Assembly: GCA_052055015.1 (NCBI GenBank)
Contig: JBQJIT010000004.1
Origin: Malassezia furfur
Lineage: Eukaryota
Reading direction: 5' to 3' (one strand)
Length of the DNA stretch: 64,000 nucleotides
In this document: positions 1 through 64,000 of the stretch, one piece after another
Layout: each line of letters opens with the position of its first letter
Position numbering within the stretch: the first letter of the stretch is position 1
Program-made: the position numbers and the translations under genes
The notes under the pieces: generated by a model
Databases searched by the model: none
Told to the model about the DNA's origin: nothing
What the model saw: only the letters and a program-made list of their open reading frames with translations

Positions 1-107
1 GGCGTGTGCCGCGCCTGCGGAGCCGCGCCTCGTAGCGGCCTCCTCTCTCTTTCTTGTATTGTAGCACGGGCAGGAATGCATGGCTCGTAAAAATGTATAC
101 ATGACAA

Positions 108-2457
108 CTACAGACGCATGGGCGACGTCGGCGCCGTGCCGCTCGGGCGCGGCATGCGTGCGCCCACGGGCATCGTCTCGGCGCGCTGCAGCGGGCGGCG
201 CGCAAACGCGTGCATCAACGAGGGCGGTGCGCGCGCACCTCCGATCTCGTCGGACGCCGTCGGCCGGCGGCTCGTCGCGGCCGCGCAAGGGGAGAAGGAG
301 GCGTCCGCCTCAAACGAGGAGTCGCCCGTGCTGCTGAAGCTCGTGTCGCGCTCCAGGGGCGTCGCGAGGCCGCTCGTGGTGCGTGGTGCGGGCGGCGCGG
401 GCGGCGCAATCGACTGCGGCGCGCCCTGCGCGTTGATGCGCGCCGACATCACCGAGAGCGCGGCGTAGTGCTCGTCGCCGTAGGCAAAGCTGCGGTTGCG
501 CACAAACTGCTTGCGGAAGCCCACGAGCTCCTCGGAGCGCCGCCGCAAGAAGCGCGGGTCGTCCATCGTGACGTACGCACACGGCGTGCACAGCTCGGGG
601 CACGTGCGGAAAAACTCGGCATACCCGCCCTGCAGCACGTACACGTCCGGGAAATGGCACCGCGGGTAGTCACTCGCCAGCGAGCGGTCGGCGGCGCGCA
701 GCGCCAGCGCCATGGACGGGCCGCGCTTCCAGCTGAATTCGCAGTGGAAGATGACAAGGAACTTGCGTGTGTCGCCCGCCTCGTCGGGCATGCCGCTCTG
801 CGTGCGCTCGGGCAGCGGCTGCGCGGCGTGTAGGCCCTGGCCAGGCGTCAAAAAGTAGGTCTGCACCTGCTCCACAGTGTTGAGGTTCCTCGCGCCCACA
901 ATGTGGCCACCTTCGTGCTCGTACGCAAAGCGGCAGTCTACAATCTGGAAACCCCGGATCTGGTCATTGTAGCGACCCTGCAGCACATCGCGCACCGTCT
1001 CGGGCTTGACGCGCATCAGCCCATCGCTCTTCACCGCAAAACACGGCAGTGTCTTGCGGTCCATCTCATACGACCCAAACCCGGGCACCCCAGGCGACAC
1101 GGGCGCGCTCGGCAATGGCGCGAGCAGATGGTTTTCCTTGTCTGCGGCATCCAGTGTCACATCCAGCGTCGTCTGGCACCTCCGCGCGCCCAGCCCGACT
1201 GGCCGGCTTTTGCGCAGAGACGCACGCACCGGCGAACCACAGTGCAACGACGGAGCCGAGCCACCAAGCATTAGCGCATCGTCCGACTCGTCGGCCGCAG
1301 CCGCGTCAGTTCCCCGCGCTGCCGCCGCGCGCGGAGAGAGCGTCGGCGAGGGCACGGTCGATACCAGCACACGGGGTGCGTCGCGTGTCCCTTGCACCTC
1401 GGCGTGCGAAAAGATGCCCGAAGCATCGGGCAGCGCCTCGGCCCGTCGCGCCAGGAACGGCGAAGAGCTCGGCGAGGAGCTCGTGGGGAACCCGGCCGGG
1501 TCCAAAATGCTTGGCGGCACCATGTCCGGCAGCACGCCCTGAGTCACCTGCGGCGACGCAGGGTGGAAAAAGTAATCGCCCATACCCCGCGGCGACGCAG
1601 CCGTACGCGAGCCCGACGCAAAACACGGGCGCTTCACCGTCTGCGGCCCGGAGAATGACCACGATTCGTCCGCCGACTCGTTCGACGTCGGCGGCGCGGG
1701 CAGCGGGGACGGCAACAGCTGCGCGGACGACGACGCGTGGGCATTGGTAGGGGGCCATGCCGTAGCCTGCATTGTCAGCATCGTTTTTCCCACATACACT
1801 TTGGGATCGTCCATGTGTGCGAACCAGGCGGTCGTGGCTCCAGGCGCGCGCCTCCTTGGCATCCTCGTCGCCCGGCTGTGTCACACGCTGATCCATCAGC
1901 GGATCACTCGCGCGCTGGAGCTGTCGTAAGGACGAGAGTCTTCGTTTCATGGGTGGCTCATGCGGCGGACTGAGGCAGTGCAGCTCCGTCTCAGAAGGAA
2001 GCTGCGGCAGGGAACGGCGAACGGTCGGGTCGGTGCGCCGCGAGAGCGCCGCACGCACTGGATGTACTGGTACGGCAGGCGCGGGCACAGGCACCGACAC
2101 CGCCTGGAAAGCGGCGGGCGACGAAATTTCCATCGCGTGCGGGGAGCTTTTGGGGTACGACGTTTCCATGCGGTTTCGCGTGCCCCAAAGCCCCGGCTGC
2201 GGGGCACGCATCCCTGCCGAGGGCGATACGGTGAACGGGTCCTCAGTGAGTACATCGCGCGTCGTGGTAGTGATGCGCGGGCGCGGCGGACCGCGTCCCG
2301 GGCTGTCGAGCGACGAGATGGACATGGACGAGCCGAACGAGTGGTCCAGCTCGTTTAACAGCGGCGCATCGCGCGCAACCGGCGACGAGAGCAGCTGCGC
2401 CTCGTCCATGCCCCACGCAGCCGGCACAATGTGCGGTGAGGAGAGTATGGCCGCCAT
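108..2457 (-). CDS. MIH1: M-phase inducer phosphatase (Cdc25/Mih1), 2 exons; intron 1767-1797 (31 nt)
   Basis: Rhodanese domain with IVDCRFAYEHEGGHI and catalytic HCEFSWKRGP (HCx5R). The GTATGT..GCTGAC..GCAG intron joins ORF 1306..2457 to ORF 108..1862 in frame (SQS|ATAWP). Confidence 0.9.
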
Positions 2458-2717
2458 GTAACCGTATAACTACTCAAGAGAGAAGGACACGGCAACAAAG
2501 ACGAGAGACTTGCCAAGGACAAAGGCTCGCGCGCGCGGTCACCGTGCGTCACAGCGCTTCAAACACACCCGCACCGCGTTCCAGTGACCCGACAAATTCT
2601 ACCGCGCGTGTTGCATTTGCTCTGTTGGTCTGCGGCCCCGGCCGGGATGCGGTTGGGCGCGCTCCAATTCATCAGAAACGCAGGCCCACCCTTCCTGCCT
2701 GCTACGTCACATTCGCG

Positions 2718-2756
2718 CACGTGAAGCCACGTGGTCAAGGCTTGGCCGAAAATTTT
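2718..2756. promoter_or_regulatory. Twin CACGTG boxes (2718-2723, 2728-2733) plus RRPE-like GAAAATTTT (2748-2756) in the divergent MIH1/POL5 promoter
   Basis: Motifs read directly. RRPE is the known ribosome-biogenesis element, and POL5 is a ribosome-biogenesis gene. Confidence 0.55.
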
Positions 2757-2791
2757 GTGCTCCACGCGCTTTTCCTGCAGCAGCACAGACA

Positions 2792-5700
2792 ATGGGGAGC
2801 ACCTTGGCGCTCTTCTGGAGTCTGGCTGACGTCGACAAGGATGCGCGCATCGGCGCTTCCGAAGCGCTTGTGCAAACCTTGCTCGAACAGCAAGTCGAAG
2901 ATGCGGCGGCAGGTGCGCCGGAGGACACCCACGTAGCGGCCCTGCCCGATGTGCCGGACGCCGATGTCACCGCCGCAGAGCAGCGCATCGACGAACAGAA
3001 CGCATCCGACGTGGCCTACGCGATCCGACGTCTCGTGCGCGGGCTTGCAAGTCCCCGCGAGAATGCACGTGTGGGGTTTGCCGTCGCTTTGAGTGAGCTC
3101 TTGGGCCGCCTCTCGTCGGTGAGCGCATACGATATCCTGGTGCTGCTTCTCAAGAACACTGTCGTGCATGGGAGCATGAGCGGGCAAGAGATGCGCGATG
3201 CGCAGTTTGCGCGCTTGTTTGGCATCTATGCGTTGGTGCGGTCGGGACTCCTGTACCACGCCGCTTCGTCATCGTTGATGACCTTCCAGCGTACCTTTGA
3301 GCTTCTGCTGACGATCGCTTCCTACAAGAGCTGGCTGAGCGAGTCGTGTGGGTATGTACTGCTCGAGTCGCTCGTACCGCTTGCACACGATCAAGTCCAT
3401 CGGCCCGCCTGGGCACACGAAGCACTCGAGTGGGTCGCCCAGCGCGTGGGCACCGCCAAACATCTCTCGCCGCCGCTGCTCGCGCTGCTGGCCACGCTCG
3501 CGCGCATCGATCCAAGCCTATCTTTGGAGGGACGCGTACCTGCCCCGCTAAAGAGTGCCAATCTGCTTGCGTCCAACAACCTGCCCGTCGTTGCGCGCGT
3601 CCTTCGCGAAGCGACGCCGCTGCACATGGGCGAGGACGCTGTGCCGCCTACCGGCGGTACATGGAACACCAAGCCGCCCTTCGTGTGGGACACGCTACTG
3701 GACACCTATTTTGCCAATGCCGTGCCGCCGAACTCGGCGCCATTCGCCGACTTTTGGCGCGTGGCCGTCGACGAGTCGCTCTTTGCGAACCAGGCATCGC
3801 CTGAACGCAAGTCGTGGGGCTTCCAGGTGCTGCACTATACGCTGCAGCGTGCGCCGGCAGACCTACTGCCCTTCCTGTTCACGCCGAATTTGATGCGCAC
3901 CTGGGTGAACCAGGTATCAGTCAAGGACCGACTACTCCACACCATGGCGCAGAAGACGGTGGAGCATGTGAGCGACGCCGTGAAGCGCAACCCGACCGCG
4001 GGCCTGGCACTCGTCACCCAGCTTCTCGGAGAGCACGGGCGCCAGAACTTTGACAAGGTGACACATACCAAGACGATCGAGTCAGTCCTGTCGTCCTTAG
4101 ACGAGTCGGGGATTCAACGCTACTTGGCCTACCTGCGCGGCGTTGCCTATGCGCCTGCCAAGAGCGACGACGCCAAATACACGGTCACGCAACGGCAATG
4201 GGCTGCCGATCAGATGCTGGCGCTCGTGCGCAGCAGCCTCATACCCAAATCGGACGCCTGGATCCGCGATGTACTTGTGTACCTGAGTGGCTTCGGCTTC
4301 TTTGTCGTGAAAAAGACGCCGAATGCGCCGTGGAGCGAGGTTCTCGAGGTACCCGCGGTGCCGTTCACCGAAGAAATACAAGCGCTCTACCGCCTCCGTC
4401 TGCAGGCATGTCTCACTGAGCTCAAGAATGCGACGGTGAACGGGCGGCCCTGGGTGCTCGAAGTGACCGACCTGTTGACGAAGATGAGCAAGGACAAGGC
4501 GCTGCATAGCACGGCGCTCCCAGTGGCGCAGGCCCGGGTCGATGCCGCTGCAGGTGTGCTGCGCTCGCTGCAGAAGCTGGCTGCGAAGGAATCAGATGAT
4601 GCGCAGCTAGCCAAGATCCGTGCATTGCAAACGCTCGTGGCGGCCGTGAAACTGGTCTCCTACGAAGATACCGACGAGTCGCCCGACCTGGTCGACTCGC
4701 TCGTGGACGTGGCCAAGCTTTTGTTCTTGGACAAAAAACGCGCCCAGGACGAGTCGGTGGGTGCCATGGAGCTGCTCGTGGATGCATTGATCGGGCTTCT
4801 GGAGCTCTCTTCGTCGTTCCTTCGTGCGATCGCGACGCAAGTGTTTGCCGTGTTTAGCGACGAGATGACGGCCCAAAGCTTGGACCACCTCATTGACCAG
4901 TTTGGCCTGAACGTTGGTGGCCACGAGAACGAGGAAGAAGGGGACGACGACGAGAACGACGATGAAGAAATGGAGGAGGAGGAGGAGGAGGAAGAAGAAG
5001 AAGACGACGACGAAGAGGATGTCGACGACGACGACGAAAACCAAGACATTGATCTCGAAGTGGACCCTGTGCTCCGCTCCAAGATTGAGGAGGCGTTCCG
5101 GGATAGTGGTATGGCTGAGGACGACGAAGAGGCAGACGATGATGAGGATGAGGACCTCTTTGACGACGATCAAATGGCGCAGCTCGACGACAAATTGGCC
5201 GAGATCTTTGTGCAGCATTCGGGATCGAAGCGGAAGGAACGCGAAGCGCTCCAGCGTGATACAGCGCTCTTCCACAACAAGGTCCTCGACCTGCTTGAGA
5301 TATATGCCAAGGAGCAGAGCAGCAACATTTTGCTCGTGCGCCTCGCCGCACCGCTGTTTGCGCTTGCTAAGGGTGCGGGCGACGTGAGCCAGCAAGTCGC
5401 GACACGTGCTGGTCAGCTGTTGCGTGGCCGCATCTGTCGGTCGAAAGAGCAGCCGCATGGTGATCTGGACGTCGCACTCGTCGAGGAAGAGCTGCGGGCT
5501 ATGCACACGTACGTCCGCGCTAGTCAGGACGTGGCGTTGTCCGAGCTGGCCGGTCTGGTGAGCCAATTTTATACCAAGGTGCTCCTGCGCAACAGCCGCG
5601 ACGGCCTCAAGATCGCGCGCATGCTCTATGAAGAGACGTTGAATGACTTTTTGCAGCGCAAGGCGTCGCCCGTACGCCCCGCATTCCTGTTGGACGCCCT

Positions 5701-6262
5701 TCGCCGCTTCAAGGAGCTCGGCTGGGCGTTGCGTAGCCCGCTGCTGGAGGGTAGTCGCCACGGTGCGCGTGCGTTCCGCCAGGTGCAAGCACTTTCTATG
5801 CTCCAGGCCGTACTCCAGCAGCAACAGCAAAAGGATACACGCCAAGCATCGACCGACGACGTGCTTGCGTTCATGGCGCAGGTGCGCGAGGCGGTACTGG
5901 ATGTGGTTCGTGCGGCGACGACCAGCGATGCCCTCAATTCCCAGCGCCTGAAAGAGGTGCTCCGTTTCACACTCCAGGCGATACGCATCACGGCGCGCAT
6001 CGCTGCTGAGTCCGATGACGCCGGTGCGACGATGGCCGCGTGCTGGCCGCTTTCCGTGCTGCAGCAAACGGCCGAGACGCTGCAGACCTCGGATCGCTTC
6101 CAGAGCTCTACGTCGCTACATGGCCTGATGAAGGAAATGATCTCGGTTGTTTCGCGTACGGCTACGGCGCCTGCGCAGACCAAGAAGCGCGCAGCGCCCA
6201 GCAGTGTGGGCCCCAAGGCGTCTAAGAAGGCCACCAAGAAGGCGAAAGCCGTAGTGGAGTAG
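2792..6262 (+). CDS. POL5: Pol5 / MYBBP1A-like nucleolar rRNA biogenesis protein (DNA polymerase phi family)
   Basis: YAIRRLVRGLASPRENARVGFAVAL motif, acidic tract followed by DDDQMAQLDDKLAEIF, basic C-terminal tail; intronless 1156 aa. Confidence 0.9.
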   Translation: MGSTLALFWSLADVDKDARIGASEALVQTLLEQQVEDAAAGAPEDTHVAALPDVPDADVTAAEQRIDEQNASDVAYAIRRLVRGLASPRENARVGFAVALSELLGRLSSVSAYDILVLLLKNTVVHGSMSGQEMRDAQFARLFGIYALVRSGLLYHAASSSLMTFQRTFELLLTIASYKSWLSESCGYVLLESLVPLAHDQVHRPAWAHEALEWVAQRVGTAKHLSPPLLALLATLARIDPSLSLEGRVPAPLKSANLLASNNLPVVARVLREATPLHMGEDAVPPTGGTWNTKPPFVWDTLLDTYFANAVPPNSAPFADFWRVAVDESLFANQASPERKSWGFQVLHYTLQRAPADLLPFLFTPNLMRTWVNQVSVKDRLLHTMAQKTVEHVSDAVKRNPTAGLALVTQLLGEHGRQNFDKVTHTKTIESVLSSLDESGIQRYLAYLRGVAYAPAKSDDAKYTVTQRQWAADQMLALVRSSLIPKSDAWIRDVLVYLSGFGFFVVKKTPNAPWSEVLEVPAVPFTEEIQALYRLRLQACLTELKNATVNGRPWVLEVTDLLTKMSKDKALHSTALPVAQARVDAAAGVLRSLQKLAAKESDDAQLAKIRALQTLVAAVKLVSYEDTDESPDLVDSLVDVAKLLFLDKKRAQDESVGAMELLVDALIGLLELSSSFLRAIATQVFAVFSDEMTAQSLDHLIDQFGLNVGGHENEEEGDDDENDDEEMEEEEEEEEEEDDDEEDVDDDDENQDIDLEVDPVLRSKIEEAFRDSGMAEDDEEADDDEDEDLFDDDQMAQLDDKLAEIFVQHSGSKRKEREALQRDTALFHNKVLDLLEIYAKEQSSNILLVRLAAPLFALAKGAGDVSQQVATRAGQLLRGRICRSKEQPHGDLDVALVEEELRAMHTYVRASQDVALSELAGLVSQFYTKVLLRNSRDGLKIARMLYEETLNDFLQRKASPVRPAFLLDALRRFKELGWALRSPLLEGSRHGARAFRQVQALSMLQAVLQQQQQKDTRQASTDDVLAFMAQVREAVLDVVRAATTSDALNSQRLKEVLRFTLQAIRITARIAAESDDAGATMAACWPLSVLQQTAETLQTSDRFQSSTSLHGLMKEMISVVSRTATAPAQTKKRAAPSSVGPKASKKATKKAKAVVE
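4927..5170 (+). repeat. GAG/GAA/GAC-rich low-complexity tract encoding poly-Glu/Asp in Pol5
   Basis: Tandem gag/gaa/gac triplets are visible in the sequence. Confidence 0.8.
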
Positions 6263-6304
6263 TCACGTGAACCGAAGCCCTGCGTTTCCCTTGCCACGAC
6301 GAAG

Positions 6305-6609
6305 ATGAGCGCGAACCTGACGGAAGCCGACCAGAAGGAGCTGAACACGTTCTTGGACGCTGAGCAGTCGAAGGCCCGTATTCAGACGACCGTGCATGCG
6401 TTCACGGAGCGGTGCTGGGACCAGTGCGTCACCTCTTCGATCGGCACTCGTTTCGGCCGCGGCGAGGAGGCGTGCCTGGCCAACTGTGTCGAGCGGTACG
6501 TACCTGCACACTGACCGCAGTTTTCTGGACACGTCGCTATTCATTGTGCGTTGGGAGTGTGCTAATGCAGGTGAAAAAGCTCGAGAGCCAGCGCGGCTTG
6601 GCTGCCTGA
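6305..6609 (+). CDS. TIM8: Mitochondrial small Tim chaperone Tim8; introns 6496-6520 and 6546-6570 (25 nt each)
   Basis: Twin Cx3C (CWDQC, CLANC). Splicing restores CVERFLDTSLFIVKKLE. Confidence 0.92.
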
Positions 6610-7124
6610 AAGAGTCTGTGGTATACCCATATCAAGAGGCATCGCTTCGGGAGGGCATCTTGTGCATAGAGGAGGCTGCCCCGCGTACGAGTGCACACAC
6701 CTGCAACACCAGGTGGCATGCGCTGGACATGGCGGCCGTGGCGGACCGTGTCTGGCTCAAGCGGTGTGCCTGTGCGGATGGGACGCGTTGGTCATGTCGC
6801 CTGCATCCCCAAGAGCGGATGTGTGCTCCTTATAGACATCGGATGCAATTCTTAGAATTGGACATGCCACCGACATGCGTGCCGGTGTGCCCTGCGCGCC
6901 GCGTGCGTGGGGGTTCTCCGGCCGACGGCACCGGGTGGGAGTGGGGCAAAATTGTAATTATGGGGAAAGCGTGACCGGATGGTCAGACCCAGCGCTGGGC
7001 TGTAATCAGGCACCGTCATCAACAAACGAACTGGACTGGATCCTGCGCCCCCTTTGTGAGCCGAGGCCACTGTTAGGATCGGAGTATTTGATATATCCTC
7101 GTCGCATTCGCGTTTTGTGCCACT

Positions 7125-8550
7125 ATGGCCTCGTCTCACTCTAGTGGCTCTAATGTTGTCGGCGGGCACTACCGCGTGGGCAAGAAAATCGGGGAGGGCT
7201 CGTTTGGTGTGATCTTCGAAGGCACCGACCTTTTGACGCACCAGCGCATTGCGATCAAATTTGAACCCCGTAAAAGTGATGCTCCTCAGCTGCGTGATGA
7301 GTACCGGACGTACAAGATTCTCAGCGGGAGCGTGGGTGTACCCCAGGTGTACTACTTCGGGCAGGAAGGCCTGCACAACATCCTAGTCATTGACCTGCTG
7401 GGCCCCTCGCTCGAGGACCTGTTTGACCTGTGTGGGCGTCGTTTCAGCATCAAGACGGTCGTGATGGCCGCCAAGCAGATGGTACGTCGTTAGCGCACTT
7501 ACCCAGATTACCCGTGTGCAGGCCATCCACGAGCGCAACCTCATCTACCGTGACATCAAGCCCGACAACTTTTTGATCGGGCGAAGCAGTAACAAGTCGG
7601 CCAAGACGGTGTACGTGGTCGACTTTGGTATGGCGAAGCAGTACCGCGACCCCAAGACGAAGCAACACATTCCGTACCGCGAGCGCAAGAGCCTGAGCGG
7701 CACGGCTCGCTACATGAGCATTAACACCCACCTGGGTCGTGAGCAATCGCGCCGCGACGATCTCGAGGCACTCGGACATGTGTTCCTCTACTTTTTGCGC
7801 GGCTCGCTGCCGTGGCAAGGTCTCAAGGCGGCGACGAACAAGCAAAAGTATGAGAAAATTGGCGAAAAGAAACAGAGCACGCCGATCAAGGAGCTCTGCG
7901 ACGGGTATCCCGAGGAGTTTGGCATCTACCTGAACTATGTGCGCAAGCTCGGCTTTGAGGAGACGCCGGACTACGACTTCCTCCGCGAACTCTTCACCAA
8001 GGTGCTCAAGAACCGTGGCGAGGTCGAGGACGGTGTCTACGATTGGATGCTGCTCAACAATGGCCGCGGTTGGCAGAACGATGCGTCGCGCGAGCCCGTG
8101 CAAGACAAGCCATCTGGCGCGCAGACGGGCACGAACGCTGCGGTCGCCTCGGGCCAGGCCGGCACAGGTGCCGCTGCTGCGCAGGGCGGCGCAAACCGAC
8201 TCAAGGCACCCGATGCGGCTGCCGGCGTGAGCACCACCGAGATTCGTACCGAACAGGGTGTTCCGGGTCTCTCGGAGCAAAACGGCAAGTCGCGTGGTGC
8301 TATGAGCGCCGACGCACAGCGAAACACGATGCGCTCGCCAGCGACGGGCGCGGTGAATGGCGCATCTAACCGGTACGACGACACACAATCCCCTCGTGCG
8401 TCGCAGCCGAAACGCGATGCCAAGCGCACCGATGCACCCGCGGCGTCGCAGGGAGCGAATGCGTACTATCAGCGCCCGCTGTATAATGCGCCGGAACGTC
8501 GCTCCTTTGGTCAACGGTTCGTTGACTTCTTGCTCTGTCGCTGCGAGTAG
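7125..8550 (+). CDS. Casein kinase I, Yck1/2 / Cki1 type; intron 7482-7506 (25 nt)
   Basis: [25 protein letters not shown] and LPWQGL CK1 motifs; C-terminal LLCRCE cysteines. Confidence 0.95.
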
Positions 8551-8672
8551 CGTAGGCCCTGCTCTCCTGTACAACTGCGAAAACCTCCCAAATGTGCAAG
8601 CACCCACTACGATCTTTATTTAGTATCAGCGAATAGTCGATGGCGTGATCCAATTTTTCTCTCCGATCTTCG

Positions 8673-10256
8673 ATGTCGGCCCGCGACACAGGTGCTACCG
8701 TGCCAACTGCCGCGCGTAAGCGCCCGACCCGCATCGCGGTCATTGGCGCAGGCAGTGCGGGACTCGCCATGGCACAGCAGGCGCTCGACGTCGGGCGCGA
8801 CCAGGTGGAGCTGGTCGTGTTTGAGCGCGAGGACCACGTTGGGGGCTTGTGGCATTACTGCGCGACGCCAGGGCCATGCGAGGTGCGCGGTGCATCCGAC
8901 GGCTCCCCTGGTCTCGCGCACTTTGCTGACTGGCCTGACTACCCGGCGAGGCCGCCCAGCGCGATGTACGACGGACTACGCACCAACATTGCGTCGGACA
9001 TCATGGCGTACCGCGACGAGCCTTTTGTGCAAGGCCTATCGTTGTTCCCAGCGCGCGCTGACGTCGAGGCCTATCTAGACGCATTCGCAGACCATTACGA
9101 CTTGCGCAAATACATACGCTTCCGCACGCACGTCGTCCACGTCGAACGTGCGCAGGACATGTGGAGTGTGACAGTGCGCAACGCTCACGGCGAGCGCACC
9201 GAGGCGTTTGACGCGCTCGTCTGTGCTCAGGGCCGATGCTCTGTGCCCTATATCCCCAGCATTCCACATATCGACCGTTTTCGAGGAAAGCAGCTACACA
9301 GCGCTTGGTACCGCACCCCGACCGACTTCCGGGAACAGCGCGTTTTGGTGGTGGGAAGCAACTCATCGGGATGTGACATCACGCGCGAGCTCACGGGGGG
9401 GACAGTGCGCGACTTTCCCGGCGTGGAAGCGTGGCAGCGCGATACACTGCAAGATCCGCCGCGGACACAAGTCGAAGTATTCCAGTCGTATCACAATCCG
9501 AACGAACCTCCGCCGATGGACTACGACCCGCGCGACCCCCAGGCGCCCGCATGGTGCAAGCGCATTCATGTCGTGGGGCCCATCACGCACGTCGAACCAG
9601 ACGGCACCCTAGTCCTGCAGGACGGAACCCGCTTGGACAACATCGACACCATCGTGTGGGCCACGGGATTCTTGTACCAAGTGCCTTTTACGACACGCGG
9701 CGAGCCATTTGTGTCCCGGCCATTGCTTCCGCCCGTGGGAACGCCGAGTGTGCGCGTAGCGCCGGAGGCGAATGCCGCCTCGGTGCTGGAAAATATGGAC
9801 GACTGGCTGCTCTTTTACGAGGGAGCGCCGAATCTCGTCTTTTTGGGTCTGCCGAACCGCATTGTCCCCTTTCCGTTGGCGCAACTCCAGAGTCGCGTCG
9901 CAGCCAATGTATTCCTCGGAAAAATGCCGCCCTTGCCGCGCGTACGCAGCAGTTTGCCCATGAGCGATCCGCAGCGCTGGGTGCCCCAGCTGTCTGACGA
10001 CCGCCAGGCACGGCCGTTATGGCGGGACTGGACGTTTGGCGCGTCGTCGGAAATTGCTTACCACGACGCACTGCTGGCTTTGCTTCCGGGCGCGCAAAGC
10101 AAAGAGCGGCCGCCGGGCGAGCAGCAATATTTGGAACACAATGACGGACGCGGCGACGGCGTGCACCCGCACGAAGGCTGGTACCAATTTGCACAGTGGC
10201 GCCGTGACCGGCGCATTCACGGCAAAGAGCTGCGCCGCGAGACGCTAGGGTATTAA
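8673..10256 (+). CDS. Flavin-containing monooxygenase
   Basis: GAGSAG FAD motif, FRGKQLHSAWY FMO signature, second Rossmann motif VVGSNSSG, WATGF. Confidence 0.9.
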   Translation: MSARDTGATVPTAARKRPTRIAVIGAGSAGLAMAQQALDVGRDQVELVVFEREDHVGGLWHYCATPGPCEVRGASDGSPGLAHFADWPDYPARPPSAMYDGLRTNIASDIMAYRDEPFVQGLSLFPARADVEAYLDAFADHYDLRKYIRFRTHVVHVERAQDMWSVTVRNAHGERTEAFDALVCAQGRCSVPYIPSIPHIDRFRGKQLHSAWYRTPTDFREQRVLVVGSNSSGCDITRELTGGTVRDFPGVEAWQRDTLQDPPRTQVEVFQSYHNPNEPPPMDYDPRDPQAPAWCKRIHVVGPITHVEPDGTLVLQDGTRLDNIDTIVWATGFLYQVPFTTRGEPFVSRPLLPPVGTPSVRVAPEANAASVLENMDDWLLFYEGAPNLVFLGLPNRIVPFPLAQLQSRVAANVFLGKMPPLPRVRSSLPMSDPQRWVPQLSDDRQARPLWRDWTFGASSEIAYHDALLALLPGAQSKERPPGEQQYLEHNDGRGDGVHPHEGWYQFAQWRRDRRIHGKELRRETLGY

Positions 10257-11251
10257 GACGGCTGGGCCTCCCATAGATGTACAGAACCGCACGACGACGC
10301 GGATGCAAATTGGGCTGCACTTGTCTCCGGACTGCGCTCTGTCCAGAGCACAGTGACCGGCGTACGTGGTGCTCGGCGGAAGCGCACACTCTGAGAGTAG
10401 TCTGGTTGTTCCTGCCACTGTGACCGACCCGAGACAGTGTCCCACGCGTGGACGGTCCCGTTTTCGTCGCCGGATAGCACCAGTGACTCGTCCAGAGACA
10501 TAGTCGAGTGGCATCGGAACGAAGACTGCTTGTGGCCCTGGAAAGACTGCAGCAGCGATCCGTCCACCATGTCCAGCAGGCGATGCGTCGAATCAAGCGT
10601 CGAGACCAACAAGGCGCCGCCGTCTTTGGTTGGCGTGAGCGACGTGATCGGCTCATCGATCACGTCTGACCTGATTTCGCCTTTGCGAATATCGTAGGTG
10701 CGCACAACGCCGTCGACAGACGCGGTATGGAGCGTGGTAGGCGTTGACATCGCCAGTGTAAGAATAGCATCAGTCGCATCGTCGACCTCCATAATCGGGC
10801 GCCACGCGCTTGCCGTGCGCAGATCATATGCACGGCATACTGTATCGCTTCCTGCGACAAACAGCACACTCCCTTCGTCGTGTGCGCCTGCGAAGCGGAC
10901 ATCATTGACTCGGCCGGTATGCGCGTTGAAACGGCGTAGGACTTGCCCACTAGCCACGTCCCACACCAGCGCTGCACGGTCGGGGCCCCCACTCGCAAAC
11001 CGCGTATTGTCGGGCGCAATGTCGATGCATAGCACCTCGTACGAATGCGCGCTGTACCGCTGGATGGGCGTCGAGCGTCCCTTTGCGTCGACTTCGTCGC
11101 CGACGTCTGCGTGCACGGCCCACAGGTGAATTTGTTGGTCGGCGCCACCAGTCATGACATAGCGCCCTGTTGAATTATAGCGAGCAACATGCACCGCACC
11201 AGCATGGGCCTGAATGGTGCGCTTGACAGCATACCGCCGACCTGGGGGCAT
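10253..11251 (-). CDS. WD40 protein, WDR83/MORG1-like
   Basis: Multiple WD repeats (HSYEV, SGGPDRAALVWDV, STLDSTHRLLD..GH). First ATG is at 11251; the ORF track starts at an upstream GTG. Confidence 0.8.
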   Translation of the reverse strand: MPPGRRYAVKRTIQAHAGAVHVARYNSTGRYVMTGGADQQIHLWAVHADVGDEVDAKGRSTPIQRYSAHSYEVLCIDIAPDNTRFASGGPDRAALVWDVASGQVLRRFNAHTGRVNDVRFAGAHDEGSVLFVAGSDTVCRAYDLRTASAWRPIMEVDDATDAILTLAMSTPTTLHTASVDGVVRTYDIRKGEIRSDVIDEPITSLTPTKDGGALLVSTLDSTHRLLDMVDGSLLQSFQGHKQSSFRCHSTMSLDESLVLSGDENGTVHAWDTVSGRSQWQEQPDYSQSVRFRRAPRTPVTVLWTERSPETSAAQFASASSCGSVHLWEAQPS

Positions 11252-11289
11252 GACGTGCAGACGCAACGTTCCTGCCTCCACATTCCATC

Positions 11290-12390
11290 ATGTCCAAGAC
11301 TCCCGGCTTCCCAGCGCTGCAGGGGGACTGGCTCGAAGAAGTCATCTTTCTTGGGACAGGCACGAGCGCCCAGGTGCCATCGATCCATTGTGTGACGGAC
11401 CCAAACACGGAATGTAAGACATGCCCGGATGCAATGAAGCCAGGGAGCCCGAACCGGCGAGGGTGCACGTCGGCAGTGGTAGTCGGAGCTCCGCGCGATG
11501 CGCCTGACCAGAAGAGCACCATCCTGATCGACTGCGGGAAATCGTTTTATACTTCGACGCTCGAGACTTTTCCTAAGTATGGTCTGCGCCGTATTGATGC
11601 CGTGCTTCTCACCCATGGGCATGCCGACGCCATACTTGGCCTGGACGATCTTCGCGGATGGACCATGCACGGATGTATCCAAGATTACGTCGACGTATAT
11701 CTCACTCAAGAATGCATGAACACCGTACAGAGATCATTCCCCTACCTTGTGGATACCAAGTTTGTTACGGGCGGCGGCGATGTGGGGACCTTACGCTGGC
11801 ATATCATCGATGCAGCGAAGCCGTTCGAAGCCGGACGGCACCGCGTGCCAGTCACGCCTTTACGCGTTGAGCATGGCTTTATTGGCCCTGAACGTCGGCC
11901 TTTTGAGTGCCTTGGTTTTCGCATCGATTCACTGAGCTATGTGAGCGACTGCCATGCCATCCCACCCGCGACGCTTGACCTCATGGCGGGGAGTCAGCTA
12001 CTGGTGTTGGATGCCCTCAACATGTACCGTCATCCCAGCCATTTCTCGATACCCCAGGCCATCACCACCGTGCTGGAGTTATCCATGCGTGCGCATCCCC
12101 CCCAATTGGCCCTGTTTGTGGACATGACGCATCGCGTCGAGTACCACGCGACAGAGCAGCAGCTCCAGGAACTGCTCACACGACTGCGCGCTTTTCGCTC
12201 ATCGCTCCCTGGCCCGGTGGACAGCGCATGGTGGGTGAAAGCTTGGGACGCAGATGCAAACGAGGCACAGGCCTTCCTCGCGCTCCGTCCGGATGTACGT
12301 ACGATGCCCGAGTCCGGCCCACCGTGTTCCGAAGTGCCTTCCATGCACCTGGCCGTGGACAGACTTCGTGTCTTATTTAGTAAGCCATAG
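11290..12390 (+). CDS. PhnP-like metallo-beta-lactamase-fold hydrolase
   Basis: FLGTGTS, ILIDCG, THGHADAILGLDDLR, YVSD and HPSH motifs. Confidence 0.85.
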   Translation: MSKTPGFPALQGDWLEEVIFLGTGTSAQVPSIHCVTDPNTECKTCPDAMKPGSPNRRGCTSAVVVGAPRDAPDQKSTILIDCGKSFYTSTLETFPKYGLRRIDAVLLTHGHADAILGLDDLRGWTMHGCIQDYVDVYLTQECMNTVQRSFPYLVDTKFVTGGGDVGTLRWHIIDAAKPFEAGRHRVPVTPLRVEHGFIGPERRPFECLGFRIDSLSYVSDCHAIPPATLDLMAGSQLLVLDALNMYRHPSHFSIPQAITTVLELSMRAHPPQLALFVDMTHRVEYHATEQQLQELLTRLRAFRSSLPGPVDSAWWVKAWDADANEAQAFLALRPDVRTMPESGPPCSEVPSMHLAVDRLRVLFSKP

Positions 12391-12439
12391 TGTCGTGCGC
12401 AGGGGCCAGTTCGTTTAAGCGTGATACTTACCTTGACCA

Positions 12440-13441
12440 ATGTGGTTCAAGGTATTAGGATATCTCGTGGCCTTGGGAGTCACCCACTACATCGTCCGTC
12501 ATGTGCAGAAGACAGATCGCACCGAGACATTGCCCCCGTCCCAAGAGCGCATCGTAATTCTTGGCGCGTCCTCTGTGAATGGGATTGGGGCAGCCATCGC
12601 ACAACGGTGCTTGGACCGCGGTTCGTACAATATCATGTTGGTGGGACGACGAAGCGACGCTTTGCGTGAAGTTAAATTGGCTCTCATTGCTGCGCAAGAG
12701 ACTGAAGATGGCAAGGCGCGTGCCGAGCAACTTGAGCTCTTCGTCGCCGATTGTTCCGACTACGAGGATGTGTTGCGCCTTTCTCTGGCGATTACCCAGG
12801 ACTTTGGCGGGCTGGACACGCTCTACATCGTCTTTGGCGCCATCTCTACGCAGTCACTTCTGGGTGTGGCTGGTATGGACCCCGTGGCTGGTTCGCAGCA
12901 AACGGAACCTACGCTGAACAACCTACGCGAAGTGTCGGAAACAGCAGGAAAGCTGTGCGCCGCCAACGTCACCGGTACTGCGCTCATACTTTCCGCACTG
13001 ATTCCGCACCTTCAGACGAACTCCAAGAGTCCGTATGTGGTGGTTATTGGCTCGCTCGCCGGATTGGTCTGGGCGCCAACGCGCAGCTTATACTGTGGAA
13101 CGAAGACGGCCCAGCACATGCTTGCGCTCAGTGTCGCGGCCGAATGCGAATCGCAAGCTCGTATTGAAGGTCGCAAGTTGGTCCGCTTTGCAATTCTGGC
13201 CCCTTCGACCGTGGCGACGTCATTTACAGCACGGCTCGCGGTGGGAGCCAAAAGACAATTTTTGCGAAGCTCTGGTAATCTGCTGAGGCCGAAGGATGTG
13301 GGCGATATTGCAGTACGCTGTGCTGACACGAACCGCACGGGCATCGTGCCGGTGCCTTTCAAGTATTTCTTTGCATGGCTCCTTGCCCCGCTACTACTCG
13401 GGCCCATTAACCGTGCTGCGCACCGGCGTTATGACTATTGA
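12440..13441 (+). CDS. Membrane-anchored short-chain dehydrogenase/reductase
   Basis: N-terminal hydrophobic anchor, ILGASSVNGIG Rossmann motif, YCGTK catalytic YxxxK. Confidence 0.85.
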   Translation: MWFKVLGYLVALGVTHYIVRHVQKTDRTETLPPSQERIVILGASSVNGIGAAIAQRCLDRGSYNIMLVGRRSDALREVKLALIAAQETEDGKARAEQLELFVADCSDYEDVLRLSLAITQDFGGLDTLYIVFGAISTQSLLGVAGMDPVAGSQQTEPTLNNLREVSETAGKLCAANVTGTALILSALIPHLQTNSKSPYVVVIGSLAGLVWAPTRSLYCGTKTAQHMLALSVAAECESQARIEGRKLVRFAILAPSTVATSFTARLAVGAKRQFLRSSGNLLRPKDVGDIAVRCADTNRTGIVPVPFKYFFAWLLAPLLLGPINRAAHRRYDY

Positions 13442-13451
13442 AATAGATCTG

Positions 13452-14627
13452 TTACTTCAGATGGGCCTTTGCCAACTCATCCGCCAACGCGTCCGCCTCC
13501 GCATCGGGCTGTTCACCAGGGTCCTCGTTCTCGGCCGCCTCGTCTTCCTCGAGCAGTTCATCCTCCTCTTCACCCTCGGGGTCCATCTCGTCGAGTTCGT
13601 CAAGCGCATCGCCATTGCCCCACTTAGTGAGCGCCTCCGTGATCGACGTGATGGCCTCGTCGTCCTCGTCGGCAAAGTTTCCGTTAATCTCAAGTAGCGC
13701 GAGCCGCTCCAGGTTCCGCTCGATGGCCGAGCCCAGCTTGGAGAGCGCGTCGCGGTTCAGGTCACAGTACTGCAGGTGGAGCGCTTCAAGATTCTTGCCG
13801 TGGATATGCAACGCGTCAAACACCAGATGGCCGCCCTGCGACTTCAGCAGACAGTCAGATAGGTTGAGCACCCGAAGCTTGGGCCAGTTAGGCAATGCCG
13901 CGGCAATCGCACGACCGCCGCGTAGCGTCGCTGTATTGTCCTGGAGGTCAAGCACCTCAAGATCTGGGCACTTGGTGAGGCCCTCGCAAAGGGCTTGAAT
14001 GCCCTCCATACGAATGCCGTTCTGGAAAAGGCGGACTTCAACAAGTCCGCCGTGTGCGGCAAACGCACGCGCCCAAGCATCTGCGCTGCCATTCTCCAGA
14101 CGGTTGCGTCCGCAAATCACCGTGCGCAGTTGGCTCGGCTTGTTCTCCTTCTTGAGCTCCTCGGCCGCCGCGAACAAAGCATCCGCGACAATTTTTCCGC
14201 CCGTGACACCCAGGCCATTGTTGCTCAGTTTGAGAGTATGGAAGCTGTGGTTGCGCGTCAGGAAATTGACCATCGGCTCGGCAGACCGCCCACCGAAGGC
14301 GTTGTCCGACAGATTGATCTCTTCCAGCTCCTTGTGGCCCTGAAGTGCATCACAAAGCGCACGCAGCGCGTCAGGGATCTCGGAGATGAGACGACCCGTA
14401 AAGATATCCGCAAAGTCGGCCACCTTCAACGCGGTTTTTTTCCGCAACACTTCCGCAAGGGCAACACATGCACCGACACCCAGCGTGTTACCGCCAAAAT
14501 GCACCTCATACAGCGGCTCGATCTTCTCAATCGCTTCCAGGTAGGGTGCAATGTCCTCCTTTGAGTCAAGCTTCAGATTCTTGCCCACCAGGCTGTACAC
14601 GCCCTGGGTGTCCGAACCTTCGGTCAT
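13452..14627 (-). CDS. RNA1: Ran GTPase-activating protein
   Basis: Leucine-rich repeats with DIFTGRL, LSDNAFG and GRNRLENG; acidic tail. ATG (MTEGS) at 14627. Confidence 0.93.
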   Translation of the reverse strand: MTEGSDTQGVYSLVGKNLKLDSKEDIAPYLEAIEKIEPLYEVHFGGNTLGVGACVALAEVLRKKTALKVADFADIFTGRLISEIPDALRALCDALQGHKELEEINLSDNAFGGRSAEPMVNFLTRNHSFHTLKLSNNGLGVTGGKIVADALFAAAEELKKENKPSQLRTVICGRNRLENGSADAWARAFAAHGGLVEVRLFQNGIRMEGIQALCEGLTKCPDLEVLDLQDNTATLRGGRAIAAALPNWPKLRVLNLSDCLLKSQGGHLVFDALHIHGKNLEALHLQYCDLNRDALSKLGSAIERNLERLALLEINGNFADEDDEAITSITEALTKWGNGDALDELDEMDPEGEEEDELLEEDEAAENEDPGEQPDAEADALADELAKAHLK

Positions 14628-14668
14628 GGTAGATGGAGGTTGCCACGTGGCTAACGTACAGCTATGCA

Positions 14669-16935
14669 CTACACTTGCCAAGCACCCAGCGGGTCGGCAG
14701 GGACGTCGGGGCGAGGCGTCTCTGTGCGTGGCGAGCGGAGCTCCAAGTCGGGTGATGCAGACGTGGGGGTTGCGACGGGCTTGGATGCCCACGGATTGGC
14801 CGACGGCGGTATATTGATCCGGGCTTTCGATTCGCCTTTCGATTCGCCGCCAGGGGTCCGGCCTGCTTCCCAGGGTGTCAGAGGAGGGCTCGAAACGTGA
14901 CTCGTCTCTGCTCGGCGGTGCGGACTCGCCATGTGTGAGGACTCAGTATGATCGAACCCGGCAGAGCGCATCGCGCCTTGGACACGCCCCCATCCATCGC
15001 TGAAGAGCGAGCGCATTTTCGTCGTCGCCGCGTGTAGCGACTCATCGAGCGAGTCCGATTGTTCGCTCCGTGCCGGCACAGTGAGCGCATCATTCGTGGC
15101 GAGTGCGAGCCGCTCCTTGAGGCGGCGATTTTCCTCTTTTTCTAGGTCGAGATGCGAGTTGAGCTCGGCGTACGACCGGCGGAACAGGGCCGTCGAATAG
15201 CGCAACGCACCTGTGGAAGGGAGCAGTACGCCCATGTCGCCTCTCGGATCGCGCCGATCATCCAGCGCAGGGTTGTACTTCGCATTCTTCCACCGCGGAG
15301 CGATGTCCTTGTGCAACAATATGTCCCACACACTGGGCGTGCAATCGAAAGGTGCAGGTCCATGAGCTCGGGGCGTGCGCCGCTCGCGTTCGGTATTGTA
15401 CAAAAAGGTGCCCGTGCTGCCAGCATACACCTGGCGCAGAAGCTCTGCAAGGAAAGCGCCGTTAAACTCGAAGCGATCTGGGAACTGCGTCTGTAGCTGC
15501 GCGACACATTCCAGGAACTGGTGAAAGATGGGCGCACGTTGATGCGCAGCTGTCGTCTGGAATGGCGCGGTAAAGTGCTTGGTAAAGTCCCAGAAGGAGC
15601 CACCACCCTGGGAGTCAGCGAGTGGGTCGTCCACCTGCACACCGTCCACGTCAAACAGGGGTTCGTTGTGTGGCACACGGAGATCAAACTTGTCCGCTCC
15701 AAGACCCACGAGCCCACTGCGCTCTTGGAATTGGTGCCCGAAACTGACCCAGTCCTTTTCGATGAGCACCGCAAAGCCATGGAGCGTGCGGTAATACGGA
15801 TCGAGGCAGAGCCCCGCAAGCGACGTCAACTGTGCCGTACGGTCCCAGCCGTCCGAGCAGTGCACAAGCACATGGGATGCATGGACGTGGACATTGCGCA
15901 CAATCATCAGCGTGCCTTCAAGTAGATCACCCACGTGTTTGAGCCAGTTGGAGCGCCGCAAGGCAATCTGGTCCAGCGGCGCAGGTGCCGTGCCCTCAAT
16001 GGATGACCGGGTATCTGCACGAAGCACGACCAGCGCCCGGTTCAATGCATCGCGCATCACATGGATGTTCTCGACACCGAGGTACACCTTCTTGCAGTTG
16101 CGGTAGTGCTCCATATTCTCGGTGCCCGCGCCCTTGGCCATATTCGCCATGGCATTGGTCGTGGGGCGTGCATCCACCAGCAAGTTTGTCGCAGTCGACC
16201 CATACACGCCGTGCGCATGGTCTTCTGCGGAGCTGGTCGCAAAGATCGCCTCGACCAGCTTCTCATCCTGGATAGAGCGATTCTGCTTTATGCCAACAAG
16301 CGGCTGGCTGCACCGCGTGATGGTGCCTTGACCTGTCCAATGCAGGTAGGTCAAGACGGGAATACGTCCTTTGCTCCGGTGCTTGGATGCGTACGCTAGC
16401 GTCGAGTCGCTGATCAATGCTGGGACGACGAGCAGGGCAGGGTACGTCGGAATCAACGAATAGTCGCTGTTGATGGTCGAGAAACGCCATGCCTTGGTCG
16501 TAGACCCCACTCCCTGCCGCTTGAACTCAGCTGCAGGATTGTATATCCGCCATCCATCGCTGGGCGTGGTGTGCGGCGCCTTGAACGCGTACAGTTTTTC
16601 CACCGAATCTGGATGAGCCACGACCGCGTACCGATGCTGGCGAAAGCACGGAGTTTTTCGGCGACACGGAGGAGTGTACCCTCATCCCGAAAGCCCAGCA
16701 CGAAGCATTCGTGCGTGTACAGGTAGAGAGCTAGGAGGTAGCGCATCCCCCCGGTACCCCGCGCCATGGCCGAAGCCTCCCGCTTGGCCTGCGCAATGAG
16801 CGCAATCTCCCAGCGCTCCTCTGCACCATCCCATGTCAAAATTACATGATAGGGCGTTATCTGCACTGTACAAAAAGTGTCCACACCCGGCCGGAGCAGC
16901 CATACATCCGGCACCTCCAGGACCGGCGGCGCCAT
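14669..16935 (-). CDS. YMR1: Myotubularin-family PI3P phosphatase; intron 16609-16631 (23 nt)
   Basis: [10 protein letters not shown] active site and EKDWVSFGH. The PH-GRAM-like first exon (MAPPVLEV) is joined in frame by the intron. Confidence 0.92.
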
Positions 16936-16986
16936 CCTGGCTGTCGCGTCCACGCTGCGGGCGTGTGCACGGCACGCGCCACGTGA

Positions 16987-18658
16987 CTATACCAACCGTT
17001 TCGTCATGTCTGGGTAAGTGGAGGGCATACGTACAAGGCCCCTCGAGTTCGTAGCCGAGCCTGCGGTAGTAGTCGCGCGTGCCGACGCCCGAGATCACAG
17101 CGAGCTTCACGCTTCCATGTTCGTCACGGGCGATCTGCTCGGCTTGTTCCATGAGCAGCGTACCGAACCCCTGGTGCTGGAATTTGGTCGGATCGCGGCT
17201 GTGAAGCGGCACCGCACTGCCGTAGGTATGCAGCTCGCGCACAATCGACGACTGTCCGTCCTTGAGTAGCTCGGGACGGTAGGTACCGGTAGAAGAGCAC
17301 TTGCGCAGGCGCAATAATGCAACAAGGATATCTTTCTCCGGGTCTTCGTAGGACAGGAACGACTCCCACCCCCCATTCGCGGTGTAGTCACGTCGAATGA
17401 ACTCGATCTCTTCAGGGCGCACCTTGGTATGGATCTCGTGCAGCCCCACCTCGCGGTACCGTACGTCCCGGCACGTCACACCAAAGTCGCGCATGCGTTC
17501 AAGCGCCATCTCACGCAAGTTGCCATTCTCCACGCCTGAGGAGACGAGCGGCATGGGGATATCGCGCTGGACACGGTATACACGCGTCCACGGCGGGACA
17601 AGCGCAAGAATTCGAGCAATCACATCCACCAGGAAAGAGGGTGTGTAGTTTTTGTAACGCCCCGTGCGCCAGAGCTCATACAACCCCGTGCCGCGGATCA
17701 CCAGTGTAGGATACAGTTTGAGGCCATCAGACCGGAACGCAGGGTTCTCAAAATACTCTTTGAACTGCTCCATGTCACGTTCCACTCCAACATTGGGGAG
17801 ATCGGGCATCATGTGCGCGACGACCTTGTATCCTGCGTCCTTAGCGAGATGAAACGTTTCGCACACGGCCTTGACGGTGTGTCCACGGTTGGTGTCGCGT
17901 GCTACGTCTTCGTAGACGCTCTGTACACCAATTTCCAGGCGTGTGCATCCATACCGCAGCATCTGCGAAAGATGCGGTCGCAGACAGTAGTCCGGCCGCG
18001 TCTCGATGGTAATGCCGATGCATTTGGTCTGCGCACGTTCCGAGAAACGCACAGCTTCATCCACATCGAGGCCGGTGTATCCACTGAGCGCATTGTGCAG
18101 CTGCGCGATAAACTGGTTACGGTACTCTTCCGAGAGACTCATAAAGGTACCCCCCATGATAATGTATTCCACTTTGTCGACGCTGTGCCCCAGCTCGCGC
18201 AGCTGCTGCACTCTCCCGCGGCTCTGCTCGTAGGGATCGTAGCGCGCACGAATGGCTCGCATTGAGGTTGGTTCGTAGCCCGTGTATGACTGTGTGCTGT
18301 ACTCAAAGTCGGAGTCTGGGCCGCCAGGGCAGTAGACACAAATGTTGCCCGTGAGCGCGATATGCGGGCATCGGTGTGGCTTACACATCACTGCGACGAC
18401 AGCAATTCCACTCGCACTGCGCACGGGCTTGGCGCGCAGTGCGGGCACAAGCGCCTTGCGGTAGGTGTCGGGGATGGCGGCGATGATGTCGGTCAACCGA
18501 GGAACGCCACCATATCCGTGCTTTTTGCACGCTGCGCCGCGAATTGCATTCAGTGATACGGGACGGGATTCTTCATGCGCCTGTACGAGCTGCGACGCGA
18601 TATCTGCGCACACACGCAGCAGGCACTCTGCCGACGTCATCGCCGTCGACACGCCCAT
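16987..18658 (-). CDS. ELP3: Elongator catalytic subunit Elp3; intron 17010-17034 (25 nt)
   Basis: Radical-SAM motif [19 protein letters not shown] motif FQHQGFG. Splicing gives the conserved end GPYMTKRLV*. Confidence 0.96.
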
Positions 18659-18735
18659 CGTGAAAAGACACTTTTTGGTGCGCTGAGTCAGCAAGACCCT
18701 GGCGACGCACAGTCCAACCCCGGGTCACGACGATC

Positions 18736-21516
18736 ATGCTGCGCATCGCCGGCGCGGCCGTGCTCTGCGTGCTGTGTTGCGTGGTAGGTGTCGCAGCCGA
18801 TGCACGGAACTTGATTGATGTGGTGAGCTCCCATCCTGAGCTCACGCGCTTCGTGCACCTCTTGCAACGCACGCGGCTGCTGCCTACGCTCAATCGCATG
18901 CAGGAGCTGAGTGGCCCAGAGGGTGGGATGACCATATTTGCGCCTAATAATGCCGCCTTTGAGAGGGCTATGCAGGGAAGCACGAATGTGTCGCAATTTT
19001 GGCGCGATGCATTTGCAGAGCGGCCGCCCGATAACGTCCATGCGGCGCTGCGCCAGCAGCTGTGGTACCACATCCTCAACTACACCCTCGACGCCCAGCA
19101 GGATGGCCTCGTATACCACGAGACGTTGCACTTTCCCTCGCGCAAACGCCTCCAGGAGCCGACGCGACCCGGCCCTGTCCCTCAACCGCCGAGCGAGCCA
19201 CCACATCCGGGCGCTGAAGACGAGGGGGGACTACTCGGAGGGTACGGCCAGCTTCTGCGTGTCTTCCGCAAGAGTCGCGAGATGCGCGTCGGTGTGGATG
19301 AGCAGGGGAGTAAGGGGAGTAAGGCCGTGGCTGAGGACCGGTCTTCCGCGCACGGTGTGGTGTATGTGCTCGATGACATTTTGCCCCTGCCTCCAACGCT
19401 GCTGGCATTTCTGCAAAGCGATCCCGCGGTGAATTCGGTGTTCGCCTTGCTTCCGAACAGCACCCTCCATACTCTCTCTGTCACCGCGCACCTCACCATG
19501 TTTCTGCCGACTCCCGAGGCGCTCCAAAGTCTCTCGGCGCTCGAGCAGCAGTACATTCGGGGCCCCTGGCCCGAGGCGAATCAGGACCGGCTACAGCTGT
19601 TCGCATGGCATACTTCGAGCATTGGTCTAGGGCATGGGAAGATTGGGTACGCCCAGCGACTGCGTGAAGCCAAGAATGCGACCATGACGACCGTGCTGGG
19701 CGGCGAATTCCACGTACGCGCGTTGGACCACGGTGCCATCGAAGCAGGTGGTGCGCGGGTTGTGCGAGAGAACTTGCTGACAGAAAACGGCGTGGTGCAT
19801 CTTGTCGACGATCTGCACCTGCCGTATGGCGACCTTGGCCTGACGTTGGAAAAGTACTTGTTAGTACTCGGCGCAGTGCGGTTTGTGCGCCTCTTCCATG
19901 AGGCCGGATTGGCGCACTATCTGAATCGCCCGCCGCACGGTATGTCGCACGATGATGCGCCGCAGGAGGCCATGACCATTGTCGCGCCGTCGGATGATGC
20001 GCTGGACCGCTGGCTTGACGGTCTCCGCAGTGAGCCCGCGCTGGTAATCCAAGAACACGATCCGAGCGAGTCAGGGATGCTGGGCGAGATCGATATGCCC
20101 CGCGTCCGCGAGGTCCTCTTGTACCACCTCCTGCGTGGTACCATACTCGCAAATGCCACAGCCGTGGGAGACCTGCTCGTGTCTGAACTGCACTCGCCTC
20201 GCCTTGGCGGCGCAGCACAGCGCGTGCCGGTCATTCCTACGGACCGCCGCAACAAGACGCAGTGGACGCTCGGAGGAATTGCGGTGCGCACCGACCCGGT
20301 TGTTGCATCCAACGCAACCATCTACTTGGCGGACGATGTGCTTGTGCCCCCCGGCGGTGTGGTGCAGGCGGTGCAGGCGGCGTCCCAGGATGCGGGCCTG
20401 TATGCAAATGCGACCGTCGCGACTGGGTACGAGGAGCAGCTCCGCACCGCGCCAAGCACCACCTACCTTGTGCCAACCGACACCGCGTTCCAGGACCTGG
20501 GCCTCGTGACCAAGTTTTGGCTCTCAGCCACGCCGCAGGCGCGCGATGACCTTTCAACCCTGCTCGACTACCATACCCTGCGCGGGATCCACTATGCAGC
20601 GACGTTTGAGCGCGAGTGGACCTCATACAAGACCGGCACGCACGAAATGGTGCAGGTCCGTGCACGCGACGGCACCATCGAGGTGCGCATGCCCCACGAC
20701 GCTAGCGTCGCACAAGTGACACACGCCGATGTGCTCACCGATACGGGTGCCGTGCATTTGGTCGACCGCGTGCACATCCCCCTCGGTCTCAGCGTCACGC
20801 CCGAGAAGCTGATGCATGCTGCCAATGCGTCCAGGATGGTGCGCCTCGTGCGCCGCGTGGGCTTTGACTGGGTGCTGGACGGCCACCCGCTGCCGAACCA
20901 GACGCATCCGCGCGCGGCGTGCGGAGAACGTGCAGTGCTGCTGGTCCCCACCGACGCCGCAATGGAACAGCTAAATGACACCGACTACGAGGAGGACGAC
21001 GAGGCGCTGCGTGCGCTGATCGCGCAGCATATCCTCCTCATCAACACATGCAAGACGGGCCGGGCGTCGCGCGAGACACACTCGTCGCTGCGACTACCGC
21101 TGCCGCCCAAGAACGAGGCGGTGCACGCCTCGTGGCTCGACCGCGTACAGACAGGCAAGACGTACGGAGCACTGGCGTTCCGGCGGGTGGCCAAACCACG
21201 CTACGACGACCTCGGCTACGTCATCGGGATCAAGGGCGCGCGCGGCTTTTCGGGCAAGCGGCATGCGGCACGTGTGCTCGAGTTCGGCGCGACGCACGGC
21301 ACACGCGGGGAGGCGATGTGGACCGCCGGTATTTTGACGCTGGACGGGGTGCTCGAGCCGTACTACCCCGTGTGGTTCTTCCGGTGGGGCTACGCGCTGC
21401 TGGTGTGCATACTGGGGGTCATTACAGTGGGTGTGGGAGGGGTCTATGTATATCTGCGCGTCCGGCTGCGCGGCTACCGCCGCGTGCCAGACGCGCTCGA
21501 GGGGGAGGAGGAGTAG
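18736..21516 (+). CDS. Multi-FAS1 (fasciclin) type I membrane protein
   Basis: Signal peptide, repeated TIFAPNNAAF / PTDxAF and NGVVHxxD FAS1 motifs, C-terminal TM helix and short tail RGYRRV..EEE. Confidence 0.85.
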   Translation: MLRIAGAAVLCVLCCVVGVAADARNLIDVVSSHPELTRFVHLLQRTRLLPTLNRMQELSGPEGGMTIFAPNNAAFERAMQGSTNVSQFWRDAFAERPPDNVHAALRQQLWYHILNYTLDAQQDGLVYHETLHFPSRKRLQEPTRPGPVPQPPSEPPHPGAEDEGGLLGGYGQLLRVFRKSREMRVGVDEQGSKGSKAVAEDRSSAHGVVYVLDDILPLPPTLLAFLQSDPAVNSVFALLPNSTLHTLSVTAHLTMFLPTPEALQSLSALEQQYIRGPWPEANQDRLQLFAWHTSSIGLGHGKIGYAQRLREAKNATMTTVLGGEFHVRALDHGAIEAGGARVVRENLLTENGVVHLVDDLHLPYGDLGLTLEKYLLVLGAVRFVRLFHEAGLAHYLNRPPHGMSHDDAPQEAMTIVAPSDDALDRWLDGLRSEPALVIQEHDPSESGMLGEIDMPRVREVLLYHLLRGTILANATAVGDLLVSELHSPRLGGAAQRVPVIPTDRRNKTQWTLGGIAVRTDPVVASNATIYLADDVLVPPGGVVQAVQAASQDAGLYANATVATGYEEQLRTAPSTTYLVPTDTAFQDLGLVTKFWLSATPQARDDLSTLLDYHTLRGIHYAATFEREWTSYKTGTHEMVQVRARDGTIEVRMPHDASVAQVTHADVLTDTGAVHLVDRVHIPLGLSVTPEKLMHAANASRMVRLVRRVGFDWVLDGHPLPNQTHPRAACGERAVLLVPTDAAMEQLNDTDYEEDDEALRALIAQHILLINTCKTGRASRETHSSLRLPLPPKNEAVHASWLDRVQTGKTYGALAFRRVAKPRYDDLGYVIGIKGARGFSGKRHAARVLEFGATHGTRGEAMWTAGILTLDGVLEPYYPVWFFRWGYALLVCILGVITVGVGGVYVYLRVRLRGYRRVPDALEGEEE

Positions 21517-21517
21517 G

Positions 21518-23011
21518 CTACCGCATTTCGACCGAGCCACTCGATAACGACGGGACGTACTCCAGCGAGAGCTCCTGGTATGGCTCCGAGTTTTCGTGGA
21601 AATAGAAGCCGCGCATGTGTCCACGCCGGCGCCGGGACACGCGCGGTGCCGACGGAGACACAGGCGCCGCCTGCGACGTGTCGGAGCCCATGTCGGCGTC
21701 CTCGGAAAGGGTGCGGGTATGCTGTGGGCGCCAGGGCAGGGAAGGAGACTCGGCGACCTCGCCGTCTTCGAGCGCCACGCAGATGTAATAGAAACCGGCG
21801 AAGCTTGCACCGTTGATGTTGCGCACGCGGTGGTCCGGCACGAGGAACTGCTCTTTCCAACGCATAAAGATGACCGGCTGTTCGAGCGCGTTGAAGGGCG
21901 CCTTGAGGTCCGGCAGCTGGTCCCGGATCCGCGCAAACTCAGGAAAGCGTGACCAGTGTTTGATGTCATCAGCCTCGGTGGCATCCCATTTGCCTGTTAC
22001 AAAGCTGTACTTGTTCCCGATGATCTCGGCGTCAAAGTAGGTCGTCAGCTCGGGCCACTCTTTGGTGAGTCCGCAGATCTTGAGGTAACCACCGAGCGTC
22101 GAGGCAGCGAAGTCGACGTTGGTCACTTCCACCGTCACATTGTAGCTGTTCCGCCCGTTGCGCTGCGTGCCGACAAATACGGCACCGGGGTATAGACATC
22201 CGCGGATCACTTGGTCCGCGGCGCGCGACAGATCGCCGGGCAGATCGGGCGCAAATGGATCGCTCCATATGGGCATCTCGAGCGAGACTTTGCCCGCGCG
22301 CTGCGCCGCCGCCTTGTTCTCCTCGCTGGGCGGCGCATTGTGCGCGCAGTAGTCGCGCAAGCGCTGGGTGCTGAGACGCTTGCGGGCCATCAGCCATGGC
22401 GCAAAGTGTGCCGGATCGCCCTCGCTCGTGTCGCGCAGCAGCACGTCGAGCAAGTCCTGCATGGACCGATCCGAGGTGAGCATCCCGGACCGCGGCTCGT
22501 CGGCCGCAGCCTTGCCCTTGGTCGGCGCACCCTTCGCCGGAACGTCAGCGGTGTCGTCTTCGTTAGGCCGGCGAGATGCCGAGATGTCTTTCCCTTTCTC
22601 TTGCCATGGGCCTTGAGAGTCGTCCAGCGTGAGGCGCGGCTGGTTCTGCGCCATCGGCATGAACGGCTGAAACTCTTGCGCGAGTGCCTCATCCCACTGC
22701 GATTGGCTCCGTGGCAAAGTCGATGTCACGGCATCGGTTGGGTAGTACGATTCGGGAAGTGACATGGAGACGCCATGGTGTGACTCGATGCTCTTAGATA
22801 CGAGATACAGACACTGCGCACACACTGCGTCCTCCTCTCGGAGCGTGTTCTTGAGCACCTCGGGGGTCATGCCTTGGGCGACATTGGCACGACTTGCCAC
22901 ACCACGCGCAACATCCGCGGGGCCACAAGTGAAGCTCGAGTCCGTTGCATTGCTCGTGAACGATGCACCGCACGACGCACACTGTCGTTCCGCGTCGCGG
23001 GAGTTGTTCAT
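21518..23011 (-). CDS. GID4: GID/CTLH ligase substrate receptor Gid4/Vid24 (start uncertain)
   Basis: LYPGAVFVGTQ, LTTYFDAEIIG, IFMRWKEQF, GASFAGFYY and SEPYQEL are the Vid24 beta-barrel motifs. An upstream spliced exon could extend the N-terminus. Confidence 0.88.
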   Translation of the reverse strand: MNNSRDAERQCASCGASFTSNATDSSFTCGPADVARGVASRANVAQGMTPEVLKNTLREEDAVCAQCLYLVSKSIESHHGVSMSLPESYYPTDAVTSTLPRSQSQWDEALAQEFQPFMPMAQNQPRLTLDDSQGPWQEKGKDISASRRPNEDDTADVPAKGAPTKGKAAADEPRSGMLTSDRSMQDLLDVLLRDTSEGDPAHFAPWLMARKRLSTQRLRDYCAHNAPPSEENKAAAQRAGKVSLEMPIWSDPFAPDLPGDLSRAADQVIRGCLYPGAVFVGTQRNGRNSYNVTVEVTNVDFAASTLGGYLKICGLTKEWPELTTYFDAEIIGNKYSFVTGKWDATEADDIKHWSRFPEFARIRDQLPDLKAPFNALEQPVIFMRWKEQFLVPDHRVRNINGASFAGFYYICVALEDGEVAESPSLPWRPQHTRTLSEDADMGSDTSQAAPVSPSAPRVSRRRRGHMRGFYFHENSEPYQELSLEYVPSLSSGSVEMR

Positions 23012-23074
23012 GTCGCCACTCGTACCGCCGTCGCGCGTCGGTGCGCACGAGTAAGGGTCCGGTACTAGCGCGAT

Positions 23075-23156
23075 TTGCTCGGCCGATGTCAAAATTCGCC
23101 GATTTCGTGGAGACTAACCTTGACAGGGTTGTATCCAAAGGGTATCATCATCCAAG
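23075..23156 (-). ncRNA. Candidate intronic box C/D snoRNA (target not identified)
   Basis: Perfect box C ATGATGA (23145-23151), CCGA D-like box (23079-23082), flanking GGTACT/AGTACC stem; lies downstream of a CAG|GTAGGT donor at 23187. Confidence 0.35.
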
Positions 23157-23295
23157 TACCCCAATACTCGGACACCACCCAACCTACCTGGCAAACAGGG
23201 AACCACGAAAGCGTCTACCAAGTTACACATATCTACACATTACGGTGAAGACCTGTCGGTCAGTATTGCTCAACAACATGGTAGGGAGTGCGTGA

Positions 23296-23381
23296 TTGCT
23301 CAGAAAAAATAGGCAATATAGGTTTATCCTCGCTTCCCCGAAGGGATCGGATCAGGTCTGTGTATTTGTTTCATCCTGGCA
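23296..23381 (-). ncRNA. Intronic box C/D snoRNA, snR56/SNORD25-like (18S Gm1428 yeast numbering)
   Basis: Box C-like AGGATGA; guide CACAGACCTG complementary to conserved 18S CAGGUCUGUG; D' CCGA; second element TATTGCCT complementary to adjacent 18S AGGCAAUA; box D CTGA. Lies inside a GTACGT..TACTGAC..CAG intron (23253-23408). Confidence 0.8.
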
Positions 23382-23532
23382 GATACGCACAGCCCTCCGT
23401 GTACGTACCTTGCTGTCCGCGTCGCTCGCTCGAGTCGACGCGAGAAGACAAAAGGCCTGACCCTCAGAAATCACGTGCCAAACGCGCGACGGCGCACGGC
23501 CAACCGACACCAACATCGTGCATCGTAAGACC

Positions 23533-24263
23533 ATGTCGACCTACTTTGATACGCTCCAGATCGTACGCTACTGGCACTAACAAATAGACGTACAACGACG
23601 TTCCCATCACAGAGCATGGCGTTGCGACCGTCGAATTCATGTCCGCAACCGAGGGCGTCGTTGCCCTGTTCGACCTGTTTGGCAGCGCCGCATTTGGTGT
23701 CGTTCAGAGCGACATGAACGGCAACATTGCCGTACGTCGTCCCAACTCACCACAGAAAATTCGCACACGGCTCCTGGAGACTGGCCCGGAAAAGTCAGGG
23801 ACGCTTGAGCTGCTGGTCCAGAACGAGGGTAAGCCCGGCGAGAAGAAGCGCACTGCCACGGAGGGCCTCCTCTGGCTGTTGCGGTACGTGCACGCGTCTC
23901 ATGCAGCGGCCTGGAATTCACATCCAAAGCGCTCCGCCGCTCACTCGACAACCCCAGCGAGGAACTGAGCGTGAGCTTTACCAAGGCGTACGAAGACTCT
24001 CTGCGGAAATACCACAGCATCATGGTGCGACCCATCTTTTCTGTATGTGCATTTCCTGACCTAGCTCGCTATGAAAGCATGCCCCTACCGCAAAGACTTT
24101 TATGCGAAGCTGGGCGCGCCGCAAGACCGTGTCAATGCGCAGCTCGAGGAGTGGGTTACCTCGCTTGAGCGGATCGTGCGCGAGCTGCAGCAATTCTACG
24201 AGTATGTTCCTGTAATGCGCTGACTCTTCGCACAGACAGGGAAATTACGCTAAGGGCCTGTAA
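23533..24263 (+). CDS. Glycolipid transfer protein (GLTP/HET-C2 family); introns 23563-23587, 23732-23755, 23884-23906, 24043-24064, 24202-24235
   Basis: After splicing: VQSDMNGNIAKIR, ATEGLLWLLRGLEF, AYEDSLRKYH and AMKACPYRKDF. Confidence 0.9.
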
Positions 24264-24344
24264 TTGTGTTGGTTTAGCCGTCCGTGCATGTAGCTGCGAA
24301 TGATCGGTTGTGCCCCACAGCCGGAGGGATCGAATCCGGGGCAT

Positions 24345-24357
24345 GAACCAATCAGAA
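24345..24357 (+). promoter_or_regulatory. CCAAT box (GAACCAATCAGAA) upstream of FBA1
   Basis: Matches the Hap/NF-Y consensus RRCCAATCA; an identical 13-mer occurs at 59493-59505. Confidence 0.55.
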
Positions 24358-24493
24358 CTCGACGCTGGGGTCCACGGTGGTCTGCGCTGGACCGGCTGCT
24401 GACATAAACATAGACTAGCGGGACCATGTGCGGGGACGAACGGAGCAGACCTTCCGAAACCGCACTACCGGTTCTCTACTTCCAACTATCACT

Positions 24494-25047
24494 ATGGGAT
24501 TGCTCGACATTGCCCCCCCTGGCGTTGTGTCCGGTAAGGACGTCTACAAGGTCTTCGACTACGCCCGCGAGAACAAGTTCGCCATCCCGGCGTTCAACGT
24601 CACCGTATGTACCTTCCACACACTCCTTCGTTGCTAACCGTGCAGACCTCGTCTGTGGCGAACGCTGCTCTCGAGGCGGCCCGTGATGCCAAGTCGCCCC
24701 TGATTCTCCAGCTATCTCAGGGCGGCGCCGCCTTCTTTGCCGGTAAGGGTCTCTCGAACGACAACCAGCAGGCTTCGATCGCCGGTGCTACCGCTGCTGC
24801 GCACTACATCCGTTCGGTTGCGAAGGAGTACGGTGTGCCGGTGATTCTGCACTCGGACCACTGCGCCAAGAAGCTTCTTCCGTGGTTTGACGGCATGCTT
24901 GCCGCTGACGAGGAGTACTTCAAGCAGACTGGTGAGCCGCTGTTCAGCTCGCACATGCTCGACCTTTCGGAGGAGCCGAAGGAGGAGAACATTGAGATCT
25001 GCCGCAAGTACCTCGAGCGCATGGCCAAGATCGGCGTGTGGCTGGAG

Positions 25048-25085
<38 letters not shown>

Positions 25086-25611
25086 GAATAACGAGAACGT
25101 GAACAACGCCTCTCTCTACACGCAGCCAGAGGACATCTGGGACATCTACAAGACGTTCAGCGCCATCACGCCCAACTTCTCGATTGCGGCTGGCTTCGGT
25201 AACGTGCACGGTGTGTACAAGCCTGGCAATGTCTCGCTGCGCCCTGAACTGCTGCGCATGCACCAGGACTACGTCCGCGAGCAGGTCAAGAGCGACAAGG
25301 AGAACCCTGTGTTCCTTGTCTTCCACGGTGGCTCGGGCTCGGAGAAGCATGAAATTTCCGAGGCGGTCAAGAACGGTGTGGTGAAGATGAACGTGGACAC
25401 CGACACCCAGTACGCCTACCTCGAGGGCATCCGTGACTTCATCCTCAACAAGAAGGACTACCTCATGTCGCAGGTTGGCAACCCGGATGGCAAGGACAAG
25501 CCGAACAAGAAGTTCTACGACCCGCGTGTCTGGCTGCGCGAGGGTGAAAAGACGATGGCTAAGCGCTGCATCATCGCCTTCGACGACCTCAACTCGTCGA
25601 ACAAGCTCTAG
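24494..25611 (+). CDS. FBA1: Class II fructose-bisphosphate aldolase; intron 24605-24645 (41 nt)
   Basis: HSDHC, GGEEDGV, FGNVHGVY, VFHGGSG, KMNVDTD and YDPRVW motifs. Confidence 0.97.
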
Positions 25612-25731
25612 GCTTGCTTTGATATAGACCACATTGCAAACTAGACTAAATTTTTTTCTCGGAGAAGCGTCCCGCGCAGTGCGGCAGGGGGGGATGGTAT
25701 CGGCGGCAGCGACGCAGGGCAGGCGGGCTGC

Positions 25732-26088
25732 TTAGAAGCCGCGCGGGTTCACACGGAGCGTCTTCCGGGTCCATTTCGGCACCTTGTGCACACTCTTACG
25801 GAAATTGACACCGCGGGGAGAAAAGACGGTGTATTTGTCACGAGGGTGCATTTCACTCTCTTTCGGCAGGGTGAGGTTGTTTGTAAGGGCTTTGCACTCC
25901 ACGCCGCTGGCGCGCACCGTTTCAATGACCGTGTCCACATCACGAAGACGTTGCCGAACGCGTGACTTACGCGGGCCAGAAAGGCGCCACGGGTTCTTCC
26001 TGAGCCATTAGCATTCATTCGCTAGTACGTACCACAAGAGACCGCCTAGCGCGGTGCTGCTCGGGCGGAATGCCCCGAGAAAAGACAT
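25732..26088 (-). CDS. MRPL31: Mitochondrial ribosomal protein mL60; intron 26000-26032 (33 nt)
   Basis: Spliced GGLLWKNPWRLS; LPKESEMHPRDKYTVF..RKSVHKVPKWTR. Confidence 0.9.
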
Positions 26089-26128
26089 GATGGCGCTGGG
26101 TGCGACGGCGATGCTCCTCATCTTCCCG

Positions 26129-26154
26129 CACGTGACGTGTGTACCTTCCACGTG
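26129..26154. promoter_or_regulatory. Twin CACGTG boxes (26129-26134, 26149-26154) in the divergent MRPL31/SERCA promoter
   Basis: Motifs read directly in a 110-nt intergenic spacer. Confidence 0.5.
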
Positions 26155-26198
26155 GAACGTACGAAGCTTCGCTGCACAGCTTGGTTGCAGCCACGGTG

Positions 26199-29100
26199 AT
26201 GGAGAACGCGTGGACGTATTCGGTGCAGGATGCCCTGCACTATTACCATGTGCGCCCCGAAAAAGGTCTGAATCGCGAGCAAGTCGCAGAAGCTCGGCGC
26301 AAATTTGGGCCCAATGGTACGTATCTACGTGGCCTATGCGCGGTTGCTAACCTTCAGAGCTGGAGGATGAGCCGGCGACGCCGCTCTGGAAGTTGATTCT
26401 TGCACAGTTCCAGGACCAGCTTGTGGTCGTTCTCTTGGCATCAGCTGTGGTGTCACTCGTGCTCGCACTTGCCGAGAACGAGGGAGGCCTGGCCAATGCT
26501 CTGGTGGAGCCGATGGTCATCTTCTTGATTCTCATCGCGAACGCGACCGTGGGTGTATTGCAAGAGCGCAACGCGGACCAATCGATCCAGGCATTGCGTG
26601 CCTACTCACCCGAACAGGCGATTGTGAACCGCGATGGCCACACAAGCCGTGTGAATGCTGTGGATCTTGTGCCTGGCGACATTGTGGTACTTTCGACGGG
26701 TGATCGCGTGCCAGCAGACTGCCGTGTGCTGGAGCTGCGCTCTTCGAGCCTGCAGGTTGATCAAGCCATCTTGACAGGCGAGTCGGAGAGTGTTTACAAA
26801 AACACCGAGGTGGTGTCAGACACTCATGCCGTGAAGCAAGACATGACCAACATGCTCTTCTGCGGCACGAGCATCGTGAGCGGCTCCTGCCTTGCCCTCG
26901 TTGTCTTGACCGGTTCCAAGACTGCTATTGGTGACATCCACACCGAGATTGGACAGGAGTCGGAGTCCAAGACGCCGCTGCAGCAGAAGCTCGACGACTT
27001 TGGCGAGCTGCTGGCCAAGGCGATCATGGTCATTTGCATCCTCGTGTGGGTGGTTAACGTGCGCAACTTCTTTGACCCTGTGCACCATGGATGGGTGCGT
27101 GGTGCAATGTATTATTTCAAGATCGCCGTCGCCCTCGCGGTTGCTGCGATTCCCGAGGGTCTGGCCGCGGTAATCACCGCTTGCCTAGCGCTCGGCACGC
27201 AAAAAATGGCGCGCAAGAATGCGATTGTGCGTCACCTCCCGAGTGTCGAGACGCTTGGCTCTACGAGCGTGATCTGCTCGGACAAGACGGGCACACTGAC
27301 GACCAACCAAATGAGTGTGGTGCATGTGTGTCTGGCTGGGGACATGCGTAAGGAGTACGACGTGTCAGGCACGTCGTTTGGTCCCGAGGGGGAGCTGTCG
27401 TTGCAAGGCGAGCGCGTCATGGGGGTAAACCAATCTGACAGTGCGATGCTGGCACTGGTCGAGACGTGTGCCGTGTGCAACGATGCGAAAATTTCCATGC
27501 CGGGCCCTGGGCAGTACAAAGCACTGGGCCAGGCGACCGAGGCGGCGCTCAAAACGCTCGTGGAGAAGATCGGGCATCATGACACTGCTGAGCAGGCCCG
27601 TTTGGAGGCGTATGAGCCTGCGCTGCGTGCGAACGCCGTTTCGACACGCTACGCGGAGCAGCTCCCGCGCCTGCTCACGCTCGAGTTCTCGCGTGACCGC
27701 AAGTTGATGTCAACGCTGGTACGGCATCCGGTGGCCGGCAGCCGTCTGCTGGTCAAGGGTGCGCCCGAGTCGGTGCTGGAGCGCTGCACATCGGTGTATG
27801 TCGATGCCAAGACGCGCACGCCGTTGGGTGAATCTCAGCGGCGCGCATTGCAGGCCAAGCTCGAGGCGTACGGTCGCGATGGACTGCGCGCGCTTGCGCT
27901 TGCGGTTCGGGACAACGTGCAGGTTGACAACCCTCTGGCGCCCGCCGATGCGCAGGCGCTGGAGTGTGACCTGTCGCTTGTGGGCATCGTGGGGATGCGC
28001 GACCCGCCGCGCCCTGAGGTGCGTGCCGCGATCCGGGAGTCGATGGACGCTGGCGTGCGTGTGGTGGTCATCACCGGCGACAACCAGCACACGGCCGAAG
28101 CAATTTGCCGGCAGATTGGGCTGCTGGACGACCATGCGGCGGACGTGAGCCAGCTTTCATACACGGGCCGTGACCTGGACACAATGAGCGATGCGGAGAA
28201 GGCGGCGATGGTGAAGCGGGTGGTGCTATTTTCGCGCACCGAGCCGAGTCACAAGAGCCAGATTGTGGACCTGCTGCAGTCGCAGAACGAGGTGGTGGCC
28301 ATGACCGGCGATGGTGTGAACGATGCGCCTGCGTTGAAGCGTGCCGACATTGGTGTCGCGATGGGCACCGGTACGGACGTGGCGAAGCTGGCAGCGGACA
28401 TGGTGCTGGCTGACAACAACTTTGCGACGATCGTGTCGGCGATTGAGGAGGGGCGCAGCATCTTTAACAACACGCAGTCCTTCATCCGCTACCTGATCTC
28501 GTCCAACATTGGCGAGGTGGTGAGCATCTTTTTGACGGTGCTGCTTGGCATGCCTGAGGCGCTGATCCCCGTGCAGCTGCTGTGGGTGAATCTGGTGACC
28601 GATGGCCTGCCGGCCACTGCGCTCGGCTTCAACCCGCCGGACCGTGCGGTGATGCGTGTTCCGCCACGCAAGCGCGATGAGCCGCTGGTGTCGCGCTGGC
28701 TATTTGTGCGCTACATGCTGATCGGCTCGTTCGTGGGCTTCGCGACCGTGTTTGGGTATGCGTGGTGGTTCATGTACTACACGGGGGGCCCGCAGATCTC
28801 CTTCTACCAGCTGACGCACTTCCACCACTGTGCCACGCGGTTCCCCGAGGTGGGCTGTGCCATGTTCCACGACGAGTCGTCGCGCCGCGCGTCGACGATG
28901 AGCCTGAGCATTCTGGTGACCATTGAGATGCTCAATGCGCTCAACTCGCTGTCGGAGAGCGACAGTCTTCTGACGCACCCCCCGTTCAAGAACTTGTGGC
29001 TCGTCGGAGCGATTGCGCTGTCCATGATGCTGCACGTCATGATCCTCTACGTGCCCTACTTCAACGATCTCTTCTCCATCACGCCGCTGAACCAGGCCGA

Positions 29101-29221
29101 GTGGCTGGCAGTGTTCGTCATCTCGTTCCCCGTGGTGATCATTGACGAGGCGTGCAAGTTTTTCGCGCGTCGGGCCATCCATAGCGTGCCGCGTGCCGCG
29201 GCGCCGGCCAAATCATCGTAG
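26199..29221 (+). CDS. SERCA-type P2A Ca2+-ATPase; intron 26317-26357 (41 nt)
   Basis: [39 protein letters not shown] and [10 protein letters not shown] motifs. Confidence 0.96.
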
Positions 29222-29349
29222 TGTGGTCTTCGTGTTCGTTCCCATGACACAATTGTGCCGGACAATTGCTCACCCATATCTATGTACTGTACAAGTGCAT
29301 TCGTTCCATGCCTCGCCTCTGGGCGCACCATACCACGCCTCCGCTACAA

Positions 29350-32300
29350 TCAACCGCTGGGCGTGTGCGAGTGGACGTGGGGCAGTGTCGCACTCATGTC
29401 GCTCGGCATGTTGGAGATCGGCGTGCCCTGCCCCGGGTGCTCGTTCATGCTGAACGCCGGGCGGCGTGCCGGAATGGACAGCATCAGCGAAGCCACCTGG
29501 TCCTGCTGCCGCTGCTCGATCATGTTCCAGAGCTGCGTCGCCCGCAGCGGGTCCTGTGCCATGAGCTTTTGCGGCAGCGTCTTGGTGGCCGCTGGTGCGG
29601 TCGACGGCGCAGCAGCGGCGGCGGCAGCGTCCTTGACGCTCGCGTTCCCCACAAACACGGCGGTCTGATTCATCGGCGAGGGCTGCGGCAAGCCCGCAAG
29701 CGGCTGCTGCCCCGGGTACAGCGCGTGACCGTTCGGGACGTTGTACGGCTGGTTCGGGGTGAGGCCATCGGACTTGGCCGCGAGGCTGCTGCTGGGCTCC
29801 AGGCCCATGTACTGCAGCCGGTTGTCCATGTACACCGGAGGCGTAAAGGGAAAGGGGATCGAATTGAGCACGTCGGGCGCGCGCGACGGCTCGACCACCT
29901 CGTACTTCATCGACTCACGCTCGAACGGCGTCTCGGGCAGGCCGCAGCCCTGCAGCGGCAGGCCGAGCACCTGGCCGTTGGTGGACGCGCCGGGCAGCAT
30001 GCCGAGGCCTTCGGTGCCGTGCGTGTGCTCCGCGCCGACGTGCACGGGCGCGACCTGCGGCTCGGCGCGCACGTCGGGGGCGGCGCTTTGCGCCGCGTCG
30101 GTGGGAGGCAGCACCTTGAGGAAGAAAGAGTGTTCCAAGCGGTGGAGCTGGCCGAGGTGCACATACAGCGCCGTGACGCTCACCTCGCCGCTCTGCGCGG
30201 TGCTCTGGGGGACACCGGTGAGGACCTTTTCGTTGTCCTCCCAGTGGATCCACGAGGGGAGTGTGTTGGCCGTGTACACCACCTTGATGCTGCTCGACGA
30301 CGCCTGCGGGTCCCAGATGCGTAAGTTCCACGTCCAGCGCTCATTGACGTGCGCGACCTTGCTGAGCGTCCCGGCAATCTTGGGCGAGAAGGTACGGAAC
30401 ACCCAACCGCCCTCGGGCAGCTTCTTGGCCTCAATGTTCCAGATGTGGTTGCCCTTGCTCTTGGCCTTCTTGCCGTCCTCGTTGAAGCGCGAGATGTATG
30501 GCTGCGTCCAGAGGTACTGCTTGATCTTCTTGATCGAGCAAATCCCTTCGTGGATGCCGCGGTTCACCAGCTCCGACTGGAATGCATTCGTAAACGCCTG
30601 GATGCGGAATTTGAACGGGCGGAAGTCGGGCGACTCGTCGAGGCGCGCCATCTTTTTCGGCATGAGCGTCTGGTGAATCGGCTCGCCGCGGTCGTCGGTC
30701 GCCTCGAGGTTCGAGCAGAGCGAGTTCAGGAACTCGTGGAAGATGTCGTCCAGACGCTTGCGCAGCTCGGGCGACAGCTCGTTCCCACCCGTCTTGTCGA
30801 GCTGCCCTATGCTCTCCCACGACTCGTCCACACTCGAGTCACCGCCGGGCACCGGCAGGGCCACCGGCAGTGTCCCACTCTCGTCCGTGCCGTTACTCGA
30901 GCGCCGCGAGTGTGCGAGCGTCGCATGTGCCTCGCCCGCCGACTCGGTGCCGGTGAGTGCGCCCGGCTGTCCCTCGGGCCACACAGGCGTCGATGCCGCG
31001 TCGTTGCGTGCCGCATACGCCAGCGAATCAACGTCAAAGCGCAGCGTGTCGGTCGCAAGCGGCGTGCTCGGCTCGGTACGCGCGTGCGAGAACGGCGCAA
31101 TGCGCGCGCCCATCGAGTTGGCGCGGTTGCGTGAAAGGAGCCCCGGCTGCGTCTCGCTCACGACGCGCGGCTTGAGATTCGCGAGCGGCGCGGCCTTGGG
31201 GGTGCGTGCGGGGTCCTCGGCTCGCGGCGTGCCCAGCAGCACCTGCGAGGAACCCGCCTCGCCAAAGAAGGGCGCATGGTGCGCGGGTGCGGCCGTTGGC
31301 GTGCCGGCCGCGAGCTTGAGTGGAGAAGACTGAGTATCGATGCCGTGCAAATCAAACATGGGCGTCTGCGGTGGGGCGGGCGAAAAGAGCGCGGGAGCAG
31401 ATGTGTCCGTGCCGCGCCGGGCCGCTGCATGCTCGTCGAGCTCCGTGGTGCGCTGCAGCATGGCCTGCGCACCGGGCAGGTCCCCCCGCAGCACCTTGAC
31501 TGGCAGCTCGCGCGCGTCGGTCGGGCTCGGCCGCTTGCGCCGCCCGGGGCTCGCCTGCACGCCGGAAAAGAGCGCGGCGGAAAAGAGGTGTTGCTCCTTT
31601 TCGGGCGAGAGCGTCGGCGAGTTGTGCGTCGCCGCCGAGAACGCGGGGGCAGACGCCGATACGCTGTGCGTCTCGTCCGTATTTGCCTGCATCTTGTGTT
31701 GCTGGTAGTCAACGGCGGTTGCTAAACTCTCCACGCCAATGTCCGAAATGGCACGCAGGCGCGAGCGCACCTCAGACAAGTTTTCGCTGCACTTGTCGTA
31801 CTGTGCGCCATGGAACAACTGGCGTGCGTCTGCGGCCTTTGCAGCGAGCTCTTCCAGGAGCCCACCGATCTTGGGCAGGTATTGCTCTGAGTCGCTCGCA
31901 GCGCCAGGCTGCACGACAATCTGGGTCATCTTGGACGACTTGGCATCCGCGGTCGGTGCCGAAAACGCGAGCCGAAGGCCGCTCGGCGTATTCATGATCC
32001 CCGCTGAGGACGACGGTGGGACCTGCAACGTACTTGCCGTGGCCAGCGTGATATCGCTCCCGGCGAACGACGCCGCGTCGCCCGCTGCGAGCGACACCTG
32101 GGTTGAATTGTGGAGAGGCGGTGCGCGGAGCCCCTCGATTGGGGCTTCTTGTGGCGTCTGCACCGTTGGCGTTGGCGCCGAGAAGGCGTAAGGAAGGGGG
32201 AGGACGTTATGCGGTACGTTGGAGGACGACTGCTGCGTGGCCTGCTGTGCGGACGCATGTAGCGGCGTATGCATGCCGCCCATCACCGACGAGCCTACGC

Positions 32301-32490
32301 CGCCATCGAGCGGCGGTGCGGCGCCGGCAGCTTCGTACAATCGGTGCTGCGCCACAGGTTGTACGGGATTCGTACCCAGTTCGTTCTGCGAGGTCGAGCT
32401 GCTCCACTCGCCCGAGGGAAATGCCACATTGAGCGGCAGGCCCTCGACGGCGTTCATGGGGGGCAGATCAAACACGTTGGTCGAGGCCAT
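29350..32490 (-). CDS. Uncharacterised protein with basic globular core and Ig/cadherin-like (He_PIG-like) domain
   Basis: Long intronless ORF. Ordered block FKFRIQAFTNAF..ISRFNEDGKKAKSKGNHIW is followed by LPSWIHW..VLTGVP; the flanks are disordered. Confidence 0.8.
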   Translation of the reverse strand: MASTNVFDLPPMNAVEGLPLNVAFPSGEWSSSTSQNELGTNPVQPVAQHRLYEAAGAAPPLDGGVGSSVMGGMHTPLHASAQQATQQSSSNVPHNVLPLPYAFSAPTPTVQTPQEAPIEGLRAPPLHNSTQVSLAAGDAASFAGSDITLATASTLQVPPSSSAGIMNTPSGLRLAFSAPTADAKSSKMTQIVVQPGAASDSEQYLPKIGGLLEELAAKAADARQLFHGAQYDKCSENLSEVRSRLRAISDIGVESLATAVDYQQHKMQANTDETHSVSASAPAFSAATHNSPTLSPEKEQHLFSAALFSGVQASPGRRKRPSPTDARELPVKVLRGDLPGAQAMLQRTTELDEHAAARRGTDTSAPALFSPAPPQTPMFDLHGIDTQSSPLKLAAGTPTAAPAHHAPFFGEAGSSQVLLGTPRAEDPARTPKAAPLANLKPRVVSETQPGLLSRNRANSMGARIAPFSHARTEPSTPLATDTLRFDVDSLAYAARNDAASTPVWPEGQPGALTGTESAGEAHATLAHSRRSSNGTDESGTLPVALPVPGGDSSVDESWESIGQLDKTGGNELSPELRKRLDDIFHEFLNSLCSNLEATDDRGEPIHQTLMPKKMARLDESPDFRPFKFRIQAFTNAFQSELVNRGIHEGICSIKKIKQYLWTQPYISRFNEDGKKAKSKGNHIWNIEAKKLPEGGWVFRTFSPKIAGTLSKVAHVNERWTWNLRIWDPQASSSSIKVVYTANTLPSWIHWEDNEKVLTGVPQSTAQSGEVSVTALYVHLGQLHRLEHSFFLKVLPPTDAAQSAAPDVRAEPQVAPVHVGAEHTHGTEGLGMLPGASTNGQVLGLPLQGCGLPETPFERESMKYEVVEPSRAPDVLNSIPFPFTPPVYMDNRLQYMGLEPSSSLAAKSDGLTPNQPYNVPNGHALYPGQQPLAGLPQPSPMNQTAVFVGNASVKDAAAAAAAPSTAPAATKTLPQKLMAQDPLRATQLWNMIEQRQQDQVASLMLSIPARRPAFSMNEHPGQGTPISNMPSDMSATLPHVHSHTPSG

Positions 32491-32912
32491 CGTCACCCCT
32501 TATCCCCGAGCGGGGTACAGGAAGTGAGATCGACGAGAGGGGAGAAAAGTTACAGCAACCAGCTCGATGCGCGCACGAGACAAACGACGACACGTCCACA
32601 CAACCACACAATCACGCAGCAACGCTCTGTACTCGACCAGACGCTGTAGGGGCCAGAGATCAAAGACAAAGCGTGTTTCGTCGCTTGTCGCTCCTATTTG
32701 CTTGCCTATCCTCCTCCGCTCTCTGGCACCGAATCTTGATTTGTCCCTCTTTCGTCAGCAATTTTCCGCGACCCTGGTGTGCACAACGAGATTGGTACAC
32801 ACCGCCCCCGCTTCGGTCGGCCGATTAATGGGCAACCCTATCGGGCTGCAACAATATGCACGTGGCACAGTGCCAACGTGAGATCCACCTACCAGCGCCG
32901 CGCACCACCCAC

Positions 32913-35528
32913 TCAGCGCGTGTCGCTAGCGGACAGCGATACGACACTAGCCCGCGCGCGCAGGGTCCCACCCGCGATCGCATCGTTCTGTGCGGTGCCT
33001 GTCCGTGTCGCGGGCCGCTCGGGTGTGCGTACCACGGCGGCGCGACCCTCGGCAGGGATTGCGCGCGCTACGCGCGCCGGTCCAGTTGCGAGCGCCGTGG
33101 TGCTACGCGCACGTGCCAGGGTGTGCTCCGGCACCCGCGACCCTGCGCGCACGCCCCCCACCGGTGCCGCCTTGACTTTGAGCGGCGAAGCGCTCGTGGC
33201 AAACATGAACGTGTTGTTTCGCGGGCGTGTCTCGCGCGGCACAGATGCGGCGTGCGCGGCGGCCGACGGCCTGCGCGTTGGCGTCCGTGGTTCGCTGGCG
33301 TCGTCGCGCGGCGCAGGCGCCCCGCGCATCGGCGCGCTGCACCGCATGGGCTCGGGTGTGCTCTCGTCCTGGCTCTGGTTCCCGTAGGCGTCCAAAATGT
33401 CGTGGCACAACGTAGAACCTCCGTCCGTGTCTGCCGTGGTATCTGCCATGCGCGTTGTCGAGGGCGTCTTGGCGGGGGGTGGATCAAACACGAGCACCAC
33501 ATCGTCGTTCGTCTCGTCACCGAGCTGGAGCGAGGTGTCTTGGGTCGCGTCCGTGTCGAACGATGCGTCGGTAGGCCGGCGCACGTCGCGCTGCGACTTG
33601 TACCACGACGCGCGCGGACGCACCTGGGTCTGCGGCTGCGTCCCGAGCTCGATACCGAGACCCGCGGGCGGCGTCTCGCTGATGGAGGGCACATACGGCG
33701 AGCTGCGCCGTGCCGTGGCGCTGCGGATCGCACTGTTGATAAAGTCGAGCGAGCGCCGGTGCTGTGCCGTGCGCTCCGAGGGCACCTCCCGAGCAGGCGG
33801 CTGGGCCGCCGGCGACGGGAGCAAGTGCCCCGAGGCAGACATGAACGCGCGCGGGCTGCGCAGCGCATCCATCGACCGCACGCGCTCGACCATCTGTCCC
33901 TGGTCAGGCTGCAGGCCCATGGTATAGTCCAGGAGATTGACCCCCGCAAAGCTCCGCTTCACGGGCGGCGGATCGAGCGAGACAAAGTGCACGATGCGCA
34001 GGGGCAACTCGACTGCGACGCGCGGCTCGTTGCCAGTACCCACGCCGATGCGCAGCGTATACCGCACGTCGATATGCCGGCTCTTCTCGATGGTCAGTGC
34101 GTCGCCGGGGAGCACGATCGAGTGCCCAAAGTGCGCGGGCGGACCGGGGCGCACACCTGCCCACCAGTGCCCCGCATTGTCGCCGTTGGCGTTCAGCGTT
34201 TGCTTCCAGAGCGTGCGTGTGGTGTGCGACACGCTATAGTCGTCGCTCGCATCGCTGCGTGAGCGGTGTAGGGTCTCGGTGCATTGCAGCGAGACGTGCA
34301 AAAGGTGCATCGTCTCGGCGGCACGGTTCAGCACGCTCATGTCAAAGTACACGCGCTGCCCGGCTACCCACGTCTCGCGGTGCAACGCCGCGGCGAGACG
34401 CACCTGCGCGTCGGACGCCTGCTCAAGAATGGGTCGCGTGGCGCTCGCGAGCACCTCAGTGGGGTTCAGGTAGGGGTACAGGTCCATCTTTTGGAAGCAG
34501 TGGGCGATCCCGCCCTGGTGCTCGCCAAAGGAACGGACGCGCACCGACGCGATGGCAATATACCCAATCTCAGCCTGTTCGCTCCGGTAGCTGCCTTTGG
34601 CGCCGCGCGCGATGGGCAGCTGTAGCGTAAACGGCAGCACATGCGTTCCCTCTTTGCCGAGGTAGAAGCCGTCGGCATCCGGCAGCGACGCATAGCAAGG
34701 CAGCAGCGGCTGCGTGCTGCCCTGGGGCTGCGACAGCGCTGGCGAGCCATGTAGCACGTACGGCTCCGAGGGGCCATCGATGCTGCGATCACCGTCGATC
34801 ACTGACGCGTGGTGGTAAAATACGTGCCGCACGTCTTCGCCGGGTAGTGTCTCGTACCCAATCAACCGCACGCGTGGCTGGGCGAGCAGCATCGCCGTCT
34901 TGGGGCTCGTATGCGCCGGGAGCCGCAGGCGGATGCAGCCCTGCAGACAGCCACCTTCCACCGCACGGTCCTCTTCCAAGAAGATCTCGATACCCACGCG
35001 CCGGTCGCGCTCGAGCGGGAGAATCGGGGTGGTTTGCGGCTTGCTCGGCAGCTCTGGTGCGGTGCGTGGCTCGTGAAACGTGCCAAGCGACGCAGGGAGG
35101 AAGGGTGTCGCATTGCGTGCGTGCGACAGCGCAAGCGGTGTCGAGGATTTCTGCGTCATGTATGCAGACACATCACTGCGTGGCGAGTTTTGCTCGCTCG
35201 GCGTCTCGGCACGCACCACGAGCTGCGCATGCTGCACGCCGTCCAGTGTCGGCGACAGGGCGCACGCTGTGGGCTTCGGTGGGAGCAGGTGCTGCATCGG
35301 CATGGCCGGCACCTGCTGCGGTACGGGCGGCAGCGTGTTGGTCACCGCGCGGTTCTCGCGAAGCGGCGCACACGGCAGGCGTGCGGGCGCATCATTGTCG
35401 CTTGTCGCGCGGCCCGATGTCACCGGCCGCGCGAGGTGCGCGTGCCGGCGCGTCGACTTGCCCATGCTCGCCGCTGGCGCCGCGACGGGCTCGTTTAGGG
35501 ACCCAAAGTCGATGCCCAGTCCTGCCAT
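32913..35528 (-). CDS. Arrestin-domain protein
   Basis: VEGGCLQGCIRL, HVLPFTLQLP, LHRETWVAGQRVY..VLN and IDVRYTLRI match arrestin N/C beta-sandwiches; long disordered ends. Confidence 0.75.
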   Translation of the reverse strand: MAGLGIDFGSLNEPVAAPAASMGKSTRRHAHLARPVTSGRATSDNDAPARLPCAPLRENRAVTNTLPPVPQQVPAMPMQHLLPPKPTACALSPTLDGVQHAQLVVRAETPSEQNSPRSDVSAYMTQKSSTPLALSHARNATPFLPASLGTFHEPRTAPELPSKPQTTPILPLERDRRVGIEIFLEEDRAVEGGCLQGCIRLRLPAHTSPKTAMLLAQPRVRLIGYETLPGEDVRHVFYHHASVIDGDRSIDGPSEPYVLHGSPALSQPQGSTQPLLPCYASLPDADGFYLGKEGTHVLPFTLQLPIARGAKGSYRSEQAEIGYIAIASVRVRSFGEHQGGIAHCFQKMDLYPYLNPTEVLASATRPILEQASDAQVRLAAALHRETWVAGQRVYFDMSVLNRAAETMHLLHVSLQCTETLHRSRSDASDDYSVSHTTRTLWKQTLNANGDNAGHWWAGVRPGPPAHFGHSIVLPGDALTIEKSRHIDVRYTLRIGVGTGNEPRVAVELPLRIVHFVSLDPPPVKRSFAGVNLLDYTMGLQPDQGQMVERVRSMDALRSPRAFMSASGHLLPSPAAQPPAREVPSERTAQHRRSLDFINSAIRSATARRSSPYVPSISETPPAGLGIELGTQPQTQVRPRASWYKSQRDVRRPTDASFDTDATQDTSLQLGDETNDDVVLVFDPPPAKTPSTTRMADTTADTDGGSTLCHDILDAYGNQSQDESTPEPMRCSAPMRGAPAPRDDASEPRTPTRRPSAAAHAASVPRETRPRNNTFMFATSASPLKVKAAPVGGVRAGSRVPEHTLARARSTTALATGPARVARAIPAEGRAAVVRTPERPATRTGTAQNDAIAGGTLRARASVVSLSASDTR

Positions 35529-35689
35529 CCGACGCACAACGTGGAGAGGAAGCGCCGGGGGCGTGTGTTGATGTGGTTGCCTGCACGACCCTGCACGCCT
35601 CGTGGCGCGCCCAAACACACACGAGCAATTTTCCAAACAACATCTACACCTCCACCAGGGATTCCTATAGCGGACGGGCAGTGTCTTGG

Positions 35690-38504
35690 CTACGCGTCCT
35701 GGCCGGGCGTCGTCGCAGCCGAGGTGAGCCGCATCAGCGCGTCCGTCGCACGCGACGGTGTACGCGGAGTGGCGAGCGGCAGCGCACTGCCGTCAACGGT
35801 GAGCACGCGCTGCGGTGCATCCGCGCGGGGCTGCCAGGGCGCACCGACCATGCTGCCGCCGCTGCTCTTGCGCGGCGTGCGCACCTCGGCACTGCGCGCG
35901 GGCAACCAAGGCGATCGCGATGTAGGTAGCTGTGCGGCGAGAAGCGCGTCCACATCCACCCACCCCTCAACATCCACCCAGCAGTACGCGGTGCCGGATG
36001 GCAGGCGCAGAGCATCACGCGTCGTCGCTTCGTGCGTCTCGAGGCGCGTGACGCGCGCCACGAGCCAGTCGCGCTGGGCGGTTGCGTGCCGCAGCGCCTC
36101 AGTCATACGCAGGTAGCAGTAGGGATTGTGTAGCTGGAACGCCATCCACCGCCCGTCGCGCGTCTGCGCGGGCAGAAAGAGCGCCACGTCGCCGGGCGCT
36201 ATGTGATCCAGCGACAGCGGTGCTTGGGCCATGGCAGCTGCGCGCGCCTGCAGCCGGCGTATGTGCGCCACGAGCCACTCTATCCGCCCATGCACGTCGT
36301 CCAGGAAGCGGTCTGGGTCGAGCGTCTGAAGCGCCGCGCGCGTTTCGGCATCCGACAGCTCGCGGACATGCACGGCGGGCGGATGCAACGCGTCGGGTGC
36401 GCACGCGTACTGGTGTAGCGCCGAAACGCGCGCGAGCAGCGCGCCAACGTACGACCATTCGTGTTGGTCGCTCCGCAGCTTTTCCTGTACGCCGCTTAGC
36501 TCCGAGCGCGCCTGCTCGAGCGTTTGGGTATCGACGACGTGCAAAGCACTGAGTCGCTCGCTGATGCGCTCGAGCTCGGTGTGGATCTGCGTGCGCTGGG
36601 CGCCGGCTTCGTGCGCACTTGCCTCCAATCGCGAGTGCGCCAGGCTCGCGGCGCGCTGCAGTGCAGCGCGCTCCTCACTCCACTCGGCCGTGCGGCGCTG
36701 CAGCTCCTCCTCAAGCCGCTCAGAGCGCTGCTGCGCGATCTGGAGCTGCCGACGGAGCGTGTCACTGAGCTGTTGCGAGGGTGTGGGTGAATGCCGCGAC
36801 GCTTCCGAGGCATCGTCCGACTCGTCCTCATTTAGGTGCAGCTCGCGCGCGGCGATCACCGCGAAGGTCGCCTCAGTGCGGTCGAGCCGGGCCATGTAGC
36901 TCTGTAGCTCAGTCTGCACCTCGCCGATCAGTACCGCTTGTGCCGCGTCATGTGTCTCGTGCTTTAGTACGCGCAGCCGCTCCAGGAACGCGTCGAGGTC
37001 CTGGCGCGTGAGCGCGTGGGTCTCGTTGGTGTCGCGCCGGCGTGTGGTCACATCGAGCACGGGCGGTTGCGTCTCGAGGACGAGCTCAAATGGGAGCTGC
37101 GAGGCGACGTGTGTCGCATACTCCATGCGCGCCGCGCGCTCCGACTCGGTAAACTGCGCCATGAGCTCGGCGAGGCGCTGGGCCTTATCCATGAACAGCG
37201 GCGTGAACTCGGTGCGCCGCACGCCCTCGATGAGCGATGCGCCATACGCCCAAAGCATCTTTTTCAGTCGGTGCAGCCGCTTGAACCCGTCCAGCCGGGG
37301 CGAGGCAAGGCCCGCATCGATCTCGGCCAGTGCCGCGCCGAGGTCGGCGTAGTCCGACTGCAGGCTGCTGATGTCCTGCACGAGGTTCAGGTGCCGGTGC
37401 ACCAGCTCGTTGCGGTCCGACACGAGGTACGCCAAATTTTGCGTAGCCCGCGCACGGTATCCATCGATGCGCGCCGCTGTGCGGTTCACGTCGGCGACAT
37501 GTTCCAGCGTGCGCTTCGACTGGCCCGACAACTGCTCGGCGTCGTCCGACGCGTTCTCGTGCGGCATCTCGAGCTCGTGCACGGCCTCGCGCGTGCACTG
37601 GTACACCTCGCGGATCTGTGCCAAGGTCTCCGTGGAGGGCTCAATGTGCGTGTGGTTGATCTCGCTGACCAGGTCGGCGAGGTCCACGGCGAGCTGCACC
37701 TCGACTTGGACAGTGTTGGCATAGCGTGCTTGGAGCTCGGCGAGTTGTGTACGGCAGTCGCTTGCGGTTGTGCGGATCTTGCGCGCATCAACAAAGTCGC
37801 CGAGCGTCGGCGGCTTGACATTCCGTGCGACGGGCTTCGCCAGCAGCTTGGTCTCGATGGGGACACGCGAAAGGATGTACAGGTCATGCTCGTACCTCTG
37901 TAGCAGCTCTTCCATCGATCCGAGTTCCTTGGATGCAATCTCCTCGAGCGTCTTAATGGCGCGCTTGATCGTCACCGTGTGAGCCTGCAGGTTGGCGAGC
38001 GCAACGCGCGTGCTAGTGTGAATGCGCTCTATGCACGCATGCATATCACAGGCTGTGTTGTACTGCGTCTCCACTCTTTGCTGCACTTCGTGTGCCCAAT
38101 CGAGCATCTCCCGTTGCGCTAGTGGCGTCGCCGGCAGTGCGACGTGCGGTGGGACCAGCACCGGCTGCGGATCCAACTCGAGCTCGAGCTGCGGCGCGAT
38201 GACGTCGAGATCAGCATACAACAGCTTGCGGTCAAACACGTAAAATTCCTGTGTGAGAAGCACCACACACCAAGTCGGAATCCCGCTCGTATGCAAGCAA
38301 CTCGTCCATCGCGGCCTCGTTCACCTGGACACCCTGTTTGGTGATGCAGATAATCGAGTCGTATAGGATGCCGGTCGCAAGCGACACGCAGTCGAGAAAG
38401 TGCTCGAGCCTATGTCAGCCTTTGTGATTGACGTACGTGCGAAACTGCCATAGTGTTTGCTTCACCTCGATCTCCCGGCCGCAGTACGACACCACCAGAC
38501 GCAT
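35690..38504 (-). CDS. ATG11: Selective-autophagy scaffold Atg11; introns 38410-38436 (27 nt) and 38249-38270 (22 nt)
   Basis: Spliced N-terminus ..IICITKQG..EFYVFDR, YGASLIEGVRRTEF, coiled coils, and C-terminal Claw-like GDVALFLP..WMAF..DWLVARV. Confidence 0.85.
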
Positions 38505-38588
38505 CGCGGCGCACGGCGCATCGAGGGACCGTGCGGAGCGCTTCGCTGACACATGCTGAATAATTTACTGACCGTCTTCTGCACCACG

Positions 38589-39602
38589 ATGGTTTGGCGT
38601 GTGGGAAGCACGGCGGCACGCGCTGCGCCGCGCGTCCTCGGGCGGCGCATGCAGTCGCAATGGAAGCCCGCCGTAGAGAAGGGAAAGATGCCTGCCTACG
38701 ACGAGGCACTTGCGTTTGTACAGGCCGACTCGGCCGCGCAGCGTGAGCGCCTCGCCGATGCGAAGAAGCACTCAGACGCACCTGCTCAGCTCGTCGATGC
38801 TCTCGAGGTTGCATCGGAGATCAACCTCCCCGAAGTCCGCGCAGCATTCCTGCAGGGACAGGGTGACCTGAGCCGGCCCGTCTTCCGGCACCTGCGTGAG
38901 CAGGCCTGGCGCCTTGGCGGCGCTCTTGAGCGGCTCGTGGAGCGCGCAACGCTGATGCACATTCTCCCGGACGTTGTGCCGAACATCACGTTCGAGGCAG
39001 ACCTGCAGGTGGCATTCGGCACTGGCGCGGGCATAGGCGACCACGGCGGTAGCGGAGGCGACGTCCTGTCCGGCGTCTTTTTGCCCGTGGCCACGACGCG
39101 CAATGCTCCGCATATCACCGCAACCGTGTTTCACCCTGAGGAGCGCCGTTATACACTGATGCTCGTTGACCCAGACAGGCCGAGCGAGGAGAGCGAGTCG
39201 TACGAAACGTTCGTGCACTGGCTCGTGCAGGACATTCCGCTCTCCGCAACGCAGTCGAGCCTGCCCTCGACGCTCTCCGATGTGCTCCCGTACATCCCGC
39301 CGCACCCGCAACAGGGTACGCCCTACCACCGCTACACGATGCTGCTCTTTGAGCAGACGCAGCCTGTGCAGCTGAGCCAGGTGCCGCGCACGCCCTTCCA
39401 AGTGTCGGCGTTTGCTGAGCAACACGGCCTCCAGCTCCGTGGGCTGCACTTTTGGCGCGCCAAGTGGTCGACTGAGAACCGCGAGGCGGTCAGCTCCATC
39501 TACCGCGAGGCTCTGGACGAGGCCGAGCCGCGGTATGGCTATGTGCCGCGGCAGGATAAGCTGAAGGACGTCCTGGGCGTGCGTCACAGCAAGTACTACT
39601 AG
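38589..39602 (+). CDS. MRPL35: Mitochondrial ribosomal protein mL38 (PEBP domain)
   Basis: Mitochondrial presequence, PAYDEAL, EINLPEVR, YTLMLVDPD and PPHPQQGTPYHRY. Confidence 0.88.
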   Translation: MVWRVGSTAARAAPRVLGRRMQSQWKPAVEKGKMPAYDEALAFVQADSAAQRERLADAKKHSDAPAQLVDALEVASEINLPEVRAAFLQGQGDLSRPVFRHLREQAWRLGGALERLVERATLMHILPDVVPNITFEADLQVAFGTGAGIGDHGGSGGDVLSGVFLPVATTRNAPHITATVFHPEERRYTLMLVDPDRPSEESESYETFVHWLVQDIPLSATQSSLPSTLSDVLPYIPPHPQQGTPYHRYTMLLFEQTQPVQLSQVPRTPFQVSAFAEQHGLQLRGLHFWRAKWSTENREAVSSIYREALDEAEPRYGYVPRQDKLKDVLGVRHSKYY

Positions 39603-39613
39603 CACAAAATAGA

Positions 39614-41023
39614 TTAAAAGAACTGCTTGTCTGCGCCGTTCCCACGCGTCACGCGGCCCTCCTCAAACAAATTCTGTGGGCGGAAAGGCCACTTTTCAAA
39701 CACCACCGCGAGCGCCGCCCACTGCTCGTTGGTGAGCTGGACAACGGGGGTGTCGGGGAGAATCACCTCATGTGGCCGGTCCTGCATGCCAGGGCGGTCG
39801 GGCGCAAGCATTTTTAGGATATTGGCCGCGCCAGGCGCGACGTGTTTGAGCGCCTCCGAGATGGGCTTTGTCTTGAGCACAAATAAGTTTCGTGTAAGGA
39901 ATTCGAATGCGTCCAAGTCGCGACTCTTTACCAGCAAGTGCTTCAGCGGATCAATACTCAGTACGGCAAGGTTGCGTTTCGACAGGCCCGACGAAATGTT
40001 GGCGTTGGGAATAAAGGTGTTAGTGATCGGCACGCGAGGACCGATTGACGGGGTCGGGGGATAAAAGTAGTCGCCGTACGGCTGCAACTGATCGCTTGAG
40101 ATGAGTAGCTCGGGAGTGGACAAACACTGCACGGTCGTGCCCAGCTTGGCGCGGTCGCGGGGATTCGCCGGCGTCGCTAGCGCGCGCGTCGCGACTGTCT
40201 CACCACACACAAACACCATCTTGACGCGGCCGTACTGGAACAGCCAGAACCCGGACGAGATGGCGTGCACGAGTTGAGCAAAGAGCTGCTCACCATGCAC
40301 TGTGTTGGGGATCTGGGCGACAAACACCAGCGGACTCGTTGCCTCCCAGTCCATGGGCGGTGCATTCGGCCCCAAGTTGGGAATATGGTTCTCGAGGTTC
40401 GAGAGATAGCCGTCATGAACGAGTGTCTCGTAGGTATCCCACACAAAGCCCGACTGCGGTAGAATGTGCAGTTTGTCATGGTTGCCTTCCAACGTCGGGT
40501 CCACCTTGAGCTCTTCAAGGCACGGCAAAAAGGTGGGCACATTCTCGAGTGCCACGACCCGCTCGACATTGGGGTGCTGCATCAGCTCACGCGTCAGTGT
40601 ACCCGGCCCCGCATAGGCCTCAATAATGGTCGCTTTGCGGCCTGCGCGGCTTGGGTCATCCAGTCCAATCTTGGACACAATTTCTTGCGCCGTTTCTTGG
40701 CGTGACACGAAGTAGCGGTGTCGCGCAAAGTTGTCCTTCGTGAAGCTGAACTTTTGTTTCCATGTTGCCGGATGCGGCAGGTGGCTGTGACAGAAAGGGG
40801 CGTCCTCCTCAGCTACGGGCGCCGTGTTCTTGTACATCGGCTCCGCTGAGAAGGTCAACGCGGCTTTGGTGCGTCGTTTCCGCCGCTCACCCTCCGGCTT
40901 GGCACGGCTGCTCTGATTCGACTGGACATCTGTAAGCAGCGTCCGCAATGGCATCACCGCCGGTACGCGCACCGGCACGGCAGGCGCAAGGCGCACCGTC
41001 AGCCGTGGCAGTCGAGACAGCAT
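39614..41023 (-). CDS. MTF1: Mitochondrial transcription factor Mtf1 / rRNA adenine dimethylase-like
   Basis: Presequence, IIEAYAGPGTLTREL, WLFQYGRVKM and C-terminal FEKWPFRP. Confidence 0.8.
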   Translation of the reverse strand: MLSRLPRLTVRLAPAVPVRVPAVMPLRTLLTDVQSNQSSRAKPEGERRKRRTKAALTFSAEPMYKNTAPVAEEDAPFCHSHLPHPATWKQKFSFTKDNFARHRYFVSRQETAQEIVSKIGLDDPSRAGRKATIIEAYAGPGTLTRELMQHPNVERVVALENVPTFLPCLEELKVDPTLEGNHDKLHILPQSGFVWDTYETLVHDGYLSNLENHIPNLGPNAPPMDWEATSPLVFVAQIPNTVHGEQLFAQLVHAISSGFWLFQYGRVKMVFVCGETVATRALATPANPRDRAKLGTTVQCLSTPELLISSDQLQPYGDYFYPPTPSIGPRVPITNTFIPNANISSGLSKRNLAVLSIDPLKHLLVKSRDLDAFEFLTRNLFVLKTKPISEALKHVAPGAANILKMLAPDRPGMQDRPHEVILPDTPVVQLTNEQWAALAVVFEKWPFRPQNLFEEGRVTRGNGADKQFF

Positions 41024-41083
41024 GGCGTCCAAAATCGAAAATCGTCGCGCTGAGCTAAGCACGCGAGTGCGACTCCACCGACG

Positions 41084-42049
41084 ATGGACGCGGGGGCGTT
41101 GCTAGATGCCTTCGCGCTGCTCGGGCTCGACCTCGAAGCGACCGAGGCGCAAATCCGCACCGCATATCGGAAACGGTCACTCCAATTACACCCTGATAAA
41201 GCCAAGGATGTTCAACCGGACGTGGCCGCTGAGCGCTTCCACCAGCTCACTATCGCCTACGAGCAACTGTTGGACCCTGCTACGCGTGCGAACCTTGCTC
41301 AGAAATTGGAACAGGAGCGGGCGCGGCGTGAGCGGCATGCTGAGTTTGACTCAAGGCGACGCGAAATGGCTGCAGACCTCGAAATGCGCGAGCAGCTCGA
41401 CCGGCAGGCCAAAGCACGGCGGGCGCAGCATGCGCGGGAGCGTGAGCAGCGGATTGCGGCGCTGCGGGAAGAAGGCCGTGCAATGCGCATTGACAAACAC
41501 GAGCGTCTTTTGAAGGAGTGGCAGGCGCGTGCGCAGGCCATGCCCCAGAAACGCAAAGCTGCTGACGACGTACCGCCGCTGGGGCCCATGGATACCACCG
41601 TCCTTGTCCGCTTCCCGACGGAACAATGGGACGAGATGGGCGCCAATGCACTACTCTCCAATGCACTTCACACGCCGCTTGGTGCTGCATTGGCGTCGTA
41701 CGGCCCGCTGACTGGACTTGCCGTCAAGCCACCCAAGAAACGGCGCGAGGTGTCGGCGCTAGCGACGTTTGCTGATATTGTGCCGGCCTGGCGCGCGGTG
41801 CAGGAAGGACGTACGCTGCGATGCACCCCTGCGCTACTGGAAGAGACGTGGATCGGGTGGGCGGATCCCAACTTTAAGGAGCGCACGACGGAGCCTGCAC
41901 GCATTGCGTACCTTGCACGGCAACCGCCGGCGCCATCCGAGGCGCCATCCGAGCCAGAAACCGATGTGGGCCCGGGCCTATTGGATACGGAGTACGAGGC
42001 CCACACGTTAGCACGACTGCAGCGCGCAGCCGTGCAAGGAGCTGCCTAG
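41084..42049 (+). CDS. CWC23: J-domain splicing co-chaperone Cwc23/DNAJC17
   Basis: AYRKRSLQLHPDK J domain, coiled coil RRREMAADLEMRE, RRM-like region, YEAHTLARL tail. Confidence 0.82.
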   Translation: MDAGALLDAFALLGLDLEATEAQIRTAYRKRSLQLHPDKAKDVQPDVAAERFHQLTIAYEQLLDPATRANLAQKLEQERARRERHAEFDSRRREMAADLEMREQLDRQAKARRAQHAREREQRIAALREEGRAMRIDKHERLLKEWQARAQAMPQKRKAADDVPPLGPMDTTVLVRFPTEQWDEMGANALLSNALHTPLGAALASYGPLTGLAVKPPKKRREVSALATFADIVPAWRAVQEGRTLRCTPALLEETWIGWADPNFKERTTEPARIAYLARQPPAPSEAPSEPETDVGPGLLDTEYEAHTLARLQRAAVQGAA

Positions 42050-42050
42050 C

Positions 42051-42677
42051 CTATGGATCCTCGATGCCGTGCTGCGCCTTGCGCCGGTATATTGCCTATA
42101 CCCATTAGTCTTTCGTTCTCCCACGTACCTGGTCACGGAGCCACTGGCGGTACTGGTGAATTGACCCAATGCTCTCACCATAGTAATCCGGCACCGGGTT
42201 GTGCACCACCTGTCGCGTCGGATCGGCGCGAAGCCGTTTAATGCGTGTATAGAACTCGCGGTCGCGCTGTGCAAACTGTGCGGCGCGGCTGCGGTGGAGG
42301 AGCGTCCACACGCCCACCCCTAGGGACGGCCCAACAAGCCAGCCGACGGCCGTACACGCGAGCGTTGCACCGATATGAACAAAGAGAGGGTCGATACCTG
42401 CAATGGTCTTACTCGGGTCGATTTCCAGAGTCATGAAATACGATCCCGAGGCGATGGCGGCGATCGCCATGGTCGGCACTGTCGAAATAAGTCCTGCGAG
42501 GCGCCGCTGGCGGCGCATCTGGAGGTCTGTGTGAGCCGATTTTTCGCACGCACATGTGGACCAAGGGAGTGTGTTGGTGTTCTGCGCGGCCGATGTCCCT
42601 GCAGCGCGTGCGGCGGCGGGTGTGCATGCGCCGAGCGCGCGCGGCGCGGCGCGGAGACCCAGGCGTCCTACGATCAT
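42051..42677 (-). CDS. PAM17: Mitochondrial import motor subunit Pam17; introns 42527-42553 (27 nt) and 42096-42128 (33 nt)
   Basis: [41 protein letters not shown]. Confidence 0.9.
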
Positions 42678-42689
42678 GGTGCGAGAGAT

Positions 42690-42707
42690 CACGTGCACTT
42701 TCACGTG
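42690..42707. promoter_or_regulatory. Twin CACGTG boxes (42690-42695, 42702-42707) in the divergent PAM17/DHH1 promoter
   Basis: Motifs read directly in a 103-nt spacer. Confidence 0.5.
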
Positions 42708-42780
42708 CGTGCACGGAGACGGCGCTCTTCTTTCGCGACGAAGTGACGACGACTGCGCTTTCGAACGGACCTTCTACACA

Positions 42781-44232
42781 ATGGCCAGTGCTGCCCTCCC
42801 GCAGCGGCCGCCAAAAGACGTGCGGCCGCAGACTGAAGATGTTACTGCGACGAAAGGCAATGACTTTGAAGACTATTTCCTGAAGCGTGAGCTTCTAATG
42901 GGCATTTTTGAAGCTGGATTCGAGCGCCCCTCGCCAATCCAAGAGGAGGCGATCCCCATTGCGCTTTCTGGGCGCGACATTCTTGCGCGTGCCAAGAATG
43001 GCACAGGTAAGACGGCTGCATATGTGATCCCGTCGCTGGAGCGCATCAATACCAAGAAGAATAAGATCCAGGCGGTGTTGCTGGTCCCGACGCGTGAGTT
43101 GGCGCTGCAGACGAGCCAGGTGGCCAAGACGCTCGGAAAGCACCTGGGTGTGGAAATTATGGTGAGCACGGGTGGCACGACCCTGCGCGATGATATTCTG
43201 CGCCTCGGCCAGACCGTGCATATGCTCGTCGGCACGCCTGGCCGTATTTTGGACTTGGCCGGGAAGGGCGTGGCGGACCTGAGCCAGTGCACGACGTTTG
43301 TGATGGACGAGGCGGACAAGCTTCTTTCTCCTGAGTTCACGCCTGTGATGGAGCAACTGCTCTCCTTCCTGCCGAAGGAGCGCCAGGTGATGCTCTTCTC
43401 GGCGACCTTCCCGCTGATTGTGAAGGACTTCAAGGAGAAGCACATGGTCAAGCCTTATGAAATCAACCTGATGGATGAGCTCACGCTGCGTGGTGTGACA
43501 CAGTACTATGCCTTTGTCGAAGAACGCCAAAAGGTGCACTGCCTCAACACGCTCTTCTCCAAGCTGCAGATCAACCAGTCGATCATCTTTTGCAACTCCA
43601 CCAACCGTGTGGAGCTGCTCGCGAAGAAGATCACCGAGCTCGGCTACTCGTGCTTCTACTCGCACGCCAAGATGCTCCAGGCGCACCGTAACCGCGTCTT
43701 CCACGACTTCCGCAACGGCGCGTGCCGCAACCTCGTGTGCTCGGACCTGCTTACACGTGGTATCGATATCCAGGCCGTGAATGTGGTGATCAACTTCGAC
43801 TTCCCCAAGAACGCCGAGACCTACCTGCACCGCATCGGCCGCAGCGGCCGTTTCGGCCACATGGGTCTCGCGATCAACCTGCTCACCTACGAGGACCGCT
43901 TCAACCTGTTCCGCATCGAGCAGGAGCTCGGCACTGAGGTGCAGCCGATTCCGGCGACGATCGACAAGCGCCTCTACGTCTCGCCCGCACTTATCGAGGA
44001 GGGCGACAAGCGCGAGCGCGAGGCAGCGGCCTCGGGGCAGCCCGTACACGGCCCCAGCGTCATGCAGCAGGGTCTCCCCTCGATCCCTCCGACGCAGGCG
44101 GCGATGCACGCAGTGCCTGTCGCGCAGAACGCCAACTTCACCGAGACGGTGCCGCACCGCCGCGGCCGCCGCGGCCAGCACCGTGGTGGTGGCGGCGGCA
44201 ACCGCAACCACAACCAGCAGCAGACGGCCTAA
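42781..44232 (+). CDS. DHH1: DEAD-box helicase Dhh1/DDX6
   Basis: [26 protein letters not shown] and [14 protein letters not shown] (MASAALP) at 42781. Confidence 0.97.
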
Positions 44233-44395
44233 GTGTGCGCAACGACCTGCACATCGCCCGCTTTGTGTTCCTACGTATTTTTCCCCTCCGCGCGGCACGT
44301 TGTAGATTCTGTGGCGGACGCCGCTGGGCTGGACGCCCGCTCCCCGTATCCCCCTCCCCCAAAAAACAAAAACCTTTTTATATTATACATGGCGG

Positions 44396-45462
44396 CTAAA
44401 AGGTGTGCTCATACTCCATAATGTCACGCTCGGGCGCCGCCGACGCTGCAGCAGGGCGCTCGCGGGTCGCAGGAGCGTCGTACGCGCGCTTCGATGGGCG
44501 CGTACGTGAGCGCGAGCGCGACGAGCTGGGTGCAGCAGCCCATGCCGCCGTCTCCTGCCTGCTTGCGCGCACGGGCGGCACACGCTCCTGCGTCGAGAGG
44601 CCAAGCAACTCACGGTCCAGCTCGTCCATCGTATCGGTCGGTGCAGTAGCCGGTGCGGGACGGCGCTGGTTCATCGTCGCCAACTCCTCCTCCTCAAATT
44701 CGCCGTAGCTTGGTTTCGTACGGGGCGTGCCCATGGCGTGGTCGATGCGCGAGTGCCTGTCCATCGAGGGAGTACTGGCGTGCCCATGGCCGCCAAACAG
44801 TTTGCGAGTGCGGGACATGAGGGAGCTGTTGGTGCGACGCGATGCACCCGAGTCCATTGACAGGGTCGATGGCGTAGCCATGGGCTTGGATGGCTTGCTG
44901 GATGCCCCATAGAAGCGGTCCGGCTCGACGAGCGCATCGGGATCCGTCGCGAGGTCGCTCTCCTCGTCGTCCGGGCGCGGGCGCGGGCCGGAGCGCATGG
45001 CGGTTGGAGCATCAAACTCGTTTGTTTCTGGATTGAGGTAGTATGCGCGCCCCTCGTCGTCGTGTTGGACGTGCTCGGGGACGTAAAGGTAACGGTCGGC
45101 CCACTTGCGATTCGTACCGGACGCATTCGCCGGATTGACGACCAGGCCGCATTTTTTGAGCCAAGCGGGCGTGCGCTTCTTGTTCGAGTTGTCGCGCACG
45201 CGTTGAATGAAGAAGTTGTGAAGCTGCGTGTGAGTGCGCGTGCGACGTACGTGGCCCGGGATGTACCCCAGGATGGTGAGAATCACGTTGATGAAGAAGT
45301 CGGTGCCGATGCCGAAGCGCATCGCAACCGCGAGCGGCGGCACCAAAATGCTAAACAGCACGATGAACAGAGCAAAGGCATGCCGTGGACTTGGTCGCCT
45401 GGGTGAGCGGTGCGCGCTACGCACAATTCGCGACGGTTGCCCGTCAGGCCCATGAACGGCAT
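44396..45462 (-). CDS. Pmp3/UPF0057-domain membrane protein with long C-terminal tail; introns 45399-45424 (26 nt) and 45224-45250 (27 nt)
   Basis: ILVPPLAVAMRFGIGTDFFINVILTILGYIPG is the Pmp3 signature. Confidence 0.8.
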
Positions 45463-45510
45463 GGCGGCAGGCGGAGACAATGTGGAGGTGCGTATCTAGC
45501 GCAGGACTAC

Positions 45511-46848
45511 CTACTCCAGGTCCGCGGCGTCCGGCTCGGCGTCGGCCGGCTCGATGATGGAGCTCGCGGGTTGCCAGACCATGACGATATTGTCCTCGGC
45601 AGCGGTAGCAACCTTGCATGGGTCCTGCGGCGACCAGGCCATGTCGGTGGGGCGGCTCGTATGCCCGCCGTGCACAAAAAGCAGCTCGGCAGGCCCGTCC
45701 TCGGCGTCCTCGGCGGTCTGCTCCTCGCCAATGCGGCTCAGGTCCCAGATGTTCACGCGGCGGTCCGCAGAGGCGGAGGCGAGCATCGTCTCGTGGTGCG
45801 GCGACCACGCAATCTGTAGCACCTCGTCGGTATGCGCTTCGAGCGAGTGCAGCGCGACGCTGAGATTCCGCAAATCCCACAGCGCGACGGTCTTGTCGCT
45901 CGAGCCGGTGGCCAAAATGTACTCGCTCGCGAGGCTAAACGACACCGCATTCACCTCAGCAGAGTGTGCCTCGACGCGGTGCTTCGGCGAGTCGGGCGAC
46001 TCGCGCGTGTCCCACAAGAGCATTTGGCGGTCGTCGCCCACGGACGCGAACAGGTGCTCATGGAAGTTGTGCCACGCGACGTCTTCGACGATAGATGAGT
46101 GCCCACGGTACGTCTGCACGGGATCAAGCACTGTCTTGTCTTTTTGGTACGCATTCACGTCCCAGTGGCACACGGTGGTGTCTTCCGACGCCGCAAGAAT
46201 GTGCCCCTGGCGCACCGGGTTCCACGCGAGGCCGTAACCCTCTTTGGTCTGCCCGCGCAGCGTGATGTCTGGCCGGCATTTGCCGTCCGGATCCGGCTGG
46301 TTGCTGTGCTTGGTGCGGTCGAACACGTAGGTGAGGCCACTCACGGCGCGCGTTGCGATCAGATCGCAGTTTTGCGGGCAATACCGCGCGCGGTTGACCT
46401 CGCCGTCGTGGTTGATGCGCTGCGTGATCTGGATCCGCGGCATCGTCGAGGAGTAGGAGCCAATTTCTGTGTGAGCAAGGCGCCGCCAACGTACCGCCTT
46501 TTTCCTCGTCGTAGTCCTTCACCTCGAGCTTCGCGTCGCCCTCGGCGTCAGTGAGCGGCAGGTTGGCCGACGCAATCTGCACGTAGTTCTGGTCCTGCCC
46601 GGAGGTGTGTGTGCCCATGAGCAGACGGTGCCGCGCGTAGCCCTTGTCGGCAAACACCTCCTTGTCCGGGAACCACTGCATCGTGAGCGTCGGCCATTCG
46701 AGCGCGTGCGTGATGACCATATCATAAAGGAACGGCGAATTCTTCTTCCAGACTGGATTAGCGCGCGACACGCACTCTTGTACTCCTCGTTGGATATCAT
46801 GGCCAGGTTGGCCGACGCCGCGTCCTCGGCAATGTCCACGCCCGCCAT
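45511..46848 (-). CDS. HAT2: Histone-binding WD40 protein Hat2/Msi1/RBBP4; introns 46753-46775 (23 nt) and 46467-46494 (28 nt)
   Basis: Spliced NEEYKIWKKNSPFLYD, HALEWPTLT, HDGEVNRARY and EDGPAELLFVHGGH. Confidence 0.92.
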
Positions 46849-46883
46849 GGTAGTTAACGACGCGACGGGGAGCGCGTCGCACC

Positions 46884-46900
46884 CACGTGGCTCCCACGTG
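46884..46900. promoter_or_regulatory. Twin CACGTG boxes (46884-46889, 46895-46900) in the 59-nt HAT2/TTI1 bidirectional spacer
   Basis: Motifs read directly between ATGs at 46848 (-) and 46908 (+). Confidence 0.55.
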
Positions 46901-46907
46901 TGCTACC

Positions 46908-49900
46908 ATGGACGCGCCGCGCGGCGACGCACGGATCTTTGCACGGGTGCGGCCGCTGTGTGTGACGCTGCTGCGGCACACCACGGCGCCGCGCCTCGCA
47001 CCTGAGGTCGCCACGACGCTCGACCAAATTGTCGAGATCGTGCGCGATGCGCAGCGCGACGCTGATCTCGCACCGGCGCTACTGCACTACCTCTTCTACC
47101 CCCTCGCGCAGCTCTTGCGCCGCGAAGAAGGCATCCAGGGCGTGCCCGACCGCGTGCGTGAGCGCACGTTTGTGCTGCTGTCGTGTCTTGCGCGCGACTG
47201 GTGGCATGCATGGACATGGGACAAGGTGCAGGCGCCGCCCGACGCACCGTTGCAGCAGGTGCGTGCGTGGCAGGAGTGGGAGCAGCTCCTGCTCCTCGGC
47301 GTGATGGCCCTGTCGGCGCGCGTACGCGGCAGCGATGCATCGATGCTGGCCATCTCCCAGTTTCTCGTGCAGCTGCTTCAGCCGCGTACGCAGACGAGCG
47401 AGCCGGGCGCTTTCGAATGGGACGGCACCTCCGAGCTGCCTTCGCTGGACCTCATGGACGACGACGAGAGCGCGCACGAATGGCAGATCTATCCTGCACA
47501 CCAGCACACGCGTGCTGCACGCGAAGACCGTGCGTGCGTCGGGGCGCTGTCGCATGTCCTCAAGCTCGGACTCGACACGGCGCTCGACGCCGCGCGGCCG
47601 CGCGAGCTGCGCCAAGAGATGCTCGAGCTTGCAAGCGTCGCGAGCCTGACGTGGATTGTGGGCGACATGCATGTACTCGTGCATGGCCCGCACCTCGCCA
47701 TGGAGGCCGCGCTTGCATACTATGCAGCGCCGCACGCCGCGCAGGAGGCGTGTGCGCTGCGTGCGTCGCCCATCGTGCCGGGCGTCGTGAGCAGTGCGGT
47801 GAAGCTGGTCGCGGGGAGGGTGCCTGCCTCTGGCGCGCTGGTTGCACAGGCGCTCCAGCTGCTCGCGGCGATGCTCGTCGTATGCCTGGGCGACGTCGTC
47901 ACGGCGCCGCTGCGGCACGAGCCCGAGGCGCGCGCGCTGCGCCTCGAAGACTTTGCGCAGCGCGTCGTGGACGACGCGTCGGTGGTCGACTCGGATGCGG
48001 AAACGGCCTCGGACGTGGATACCCCCGCGACACGCATCGCCGATACGGATGCGTCGCTCCGCACGTCCGAGTGGCTGCGGCGCACGATGCGCCCCGTACT
48101 CGTGGCGCTCTTGGCGCTCGAGGTACGCCATACACACGACTATGCTGCAGCGCAGTACGCACTGATCGACTGTGCGGCGCTCGTGCTTGAGCGCCTGCCC
48201 GCTACGGTGGCGTCCGCGTGGCGCGATGTGGCCGGCGACACGGGTGGGCACGACCCGCTGCACCATCTGCTTCGCGTCGTGCTGGATGTCGGTGTGGTAT
48301 CAGGGCGCACGCGTGTCGCCGCGCATGCGCACGCGGCGGTCGAGCGCCTCGTGGTCGCCGATGCGCCGGCATGGCTCGCGCGCCTCGGCGACGAGTGGGT
48401 GTGGGCCGTTGACGCGCTGCCCGGTGCACTGCGTGGCGTGCACGATGCCGAGGTCGTACAGAGTGCGGGGCGTGCTGCTTCGATTGCCGCGCTTTGTGGC
48501 ACGTCGCTCGCCGCCGTGCAACTTGGCGATGTGCGCCGCGGGCTCCTTGCGCACGTCCGCGCGCCGACCGATGTCGCGCGCTGGGGTGGCGCATTGGTTG
48601 CGGCGCTGGCCGTGCACGACGGGATGGCCGCCGACGTGACCGACGACGCGGCGCCGTTTGCCCTCCGCCCGCAGTGTGCGCCGCTCGAGCCCGGCTCGGT
48701 TGCGGCGGTCGCATCGATGTGGGCGGCCCTCGGCGAGGCGGTCGCGGCGCTTCTCGTGCGCGCAAGTGCGACGGCATCCACCCCGCTGCCGTACCAGCAC
48801 GTCTTTGCGTCCCTGGTGTACTCTGTGCGCGAGGGGTGTGCCCATCGCACCGTTGCGCTCGACGACTCCGGCGCGCAGCGTTTTGCAGTCGCGTGCCTGT
48901 TTGCTGCCAACGAGCAGATGCAGCGCATCGTCGTCGTGCTCGCCACGCCCGAGCTCGAGGCTCGCATGGCCCGAAGCGAAGGACGTGCGCTGCGCAAGCC
49001 CGTGCACGCGCTCGCCAAGGCGGTCGTGCAGGACGTGCTGGATGCCTGGCGCGAGGACCGCGACGAGGAACTTGCGCCGCGTGCCGCGCGCAGCGAGCGT
49101 GCTGTGGCGCCCGTCGCTGACGACGTGCCAGCGATGCAGCGCGGGCTCACGTCGACAGAGGGCCCCGGCGACGTGGACGAACACCTTGCCCTGCGCGCCG
49201 GCCAGGCGCTGGACGTGGGCTTTGTGGAGCACGGGCGCCTGGACCGTGCGCCGCGCGCCGAGCCCGCGCGGCGCATCGAGCGCGCCGCGGGGCTGCACGC
49301 GCTCAGTGATGCCCTGCTCCTGGCGCTACTCGCTGCCGCTGCGGCGCTGCTCGGTCCGTCGTTCCGCCCGTGGCTGCTGTACACGTTGTACCCCGTGCTG
49401 AGCGCCATGGGCCATCCTCATGCCGTGGTACGCACTACGGCGCGGCATGCGCTCGACCGCATTGCGCATGCGTGTGCCTACCCCAGCGCCGCGAGCTGTG
49501 TGCTGCACCACGCCGACTATGTGCTGGGTGCCGCAAGCTACCGCCTCGTCGCTGGCCTGCACGCCGAGCTGCGGGCTGGCGCGGTTCAGATGCAGCTCGC
49601 CGGCGCACTGCAGCGTAGACCGACCGAGGCCACGCGCACGCCCAGTAGCCTGCTGGGCGCCCGCGCCGCGCCGTGGGTGCTGGTGCAGGTGCTCGAGATG
49701 CTCGGCGCTGAGGCGGTGCCTAAGGTCGAGGACGCGGTGGACGAGGTGCTGGACGCACTCGACCGCTTCCATGGCTACGACGACGTCGCCGACGGACTCC
49801 TCGCTGTGCTCGCACGCGTGATGCACGTGCTGGCTCGCACCGAGGCACCCGCACCGGCGCGCAAGCTCGAGGCGCCGACGCCCAGCGACCCCCTCGCCCG

Positions 49901-50858
49901 GCTCACGACGTGGCTTGCGCGCCGCACGGCGCCGGTGCCCGAGGTCGACGACGCGGCGCCCGACGCGTCTGATGCGGCGCCCGACATGGATGCTGCCGGG
50001 CACGACGCGATGAACGAGGATCCCAACCCCCCCGCGTCGCGGCTGCAGACAATTGTCGCACAGATTGCGGAGCGGTGCGTGCCGTTCTTAAGCCATGCAA
50101 GCGCCGCAATCCGTGTGCGTGCATTGCAAACGCTCGCCGATGCGGTACGCATTTTGGCGCCGCAGGAGCGCACCGCGGAACTATACCCCGTGCTGCACCG
50201 TGCGTGGCCGCTGGTGATGGCGCGGTTGGGCGTGCGCACGACGCAGCGCATGCCAACGGCGCGGGCAACCGGCCTCGACGCACTTCCGAGCGAACAGGAC
50301 GCGAGCGTGTGGGAGGCGGCCGTGCAGCTCGTAGGCGTGCTCGGTGCCTACGCGCCGGACGTGTTTGGCAAACCGATCGTCGAACAGGCCTGGCCCCGGT
50401 TTGCGCGGCTGCTGTGGGTACTTGAGGCCCCCGCGGGGGGCACCATGCCACGGGCAGCAGGGCGGCGCGCCGTGCTCCATGGTGCGCGCAGCGAAGAGCC
50501 TCACGCGCTCGTGGTGCACGAGCGGCGCACGGTGCACATCTGGAACGTGCACACGGCGCTGGGCCGTGTCGCTTGTGCCGTACTCGAGGCGCTCCGCCAG
50601 GTACTCGAGGGTCGTGGTGCGCACATGCCCGCGTCGGTGCTGTGGGCGATGGCGACGCACCCGGTCGTGCTTGACGCGCTAGACGAGCGCCAGGCGCCGC
50701 CAGTGCGACTGCTGGGCGTGCGCCTCTTCCGTGCGTTGGCACAGGCCGACGCCAACCTCGTGTGGATCGTGGCGCGCGCCGTCGCCGGGGTGGGTGCGCC
50801 GAGCTTTTTGGCCCGGCACGACGCGCACCTCGTGCCGCTGGCCGAGGTCTGGGGCTAG
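46908..50858 (+). CDS. TTI1: HEAT-repeat protein, Tel2-interacting protein Tti1-like
   Basis: IFARVRPLCV, YLFYPL, PGVVSS, LYPVL..HHADYV, LDRFHGY and LYPVLHRAWP segments resemble fungal Tti1. Confidence 0.72.
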   Translation: MDAPRGDARIFARVRPLCVTLLRHTTAPRLAPEVATTLDQIVEIVRDAQRDADLAPALLHYLFYPLAQLLRREEGIQGVPDRVRERTFVLLSCLARDWWHAWTWDKVQAPPDAPLQQVRAWQEWEQLLLLGVMALSARVRGSDASMLAISQFLVQLLQPRTQTSEPGAFEWDGTSELPSLDLMDDDESAHEWQIYPAHQHTRAAREDRACVGALSHVLKLGLDTALDAARPRELRQEMLELASVASLTWIVGDMHVLVHGPHLAMEAALAYYAAPHAAQEACALRASPIVPGVVSSAVKLVAGRVPASGALVAQALQLLAAMLVVCLGDVVTAPLRHEPEARALRLEDFAQRVVDDASVVDSDAETASDVDTPATRIADTDASLRTSEWLRRTMRPVLVALLALEVRHTHDYAAAQYALIDCAALVLERLPATVASAWRDVAGDTGGHDPLHHLLRVVLDVGVVSGRTRVAAHAHAAVERLVVADAPAWLARLGDEWVWAVDALPGALRGVHDAEVVQSAGRAASIAALCGTSLAAVQLGDVRRGLLAHVRAPTDVARWGGALVAALAVHDGMAADVTDDAAPFALRPQCAPLEPGSVAAVASMWAALGEAVAALLVRASATASTPLPYQHVFASLVYSVREGCAHRTVALDDSGAQRFAVACLFAANEQMQRIVVVLATPELEARMARSEGRALRKPVHALAKAVVQDVLDAWREDRDEELAPRAARSERAVAPVADDVPAMQRGLTSTEGPGDVDEHLALRAGQALDVGFVEHGRLDRAPRAEPARRIERAAGLHALSDALLLALLAAAAALLGPSFRPWLLYTLYPVLSAMGHPHAVVRTTARHALDRIAHACAYPSAASCVLHHADYVLGAASYRLVAGLHAELRAGAVQMQLAGALQRRPTEATRTPSSLLGARAAPWVLVQVLEMLGAEAVPKVEDAVDEVLDALDRFHGYDDVADGLLAVLARVMHVLARTEAPAPARKLEAPTPSDPLARLTTWLARRTAPVPEVDDAAPDASDAAPDMDAAGHDAMNEDPNPPASRLQTIVAQIAERCVPFLSHASAAIRVRALQTLADAVRILAPQERTAELYPVLHRAWPLVMARLGVRTTQRMPTARATGLDALPSEQDASVWEAAVQLVGVLGAYAPDVFGKPIVEQAWPRFARLLWVLEAPAGGTMPRAAGRRAVLHGARSEEPHALVVHERRTVHIWNVHTALGRVACAVLEALRQVLEGRGAHMPASVLWAMATHPVVLDALDERQAPPVRLLGVRLFRALAQADANLVWIVARAVAGVGAPSFLARHDAHLVPLAEVWG

Positions 50859-50874
50859 CGTGGGCGTATGTACA

Positions 50875-53475
50875 CTACAAGGTAAACAGGAAACGGAGGT
50901 CATCGACCGACAAGCGTCCCATTGCTGCATCGTCGTTGCCGATGGCGGCCTCGATCATTGCGCTTTTCTTGTTCTGCAGCTCGATGATGCGGCTCTCGAT
51001 GCTGTTCTCGATGATCATGCGCTTCACGACGATCGGCCGGTGCTGCCCGAGACGGTGAATGCGGTCCATCGCCTGCACCTCCACCGCCGGGTTCCACCAC
51101 GGGTCCATGAGATAGACGCGCGACGCCTCGGTCAGGTTGAGTGCCACACCGCCGGCCTTGAGCGAGACAAGGAACACGGTCACCCCCGGGTTCTCCATAA
51201 AGTGCTTGATAGTGCGGTCGCGCGCTTCGGGCGTCATATTGCCCTCGAGGCGGCAGATGCGGAAGCCGGCGCGCTGCAGCCGAAAGGCGATCAGGTCGAG
51301 GAAGTTGACAAACTGCGAAAACACGAGCGACTTGACCGAACGGTCTGGCAGCTCGCGCAACAGCGTGAGCTCTTCGACGAGGGCCTCGATCTTGGTCGAA
51401 GAGCGCCAGCGGGACAGGTCGAGGCGCGACAAGATGCCCTGGCGCTGCGTCTCGCCGGGGACGGGCGCCGGTGGCTCGAGGGCGGGCTGCTCGAGGTCGA
51501 TCGAGAGCACCGCGTGGCAGTAAGGACAGTCGGGCGTGACGTCCGCGCGGCGCGCGGTCTCATCCGGGTCGCCCTCGACGCTCTCGAGGTACTGCCGGAT
51601 GCACGCGCGGCAAAACACGTGGTGGCAACGGGAGCGGACGGCGTCTTCGGCTTCCTCGGTGCACAGCTTGCACACATTCACCTCCTCGCTCTCGACGAGC
51701 CCCGCACGCGCGCCCGTGTTGGAGCGCAGCACAAGGTCGGGGTGGTTGGCCATCTGGCGCATGCGCGTCAGCAGCGAAAAGATGTTCGAGTAGTTGTTCA
51801 GCACGGTGCCCTGGTCGAGGTAGGTCGAAAACTTGCGTGTGGTGCTGCTGTACAGGCTCTGGTACAGCTCCTCTTCCTCGTCGTTGAACGTATCGCGGCG
51901 TACCTGCACTGTGCGCGGCGGCAGGCCCATGTCGTCCGCGCGCTCGAGCTTGGTGCGGCGCAGCATGATGCGGTCGAGGAGCAGGCGCAGGTGCACAAAC
52001 GCGTCGCGCCCGTCTCCTTCCTCGGTGCCGTCGCGCTGGATGGGGCGCAGGATGAAAAAGTTCCAGAAGCTGATGTGCGACATGGGCTTGTGCCCACAGT
52101 CGTCGCACCGCCGATTCCCGGTGAAGCGCCACTGGTGCGACTTGCACGCACATTCGCGGCAGAAGTAGTACGAAAAAGGGTCGCCGCCCAGGAAGCGGAT
52201 CATCGAGTAGAGCTCGCCCACGCGGTTCTGCAGCGGCGTGCCACTCAGGCACCAGTGAAAGTCGCTGCGCAGCGCAAATGCACTCTTGGCCGTGTTGGTG
52301 GTACGCTCCTTGATGTGGTGCGCCTCGTCCAGGATCACGCGGCGCCATGCGATCCCGTGGATCAGGCTCGGTTCCGTGACGCGCCGCCCGCGGCGCTGGA
52401 AGCCATGGTGCATCTTGCGGTACGCATTTTCGAGCACCGAATAGCTCGTCATCACTACATCCGCCTGCGCCAGCTCCGCGGCGTCCTGCGTGCGCTGCGC
52501 ACCGTGCCACACGACAACCTTGAGGTGCGACGCGTACTTTTGCATCTCGTTACGCCACTGCAAAATGGCCACGGTCGGTGCCACGACCAGATTCGGGCGC
52601 TGCGGGTCGGCAACAAGCAGCGACACCATCTGGATCGTCTTGCCCATGCCCATTTCGTCGGCAAGCAGCCCGCCGCGCCACTCGCTGCGCTCCTGCGATT
52701 GCAGCCAGTACAGCCCCTCGCGTTGGAATGGCAATAGCGGCATCGAGATGCCTTCCGGCTGTGGTGCCTGAGGCACCGGCCCTTCGCGGGGAGGACGCCG
52801 CAAACGGTCCCACACGTCGACCAGCTCGGGGTGCACCGCCGCGAGCTGCTTCGTGCGCCGCTCAAACAGCGACATTTTGGGCTTGGCTGGTTTCTTTTTG
52901 CGGCGCTGTGCACGCAGATCGCGCAGCTGCTTGTGCGCCAGCGGCTCGTCGTCGTCGCTGCTGTCGCTCGTCGCTGCACCGCCGTCGGTGAATGCGGCGT
53001 CGCTCTCGTCCATGGGCAGCGGCAGCACATCTGCCACATCGACCTCGGCCTTGGTACCACGCCGTCCGGAAGCCCGCGGCGTCGCACTCGCCCCGCGCTG
53101 CGCGCGTGACGGCGGCGACGGCGTGCCGAGGACAACGCCCCATTCCTGCTTGGTGTCGACCATGTCATCGTCGCTCGTCACCGACTGTACCCCATTCGGC
53201 TCCTCGTACAGCGACTCATCCTCGGACACGCTTGGCACATCCGAGATGGTCGCCTCTGAGTCGTCTTCGTCTTTGAGCGGCGCCCGCGCCACGTTCGTGC
53301 GCGCACGCTTGGCTGGTGGCGTCGGCGGCACGTCGGACAGGTCGTCGTCGGACTCGTCCTTGAGCGCACCACCTTTGTGCATGCCAGGCTTACGGTCCAG
53401 CTCGGTAGCAACCTCCTCGTCCGACGCATCCGCCGCCTGTCCGTGCGCCGCAGCACAGGCCGATCGGCGGCGCAT
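50875..53475 (-). CDS. RAD16: SNF2 helicase-RING nucleotide excision repair protein Rad16
   Basis: LADEMGMGKT, DEAH, SGTPLQN, internal C3HC4 RING, SSTKIEAL and QAMDRIHRLGQ. Confidence 0.93.
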   Translation of the reverse strand: MRRRSACAAAHGQAADASDEEVATELDRKPGMHKGGALKDESDDDLSDVPPTPPAKRARTNVARAPLKDEDDSEATISDVPSVSEDESLYEEPNGVQSVTSDDDMVDTKQEWGVVLGTPSPPSRAQRGASATPRASGRRGTKAEVDVADVLPLPMDESDAAFTDGGAATSDSSDDDEPLAHKQLRDLRAQRRKKKPAKPKMSLFERRTKQLAAVHPELVDVWDRLRRPPREGPVPQAPQPEGISMPLLPFQREGLYWLQSQERSEWRGGLLADEMGMGKTIQMVSLLVADPQRPNLVVAPTVAILQWRNEMQKYASHLKVVVWHGAQRTQDAAELAQADVVMTSYSVLENAYRKMHHGFQRRGRRVTEPSLIHGIAWRRVILDEAHHIKERTTNTAKSAFALRSDFHWCLSGTPLQNRVGELYSMIRFLGGDPFSYYFCRECACKSHQWRFTGNRRCDDCGHKPMSHISFWNFFILRPIQRDGTEEGDGRDAFVHLRLLLDRIMLRRTKLERADDMGLPPRTVQVRRDTFNDEEEELYQSLYSSTTRKFSTYLDQGTVLNNYSNIFSLLTRMRQMANHPDLVLRSNTGARAGLVESEEVNVCKLCTEEAEDAVRSRCHHVFCRACIRQYLESVEGDPDETARRADVTPDCPYCHAVLSIDLEQPALEPPAPVPGETQRQGILSRLDLSRWRSSTKIEALVEELTLLRELPDRSVKSLVFSQFVNFLDLIAFRLQRAGFRICRLEGNMTPEARDRTIKHFMENPGVTVFLVSLKAGGVALNLTEASRVYLMDPWWNPAVEVQAMDRIHRLGQHRPIVVKRMIIENSIESRIIELQNKKSAMIEAAIGNDDAAMGRLSVDDLRFLFTL

Positions 53476-53526
53476 CGTCGTGGAAAAAATTCGGCTACGC
53501 GGCGTGCTATCAAAGGTCCTCCACAT

Positions 53527-55146
53527 TCAGCGCCCGCCGTTGAACCGCTTCGACACGCCATAGTCGTCTGCGTCGGGCGGCCCTCGCTTCTGCCCGCCAC
53601 GGCCCGCGCGGCGATCGGAGCGCGTACGGTCGCGATCGCGTCGGCTGTACCGGTCGCGGTCGCGGTCACGGTCGCGGTCGCGATCACGATCACGGTCGCG
53701 GTCGCGGTCGCGCCCGCCGCGTGGCGCATCGTCGTACGTGTACCGTTCCTCGTCGTGCCGTGGGGTTGTCTGCCGCCGATGCCGGCGATCACCTTCGCCA
53801 TGCGGCGCCGATGCACCATAGTCCAGTGCATCGCCAGGACCCGCCTCGCTGTCCCGGTCGTTGTAGTACTCCCGCCTCGTGACCGTAGGATGCAGCTCCG
53901 GCGCATACGCATCGTCGTCCGGCGGCGGCGATCGATCGTCAGGTCCTGCACGTCCGCTACGCCGCGATGCGTTTCCCGAGCGTGGCCCATTGCGAGTGTC
54001 GCGTCCTCCCCGCCGAGACCGTGCACCTGGAGCGTCACCGTCATCGGCCTCATGGCCGCTTCGCGCGTTGTCCGCCGGCGGTGCAACACCTGGTGCGGTC
54101 GGTAGCTGTGCGGCGCCTGTCATCCAGGGCGGCACATCCTGGCCCTCGGCCGGCGGCATGCCCATCATCGGCATGGTCTCGGCCGGTGCGCCCTGCGGCG
54201 CACCAGGAGGCATCATCATTGGCCACTGCATCCCTGGCATGCCCATCATGCCCGGCGCAAACATGGCAGTCAGGTTTGCCATGGGGTTCTGTGCATCACC
54301 AGACGCGCCCGGCGCGAATCCCGGCTCGGCGCCAGCTTCGCCTCCATCGGCAGCTTGCAGCGTGTTGGCAAACTCGGCGCGCGCCTGGCCCATGCGATTC
54401 TTTTGCGCACACCACATGGCCCATGTCGCCTCATCAAAGCCGTAGTTGAACCAGTCGCTCAGGTTGGCCCCCGGCCGGCGCCAGGGCTTTTCAGGCAGCG
54501 AATCAATGTCCACTTGGTATATGTTGAGTTTCGAGCTCGTGTCATCCTCAGTCTCGTAGATCGCATCCGTCGGCGGGTATCTCAGCGCCTCGGGCTTGGG
54601 CGACAGCACCAACTCCGGCGCCGTAATGCCGGCCGATGCAGGAGGACCTTCCGGCTCGCCTGCATCCCCGGTGGCCGTCGAGACCGCAGGCGCCGCGGCG
54701 CGCGGCAGCGCCGGCACAGCAGCAGGCGCACTCACTGCAGGCGCGGTTTGAGATGGCAATGGCTCCGCGGCAGGGCTGGGAACTGCAGGCACGGACGGCA
54801 CGTCCTCGCTGCCCGCGGGAGTACTCGCCGGCGCCTTGGCGGCAGGCGTCTCAGTTGCGGCCTTGCTGGGGCTCCTGATGGGCACGGGAGCGGGAGCATA
54901 CGTTGCGGAACGTGAAGGAGGTACTGCTGGTGCATTCGGATCGATAATGAACTCGATATCCTGCGGTCAGAAGATGGCACGTACCGAATCGTCGCTGTCG
55001 TCCTCGTCGTCGTCACCCGATGCGGAGCCTTCTGGTGCCGGAGCAGGAACAGGCGCATTTGACTCTGAGGTTTGCTCCGTCGGCGCGGATGCCGCAGGCG
55101 CAGCAGGGGCCTCGTCCCCGTACAAGAACGCGTCGTCGTCGTCCAT
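53527..55146 (-). CDS. FIP1: Polyadenylation factor Fip1; intron 54961-54984 (24 nt)
   Basis: MDDDDAFLYG start, EKPWRRPGANLSDWFNYGFDEATW Fip1 motif, RD-repeat tail. Confidence 0.92.
53620..53712 (-). repeat. Hexamer repeat (CGCGAC/CGTGAT-type) encoding an Arg-Asp dipeptide run in Fip1
   Basis: Tandem cggtcg/cgatca units on the + strand. Confidence 0.8.
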
Positions 55147-55260
55147 TGCGTCTGGACCACGGCGGTTCGTGGATCGAACTGGGAAGTATGCGCACGAAAA
55201 TGCCGCGGGGCCAACCCCAGCGCGGCCGCAACGCCTCCTTACCTCCACGACCGTTCAGCC

Positions 55261-55705
55261 ATGGCATCCGCAGCGGCCGGTCGCTTCAGCTCTTTCTGGA
55301 ACGGGCCGACGGGTCCCAAGACGGGTACGTGACGCACCGCGTGAGTGCTTATCTAGTGTTTTTCTGGGCCCCTGCAATGAAGTGGGGCATCGTCCTGGCT
55401 GGGATCAACGACCTCTTCCGCCCGGCTGACCAGATCTCGGTCGCTCAGAACGCCGCACTCGCACTCACCGGGTCGATTTGGGTCCGGTATGTGCCTGTGT
55501 ACTCACTCAGCTATTGCTTCGTGATTCACCCGGTGAACTACTCGCTGGCGGCTGTCAACTTCTTTGTCGGCTCGAATGGGCTGGTGCAGTTGGCCCGCGT
55601 AGCTCAGTATGTGGTGCATGCTCACACAGTTACCGTTATACGCACCCTGAGGCGGCCACGAAGCCCGCTGCTGTTGCGCCGTCGCCCGACACCAAGCCAC
55701 ACTGA
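55261..55705 (+). CDS. MPC2: Mitochondrial pyruvate carrier subunit; introns 55325-55356, 55487-55510, 55607-55629
   Basis: Spliced FWNGPTGPKTVFFWAPAMKWG..TGSIWVRYCFVIHPVNYSLAAVNFF. Confidence 0.92.
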
Positions 55706-55959
55706 GGGGACAGGCGGGAGCGGACAGACCCTGTAGGATTGTATGTGCCAACCGACAAAACGACACGAATGTTTCGCGCGAACGACATAGACGCCGTGAG
55801 TTGGTATTTCGCGGCACGCACGGCACAGCGCGATCTGTGTCGGGGCGCCGCGTCCGTCCGCCGTATGCTGCAGCGCCGCGTCCCCGTCACGATCACGTGG
55901 GGTACGAGGTGCGCCTGCGTGTGGAAGCTCGCACGAGCCGTACCATTCCTCCGATCATC

Positions 55960-56734
55960 ATGGCCTCTTCGTTCCGGCAGACGGGCCGCAAGATCGTTGC
56001 GTACGTTGCGTACACTCACGCAGCATTGGTCGCAACTTTGCAGACCACGCCAAGGAGCTCAACAATGCCGTGCCGACAGAGCCGTTCTTCTTTCTCAAGC
56101 CGACATCGAGCTACATTGGTTCCGGCGACGCGATTGAAATACCGCGTGGCGTCGTGGCACATCACGAGGGTACGTGCATGTCTTATGGCAGTGGAACTTG
56201 CCGTGATTCTAGGACAAAAAGCGCGTGATATCAAGGCAGACCAGGCCAACGACTACATCGGCGGTTACGGTATGTGCGAAGCACTTATCCAGCTCTTGCG
56301 ATCGATATGACCGCGCGGAACGTCCAGGACAAGGCAAAGAAGGCTGGACTGCCATGGTCCACTGCCAAGGGTTTTGACACCTTTACGCCGATCAGTGCGT
56401 TTGTGCCCAAAGACGCGATTGCCGACCCAAGCAACGTCAATCTCTGGCTCAAGGTCAATGACGAACTTCGGCAAAACGGCAACACGCAGGACATGATCTT
56501 TGATATCTCTGCGTTGCTGGCCCATGTCTCGTCCATTATGACGCTGGATGTAGGCGATGTGATCTTGACCGGTACGTGTCGCCTTCTGACGTAGGCACGC
56601 CCAAGGGCGTTAGCCAAATCAACCCTGGGGACCAAGTCACCGCTGGGATGCAGATTCCGGGGTCGTCCAAGATCTTGGCTGAGCTCAAATTGCGTGCCTT
56701 GCAGCGCAAGGGAGGCTTTGTTTTCCAGGGATGA
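55960..56734 (+). CDS. Fumarylacetoacetate hydrolase family protein (FAHD1/Fmp41-like); introns 56001-56023, 56170-56191, 56270-56292, 56572-56594
   Basis: Spliced KIVAIGRNFADHAKEL, PFFFLKP, HHEVELAV, DMTAR, KGFDTFTP and DVILTGTPKGV. Confidence 0.92.
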
Positions 56735-56752
56735 TGAATACTATACAACTAG

Positions 56753-57371
56753 TTATGCAGTGGATGACTGGCGCTTGGTTAGTATACGCATGCATACCTG
56801 CTCCAATGCAGCCACCTTTTCGGCAAGCCGCTTGCGCTCCGCACGGAGCTTGTCGAGGGACCTACGCTGCTCCTCAATCTCGTTTTGTGTCACTAGTGCC
56901 GCGACGGACGGCGAGGACCGCGACGTGTCACCAAGCATGCCCTGTCCCCCTGACCGTGCCTCAAGCTGTGCAAGCTCTTGTGTGGCCTGGTTGCGCAGCG
57001 TGCGCGCGTGTCGTTCGTCCTTGGCGAGCGCGTCTTCGGCGCGCACGATTAGTTCTCGAAGGAGCGGCGCAATCTCGGCAGCCACATGGTCGCGTGCTTG
57101 CCGCACATCGCGCTCCGACACTAGATCAAAGTGCTGCGTTAGTCAGAGAGTGTGAACGTACGCGCTGGCTCGCCATAGCGGTGCGTAGCCGATCGAAATC
57201 ACCCGTGTGATGCGCAAGAATTTGGTTGGTTTCGGCGATCTGCATGAGATGAGCACGTACGGTACCACACGAGGCTCGCACGCTTTCGATACATGCGTGA
57301 ATGCTGTTCAACTGATGCACGCTGGCCGCAGGGTTTCCGTAAAGCGACTGACGCGGGGGCATTCGCGCCAT
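56753..57371 (-). CDS. SPC19: DASH/Dam1 complex subunit Spc19; introns 57240-57260 (21 nt) and 57134-57161 (28 nt)
   Basis: CIESVRAS..DFDRLRTAMASQRHFDLVSE..EIAP coiled-coil pattern of the Spc19 family. Confidence 0.75.
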
Positions 57372-57422
57372 GGTGGAGTCGTGTCGTCGGTGGAGGACAA
57401 CACAGATCGGCCGAGCGCGTCC

Positions 57423-57977
57423 ATGGCCCTGGTGTCCGTGCTGGGCACGGCGGTAGGCAGCGCCGCGTGGACGGCGCTGCTCGGCGCGGATGCCAAGTCG
57501 CTCGAGGTGCGCACGTATCCCGATATACATTACTACAATGCGCGCAACCGCGGCGTCAGTTTTCAGGTCGATCCGACGACGTTGCGCGTCCTTACCATCG
57601 ACGTGTACAACGCGCAACCGCGGTGGGGCACCTATGCTGCCTATCCGATTTTGATTCGCTACTGGACCGAAGACGCACACGAACGCCACCTTGAAATTAC
57701 GCCGACAACCAAGGCGATCGATCTCGTTCAGGCGCTTGGCGAGCCGACGCGCAAAGGCGGCGCCGAGGCGGGCGGTCCCACGGCACGCGCGCTGGGGCCT
57801 GCCATGTGGACCGAGTGGGCGTTGGCCGTGGATATGCCTTCGGTGGGACGCACGACACTCTACCTCTTGGCCGAGTACGCAGGCGAGGCGGCGCGTGCGC
57901 GCGACCGCTGGGAACCCGGCCGGGGCAGCGAAACGGTGTGGGGGACAATGGCCCTGTCCCTCGTTCCTCCGCCTTGA
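57423..57977 (+). CDS. Hypothetical protein (184 aa)
   Basis: Globular-looking ORF (VRTYPDIHYYN..GVSF, LVQALGEPTRKGG, WTEW) with ATG in good context, divergent from SPC19. Confidence 0.7.
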   Translation: MALVSVLGTAVGSAAWTALLGADAKSLEVRTYPDIHYYNARNRGVSFQVDPTTLRVLTIDVYNAQPRWGTYAAYPILIRYWTEDAHERHLEITPTTKAIDLVQALGEPTRKGGAEAGGPTARALGPAMWTEWALAVDMPSVGRTTLYLLAEYAGEAARARDRWEPGRGSETVWGTMALSLVPPP

Positions 57978-58164
57978 CCCTCGTGTACATAGGATTCACA
58001 TCCTCTCGCGACTATAAAAAGACTTCGATCTACTCGCTCGTCTCGTAGCCGACAAATTAACGGACCAGAGCATGCGACTAACTCAGATCAGCATTACAGT
58101 GACAATTGATTAGAAAGGCGATATGGAGCAAGTTTCAAAAGACATGAGTTGGGCGCCCAGAAAA

Positions 58165-59268
58165 TTACTGCGACCAGGGGGCACCGCCGGTGTAGGTCTC
58201 ACCCTCAACCGAGCGCTGGTTGGTGCCGAGGTTCAGCAGACCAGCGTCCTCGACCGAGCGGGTCTCGCTGGTGAGCACACCACCACCCTTGACGAAGTCC
58301 TCCTTGCGGATCGGCTGGTGGGCAGTCGACTCGTGCACAATGGGGGCCTCGTGGGTGATCTGGGTGGTCGGGACCGTAGTGCGAATACGGTGGTACTCGT
58401 ACACGTCCTTCTCAATGATCGGCTGGACGATGTTGTGAATGTGGTGGTGCACAATCTCACGGACAGTCTCGCCCTTGTCAATCACCGAGCGCTCAATGGG
58501 AGCGTGGGTGTAGGTGTCCTTGGGGGTGCCGGCAACCGAGCGAAGGAGAGCAGCGTCCTTGTCGGTGTTGGCGTGCACCTCACGGATCGTGGTGGCGGGC
58601 ACCACGCGCGTGTGCAGCTGCTCGGCGAGGTGAACCTGGTCGAGCACGGGCTGCACGTGGTGCTGGATGTGGTGCTGGTGGATGTGGTGCTCACGCTCGC
58701 GGTGGAGCTCCTCAATCTCCTGGCGGTGGAGGGTCTCGCGGGTAACCGGAGCAAGGTGCTGCACGTCCTGGTCGACGTTGCCGGCAGCGACGTTGACACC
58801 CGAGTTAACGCTCGAGGTCTGCGTCAGGTTCGAGCTGCGGTTGTAGGCCGACTCCGAGGGCTGCACGCCCACGACCTCAGTCCGCTGCTGCGAGACGGGC
58901 ACGCCGCTGGCCACGGCGGTCTTCTCGCTGGCAGCGGTGGCACCAGGGGCACCGGCGCCAACGGCGCCGACACCAGTGGTCGACGAGGCGCCCTTGCCGA
59001 CCGACCAGGGGCCCTGCGACGAGGTCTCCTTGGTGGCCTGCTGGGCACCGTGGTGGTGGCTGCCGAACATGCCCGAGATCTTCTCGCGGGCGTCGCCGAG
59101 GATGCCCTCGCCCTTGTGCTCAACGCCCTTGGCGCCCTCCTCGCCGTGGTGGAAGATGCCGCCGGTGTGCTCGGCCTTCGACGTGGCACCCTGGGTGGTC
59201 TCGCCGACCTTGCCGGCCTCACCCTCAGCCTTGTCGGTGTTGAAAACCTTCTTAATAACGTTGGACAT
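58165..59268 (-). CDS. Hydrophilic His-rich protein with LEA-like N-terminus (fungal 'allergen'-like, function unknown)
   Basis: Intronless 367 aa, strong C/G-ending codon bias, repeated HHxHxxVQP motifs, upstream TATA box. Confidence 0.85.
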   Translation of the reverse strand: MSNVIKKVFNTDKAEGEAGKVGETTQGATSKAEHTGGIFHHGEEGAKGVEHKGEGILGDAREKISGMFGSHHHGAQQATKETSSQGPWSVGKGASSTTGVGAVGAGAPGATAASEKTAVASGVPVSQQRTEVVGVQPSESAYNRSSNLTQTSSVNSGVNVAAGNVDQDVQHLAPVTRETLHRQEIEELHREREHHIHQHHIQHHVQPVLDQVHLAEQLHTRVVPATTIREVHANTDKDAALLRSVAGTPKDTYTHAPIERSVIDKGETVREIVHHHIHNIVQPIIEKDVYEYHRIRTTVPTTQITHEAPIVHESTAHQPIRKEDFVKGGGVLTSETRSVEDAGLLNLGTNQRSVEGETYTGGAPWSQ

Positions 59269-59315
59269 GGTTCTTTAGTTCGATGTGGGAGAAGAGGCCG
59301 GGCCCGCCCCGGGCC

Positions 59316-59324
59316 TTTTATATA
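59316..59324 (-). promoter_or_regulatory. TATA box (TATATAAAA) ~50 nt upstream of the His-rich gene
   Basis: Motif read directly within GC-rich flanks. Confidence 0.65.
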
Positions 59325-59492
59325 GGGCTACCGACCATTTCGGGACATCCCTGCATGGGCGTCTGCGCGGGCCCGAGCGTTCCACTCGCGTTCCGCGCGG
59401 GCCCAATCGCGTTCGCGCGCAACGAATGACGTGGAGTGGACAGTGTGGAATTTAGACGCCTAGCCAAGGAGAATCGGGCTAATCCAAACACG

Positions 59493-59505
59493 GAACCAAT
59501 CAGAA
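59493..59505. promoter_or_regulatory. CCAAT box identical to the one upstream of FBA1
   Basis: GAACCAATCAGAA 13-mer. Confidence 0.5.
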
Positions 59506-59818
59506 TATGCATCTCATGTACGTTCGCGGTAAAATTGCACTGGCGGTGCAGCTATCGTCGCACGCCGCAGATTGCGCGCGATCCTGCTGCACAAGCCATC
59601 CGCCCGCCGCTGACCCAGACGCAGTATGACCGTGTTCGGCAGCCCTAGCTATCCAGCCTCTTCTGGCATGGTCGGGGCCGCCACCAGCGGGCCGCGGAGA
59701 TTTCGATGAATCCCACGCGTATGCGTGCCTGGATGGTTGTAACGCGTTAGGGTTCTGCCTCGCTCGAGTCCCATGCAGGCGGCGGCCGGTGAGCAAGCGC
59801 GGAGGCTCGGTACGCATT

Positions 59819-60958
59819 CTAGATCCCCTGCTCGTTGCGCTTGCGCTTCCGCGGCTTAGTCTTGTCCTTGGCACGGACCATCTCCTGCGTGTGCGTGGTG
59901 TCACTAGGTGATTTCGACTCGCCGCCCGAATCGGCGGGTTCCACCGAAAGCCGCGATACGGCTCCGCGGAAGGTCTGTCGCGTCTCTGCTGTCAGTTGAG
60001 CCGTACGCACGTGCACGGATCATCAAAGATCGGCAAGTAGCAGAGAGGGTATCTTTGGCAGACGTAGCCGTCATGCCCATCAATGTTGCCCTGGATGTAA
60101 GCTTGGTAGTGGATACGCACAGATTCATCACATCGTAAGGCGCACGGAGACTCATGGCAGCCAACGCGCCGCTAGAGAAAATCACGCCTTTGCCATTCGT
60201 CACACGTAGGAGATCCCGTGCATTGCTGAAGAGATTGCGCCGTGCAGTCGGCACATCGCGGGCCTCCCGCGAGGGATCCAAAGCATCGCCGTAGGTAATT
60301 TCAAACACCACCCCATTGGCGAGCGCCGCACCCACAGTGCTTCGCTTCAAATGGAAGGGAAGACGAGGGGAGGCCGCCAAATCTAGCGTGATGATGTCAA
60401 CACTAAACGGCTTCAGCTCACTAAGCGTGATGCACGCATGCTGGAAGGCCGCGTCGGTCAGCGGCATCACGGAGAGCAGGTCGTATTGAAGGAGTGCATT
60501 GCTGTTGGCCGTGACAAAGCCTGTCCCTGACTTGATTAGGTTGTCCTTGTCAAGGACTACTGTGAGGCGGCTTAATTGCGTGAGTGGTGCGGCTTGGACC
60601 GAGGACTTGCCGCACACACGGGGGTCCAACTTCGGAAACGGAACCCGAGGGCGCTGCTGCTGCCGGCGAAATGGATTGATTTGTGTGGATGGGTCAAACT
60701 TGCCATACACCGTCTGATTGTAGGCAATTACATTGTACCCCACTGTATGAGCTCACTACACGTACATGATCGCAGCTCGTAGGTAAGCGTAGTGATGCGC
60801 TGCTGTTCCGCCGGCAAGAGGCGCGCAAGCGGGTCATCATCTGGAGCCTCCTCTAACACCGGCGCAGAGGAAGGTTGATTGTTCTTCTTCCCCTTCTTCG
60901 TTGGCACATCCACTGCTAAGCCGTGCGACGGCCAAGGTATATTCAGATCGTAAAACAT
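59819..60958 (-). CDS. RPP1: RNase P/MRP subunit p30; introns 60743-60765, 60091-60120, 59986-60010
   Basis: MFYDLN, LGYNVIAYN, LSRLTVVL, YDLLSV, GVVFEITY and GVIFSSGA..LRAPYDVMNL. Confidence 0.9.
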
Positions 60959-61019
60959 GCTCGGCGACACTTTCTCTGCGAAGCGCGACAGGTTCTCCAC
61001 ACTGGTCGAGGCAACGCGC

Positions 61020-61036
61020 AAAATTTTGTTCACGTG
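61020..61036. promoter_or_regulatory. RRPE-like AAAATTTT (61020-61027) plus CACGTG (61031-61036) in the RPP1/M50B-like divergent promoter
   Basis: Same motif pair as upstream of POL5. Confidence 0.5.
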
Positions 61037-61098
61037 GCTGTGCGCGGCATAGTGCAGCGTGGACGTTGCATGGACGCCCCACCATCGGTGCGTCCACC

Positions 61099-62006
61099 AT
61101 GCCACCCTATGTGGTGCTGAGGCGCGCAAATACCACCGATGATCTCGTGCCTACTACAGACCAACGCAACACAATTATTGTCGCATGTGTATATGCGCTG
61201 GCTATCCTTCTCCTGGTAGGTCCGTGCGCGAACACTTCTTACGCCAGTGGAACATCCCAATTCTCAAGGTCATTTTGTACCCATTCAAGCTTTTGGTGCG
61301 TTGACTTCGCTAATGAAGACGGTTGGATTCCATGAATTTTCTCACGCTTTGATGGGCGTACTCACCTGTGCAAAAATAGAGTCGATCCAGCTCGACCCCG
61401 ACGAGGGCGGTGCAACGCGGATGCGTGGGGGAATCCACCTGCTCACGCTGCCGGCGGGCTACCTCGGGTCGTCATTGATCGGCGCTATTCTGATTGCCTG
61501 TGGCTTTGACGAACGAGCTAGCAAGGTTGCTAGTCTCGTCGTCGCTGCTTTCTTCCTTATAATGCTGTGGTGGGCAAGACGAAGTTGGGTGTACGTGCGC
61601 AACACTAATGGAAACAGTACCTGGCTCCTGATTATTTTCATGGTTGGCCTGTTCGTCCTGTTTTGGGTATGCTACTCTACTTACCGCAGCTGGTGGAAAG
61701 CTCAGTCGCTCTACGATATTTCGTGCTTTTTATTGGCGTGATGAACTGCCTATATTCCGTGTGGGATATTTGCGACGATCTTATCTTCCGCAAAGTGAAC
61801 GAGTCAGACGCGACGGCCTTTGCTAAGTTGGTTGGCTGCTGTCCACCGCAAGTGTGGGGTGTCGTATGGCTGCTGATCAGCATCGCCTTCTTCGCAGGCG
61901 GGATTCTGTATGTGTCTGTGCCTTACCCAGCGTCGGTCTCGTGCTGTTCAAAACGCCCGTCTCAGAGCAAAAGGCAGACGATTTCTTGCGTGTTCCTACA
62001 CGCTAA
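61099..62006 (+). CDS. Peptidase M50B-like membrane protein; introns 61216-61247, 61296-61318, 61591-61617, 61667-61689, 61908-61930
   Basis: Spliced YPFKLLTVGFHEFSHA (HExxH), DPDEGGAT, LPAGYLG and NESDA; several TM helices. Confidence 0.88.
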
Positions 62007-62579
62007 AGGATGTTTCTATTGTACATAGCAATTTCACAAACTAAGCCTTAACATATCGTTCACAAGCTCATCCAGAATAACAAAAGAACATGCGTGTCCA
62101 GCCATTAGTTCTACAACATGCCACTTTTTCTTGAGCCGTAATTTGAGCGCAGCTGTTTCCGCGAATATTCTCCATCATGGCTGGCACCGGTGTAGCCATA
62201 GTTGCGGGCATCAAATTGAAAATTTTCTTATACTGTGTACCACTGCGCACAGTGGCGCATTAAGACGAAAGAGGAAATTGTTGGGCCCTGGGCATTAGAC
62301 GAAGCGATGCCAAGTGGTGTAGAGGCCTCCGGCCTCCGGAGCTCCGCCACGATTGGCCCTCAAATCCGCTTCTTTTTCGCAGCTTCTGAATTTGGAGCGC
62401 AATGCTGCTGCGCATCGGACGAGATTTCGTCATCGACATTGAGCCGGTGGTTTGCTTGAGAAACTTAACAAGTTTTTTTGAGCCACGCTTGGTACTTCTT
62501 TCGCCATGATCCGCACGGTGCTACCACCGAGGCGATTTACGAGAATGTAAATGTTGCCTCGTTAGCTGCGATGCTGACT

Positions 62580-62780
62580 ATATGTAGAGCAGCTGGTTAA
62601 AAACACGCCCCTTAAGCACAATTTGAAGTCACTCCACGCTTCGCCTTGCTCGATTGCTGTAGCTGCCCTACGACAGACGGGCGAATTGATATTCCGAAAT
62701 CAGCTGAATTATCAACAGGTACACCAAGGTCAATATAGCCACCTTGGTATTGATTGTACTTCATTCCCATGGCCCCAGGA
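62580..62780 (-). ncRNA. Candidate intronic structured RNA with H/ACA-like 3' hairpin (5' end uncertain)
   Basis: AGGGCAGCT/AGCTGCTCT stem followed by ACA+3 nt, two upstream hairpins, branch GCTAAC just downstream. Confidence 0.35.
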
Positions 62781-62958
62781 CCAGGGCAGTAAAGGACACG
62801 AGCCACATGAACTGGAGAAAATGCACGGACGCGGGGGTTGCGATGACTAAGCGCGAAGTAGGTACATGCTCCGCAACGGTGTGTGGCATACCATCTCCCA
62901 CGTACGCTTCGCTCGCCCAACTCCTCCTCGTTTGTGTAGGAGTCTTGTCCAGCTGACA

Positions 62959-64000
62959 ATGTCGCAAATTATGAACCTCGACCCCCTCGTTTCTGAGAAG
63001 TTCAAGGCGGCCGTCGATGCCGGTGATGCCTTCTTCTTCGACTCGACCGTGCACATTACGGGCAACCAGGACAAGAATCTCCCGCCTATTGCTTCGGTGC
63101 CGTGGCAAGTTCGGACGGTACCTGCTCTACTCAAGAAGCCTACAGCTAGCAAAGAGGAGCCGAAGGAAGATCCGAAGGATGAAAAACCGAAGCAAAACCA
63201 GAAGGATGTGTTTGCGCCTCCCTACGTACCGAACCTTCTCGTAAAAGAGTTCACTGATTTTACGGTGCTGCTGAACAAGTATTGCGTGCTTCCCAAGCAC
63301 TTTTTGATGGTGACAAAAGGTGCGCCGCGCGACTCACCCAGACTTTGTCAACCAGGAGCTTCCGCCCTCCCCTGAAATGCTTGCGTCGGTGTATCTCGTA
63401 ATTGACAGGCATCGCGCAGAGCATCCTGAAGCGGAGTTGCTGGGGTTCTTCAACTGCGGAAAAGACAGTGGTGCATCACAGCCGCACTGTCACTTCCAGA
63501 TGGTGGAGCTGGTGCCCGAAGATTCTTCGATGGCTGTGCCGATTGAGAACCTGTTGCAGCACATTGAGCGCGATGGGAAGGAGTACAGTACGTCTGCGGC
63601 TGACATAGGCGATGTTCATTTGCTGCCCGTTCCATGGCAGCATTTTGTCGTGCTGCTTGACCCCCCGGGCGACGAGACGCAGCTCACGACTTACTTGGGC
63701 CACCGCTTCACGCAATTGCTTGACTGCATGTTTGCTGCCGCGCGGGACTTGAGTGATATTGAAAAAACAGGACCGCGTCGTGGACCACCCCAGTTCAATA
63801 TCTTGCTCACCAAGCGAGCGATGCACCTTATTCCGCGGCGCCAGGAGGGCTTTGACCTGCGTACTACTGACTGGGCCCCGTACAAGGGCGGGGAAGCGCC
63901 GGAACATACGGGCACACTCAGCGTGAATGCGCTCGGTACGTCTTCCTTACTGATGCAGGGTACGCGGGTCTCTTTTTGACGAGGCACGAAGCCGAGTTGG
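62959..64000 (+). CDS. APA2: Ap4A phosphorylase (ATP adenylyltransferase), truncated by window end; introns 63320-63341, 63588-63608, 63936-63958
   Basis: PALLKKP, LLNKYCVLPKHFLMVT, FFNCGKDSGASQPHCHFQ, MHLIPRR and spliced LSVNALGYAG. Confidence 0.9.

Follow-up and report, generated by a model that had tools for sequence, protein, structure and literature searches.

Spliceosomal introns of 21 to 41 nucleotides in 20 genes of a Malassezia furfur genomic window

We analysed a 64,000-nt stretch of the Malassezia furfur genome (assembly GCA_052055015.1, contig JBQJIT010000004.1; hereafter the window), in which 20 genes are interrupted by very short introns (Table 1). Both strands were scanned with a strict pattern, GT[AG][CT]G[CT]..CT.A[CT]..[CT]AG, taking the first branch motif and then the first YAG. 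The scan returned 87 matches of at most 80 nt, with a sharp peak at 21-28 nt and 12 matches of exactly 23 nt. Against 200 dinucleotide-preserving shuffles of the window, which define the chance expectation, matches of 21-25 nt are enriched about tenfold (30 observed versus 2.9 +/- 1.65 expected, maximum 8), and those of 26-30 nt are also in excess (14 versus 4.0 +/- 2.0); there is no excess at 31-45 nt (13 versus 16.2 expected), and no strict match of 20 nt or less occurs on either strand of the window (1.6 expected). The reversed sequence gives six strict matches in the 21-25 nt bin.

Table 1. Introns and candidate introns of the window (frame test, codon-usage frame test with its outcome in quotation marks; retained, effect of leaving the segment in the transcript; profile, position in the Pfam profile)
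Gene	Feature	Position	Strand	Evidence
Rhodanese-domain (108-2457)	31-nt intron	1767..1797	-	not a multiple of 3; frame test "spliced", upstream coding score weak
Tim10/DDP zinc-finger	25-nt intron	6496..6520	+	retained: in-frame stop; frame test "spliced"; exon 1 = profile 2-49 of 64
Tim10/DDP zinc-finger	25-nt candidate after 25-nt micro-exon	6546..6570	+	motif only; frame-test flank merely 25 nt
Protein kinase (7125-8550)	25-nt intron	7482..7506	+	retained: stop 3 codons in; frame test "spliced", high scores
Myotubularin-like phosphatase	23-nt intron	16609..16631	-	retained: frameshift; frame test "spliced" 13.6/14.3
ELP3	25-nt last intron	17010..17034	-	exon end = residue 551 of 557 of yeast Elp3 (6qk7_C); splicing adds 7 residues + stop
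ELP3	28-nt candidate upstream of likely start (ATG at 18657)	18683..18710	-	frame test "other"; 5'-UTR intron or chance match
Glycolipid-transfer protein (GLTP)	25-nt intron 1	23563..23587	+	retained: in-frame stop; frame test "spliced"
GLTP	24-nt intron 2	23732..23755	+	profile 35 to 37 over junction; read-through: ~8 residues unmatched by profile
GLTP	23-nt intron 3	23884..23906	+	profile 80 to 83 over junction; frame test "spliced"
GLTP	22-nt intron 4	24043..24064	+	profile 129 to 130 over junction; frame test "spliced"
GLTP	34-nt candidate near stop codon	24202..24235	+	retained: stop after 7 codons; spliced: 9 codons more; downstream not coding-like
Class II fructose-bisphosphate aldolase	41-nt intron	24605..24645	+	retained: in-frame stop; frame test "spliced" 18.9/21.6; profile from 26 in exon 2
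Mitochondrial ribosomal protein L31	33-nt intron	26000..26032	-	retained: in-frame stop; profile from 10 in exon 2
P-type cation ATPase	41-nt intron	26317..26357	+	Cation_ATPase_N profile 36 to 38 over junction; frame test "spliced"
ATG11/ATG17-like	27-nt intron 1	38410..38436	-	retained: in-frame stop; frames consistent
ATG11/ATG17-like	22-nt intron 2	38249..38270	-	retained: frameshift; frame test "spliced" 25.9/21.5
Pam17	27-nt candidate	42527..42553	-	motif only; in-frame, stop-free; Pfam uninformative
Pam17	33-nt intron near 3' end	42096..42128	-	retained: two in-frame stops; profile 156 of 165 at exon end
Pmp3-domain	26-nt intron	45399..45424	-	retained: frameshift; frame test "spliced"
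Pmp3-domain	27-nt candidate	45224..45250	-	motif only; in-frame, stop-free; Pfam uninformative
RBBP4/CAF1C-type WD40	23-nt intron 1	46753..46775	-	frame test "spliced"; CAF1C_H4-bd profile from 6 in exon 2
RBBP4/CAF1C-type WD40	28-nt intron 2	46467..46494	-	frame test "spliced" 33.2/22.7
Fip1	24-nt intron	54961..54984	-	retained: in-frame stop at intron codon six
Mitochondrial pyruvate carrier (MPC)	32-nt intron 1	55325..55356	+	retained: three in-frame stops; MPC profile from 16 in exon 2; frame test weak (exon 1 merely 21 codons)
MPC	24-nt intron 2	55487..55510	+	profile 57 to 59 over junction; read-through: 8 residues outside profile span
MPC	23-nt intron 3	55607..55629	+	retained: frameshift; frame test "spliced"
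Fumarylacetoacetate-hydrolase family	23-nt intron 1	56001..56023	+	frame test "spliced"; profile from 5 in exon 2
Fumarylacetoacetate-hydrolase family	22-nt intron 2	56170..56191	+	profile 55 to 63 (5 exon residues unaligned before junction); frame test "spliced"
Fumarylacetoacetate-hydrolase family	23-nt intron 3	56270..56292	+	profile 87 to 89 over junction; frame test "spliced"
Fumarylacetoacetate-hydrolase family	23-nt intron 4	56572..56594	+	retained: in-frame stop; frame test "spliced"
DASH subunit Spc19	21-nt intron 1	57240..57260	-	in-frame, stop-free; homologue alignment
Spc19	28-nt intron 2	57134..57161	-	junction gap-free versus homologues; frame test "spliced"
Spc19	30-nt candidate last intron (or 24 nt, 56774-56797, AAG acceptor)	56768..56797	-	motif only; in-frame either way
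RNase P subunit p30	23-nt intron 1	60743..60765	-	frame test "spliced" 14.8/14.7
RNase P p30	30-nt intron 2	60091..60120	-	in-frame, stop-free; profile-span test
RNase P p30	25-nt candidate intron 3	59986..60010	-	retained: frameshift; frame test "other", upstream exon merely 26 codons
M50B-like	32-nt candidate, GTAGGT donor	61216..61247	+	read by eye; joins two hydrophobic frames
M50B-like	23-nt candidate, AAG acceptor	61296..61318	+	6+8+5+1+3 layout as in other 23-nt introns; joined sequence same in P0003
M50B-like	27-nt intron	61591..61617	+	profile 115 before; 135 after next intron, over 16-codon micro-exon
M50B-like	23-nt intron	61667..61689	+	profile 115 to 135 jointly with 61591..61617; frame test "spliced"
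M50B-like	23-nt intron	61908..61930	+	frame test "spliced"; joined sequence identical in P0003
ATP adenylyltransferase (APA2)	22-nt intron 1	63320..63341	+	junction gap-free versus 13/15 homologues
APA2	21-nt intron 2	63588..63608	+	in-frame, stop-free; homologue alignment
APA2	23-nt intron 3	63936..63958	+	junction gap-free versus 14/15 homologues; P0003 mis-modelled

Curation kept 43 of the 57 strict matches of at most 45 nt as introns, the same number, size range and number of genes that a first-pass annotation of this sequence had proposed. Their lengths (21 nt, two; 22, four; 23, eleven; 24, three; 25, six; 26, one; 27, four; 28, three; 30, two; 31, one; 32, one; 33, two; 34, one; 41, two) have a mode of 23, a mean of 26.2 and a median of 25 nt. 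The annotation had counted 12 introns of exactly 23 nt, and the twelfth is the M50B-like candidate at 61296-61318, which has an AAG acceptor and is additional to the eleven curated ones. Seven of the 43 are candidates only, with the motif alone or a frame test that gave no clear call (those starting at 6546, 18683, 24202, 42527, 45224, 56768 and 59986). Elp3 homology begins 8 codons past the ATG at 18657, downstream of the 18683 candidate.

The other 14 strict matches are false or alternative. Two of them are coding: removing 43735-43773 (39 nt, in a DEAD-box helicase) deletes Helicase_C profile positions 68-83, and the alignment of ELP3 to yeast Elp3 runs through 17135-17163 (29 nt) without a break; as judged from these alignments, both are negative controls that behave correctly. 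Matches at 15608-15642 and 48282-48310 were read as coding on the codon-frame test alone, six are antisense matches inside exons or gene models on the opposite strand (7290-7313, 16391-16435, 17664-17704, 23813-23853, 23965-23991 and 37646-37672), and 6821-6855 is without coding support. The remaining three are alternative donor choices for kept introns or ones next to them: the 21-nt match at 17010-17030, which overlaps the last ELP3 intron and leaves a frame without a nearby stop; 61224-61247; and the 23-nt form at 61595-61617, which breaks the M50B-like frame.

Junction-level support exists for 17 of the 43 introns. Pfam profile positions are continuous directly at seven junctions, jointly across a micro-exon at two more, and approximately at 7482-7506 (exon 1 covers Pkinase profile positions 1-91, exon 2 positions 111-251); a profile-span test backs the junction at 60091-60120, where the read-through form of RNase P p30 has 27 residues for 17 profile positions, the excess of 10 residues corresponding to 30 nt. 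One junction (17010-17034) is backed by the PDB alignment to yeast Elp3, and five by gap-free homologue alignments that include smut-fungus relatives outside Malassezia. Only these non-Malassezia homologues and the Pfam and PDB comparisons are independent, since annotated Malassezia proteins were themselves predicted with intron models. Among the 30 curated introns with a length not divisible by 3, 25 shift the codon-usage frame in precisely the way expected from splicing (chance 1/3, P = 2e-8), a statistic not fully independent of selection because curation rested partly on whether removal joined open frames; the same test on the uncurated strict matches gives 25 of 37 (P = 2e-5). The test returned "readthrough" for three curated introns and "other" for two; the flanks of all five are short or non-coding.

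The claim that removing these segments restores reading frames does not apply to the two shortest introns, which lie at the positions and on the strands first proposed: both are multiples of 3 and stop-free, so only homologue alignment supports them. In Spc19, none of 18 aligned homologues has residues in the 7 columns of the 57240-57260 segment, at least 15 of them spanning the site, and the spliced form is gap-free. In APA2, the 7 columns of 63588-63608 are empty in 17 of 18 homologues, including those of Ustilago, Sporisorium, Tilletia and Violaceomyces; the lone exception (P0004) is a read-through ORF call. Such ORF calls in relatives carry inserts at the same sites (8-9 residues at APA2 intron 2; 9 residues at Spc19 intron 2, in P0039, where another upstream frame leads into exon 2), which indicates that the intron positions are common to relatives. 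At APA2 intron 1, the two homologues without a gap-free junction are P0001, which carries 8 extra residues, and the mis-modelled P0003.

The best named protein hits of the window are all from Malassezia and place it in the furfur/brasiliensis group. Both 21-nt introns are already spliced out in the NCBI proteins of M. furfur, whose Spc19 is 92% identical to that of the window, and M. brasiliensis. The 24-nt form of the last Spc19 intron agrees with the annotated M. furfur protein P0038. The closest relative, the M. brasiliensis NCBI model P0003, is identical to the window product over 105 and 30 aligned residues; it fuses two genes, misses the 22-nt and 23-nt APA2 introns, and has a longer intron at the 61216..61247 site of the M50B-like gene. 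Its missed introns, like the low minimum intron lengths needed for M. restricta (below), give anecdotal support to the earlier remark that this class is shorter than the minimum of many gene predictors.

The architecture of the introns is rigid: a strong 6-nt donor (GTACGT, GTATGT or GTGCGT) comes first, then a spacer of 6 nt or more, a CTNAY branch site and, one base further, CAG or TAG. As placed from the motif, the branch adenosine is never closer to the 3' end than 5 nt, although a distance of 4 would have passed the scan, and in 25 of 42 introns the distance is exactly 5 nt. In all 25 introns of at most 25 nt it falls at intron positions 16-20 and 5-7 nt from the 3' end (5 nt in 18), which leaves no room for a polypyrimidine tract, as had been noted at the outset for the two shortest.

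In our view the segments are very probably ordinary Malassezia introns of the U2-type GT-AG spliceosomal class, shrunk near the smallest size that fits the three splicing signals. The order of a strong donor, a spacer of six or more unconstrained bases, a yeast-like CTNAY branch box, one base and CAG or TAG puts the branch adenosine at positions 16-20, mostly exactly 5 bases from the 3' end. Recognition would proceed by intron definition, with the strong donor and the branch consensus as cues; the 3' site would be the first YAG to occur 5 or more bases past the branch adenosine, with the polypyrimidine tract uninvolved, and the geometry of the catalytic core may set the 21-nt floor and the 5-nt tail.

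The first-pass annotation had inferred that U1 and U2 could hardly bind such introns together, which would imply a changed route of spliceosome assembly. On this reading the introns are real, but with 15-19 nt from donor to branch adenosine the U1 snRNP and the U2 snRNP with SF3b could not occupy them together, and early factors (a U2AF/Mud2-type reader of the polypyrimidine tract, or peripheral U1 proteins) would have been lost or remodelled. The uniform branch position and the lack of room for a tract speak for this, as does a study of human cells that reports a minimal productive donor-to-branchpoint distance of 46 nt, which its authors ascribe to the limited room for assembling U1 and U2; for Stentor, the authors conjecture that a steric clash is avoided and describe non-conserved regions in branching factors. 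The window, however, holds nothing that bears on spliceosome composition, and its signals are strong and conventional. Moreover, Stentor, with the branch adenosine at position 10, keeps all snRNAs, the three U1 core proteins and almost the full set of U2 proteins, and myxozoans, with a median intron of 22 bp, keep U2 snRNA, U2AF1 and U2AF2; short introns therefore occur alongside a canonical core and do not by themselves require a different machine, and we regard a changed assembly as unlikely here.

Among the segments of 21, 24, 27 or 30 nt that are in-frame and stop-free, some might also be something other than obligate introns, namely short lineage-specific coding insertions or optionally retained introns yielding two protein forms. 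In Paramecium, intron lengths divisible by 3 are depleted; no depletion of this type is seen in the window, where 13 of 43 lengths are divisible by 3, four with an in-frame stop if retained and nine stop-free. The segments at 42527, 45224, 56768 and 60091 are without homologue alignment, three of the four having the motif only. Yet all six segments that were tested act as insertions absent from the family (23732, 55487 and 61591 by Pfam, 60091 by profile span, 57240 and 63588 by homologue alignment), each with the full donor-branch-acceptor layout, of which about three per window are expected by chance in that size bin, so that this reading appears improbable. No observation favours an origin of the frame breaks in assembly errors or pseudogene decay, with coincidental motifs, and it is hardly credible: the three-part motif with fixed spacing sits at every break, it is some ten times more frequent than in shuffles, and the spliced products match homologues end to end.

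The ordinary-intron reading agrees with what is published for the genus. M. sympodialis has 5350 introns with a mean of 30 bp, 99% of them supported by RNA-seq; in M. restricta the median is 30 nt, and annotation required the minimum intron length to be set to 20 and then 15; a review states that Malassezia genes have "very short introns". The size range in the window is, as first observed, like that of ciliates and microsporidia and, newly, of myxozoans, but setting it apart from typical fungi overlooks this published Malassezia norm. The micro-introns of the window are real and striking, and they are an already recognised and annotated trait of a genus with compact genomes of 7-9 Mb.

We scanned both strands of the window for a strict pattern, in which a GT[AG][CT]G[CT] donor is followed by the first CT.A[CT] branch box and then by the first [CT]AG acceptor, and used 200 dinucleotide-preserving shuffles of the window as the null model. 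The scan returned 87 matches of up to 80 nt, with a sharp peak at 21–28 nt and 12 matches of exactly 23 nt; the two 21-nt sequences named in the first-pass annotation (intron 1 of Spc19 and intron 2 of APA2) are present where it had placed them. Between 21 and 25 nt, 30 matches were observed against 2.9 ± 1.65 expected (shuffle maximum 8), i.e., the combined donor-branch-acceptor motif is about tenfold over the shuffles, and the reversed sequence gave 6 matches in this bin. At 26–30 nt, 14 matches were observed against 4.0 expected; at 31–45 nt there was no excess over the shuffles (13 against 16.2), and the strict scan found no match of 20 nt or less in the window (1.6 expected). The short class thus exceeds chance by far, and its lower limit of 21 nt is sharp. 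A relaxed scan (any GTNNGN donor, YTNAY branch, and non-G before AG) left only 14 further matches after frame, open-joint, and coding-score filters, 11 of them multiples of three and not distinguishable from coding sequence; it was left out of the counts, and it also overlooked two extra introns of the M50B-like gene that were seen by eye.

Curation kept 43 of the 57 strict hits of up to 45 nt, the same count as the 43 introns in 20 genes originally proposed. Their lengths are 21 nt (two introns), 22 (four), 23 (eleven), 24 (three), 25 (six), 26 (one), 27 (four), 28 (three), 30 (two), 31 (one), 32 (one), 33 (two), 34 (one), and 41 (two), giving a mean of 26.2, a median of 25, and a mode of 23; 36 of the 43 are 30 nt or shorter, and none is below 21 nt. 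The two M50B-like candidates outside the strict pattern are 23 nt long with an AAG acceptor, and 32 nt long with a GTAGGT donor.

The window has a G+C content of 62% and encodes typical fungal housekeeping genes. In homologue searches the named best protein matches were all from Malassezia: the Spc19 exon shares 92% identity with an M. furfur protein; the M50B-like gene is identical to the predicted M. brasiliensis protein P0003 across 105 + 30 aligned residues; and the APA2 segment shares 81% identity with P0003 and 63% with proteins of M. yamatoensis and M. psittaci. Since the best named matches are from Malassezia, we treated the window as a chromosome stretch of a putative furfur/brasiliensis-group Malassezia. 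ORFs called after deletion of all strict hits of up to 45 nt gave models for about 23 loci, and Pfam, run exon by exon, named 19 of the 20 intron-bearing genes: rhodanese-domain, Tim10/DDP zinc-finger, protein kinase, myotubularin-like phosphatase, ELP3, GLTP (glycolipid transfer protein), class II fructose-bisphosphate aldolase, mitochondrial ribosomal protein L31, P-type cation ATPase, ATG11/ATG17-like, Pam17, Pmp3-domain, RBBP4/CAF1C-type WD40, Fip1, MPC (mitochondrial pyruvate carrier), fumarylacetoacetate (FAA) hydrolase family, Spc19, RNase P subunit p30, and M50B-like. The twentieth contains two ATP adenylyltransferase domains according to Pfam, and its homologues are named APA2.

A stop-codon-only ORF heuristic proved too permissive in this G+C-rich DNA, and a codon-usage frame test was used instead: a log-odds model, trained on ten Pfam-supported long exons, assigned a coding frame to the flanks of every strict hit, up to 150 nt each way. 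Among all 37 strict hits whose length is not a multiple of three, 25 show the frame shift that splicing predicts, 9 behave as read-through, and 3 fit neither (P = 2e-5 for 25 of 37, against a chance of one third each). For the curated introns of this kind the fraction is 25 of 30 (P = 2e-8), a figure that is not fully independent, as the curated set was picked partly by ORF joining. The 13 curated introns that are multiples of three comprise four with an in-frame stop and nine with none.

Continuity in Pfam profiles, PDB sequences, or homologues confirmed 17 of the 43 junctions. In the Pfam test we asked whether the profile positions of separately scanned exons run on across the intron, as they do at three junctions of GLTP (positions 35/37, 80/83, and 129/130), in Cation_ATPase_N (36/38), in MPC (57/59), and in FAA hydrolase (87/89, and 55/63 with five exon residues unaligned). 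In the M50B-like gene the profile runs from 115 to 135 over a 16-codon micro-exon flanked by introns of 27 and 23 nt, and in Pkinase the positions are 91/111 with 14 residues unaligned. Read-through of in-frame introns would add residues that the profile does not match: eight in GLTP (24 nt), eight in MPC (24 nt), and ten in RNase P p30 (30 nt). The donor of the 25-nt last intron of ELP3 falls exactly where the alignment to yeast Elp3 reaches residue 551 of 557, and three further junctions, of introns of 28, 22, and 23 nt, are gap-free in homologue alignments (see the table).

For the two 21-nt introns the first-pass argument has a gap: frame restoration cannot support them, because both are multiples of three without an in-frame stop. 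At the APA2 site the seven columns are empty in 17 of 18 homologues, among them those from Ustilago, Sporisorium, Tilletia, Violaceomyces, and Rhizoctonia, and the spliced form gives a gap-free alignment. The only exception is P0004, an ORF call with an insert of 8–9 residues at this site, as would be expected from read-through of a similar intron. Homologues of Spc19 came from searches for proteins of similar length and from representative searches (the protein has about 180 aa from a downstream ATG; a search for longer proteins gave no matches). At its site none of 18 aligned homologues has residues, although at least 15 span the site, and the conserved flanking blocks join seamlessly. It is homology, not frame, that argues for both as putative introns. 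In addition, the NCBI proteins P0038 (M. furfur) and P0003 already have the two 21-nt introns spliced.

The 14 strict hits that were dropped comprise four read as coding, six antisense hits within exons or models of the opposite strand, one without coding support, and three alternative donors of kept introns or of neighbouring ones (see the table). Two of those read as coding, in the DEAD-box helicase and ELP3, are complete donor-branch-acceptor motifs that arose by chance in conserved coding DNA; both exceed the modal length class (39 and 29 nt), and their branch-to-end distance is off the 5-nt mode. Seven of the 43 are candidates only, and for the 27-nt candidates in Pam17 and Pmp3 the Pfam span tests gave no information. 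The candidate at 18683 precedes the likely start codon of ELP3 and could be a 5′-UTR intron or a chance match. The first ORF-based ELP3 model had an over-extended N-terminus, because the 121-codon open frame upstream of the most likely ATG has a poor coding score. Pairs of micro-introns also enclose micro-exons of 25, 48, and 49 nt; the 49-nt one is backed by Pfam continuity, and the 25-nt one, in the Tim10-like gene, is a candidate.

Coordinates of introns, candidates, rejected hits, and associated features in the window
Feature	Position	Strand	Length (nt)	Remark
Spc19 intron 1	57240-57260	-	21	putative, from homology
APA2 intron 2	63588-63608	+	21	putative, from homology
Intron	57134-57161		28	gap-free junction
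APA2 intron	63320-63341		22	gap-free junction
Intron	63936-63958		23	gap-free junction
Last Spc19 intron	56768-56797	-	24 or 30	candidate; AAG or CAG end
AAG candidate	61296-61318
Candidates only (by coordinate)	6546, 18683, 24202, 42527, 45224, 56768, 59986
snoRNA host intron	23253-23408	-	156	GTACGT donor, CTGAC branch box
C/D-box snoRNA (Rfam snR56)	23298-23381	-
Micro-exon	6521-6545	+	25	candidate; Tim10-like gene
Micro-exon	61248-61295	+	48
Micro-exon	61618-61666	+	49
ELP3 ATG	18657	-		most likely start
Open frame upstream of ELP3 ATG	18711-19073			121 codons
M50B-like and APA2 locus	61135-64000	+
Rejected, DEAD-box helicase	43735-43773	+	39	coding; removal would delete Helicase_C profile positions 68-83
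Rejected, ELP3	17135-17163	-	29	coding; yeast Elp3 aligns straight across
Rejected	15608-15642			read-through coding by frame test only
Rejected	48282-48310			read-through coding by frame test only
Rejected	6821-6855			without coding support (frame test)
Rejected alternative	17010-17030		21	wrong ELP3 end; 25-nt form right
Rejected alternative	61595-61617		23	frame broken; 27-nt form fits
Rejected alternative	61224-61247		24	displaced by 32-nt GTAGGT form, read by eye

The anatomy of the introns was tabulated for 42 of them. Donors are GTACGT in 21, GTATGT in 8, GTGCGT in 7, and others in 6; the branch box occurs in eight CTNAY variants (CTGAC 10, CTCAC 10, CTAAT 5, CTAAC 5, CTTAC 4, CTCAT 4, CTTAT 3, and CTGAT 1); and the acceptor is CAG in 35 and TAG in 7, with AAG in one extra candidate. 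The GT and AG ends, present in 43 of 43, follow from the construction of the scan. The CTNAY box lies 5–12 nt from the 3′ end in all 42, and, counted from the branch A, the last base lies 5 nt away in 25 introns, 6 nt in 6, 7 nt in 4, and 8–12 nt in 7; a distance of 4 nt, though permitted by the scan, occurs in none of the 42. Among the tabulated introns, 25 are no longer than 25 nt, and their branch A falls at positions 16–20 (mode 18). The 23-nt class is laid out as a 6-nt donor, an 8-nt spacer, a 5-nt branch box, one base, and a 3-nt acceptor, and the 21-nt introns have a 6-nt spacer; no composition bias was found in the spacers of the tabulated introns. The introns have 54% G+C, against 62% for the window, and T makes up only 14% of the bases between the branch box and YAG. 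A layout this tight leaves no space for a polypyrimidine tract, so the geometry described in the first-pass annotation is correct. Saccharomyces-type introns likewise rely on strong donor and branch boxes, the donor being a hexamer, rather than on a pyrimidine tract, and budding-yeast introns are several-fold longer than those of the window; the branch box here is a degenerate pentamer, whereas the donor and branch boxes of Saccharomyces are near-invariant.

For the last Spc19 intron there are two possible ends, an AAG (24 nt, tail of 5 nt) and the next CAG (30 nt, tail of 11 nt). Both keep the frame, and the annotated M. furfur protein agrees with the AAG end; an AAG may therefore serve as acceptor when it lies at the preferred 5-nt distance, and the AAG candidate at 61296 has the same pattern. 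The only long intron identified in the window, of 156 nt with its branch A 7 nt from the end, holds an snR56 snoRNA (59.8 bits against a gathering score of 54), the only match in an Rfam scan of the window, which suggests that an intron remains long only if it has a cargo.

By their ends, their donor and branch consensus, and the protein-restoring effect of their removal, we classify these as predicted U2-type (major) GT-AG introns. They resemble the ultra-short (<30 nt) class in length (median 25, mode 23, narrow spread), in having no polypyrimidine tract, and in a branch A only a few nucleotides from the acceptor, but not in the A+T-rich composition and weak motifs of ciliates and myxozoans; thus, they work like this class, and their composition is not the same. 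They are also typical of the genus. The curated annotation of M. sympodialis ATCC 42132 lists 5350 introns, which average 30 bp and have RNA-seq support in 99% of cases (PMC5389616, Table 2); the median intron of M. restricta KCTC 27527 is 30 nt (PMC9241646, Table 1), and for the M. restricta annotation the lower bound on intron length was set to 20 for BRAKER and to 15 for AUGUSTUS (PMC6473144). A review speaks of “very short introns” in Malassezia genes (PMC7426719), and an older M. globosa annotation gives an average of 76–79 nt (PMC4634964, Table 2), probably inflated by overlooked short introns. This is the same phenomenon in the same genus, with slightly shorter introns in the window (mean 26.2, against the published mean of 30 and median of 30). 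Since genus papers report very short introns, and P0038 and P0003 already splice the two of 21 nt, they are a known and annotated Malassezia trait, and the present result is a good description rather than a discovery. A fixed 5-nt branch-to-acceptor tail and a 21-nt floor are not described in the available portions of PMC5389616, PMC9241646, and PMC6473144. In the CC-licensed PMC and bioRxiv literature, to which subscription journals (including that of the original M. globosa genome paper) do not belong, we found no paper on branch-point geometry, minimum intron size, or splicing mechanism in Malassezia.

Among more distant systems, the 15–16 nt introns of Stentor coeruleus are alike in their narrow lengths near the physical minimum, their GT-AG ends, a fixed branch A position, and a 5-nt 3′ tail, which is the modal tail here (25 of 42). 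They differ in being about 76% A+U without a strong branch consensus (PMC9505925), whereas the window introns have strong CTNAY and GTRYGY motifs, and in a floor of 15 nt as against 21 nt in the window. Similarly, the compact or parasitic genomes of myxozoans, dicyemids, and microsporidia have introns with medians of 22–27 bp, in which the polypyrimidine tract is minimal or absent (PMC13644364); unlike myxozoan-type introns, those of Malassezia keep strong splice motifs. In the available text of the same source, the 2026 list of lineages with introns below 30 bp (ciliates, Microsporidia, and Dicyemida) does not name Malassezia.

Malassezia has strong, yeast-like signals in a G+C-rich genome, with no pyrimidine tract and a tail of mostly 5 nt. 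We propose that such introns would be recognized across the intron through the two strong boxes, donor and branch; the acceptor would then be the first YAG at least 5 nt past the branch A, and the 21-nt floor together with the 5-nt tail would represent the tightest loop tolerated by the catalytic center. Because the 15-nt introns of Stentor have the same 5-nt tail, the analogy suggests that a geometric limit at the second step may be common to Stentor and Malassezia. The first-pass annotation had gone further and proposed an altered route of spliceosome assembly, in which U1 and U2 could hardly occupy the intron together. If their early complex cannot form, assembly would be modified across the genus by their sequential occupancy or by the loss of the factors that read the tract. 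Whether this is so is a legitimate question, because human splicing fails when the donor-to-branch distance is below about 46 nt (PMC11291888), and the 15–19 nt from donor to branch A seen here is about a third of that minimum. However, Stentor, whose branch A is at position 10, retains the full set of snRNAs, the core U1 proteins, and almost every U2 protein (PMC9505925), and myxozoans, whose introns have a median of 22 bp, retain U2 snRNA as well as both U2AF subunits (PMC13644364); we consider an altered assembly unlikely. Overall, the observation is confirmed, and its earlier interpretation is partly supported.

The claim that gene predictors miss these introns stands in part: P0003 lacks the splicing of the 22-nt and 23-nt introns of APA2, but splices the 21-nt one correctly. 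In this model (444 aa) the M50B-like gene is fused to APA2, and most of the M50B domain is dropped, in comparison with the window. Unspliced ORF calls of related Malassezia (P0039, P0004, and P0001) read through orthologous introns: P0001 has an 8-residue insert at the 22-nt APA2 junction, and P0039 has a 9-residue insert at the position of the 28-nt intron and enters Spc19 exon 2 from another upstream frame. Because these inserts fall at the intron sites of the window, intron positions are conserved among related Malassezia; and since the inserts are of 9, 8–9, and 8 residues against introns of 28, 21, and 22 nt, the lengths suggest small indels between relatives. The micro-introns are short enough to defeat default gene finders, and the gene sets of the clade deserve a re-check in which introns of 15 nt, or shorter still, are allowed, because the public model of the closest relative, P0003, fuses two genes and skips two micro-introns at this locus.

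The main value of these results lies in the geometric rules, in the caution they give to annotators of the clade, and in a possible tractable system for studying minimal-intron splicing. The layout puts explicit, testable numbers on how short a spliceosomal intron can be: 6 nt of donor, 6 nt or more of spacer, 5 nt of branch box, a single base, and YAG. The signals of this organism follow a strong consensus, and it is amenable to culture and engineering. M. furfur and M. sympodialis are reported to be transformable, so Malassezia, if the altered-assembly proposal is true, would offer the most tractable cells for measuring how small a spliceosomal intron can physically become.
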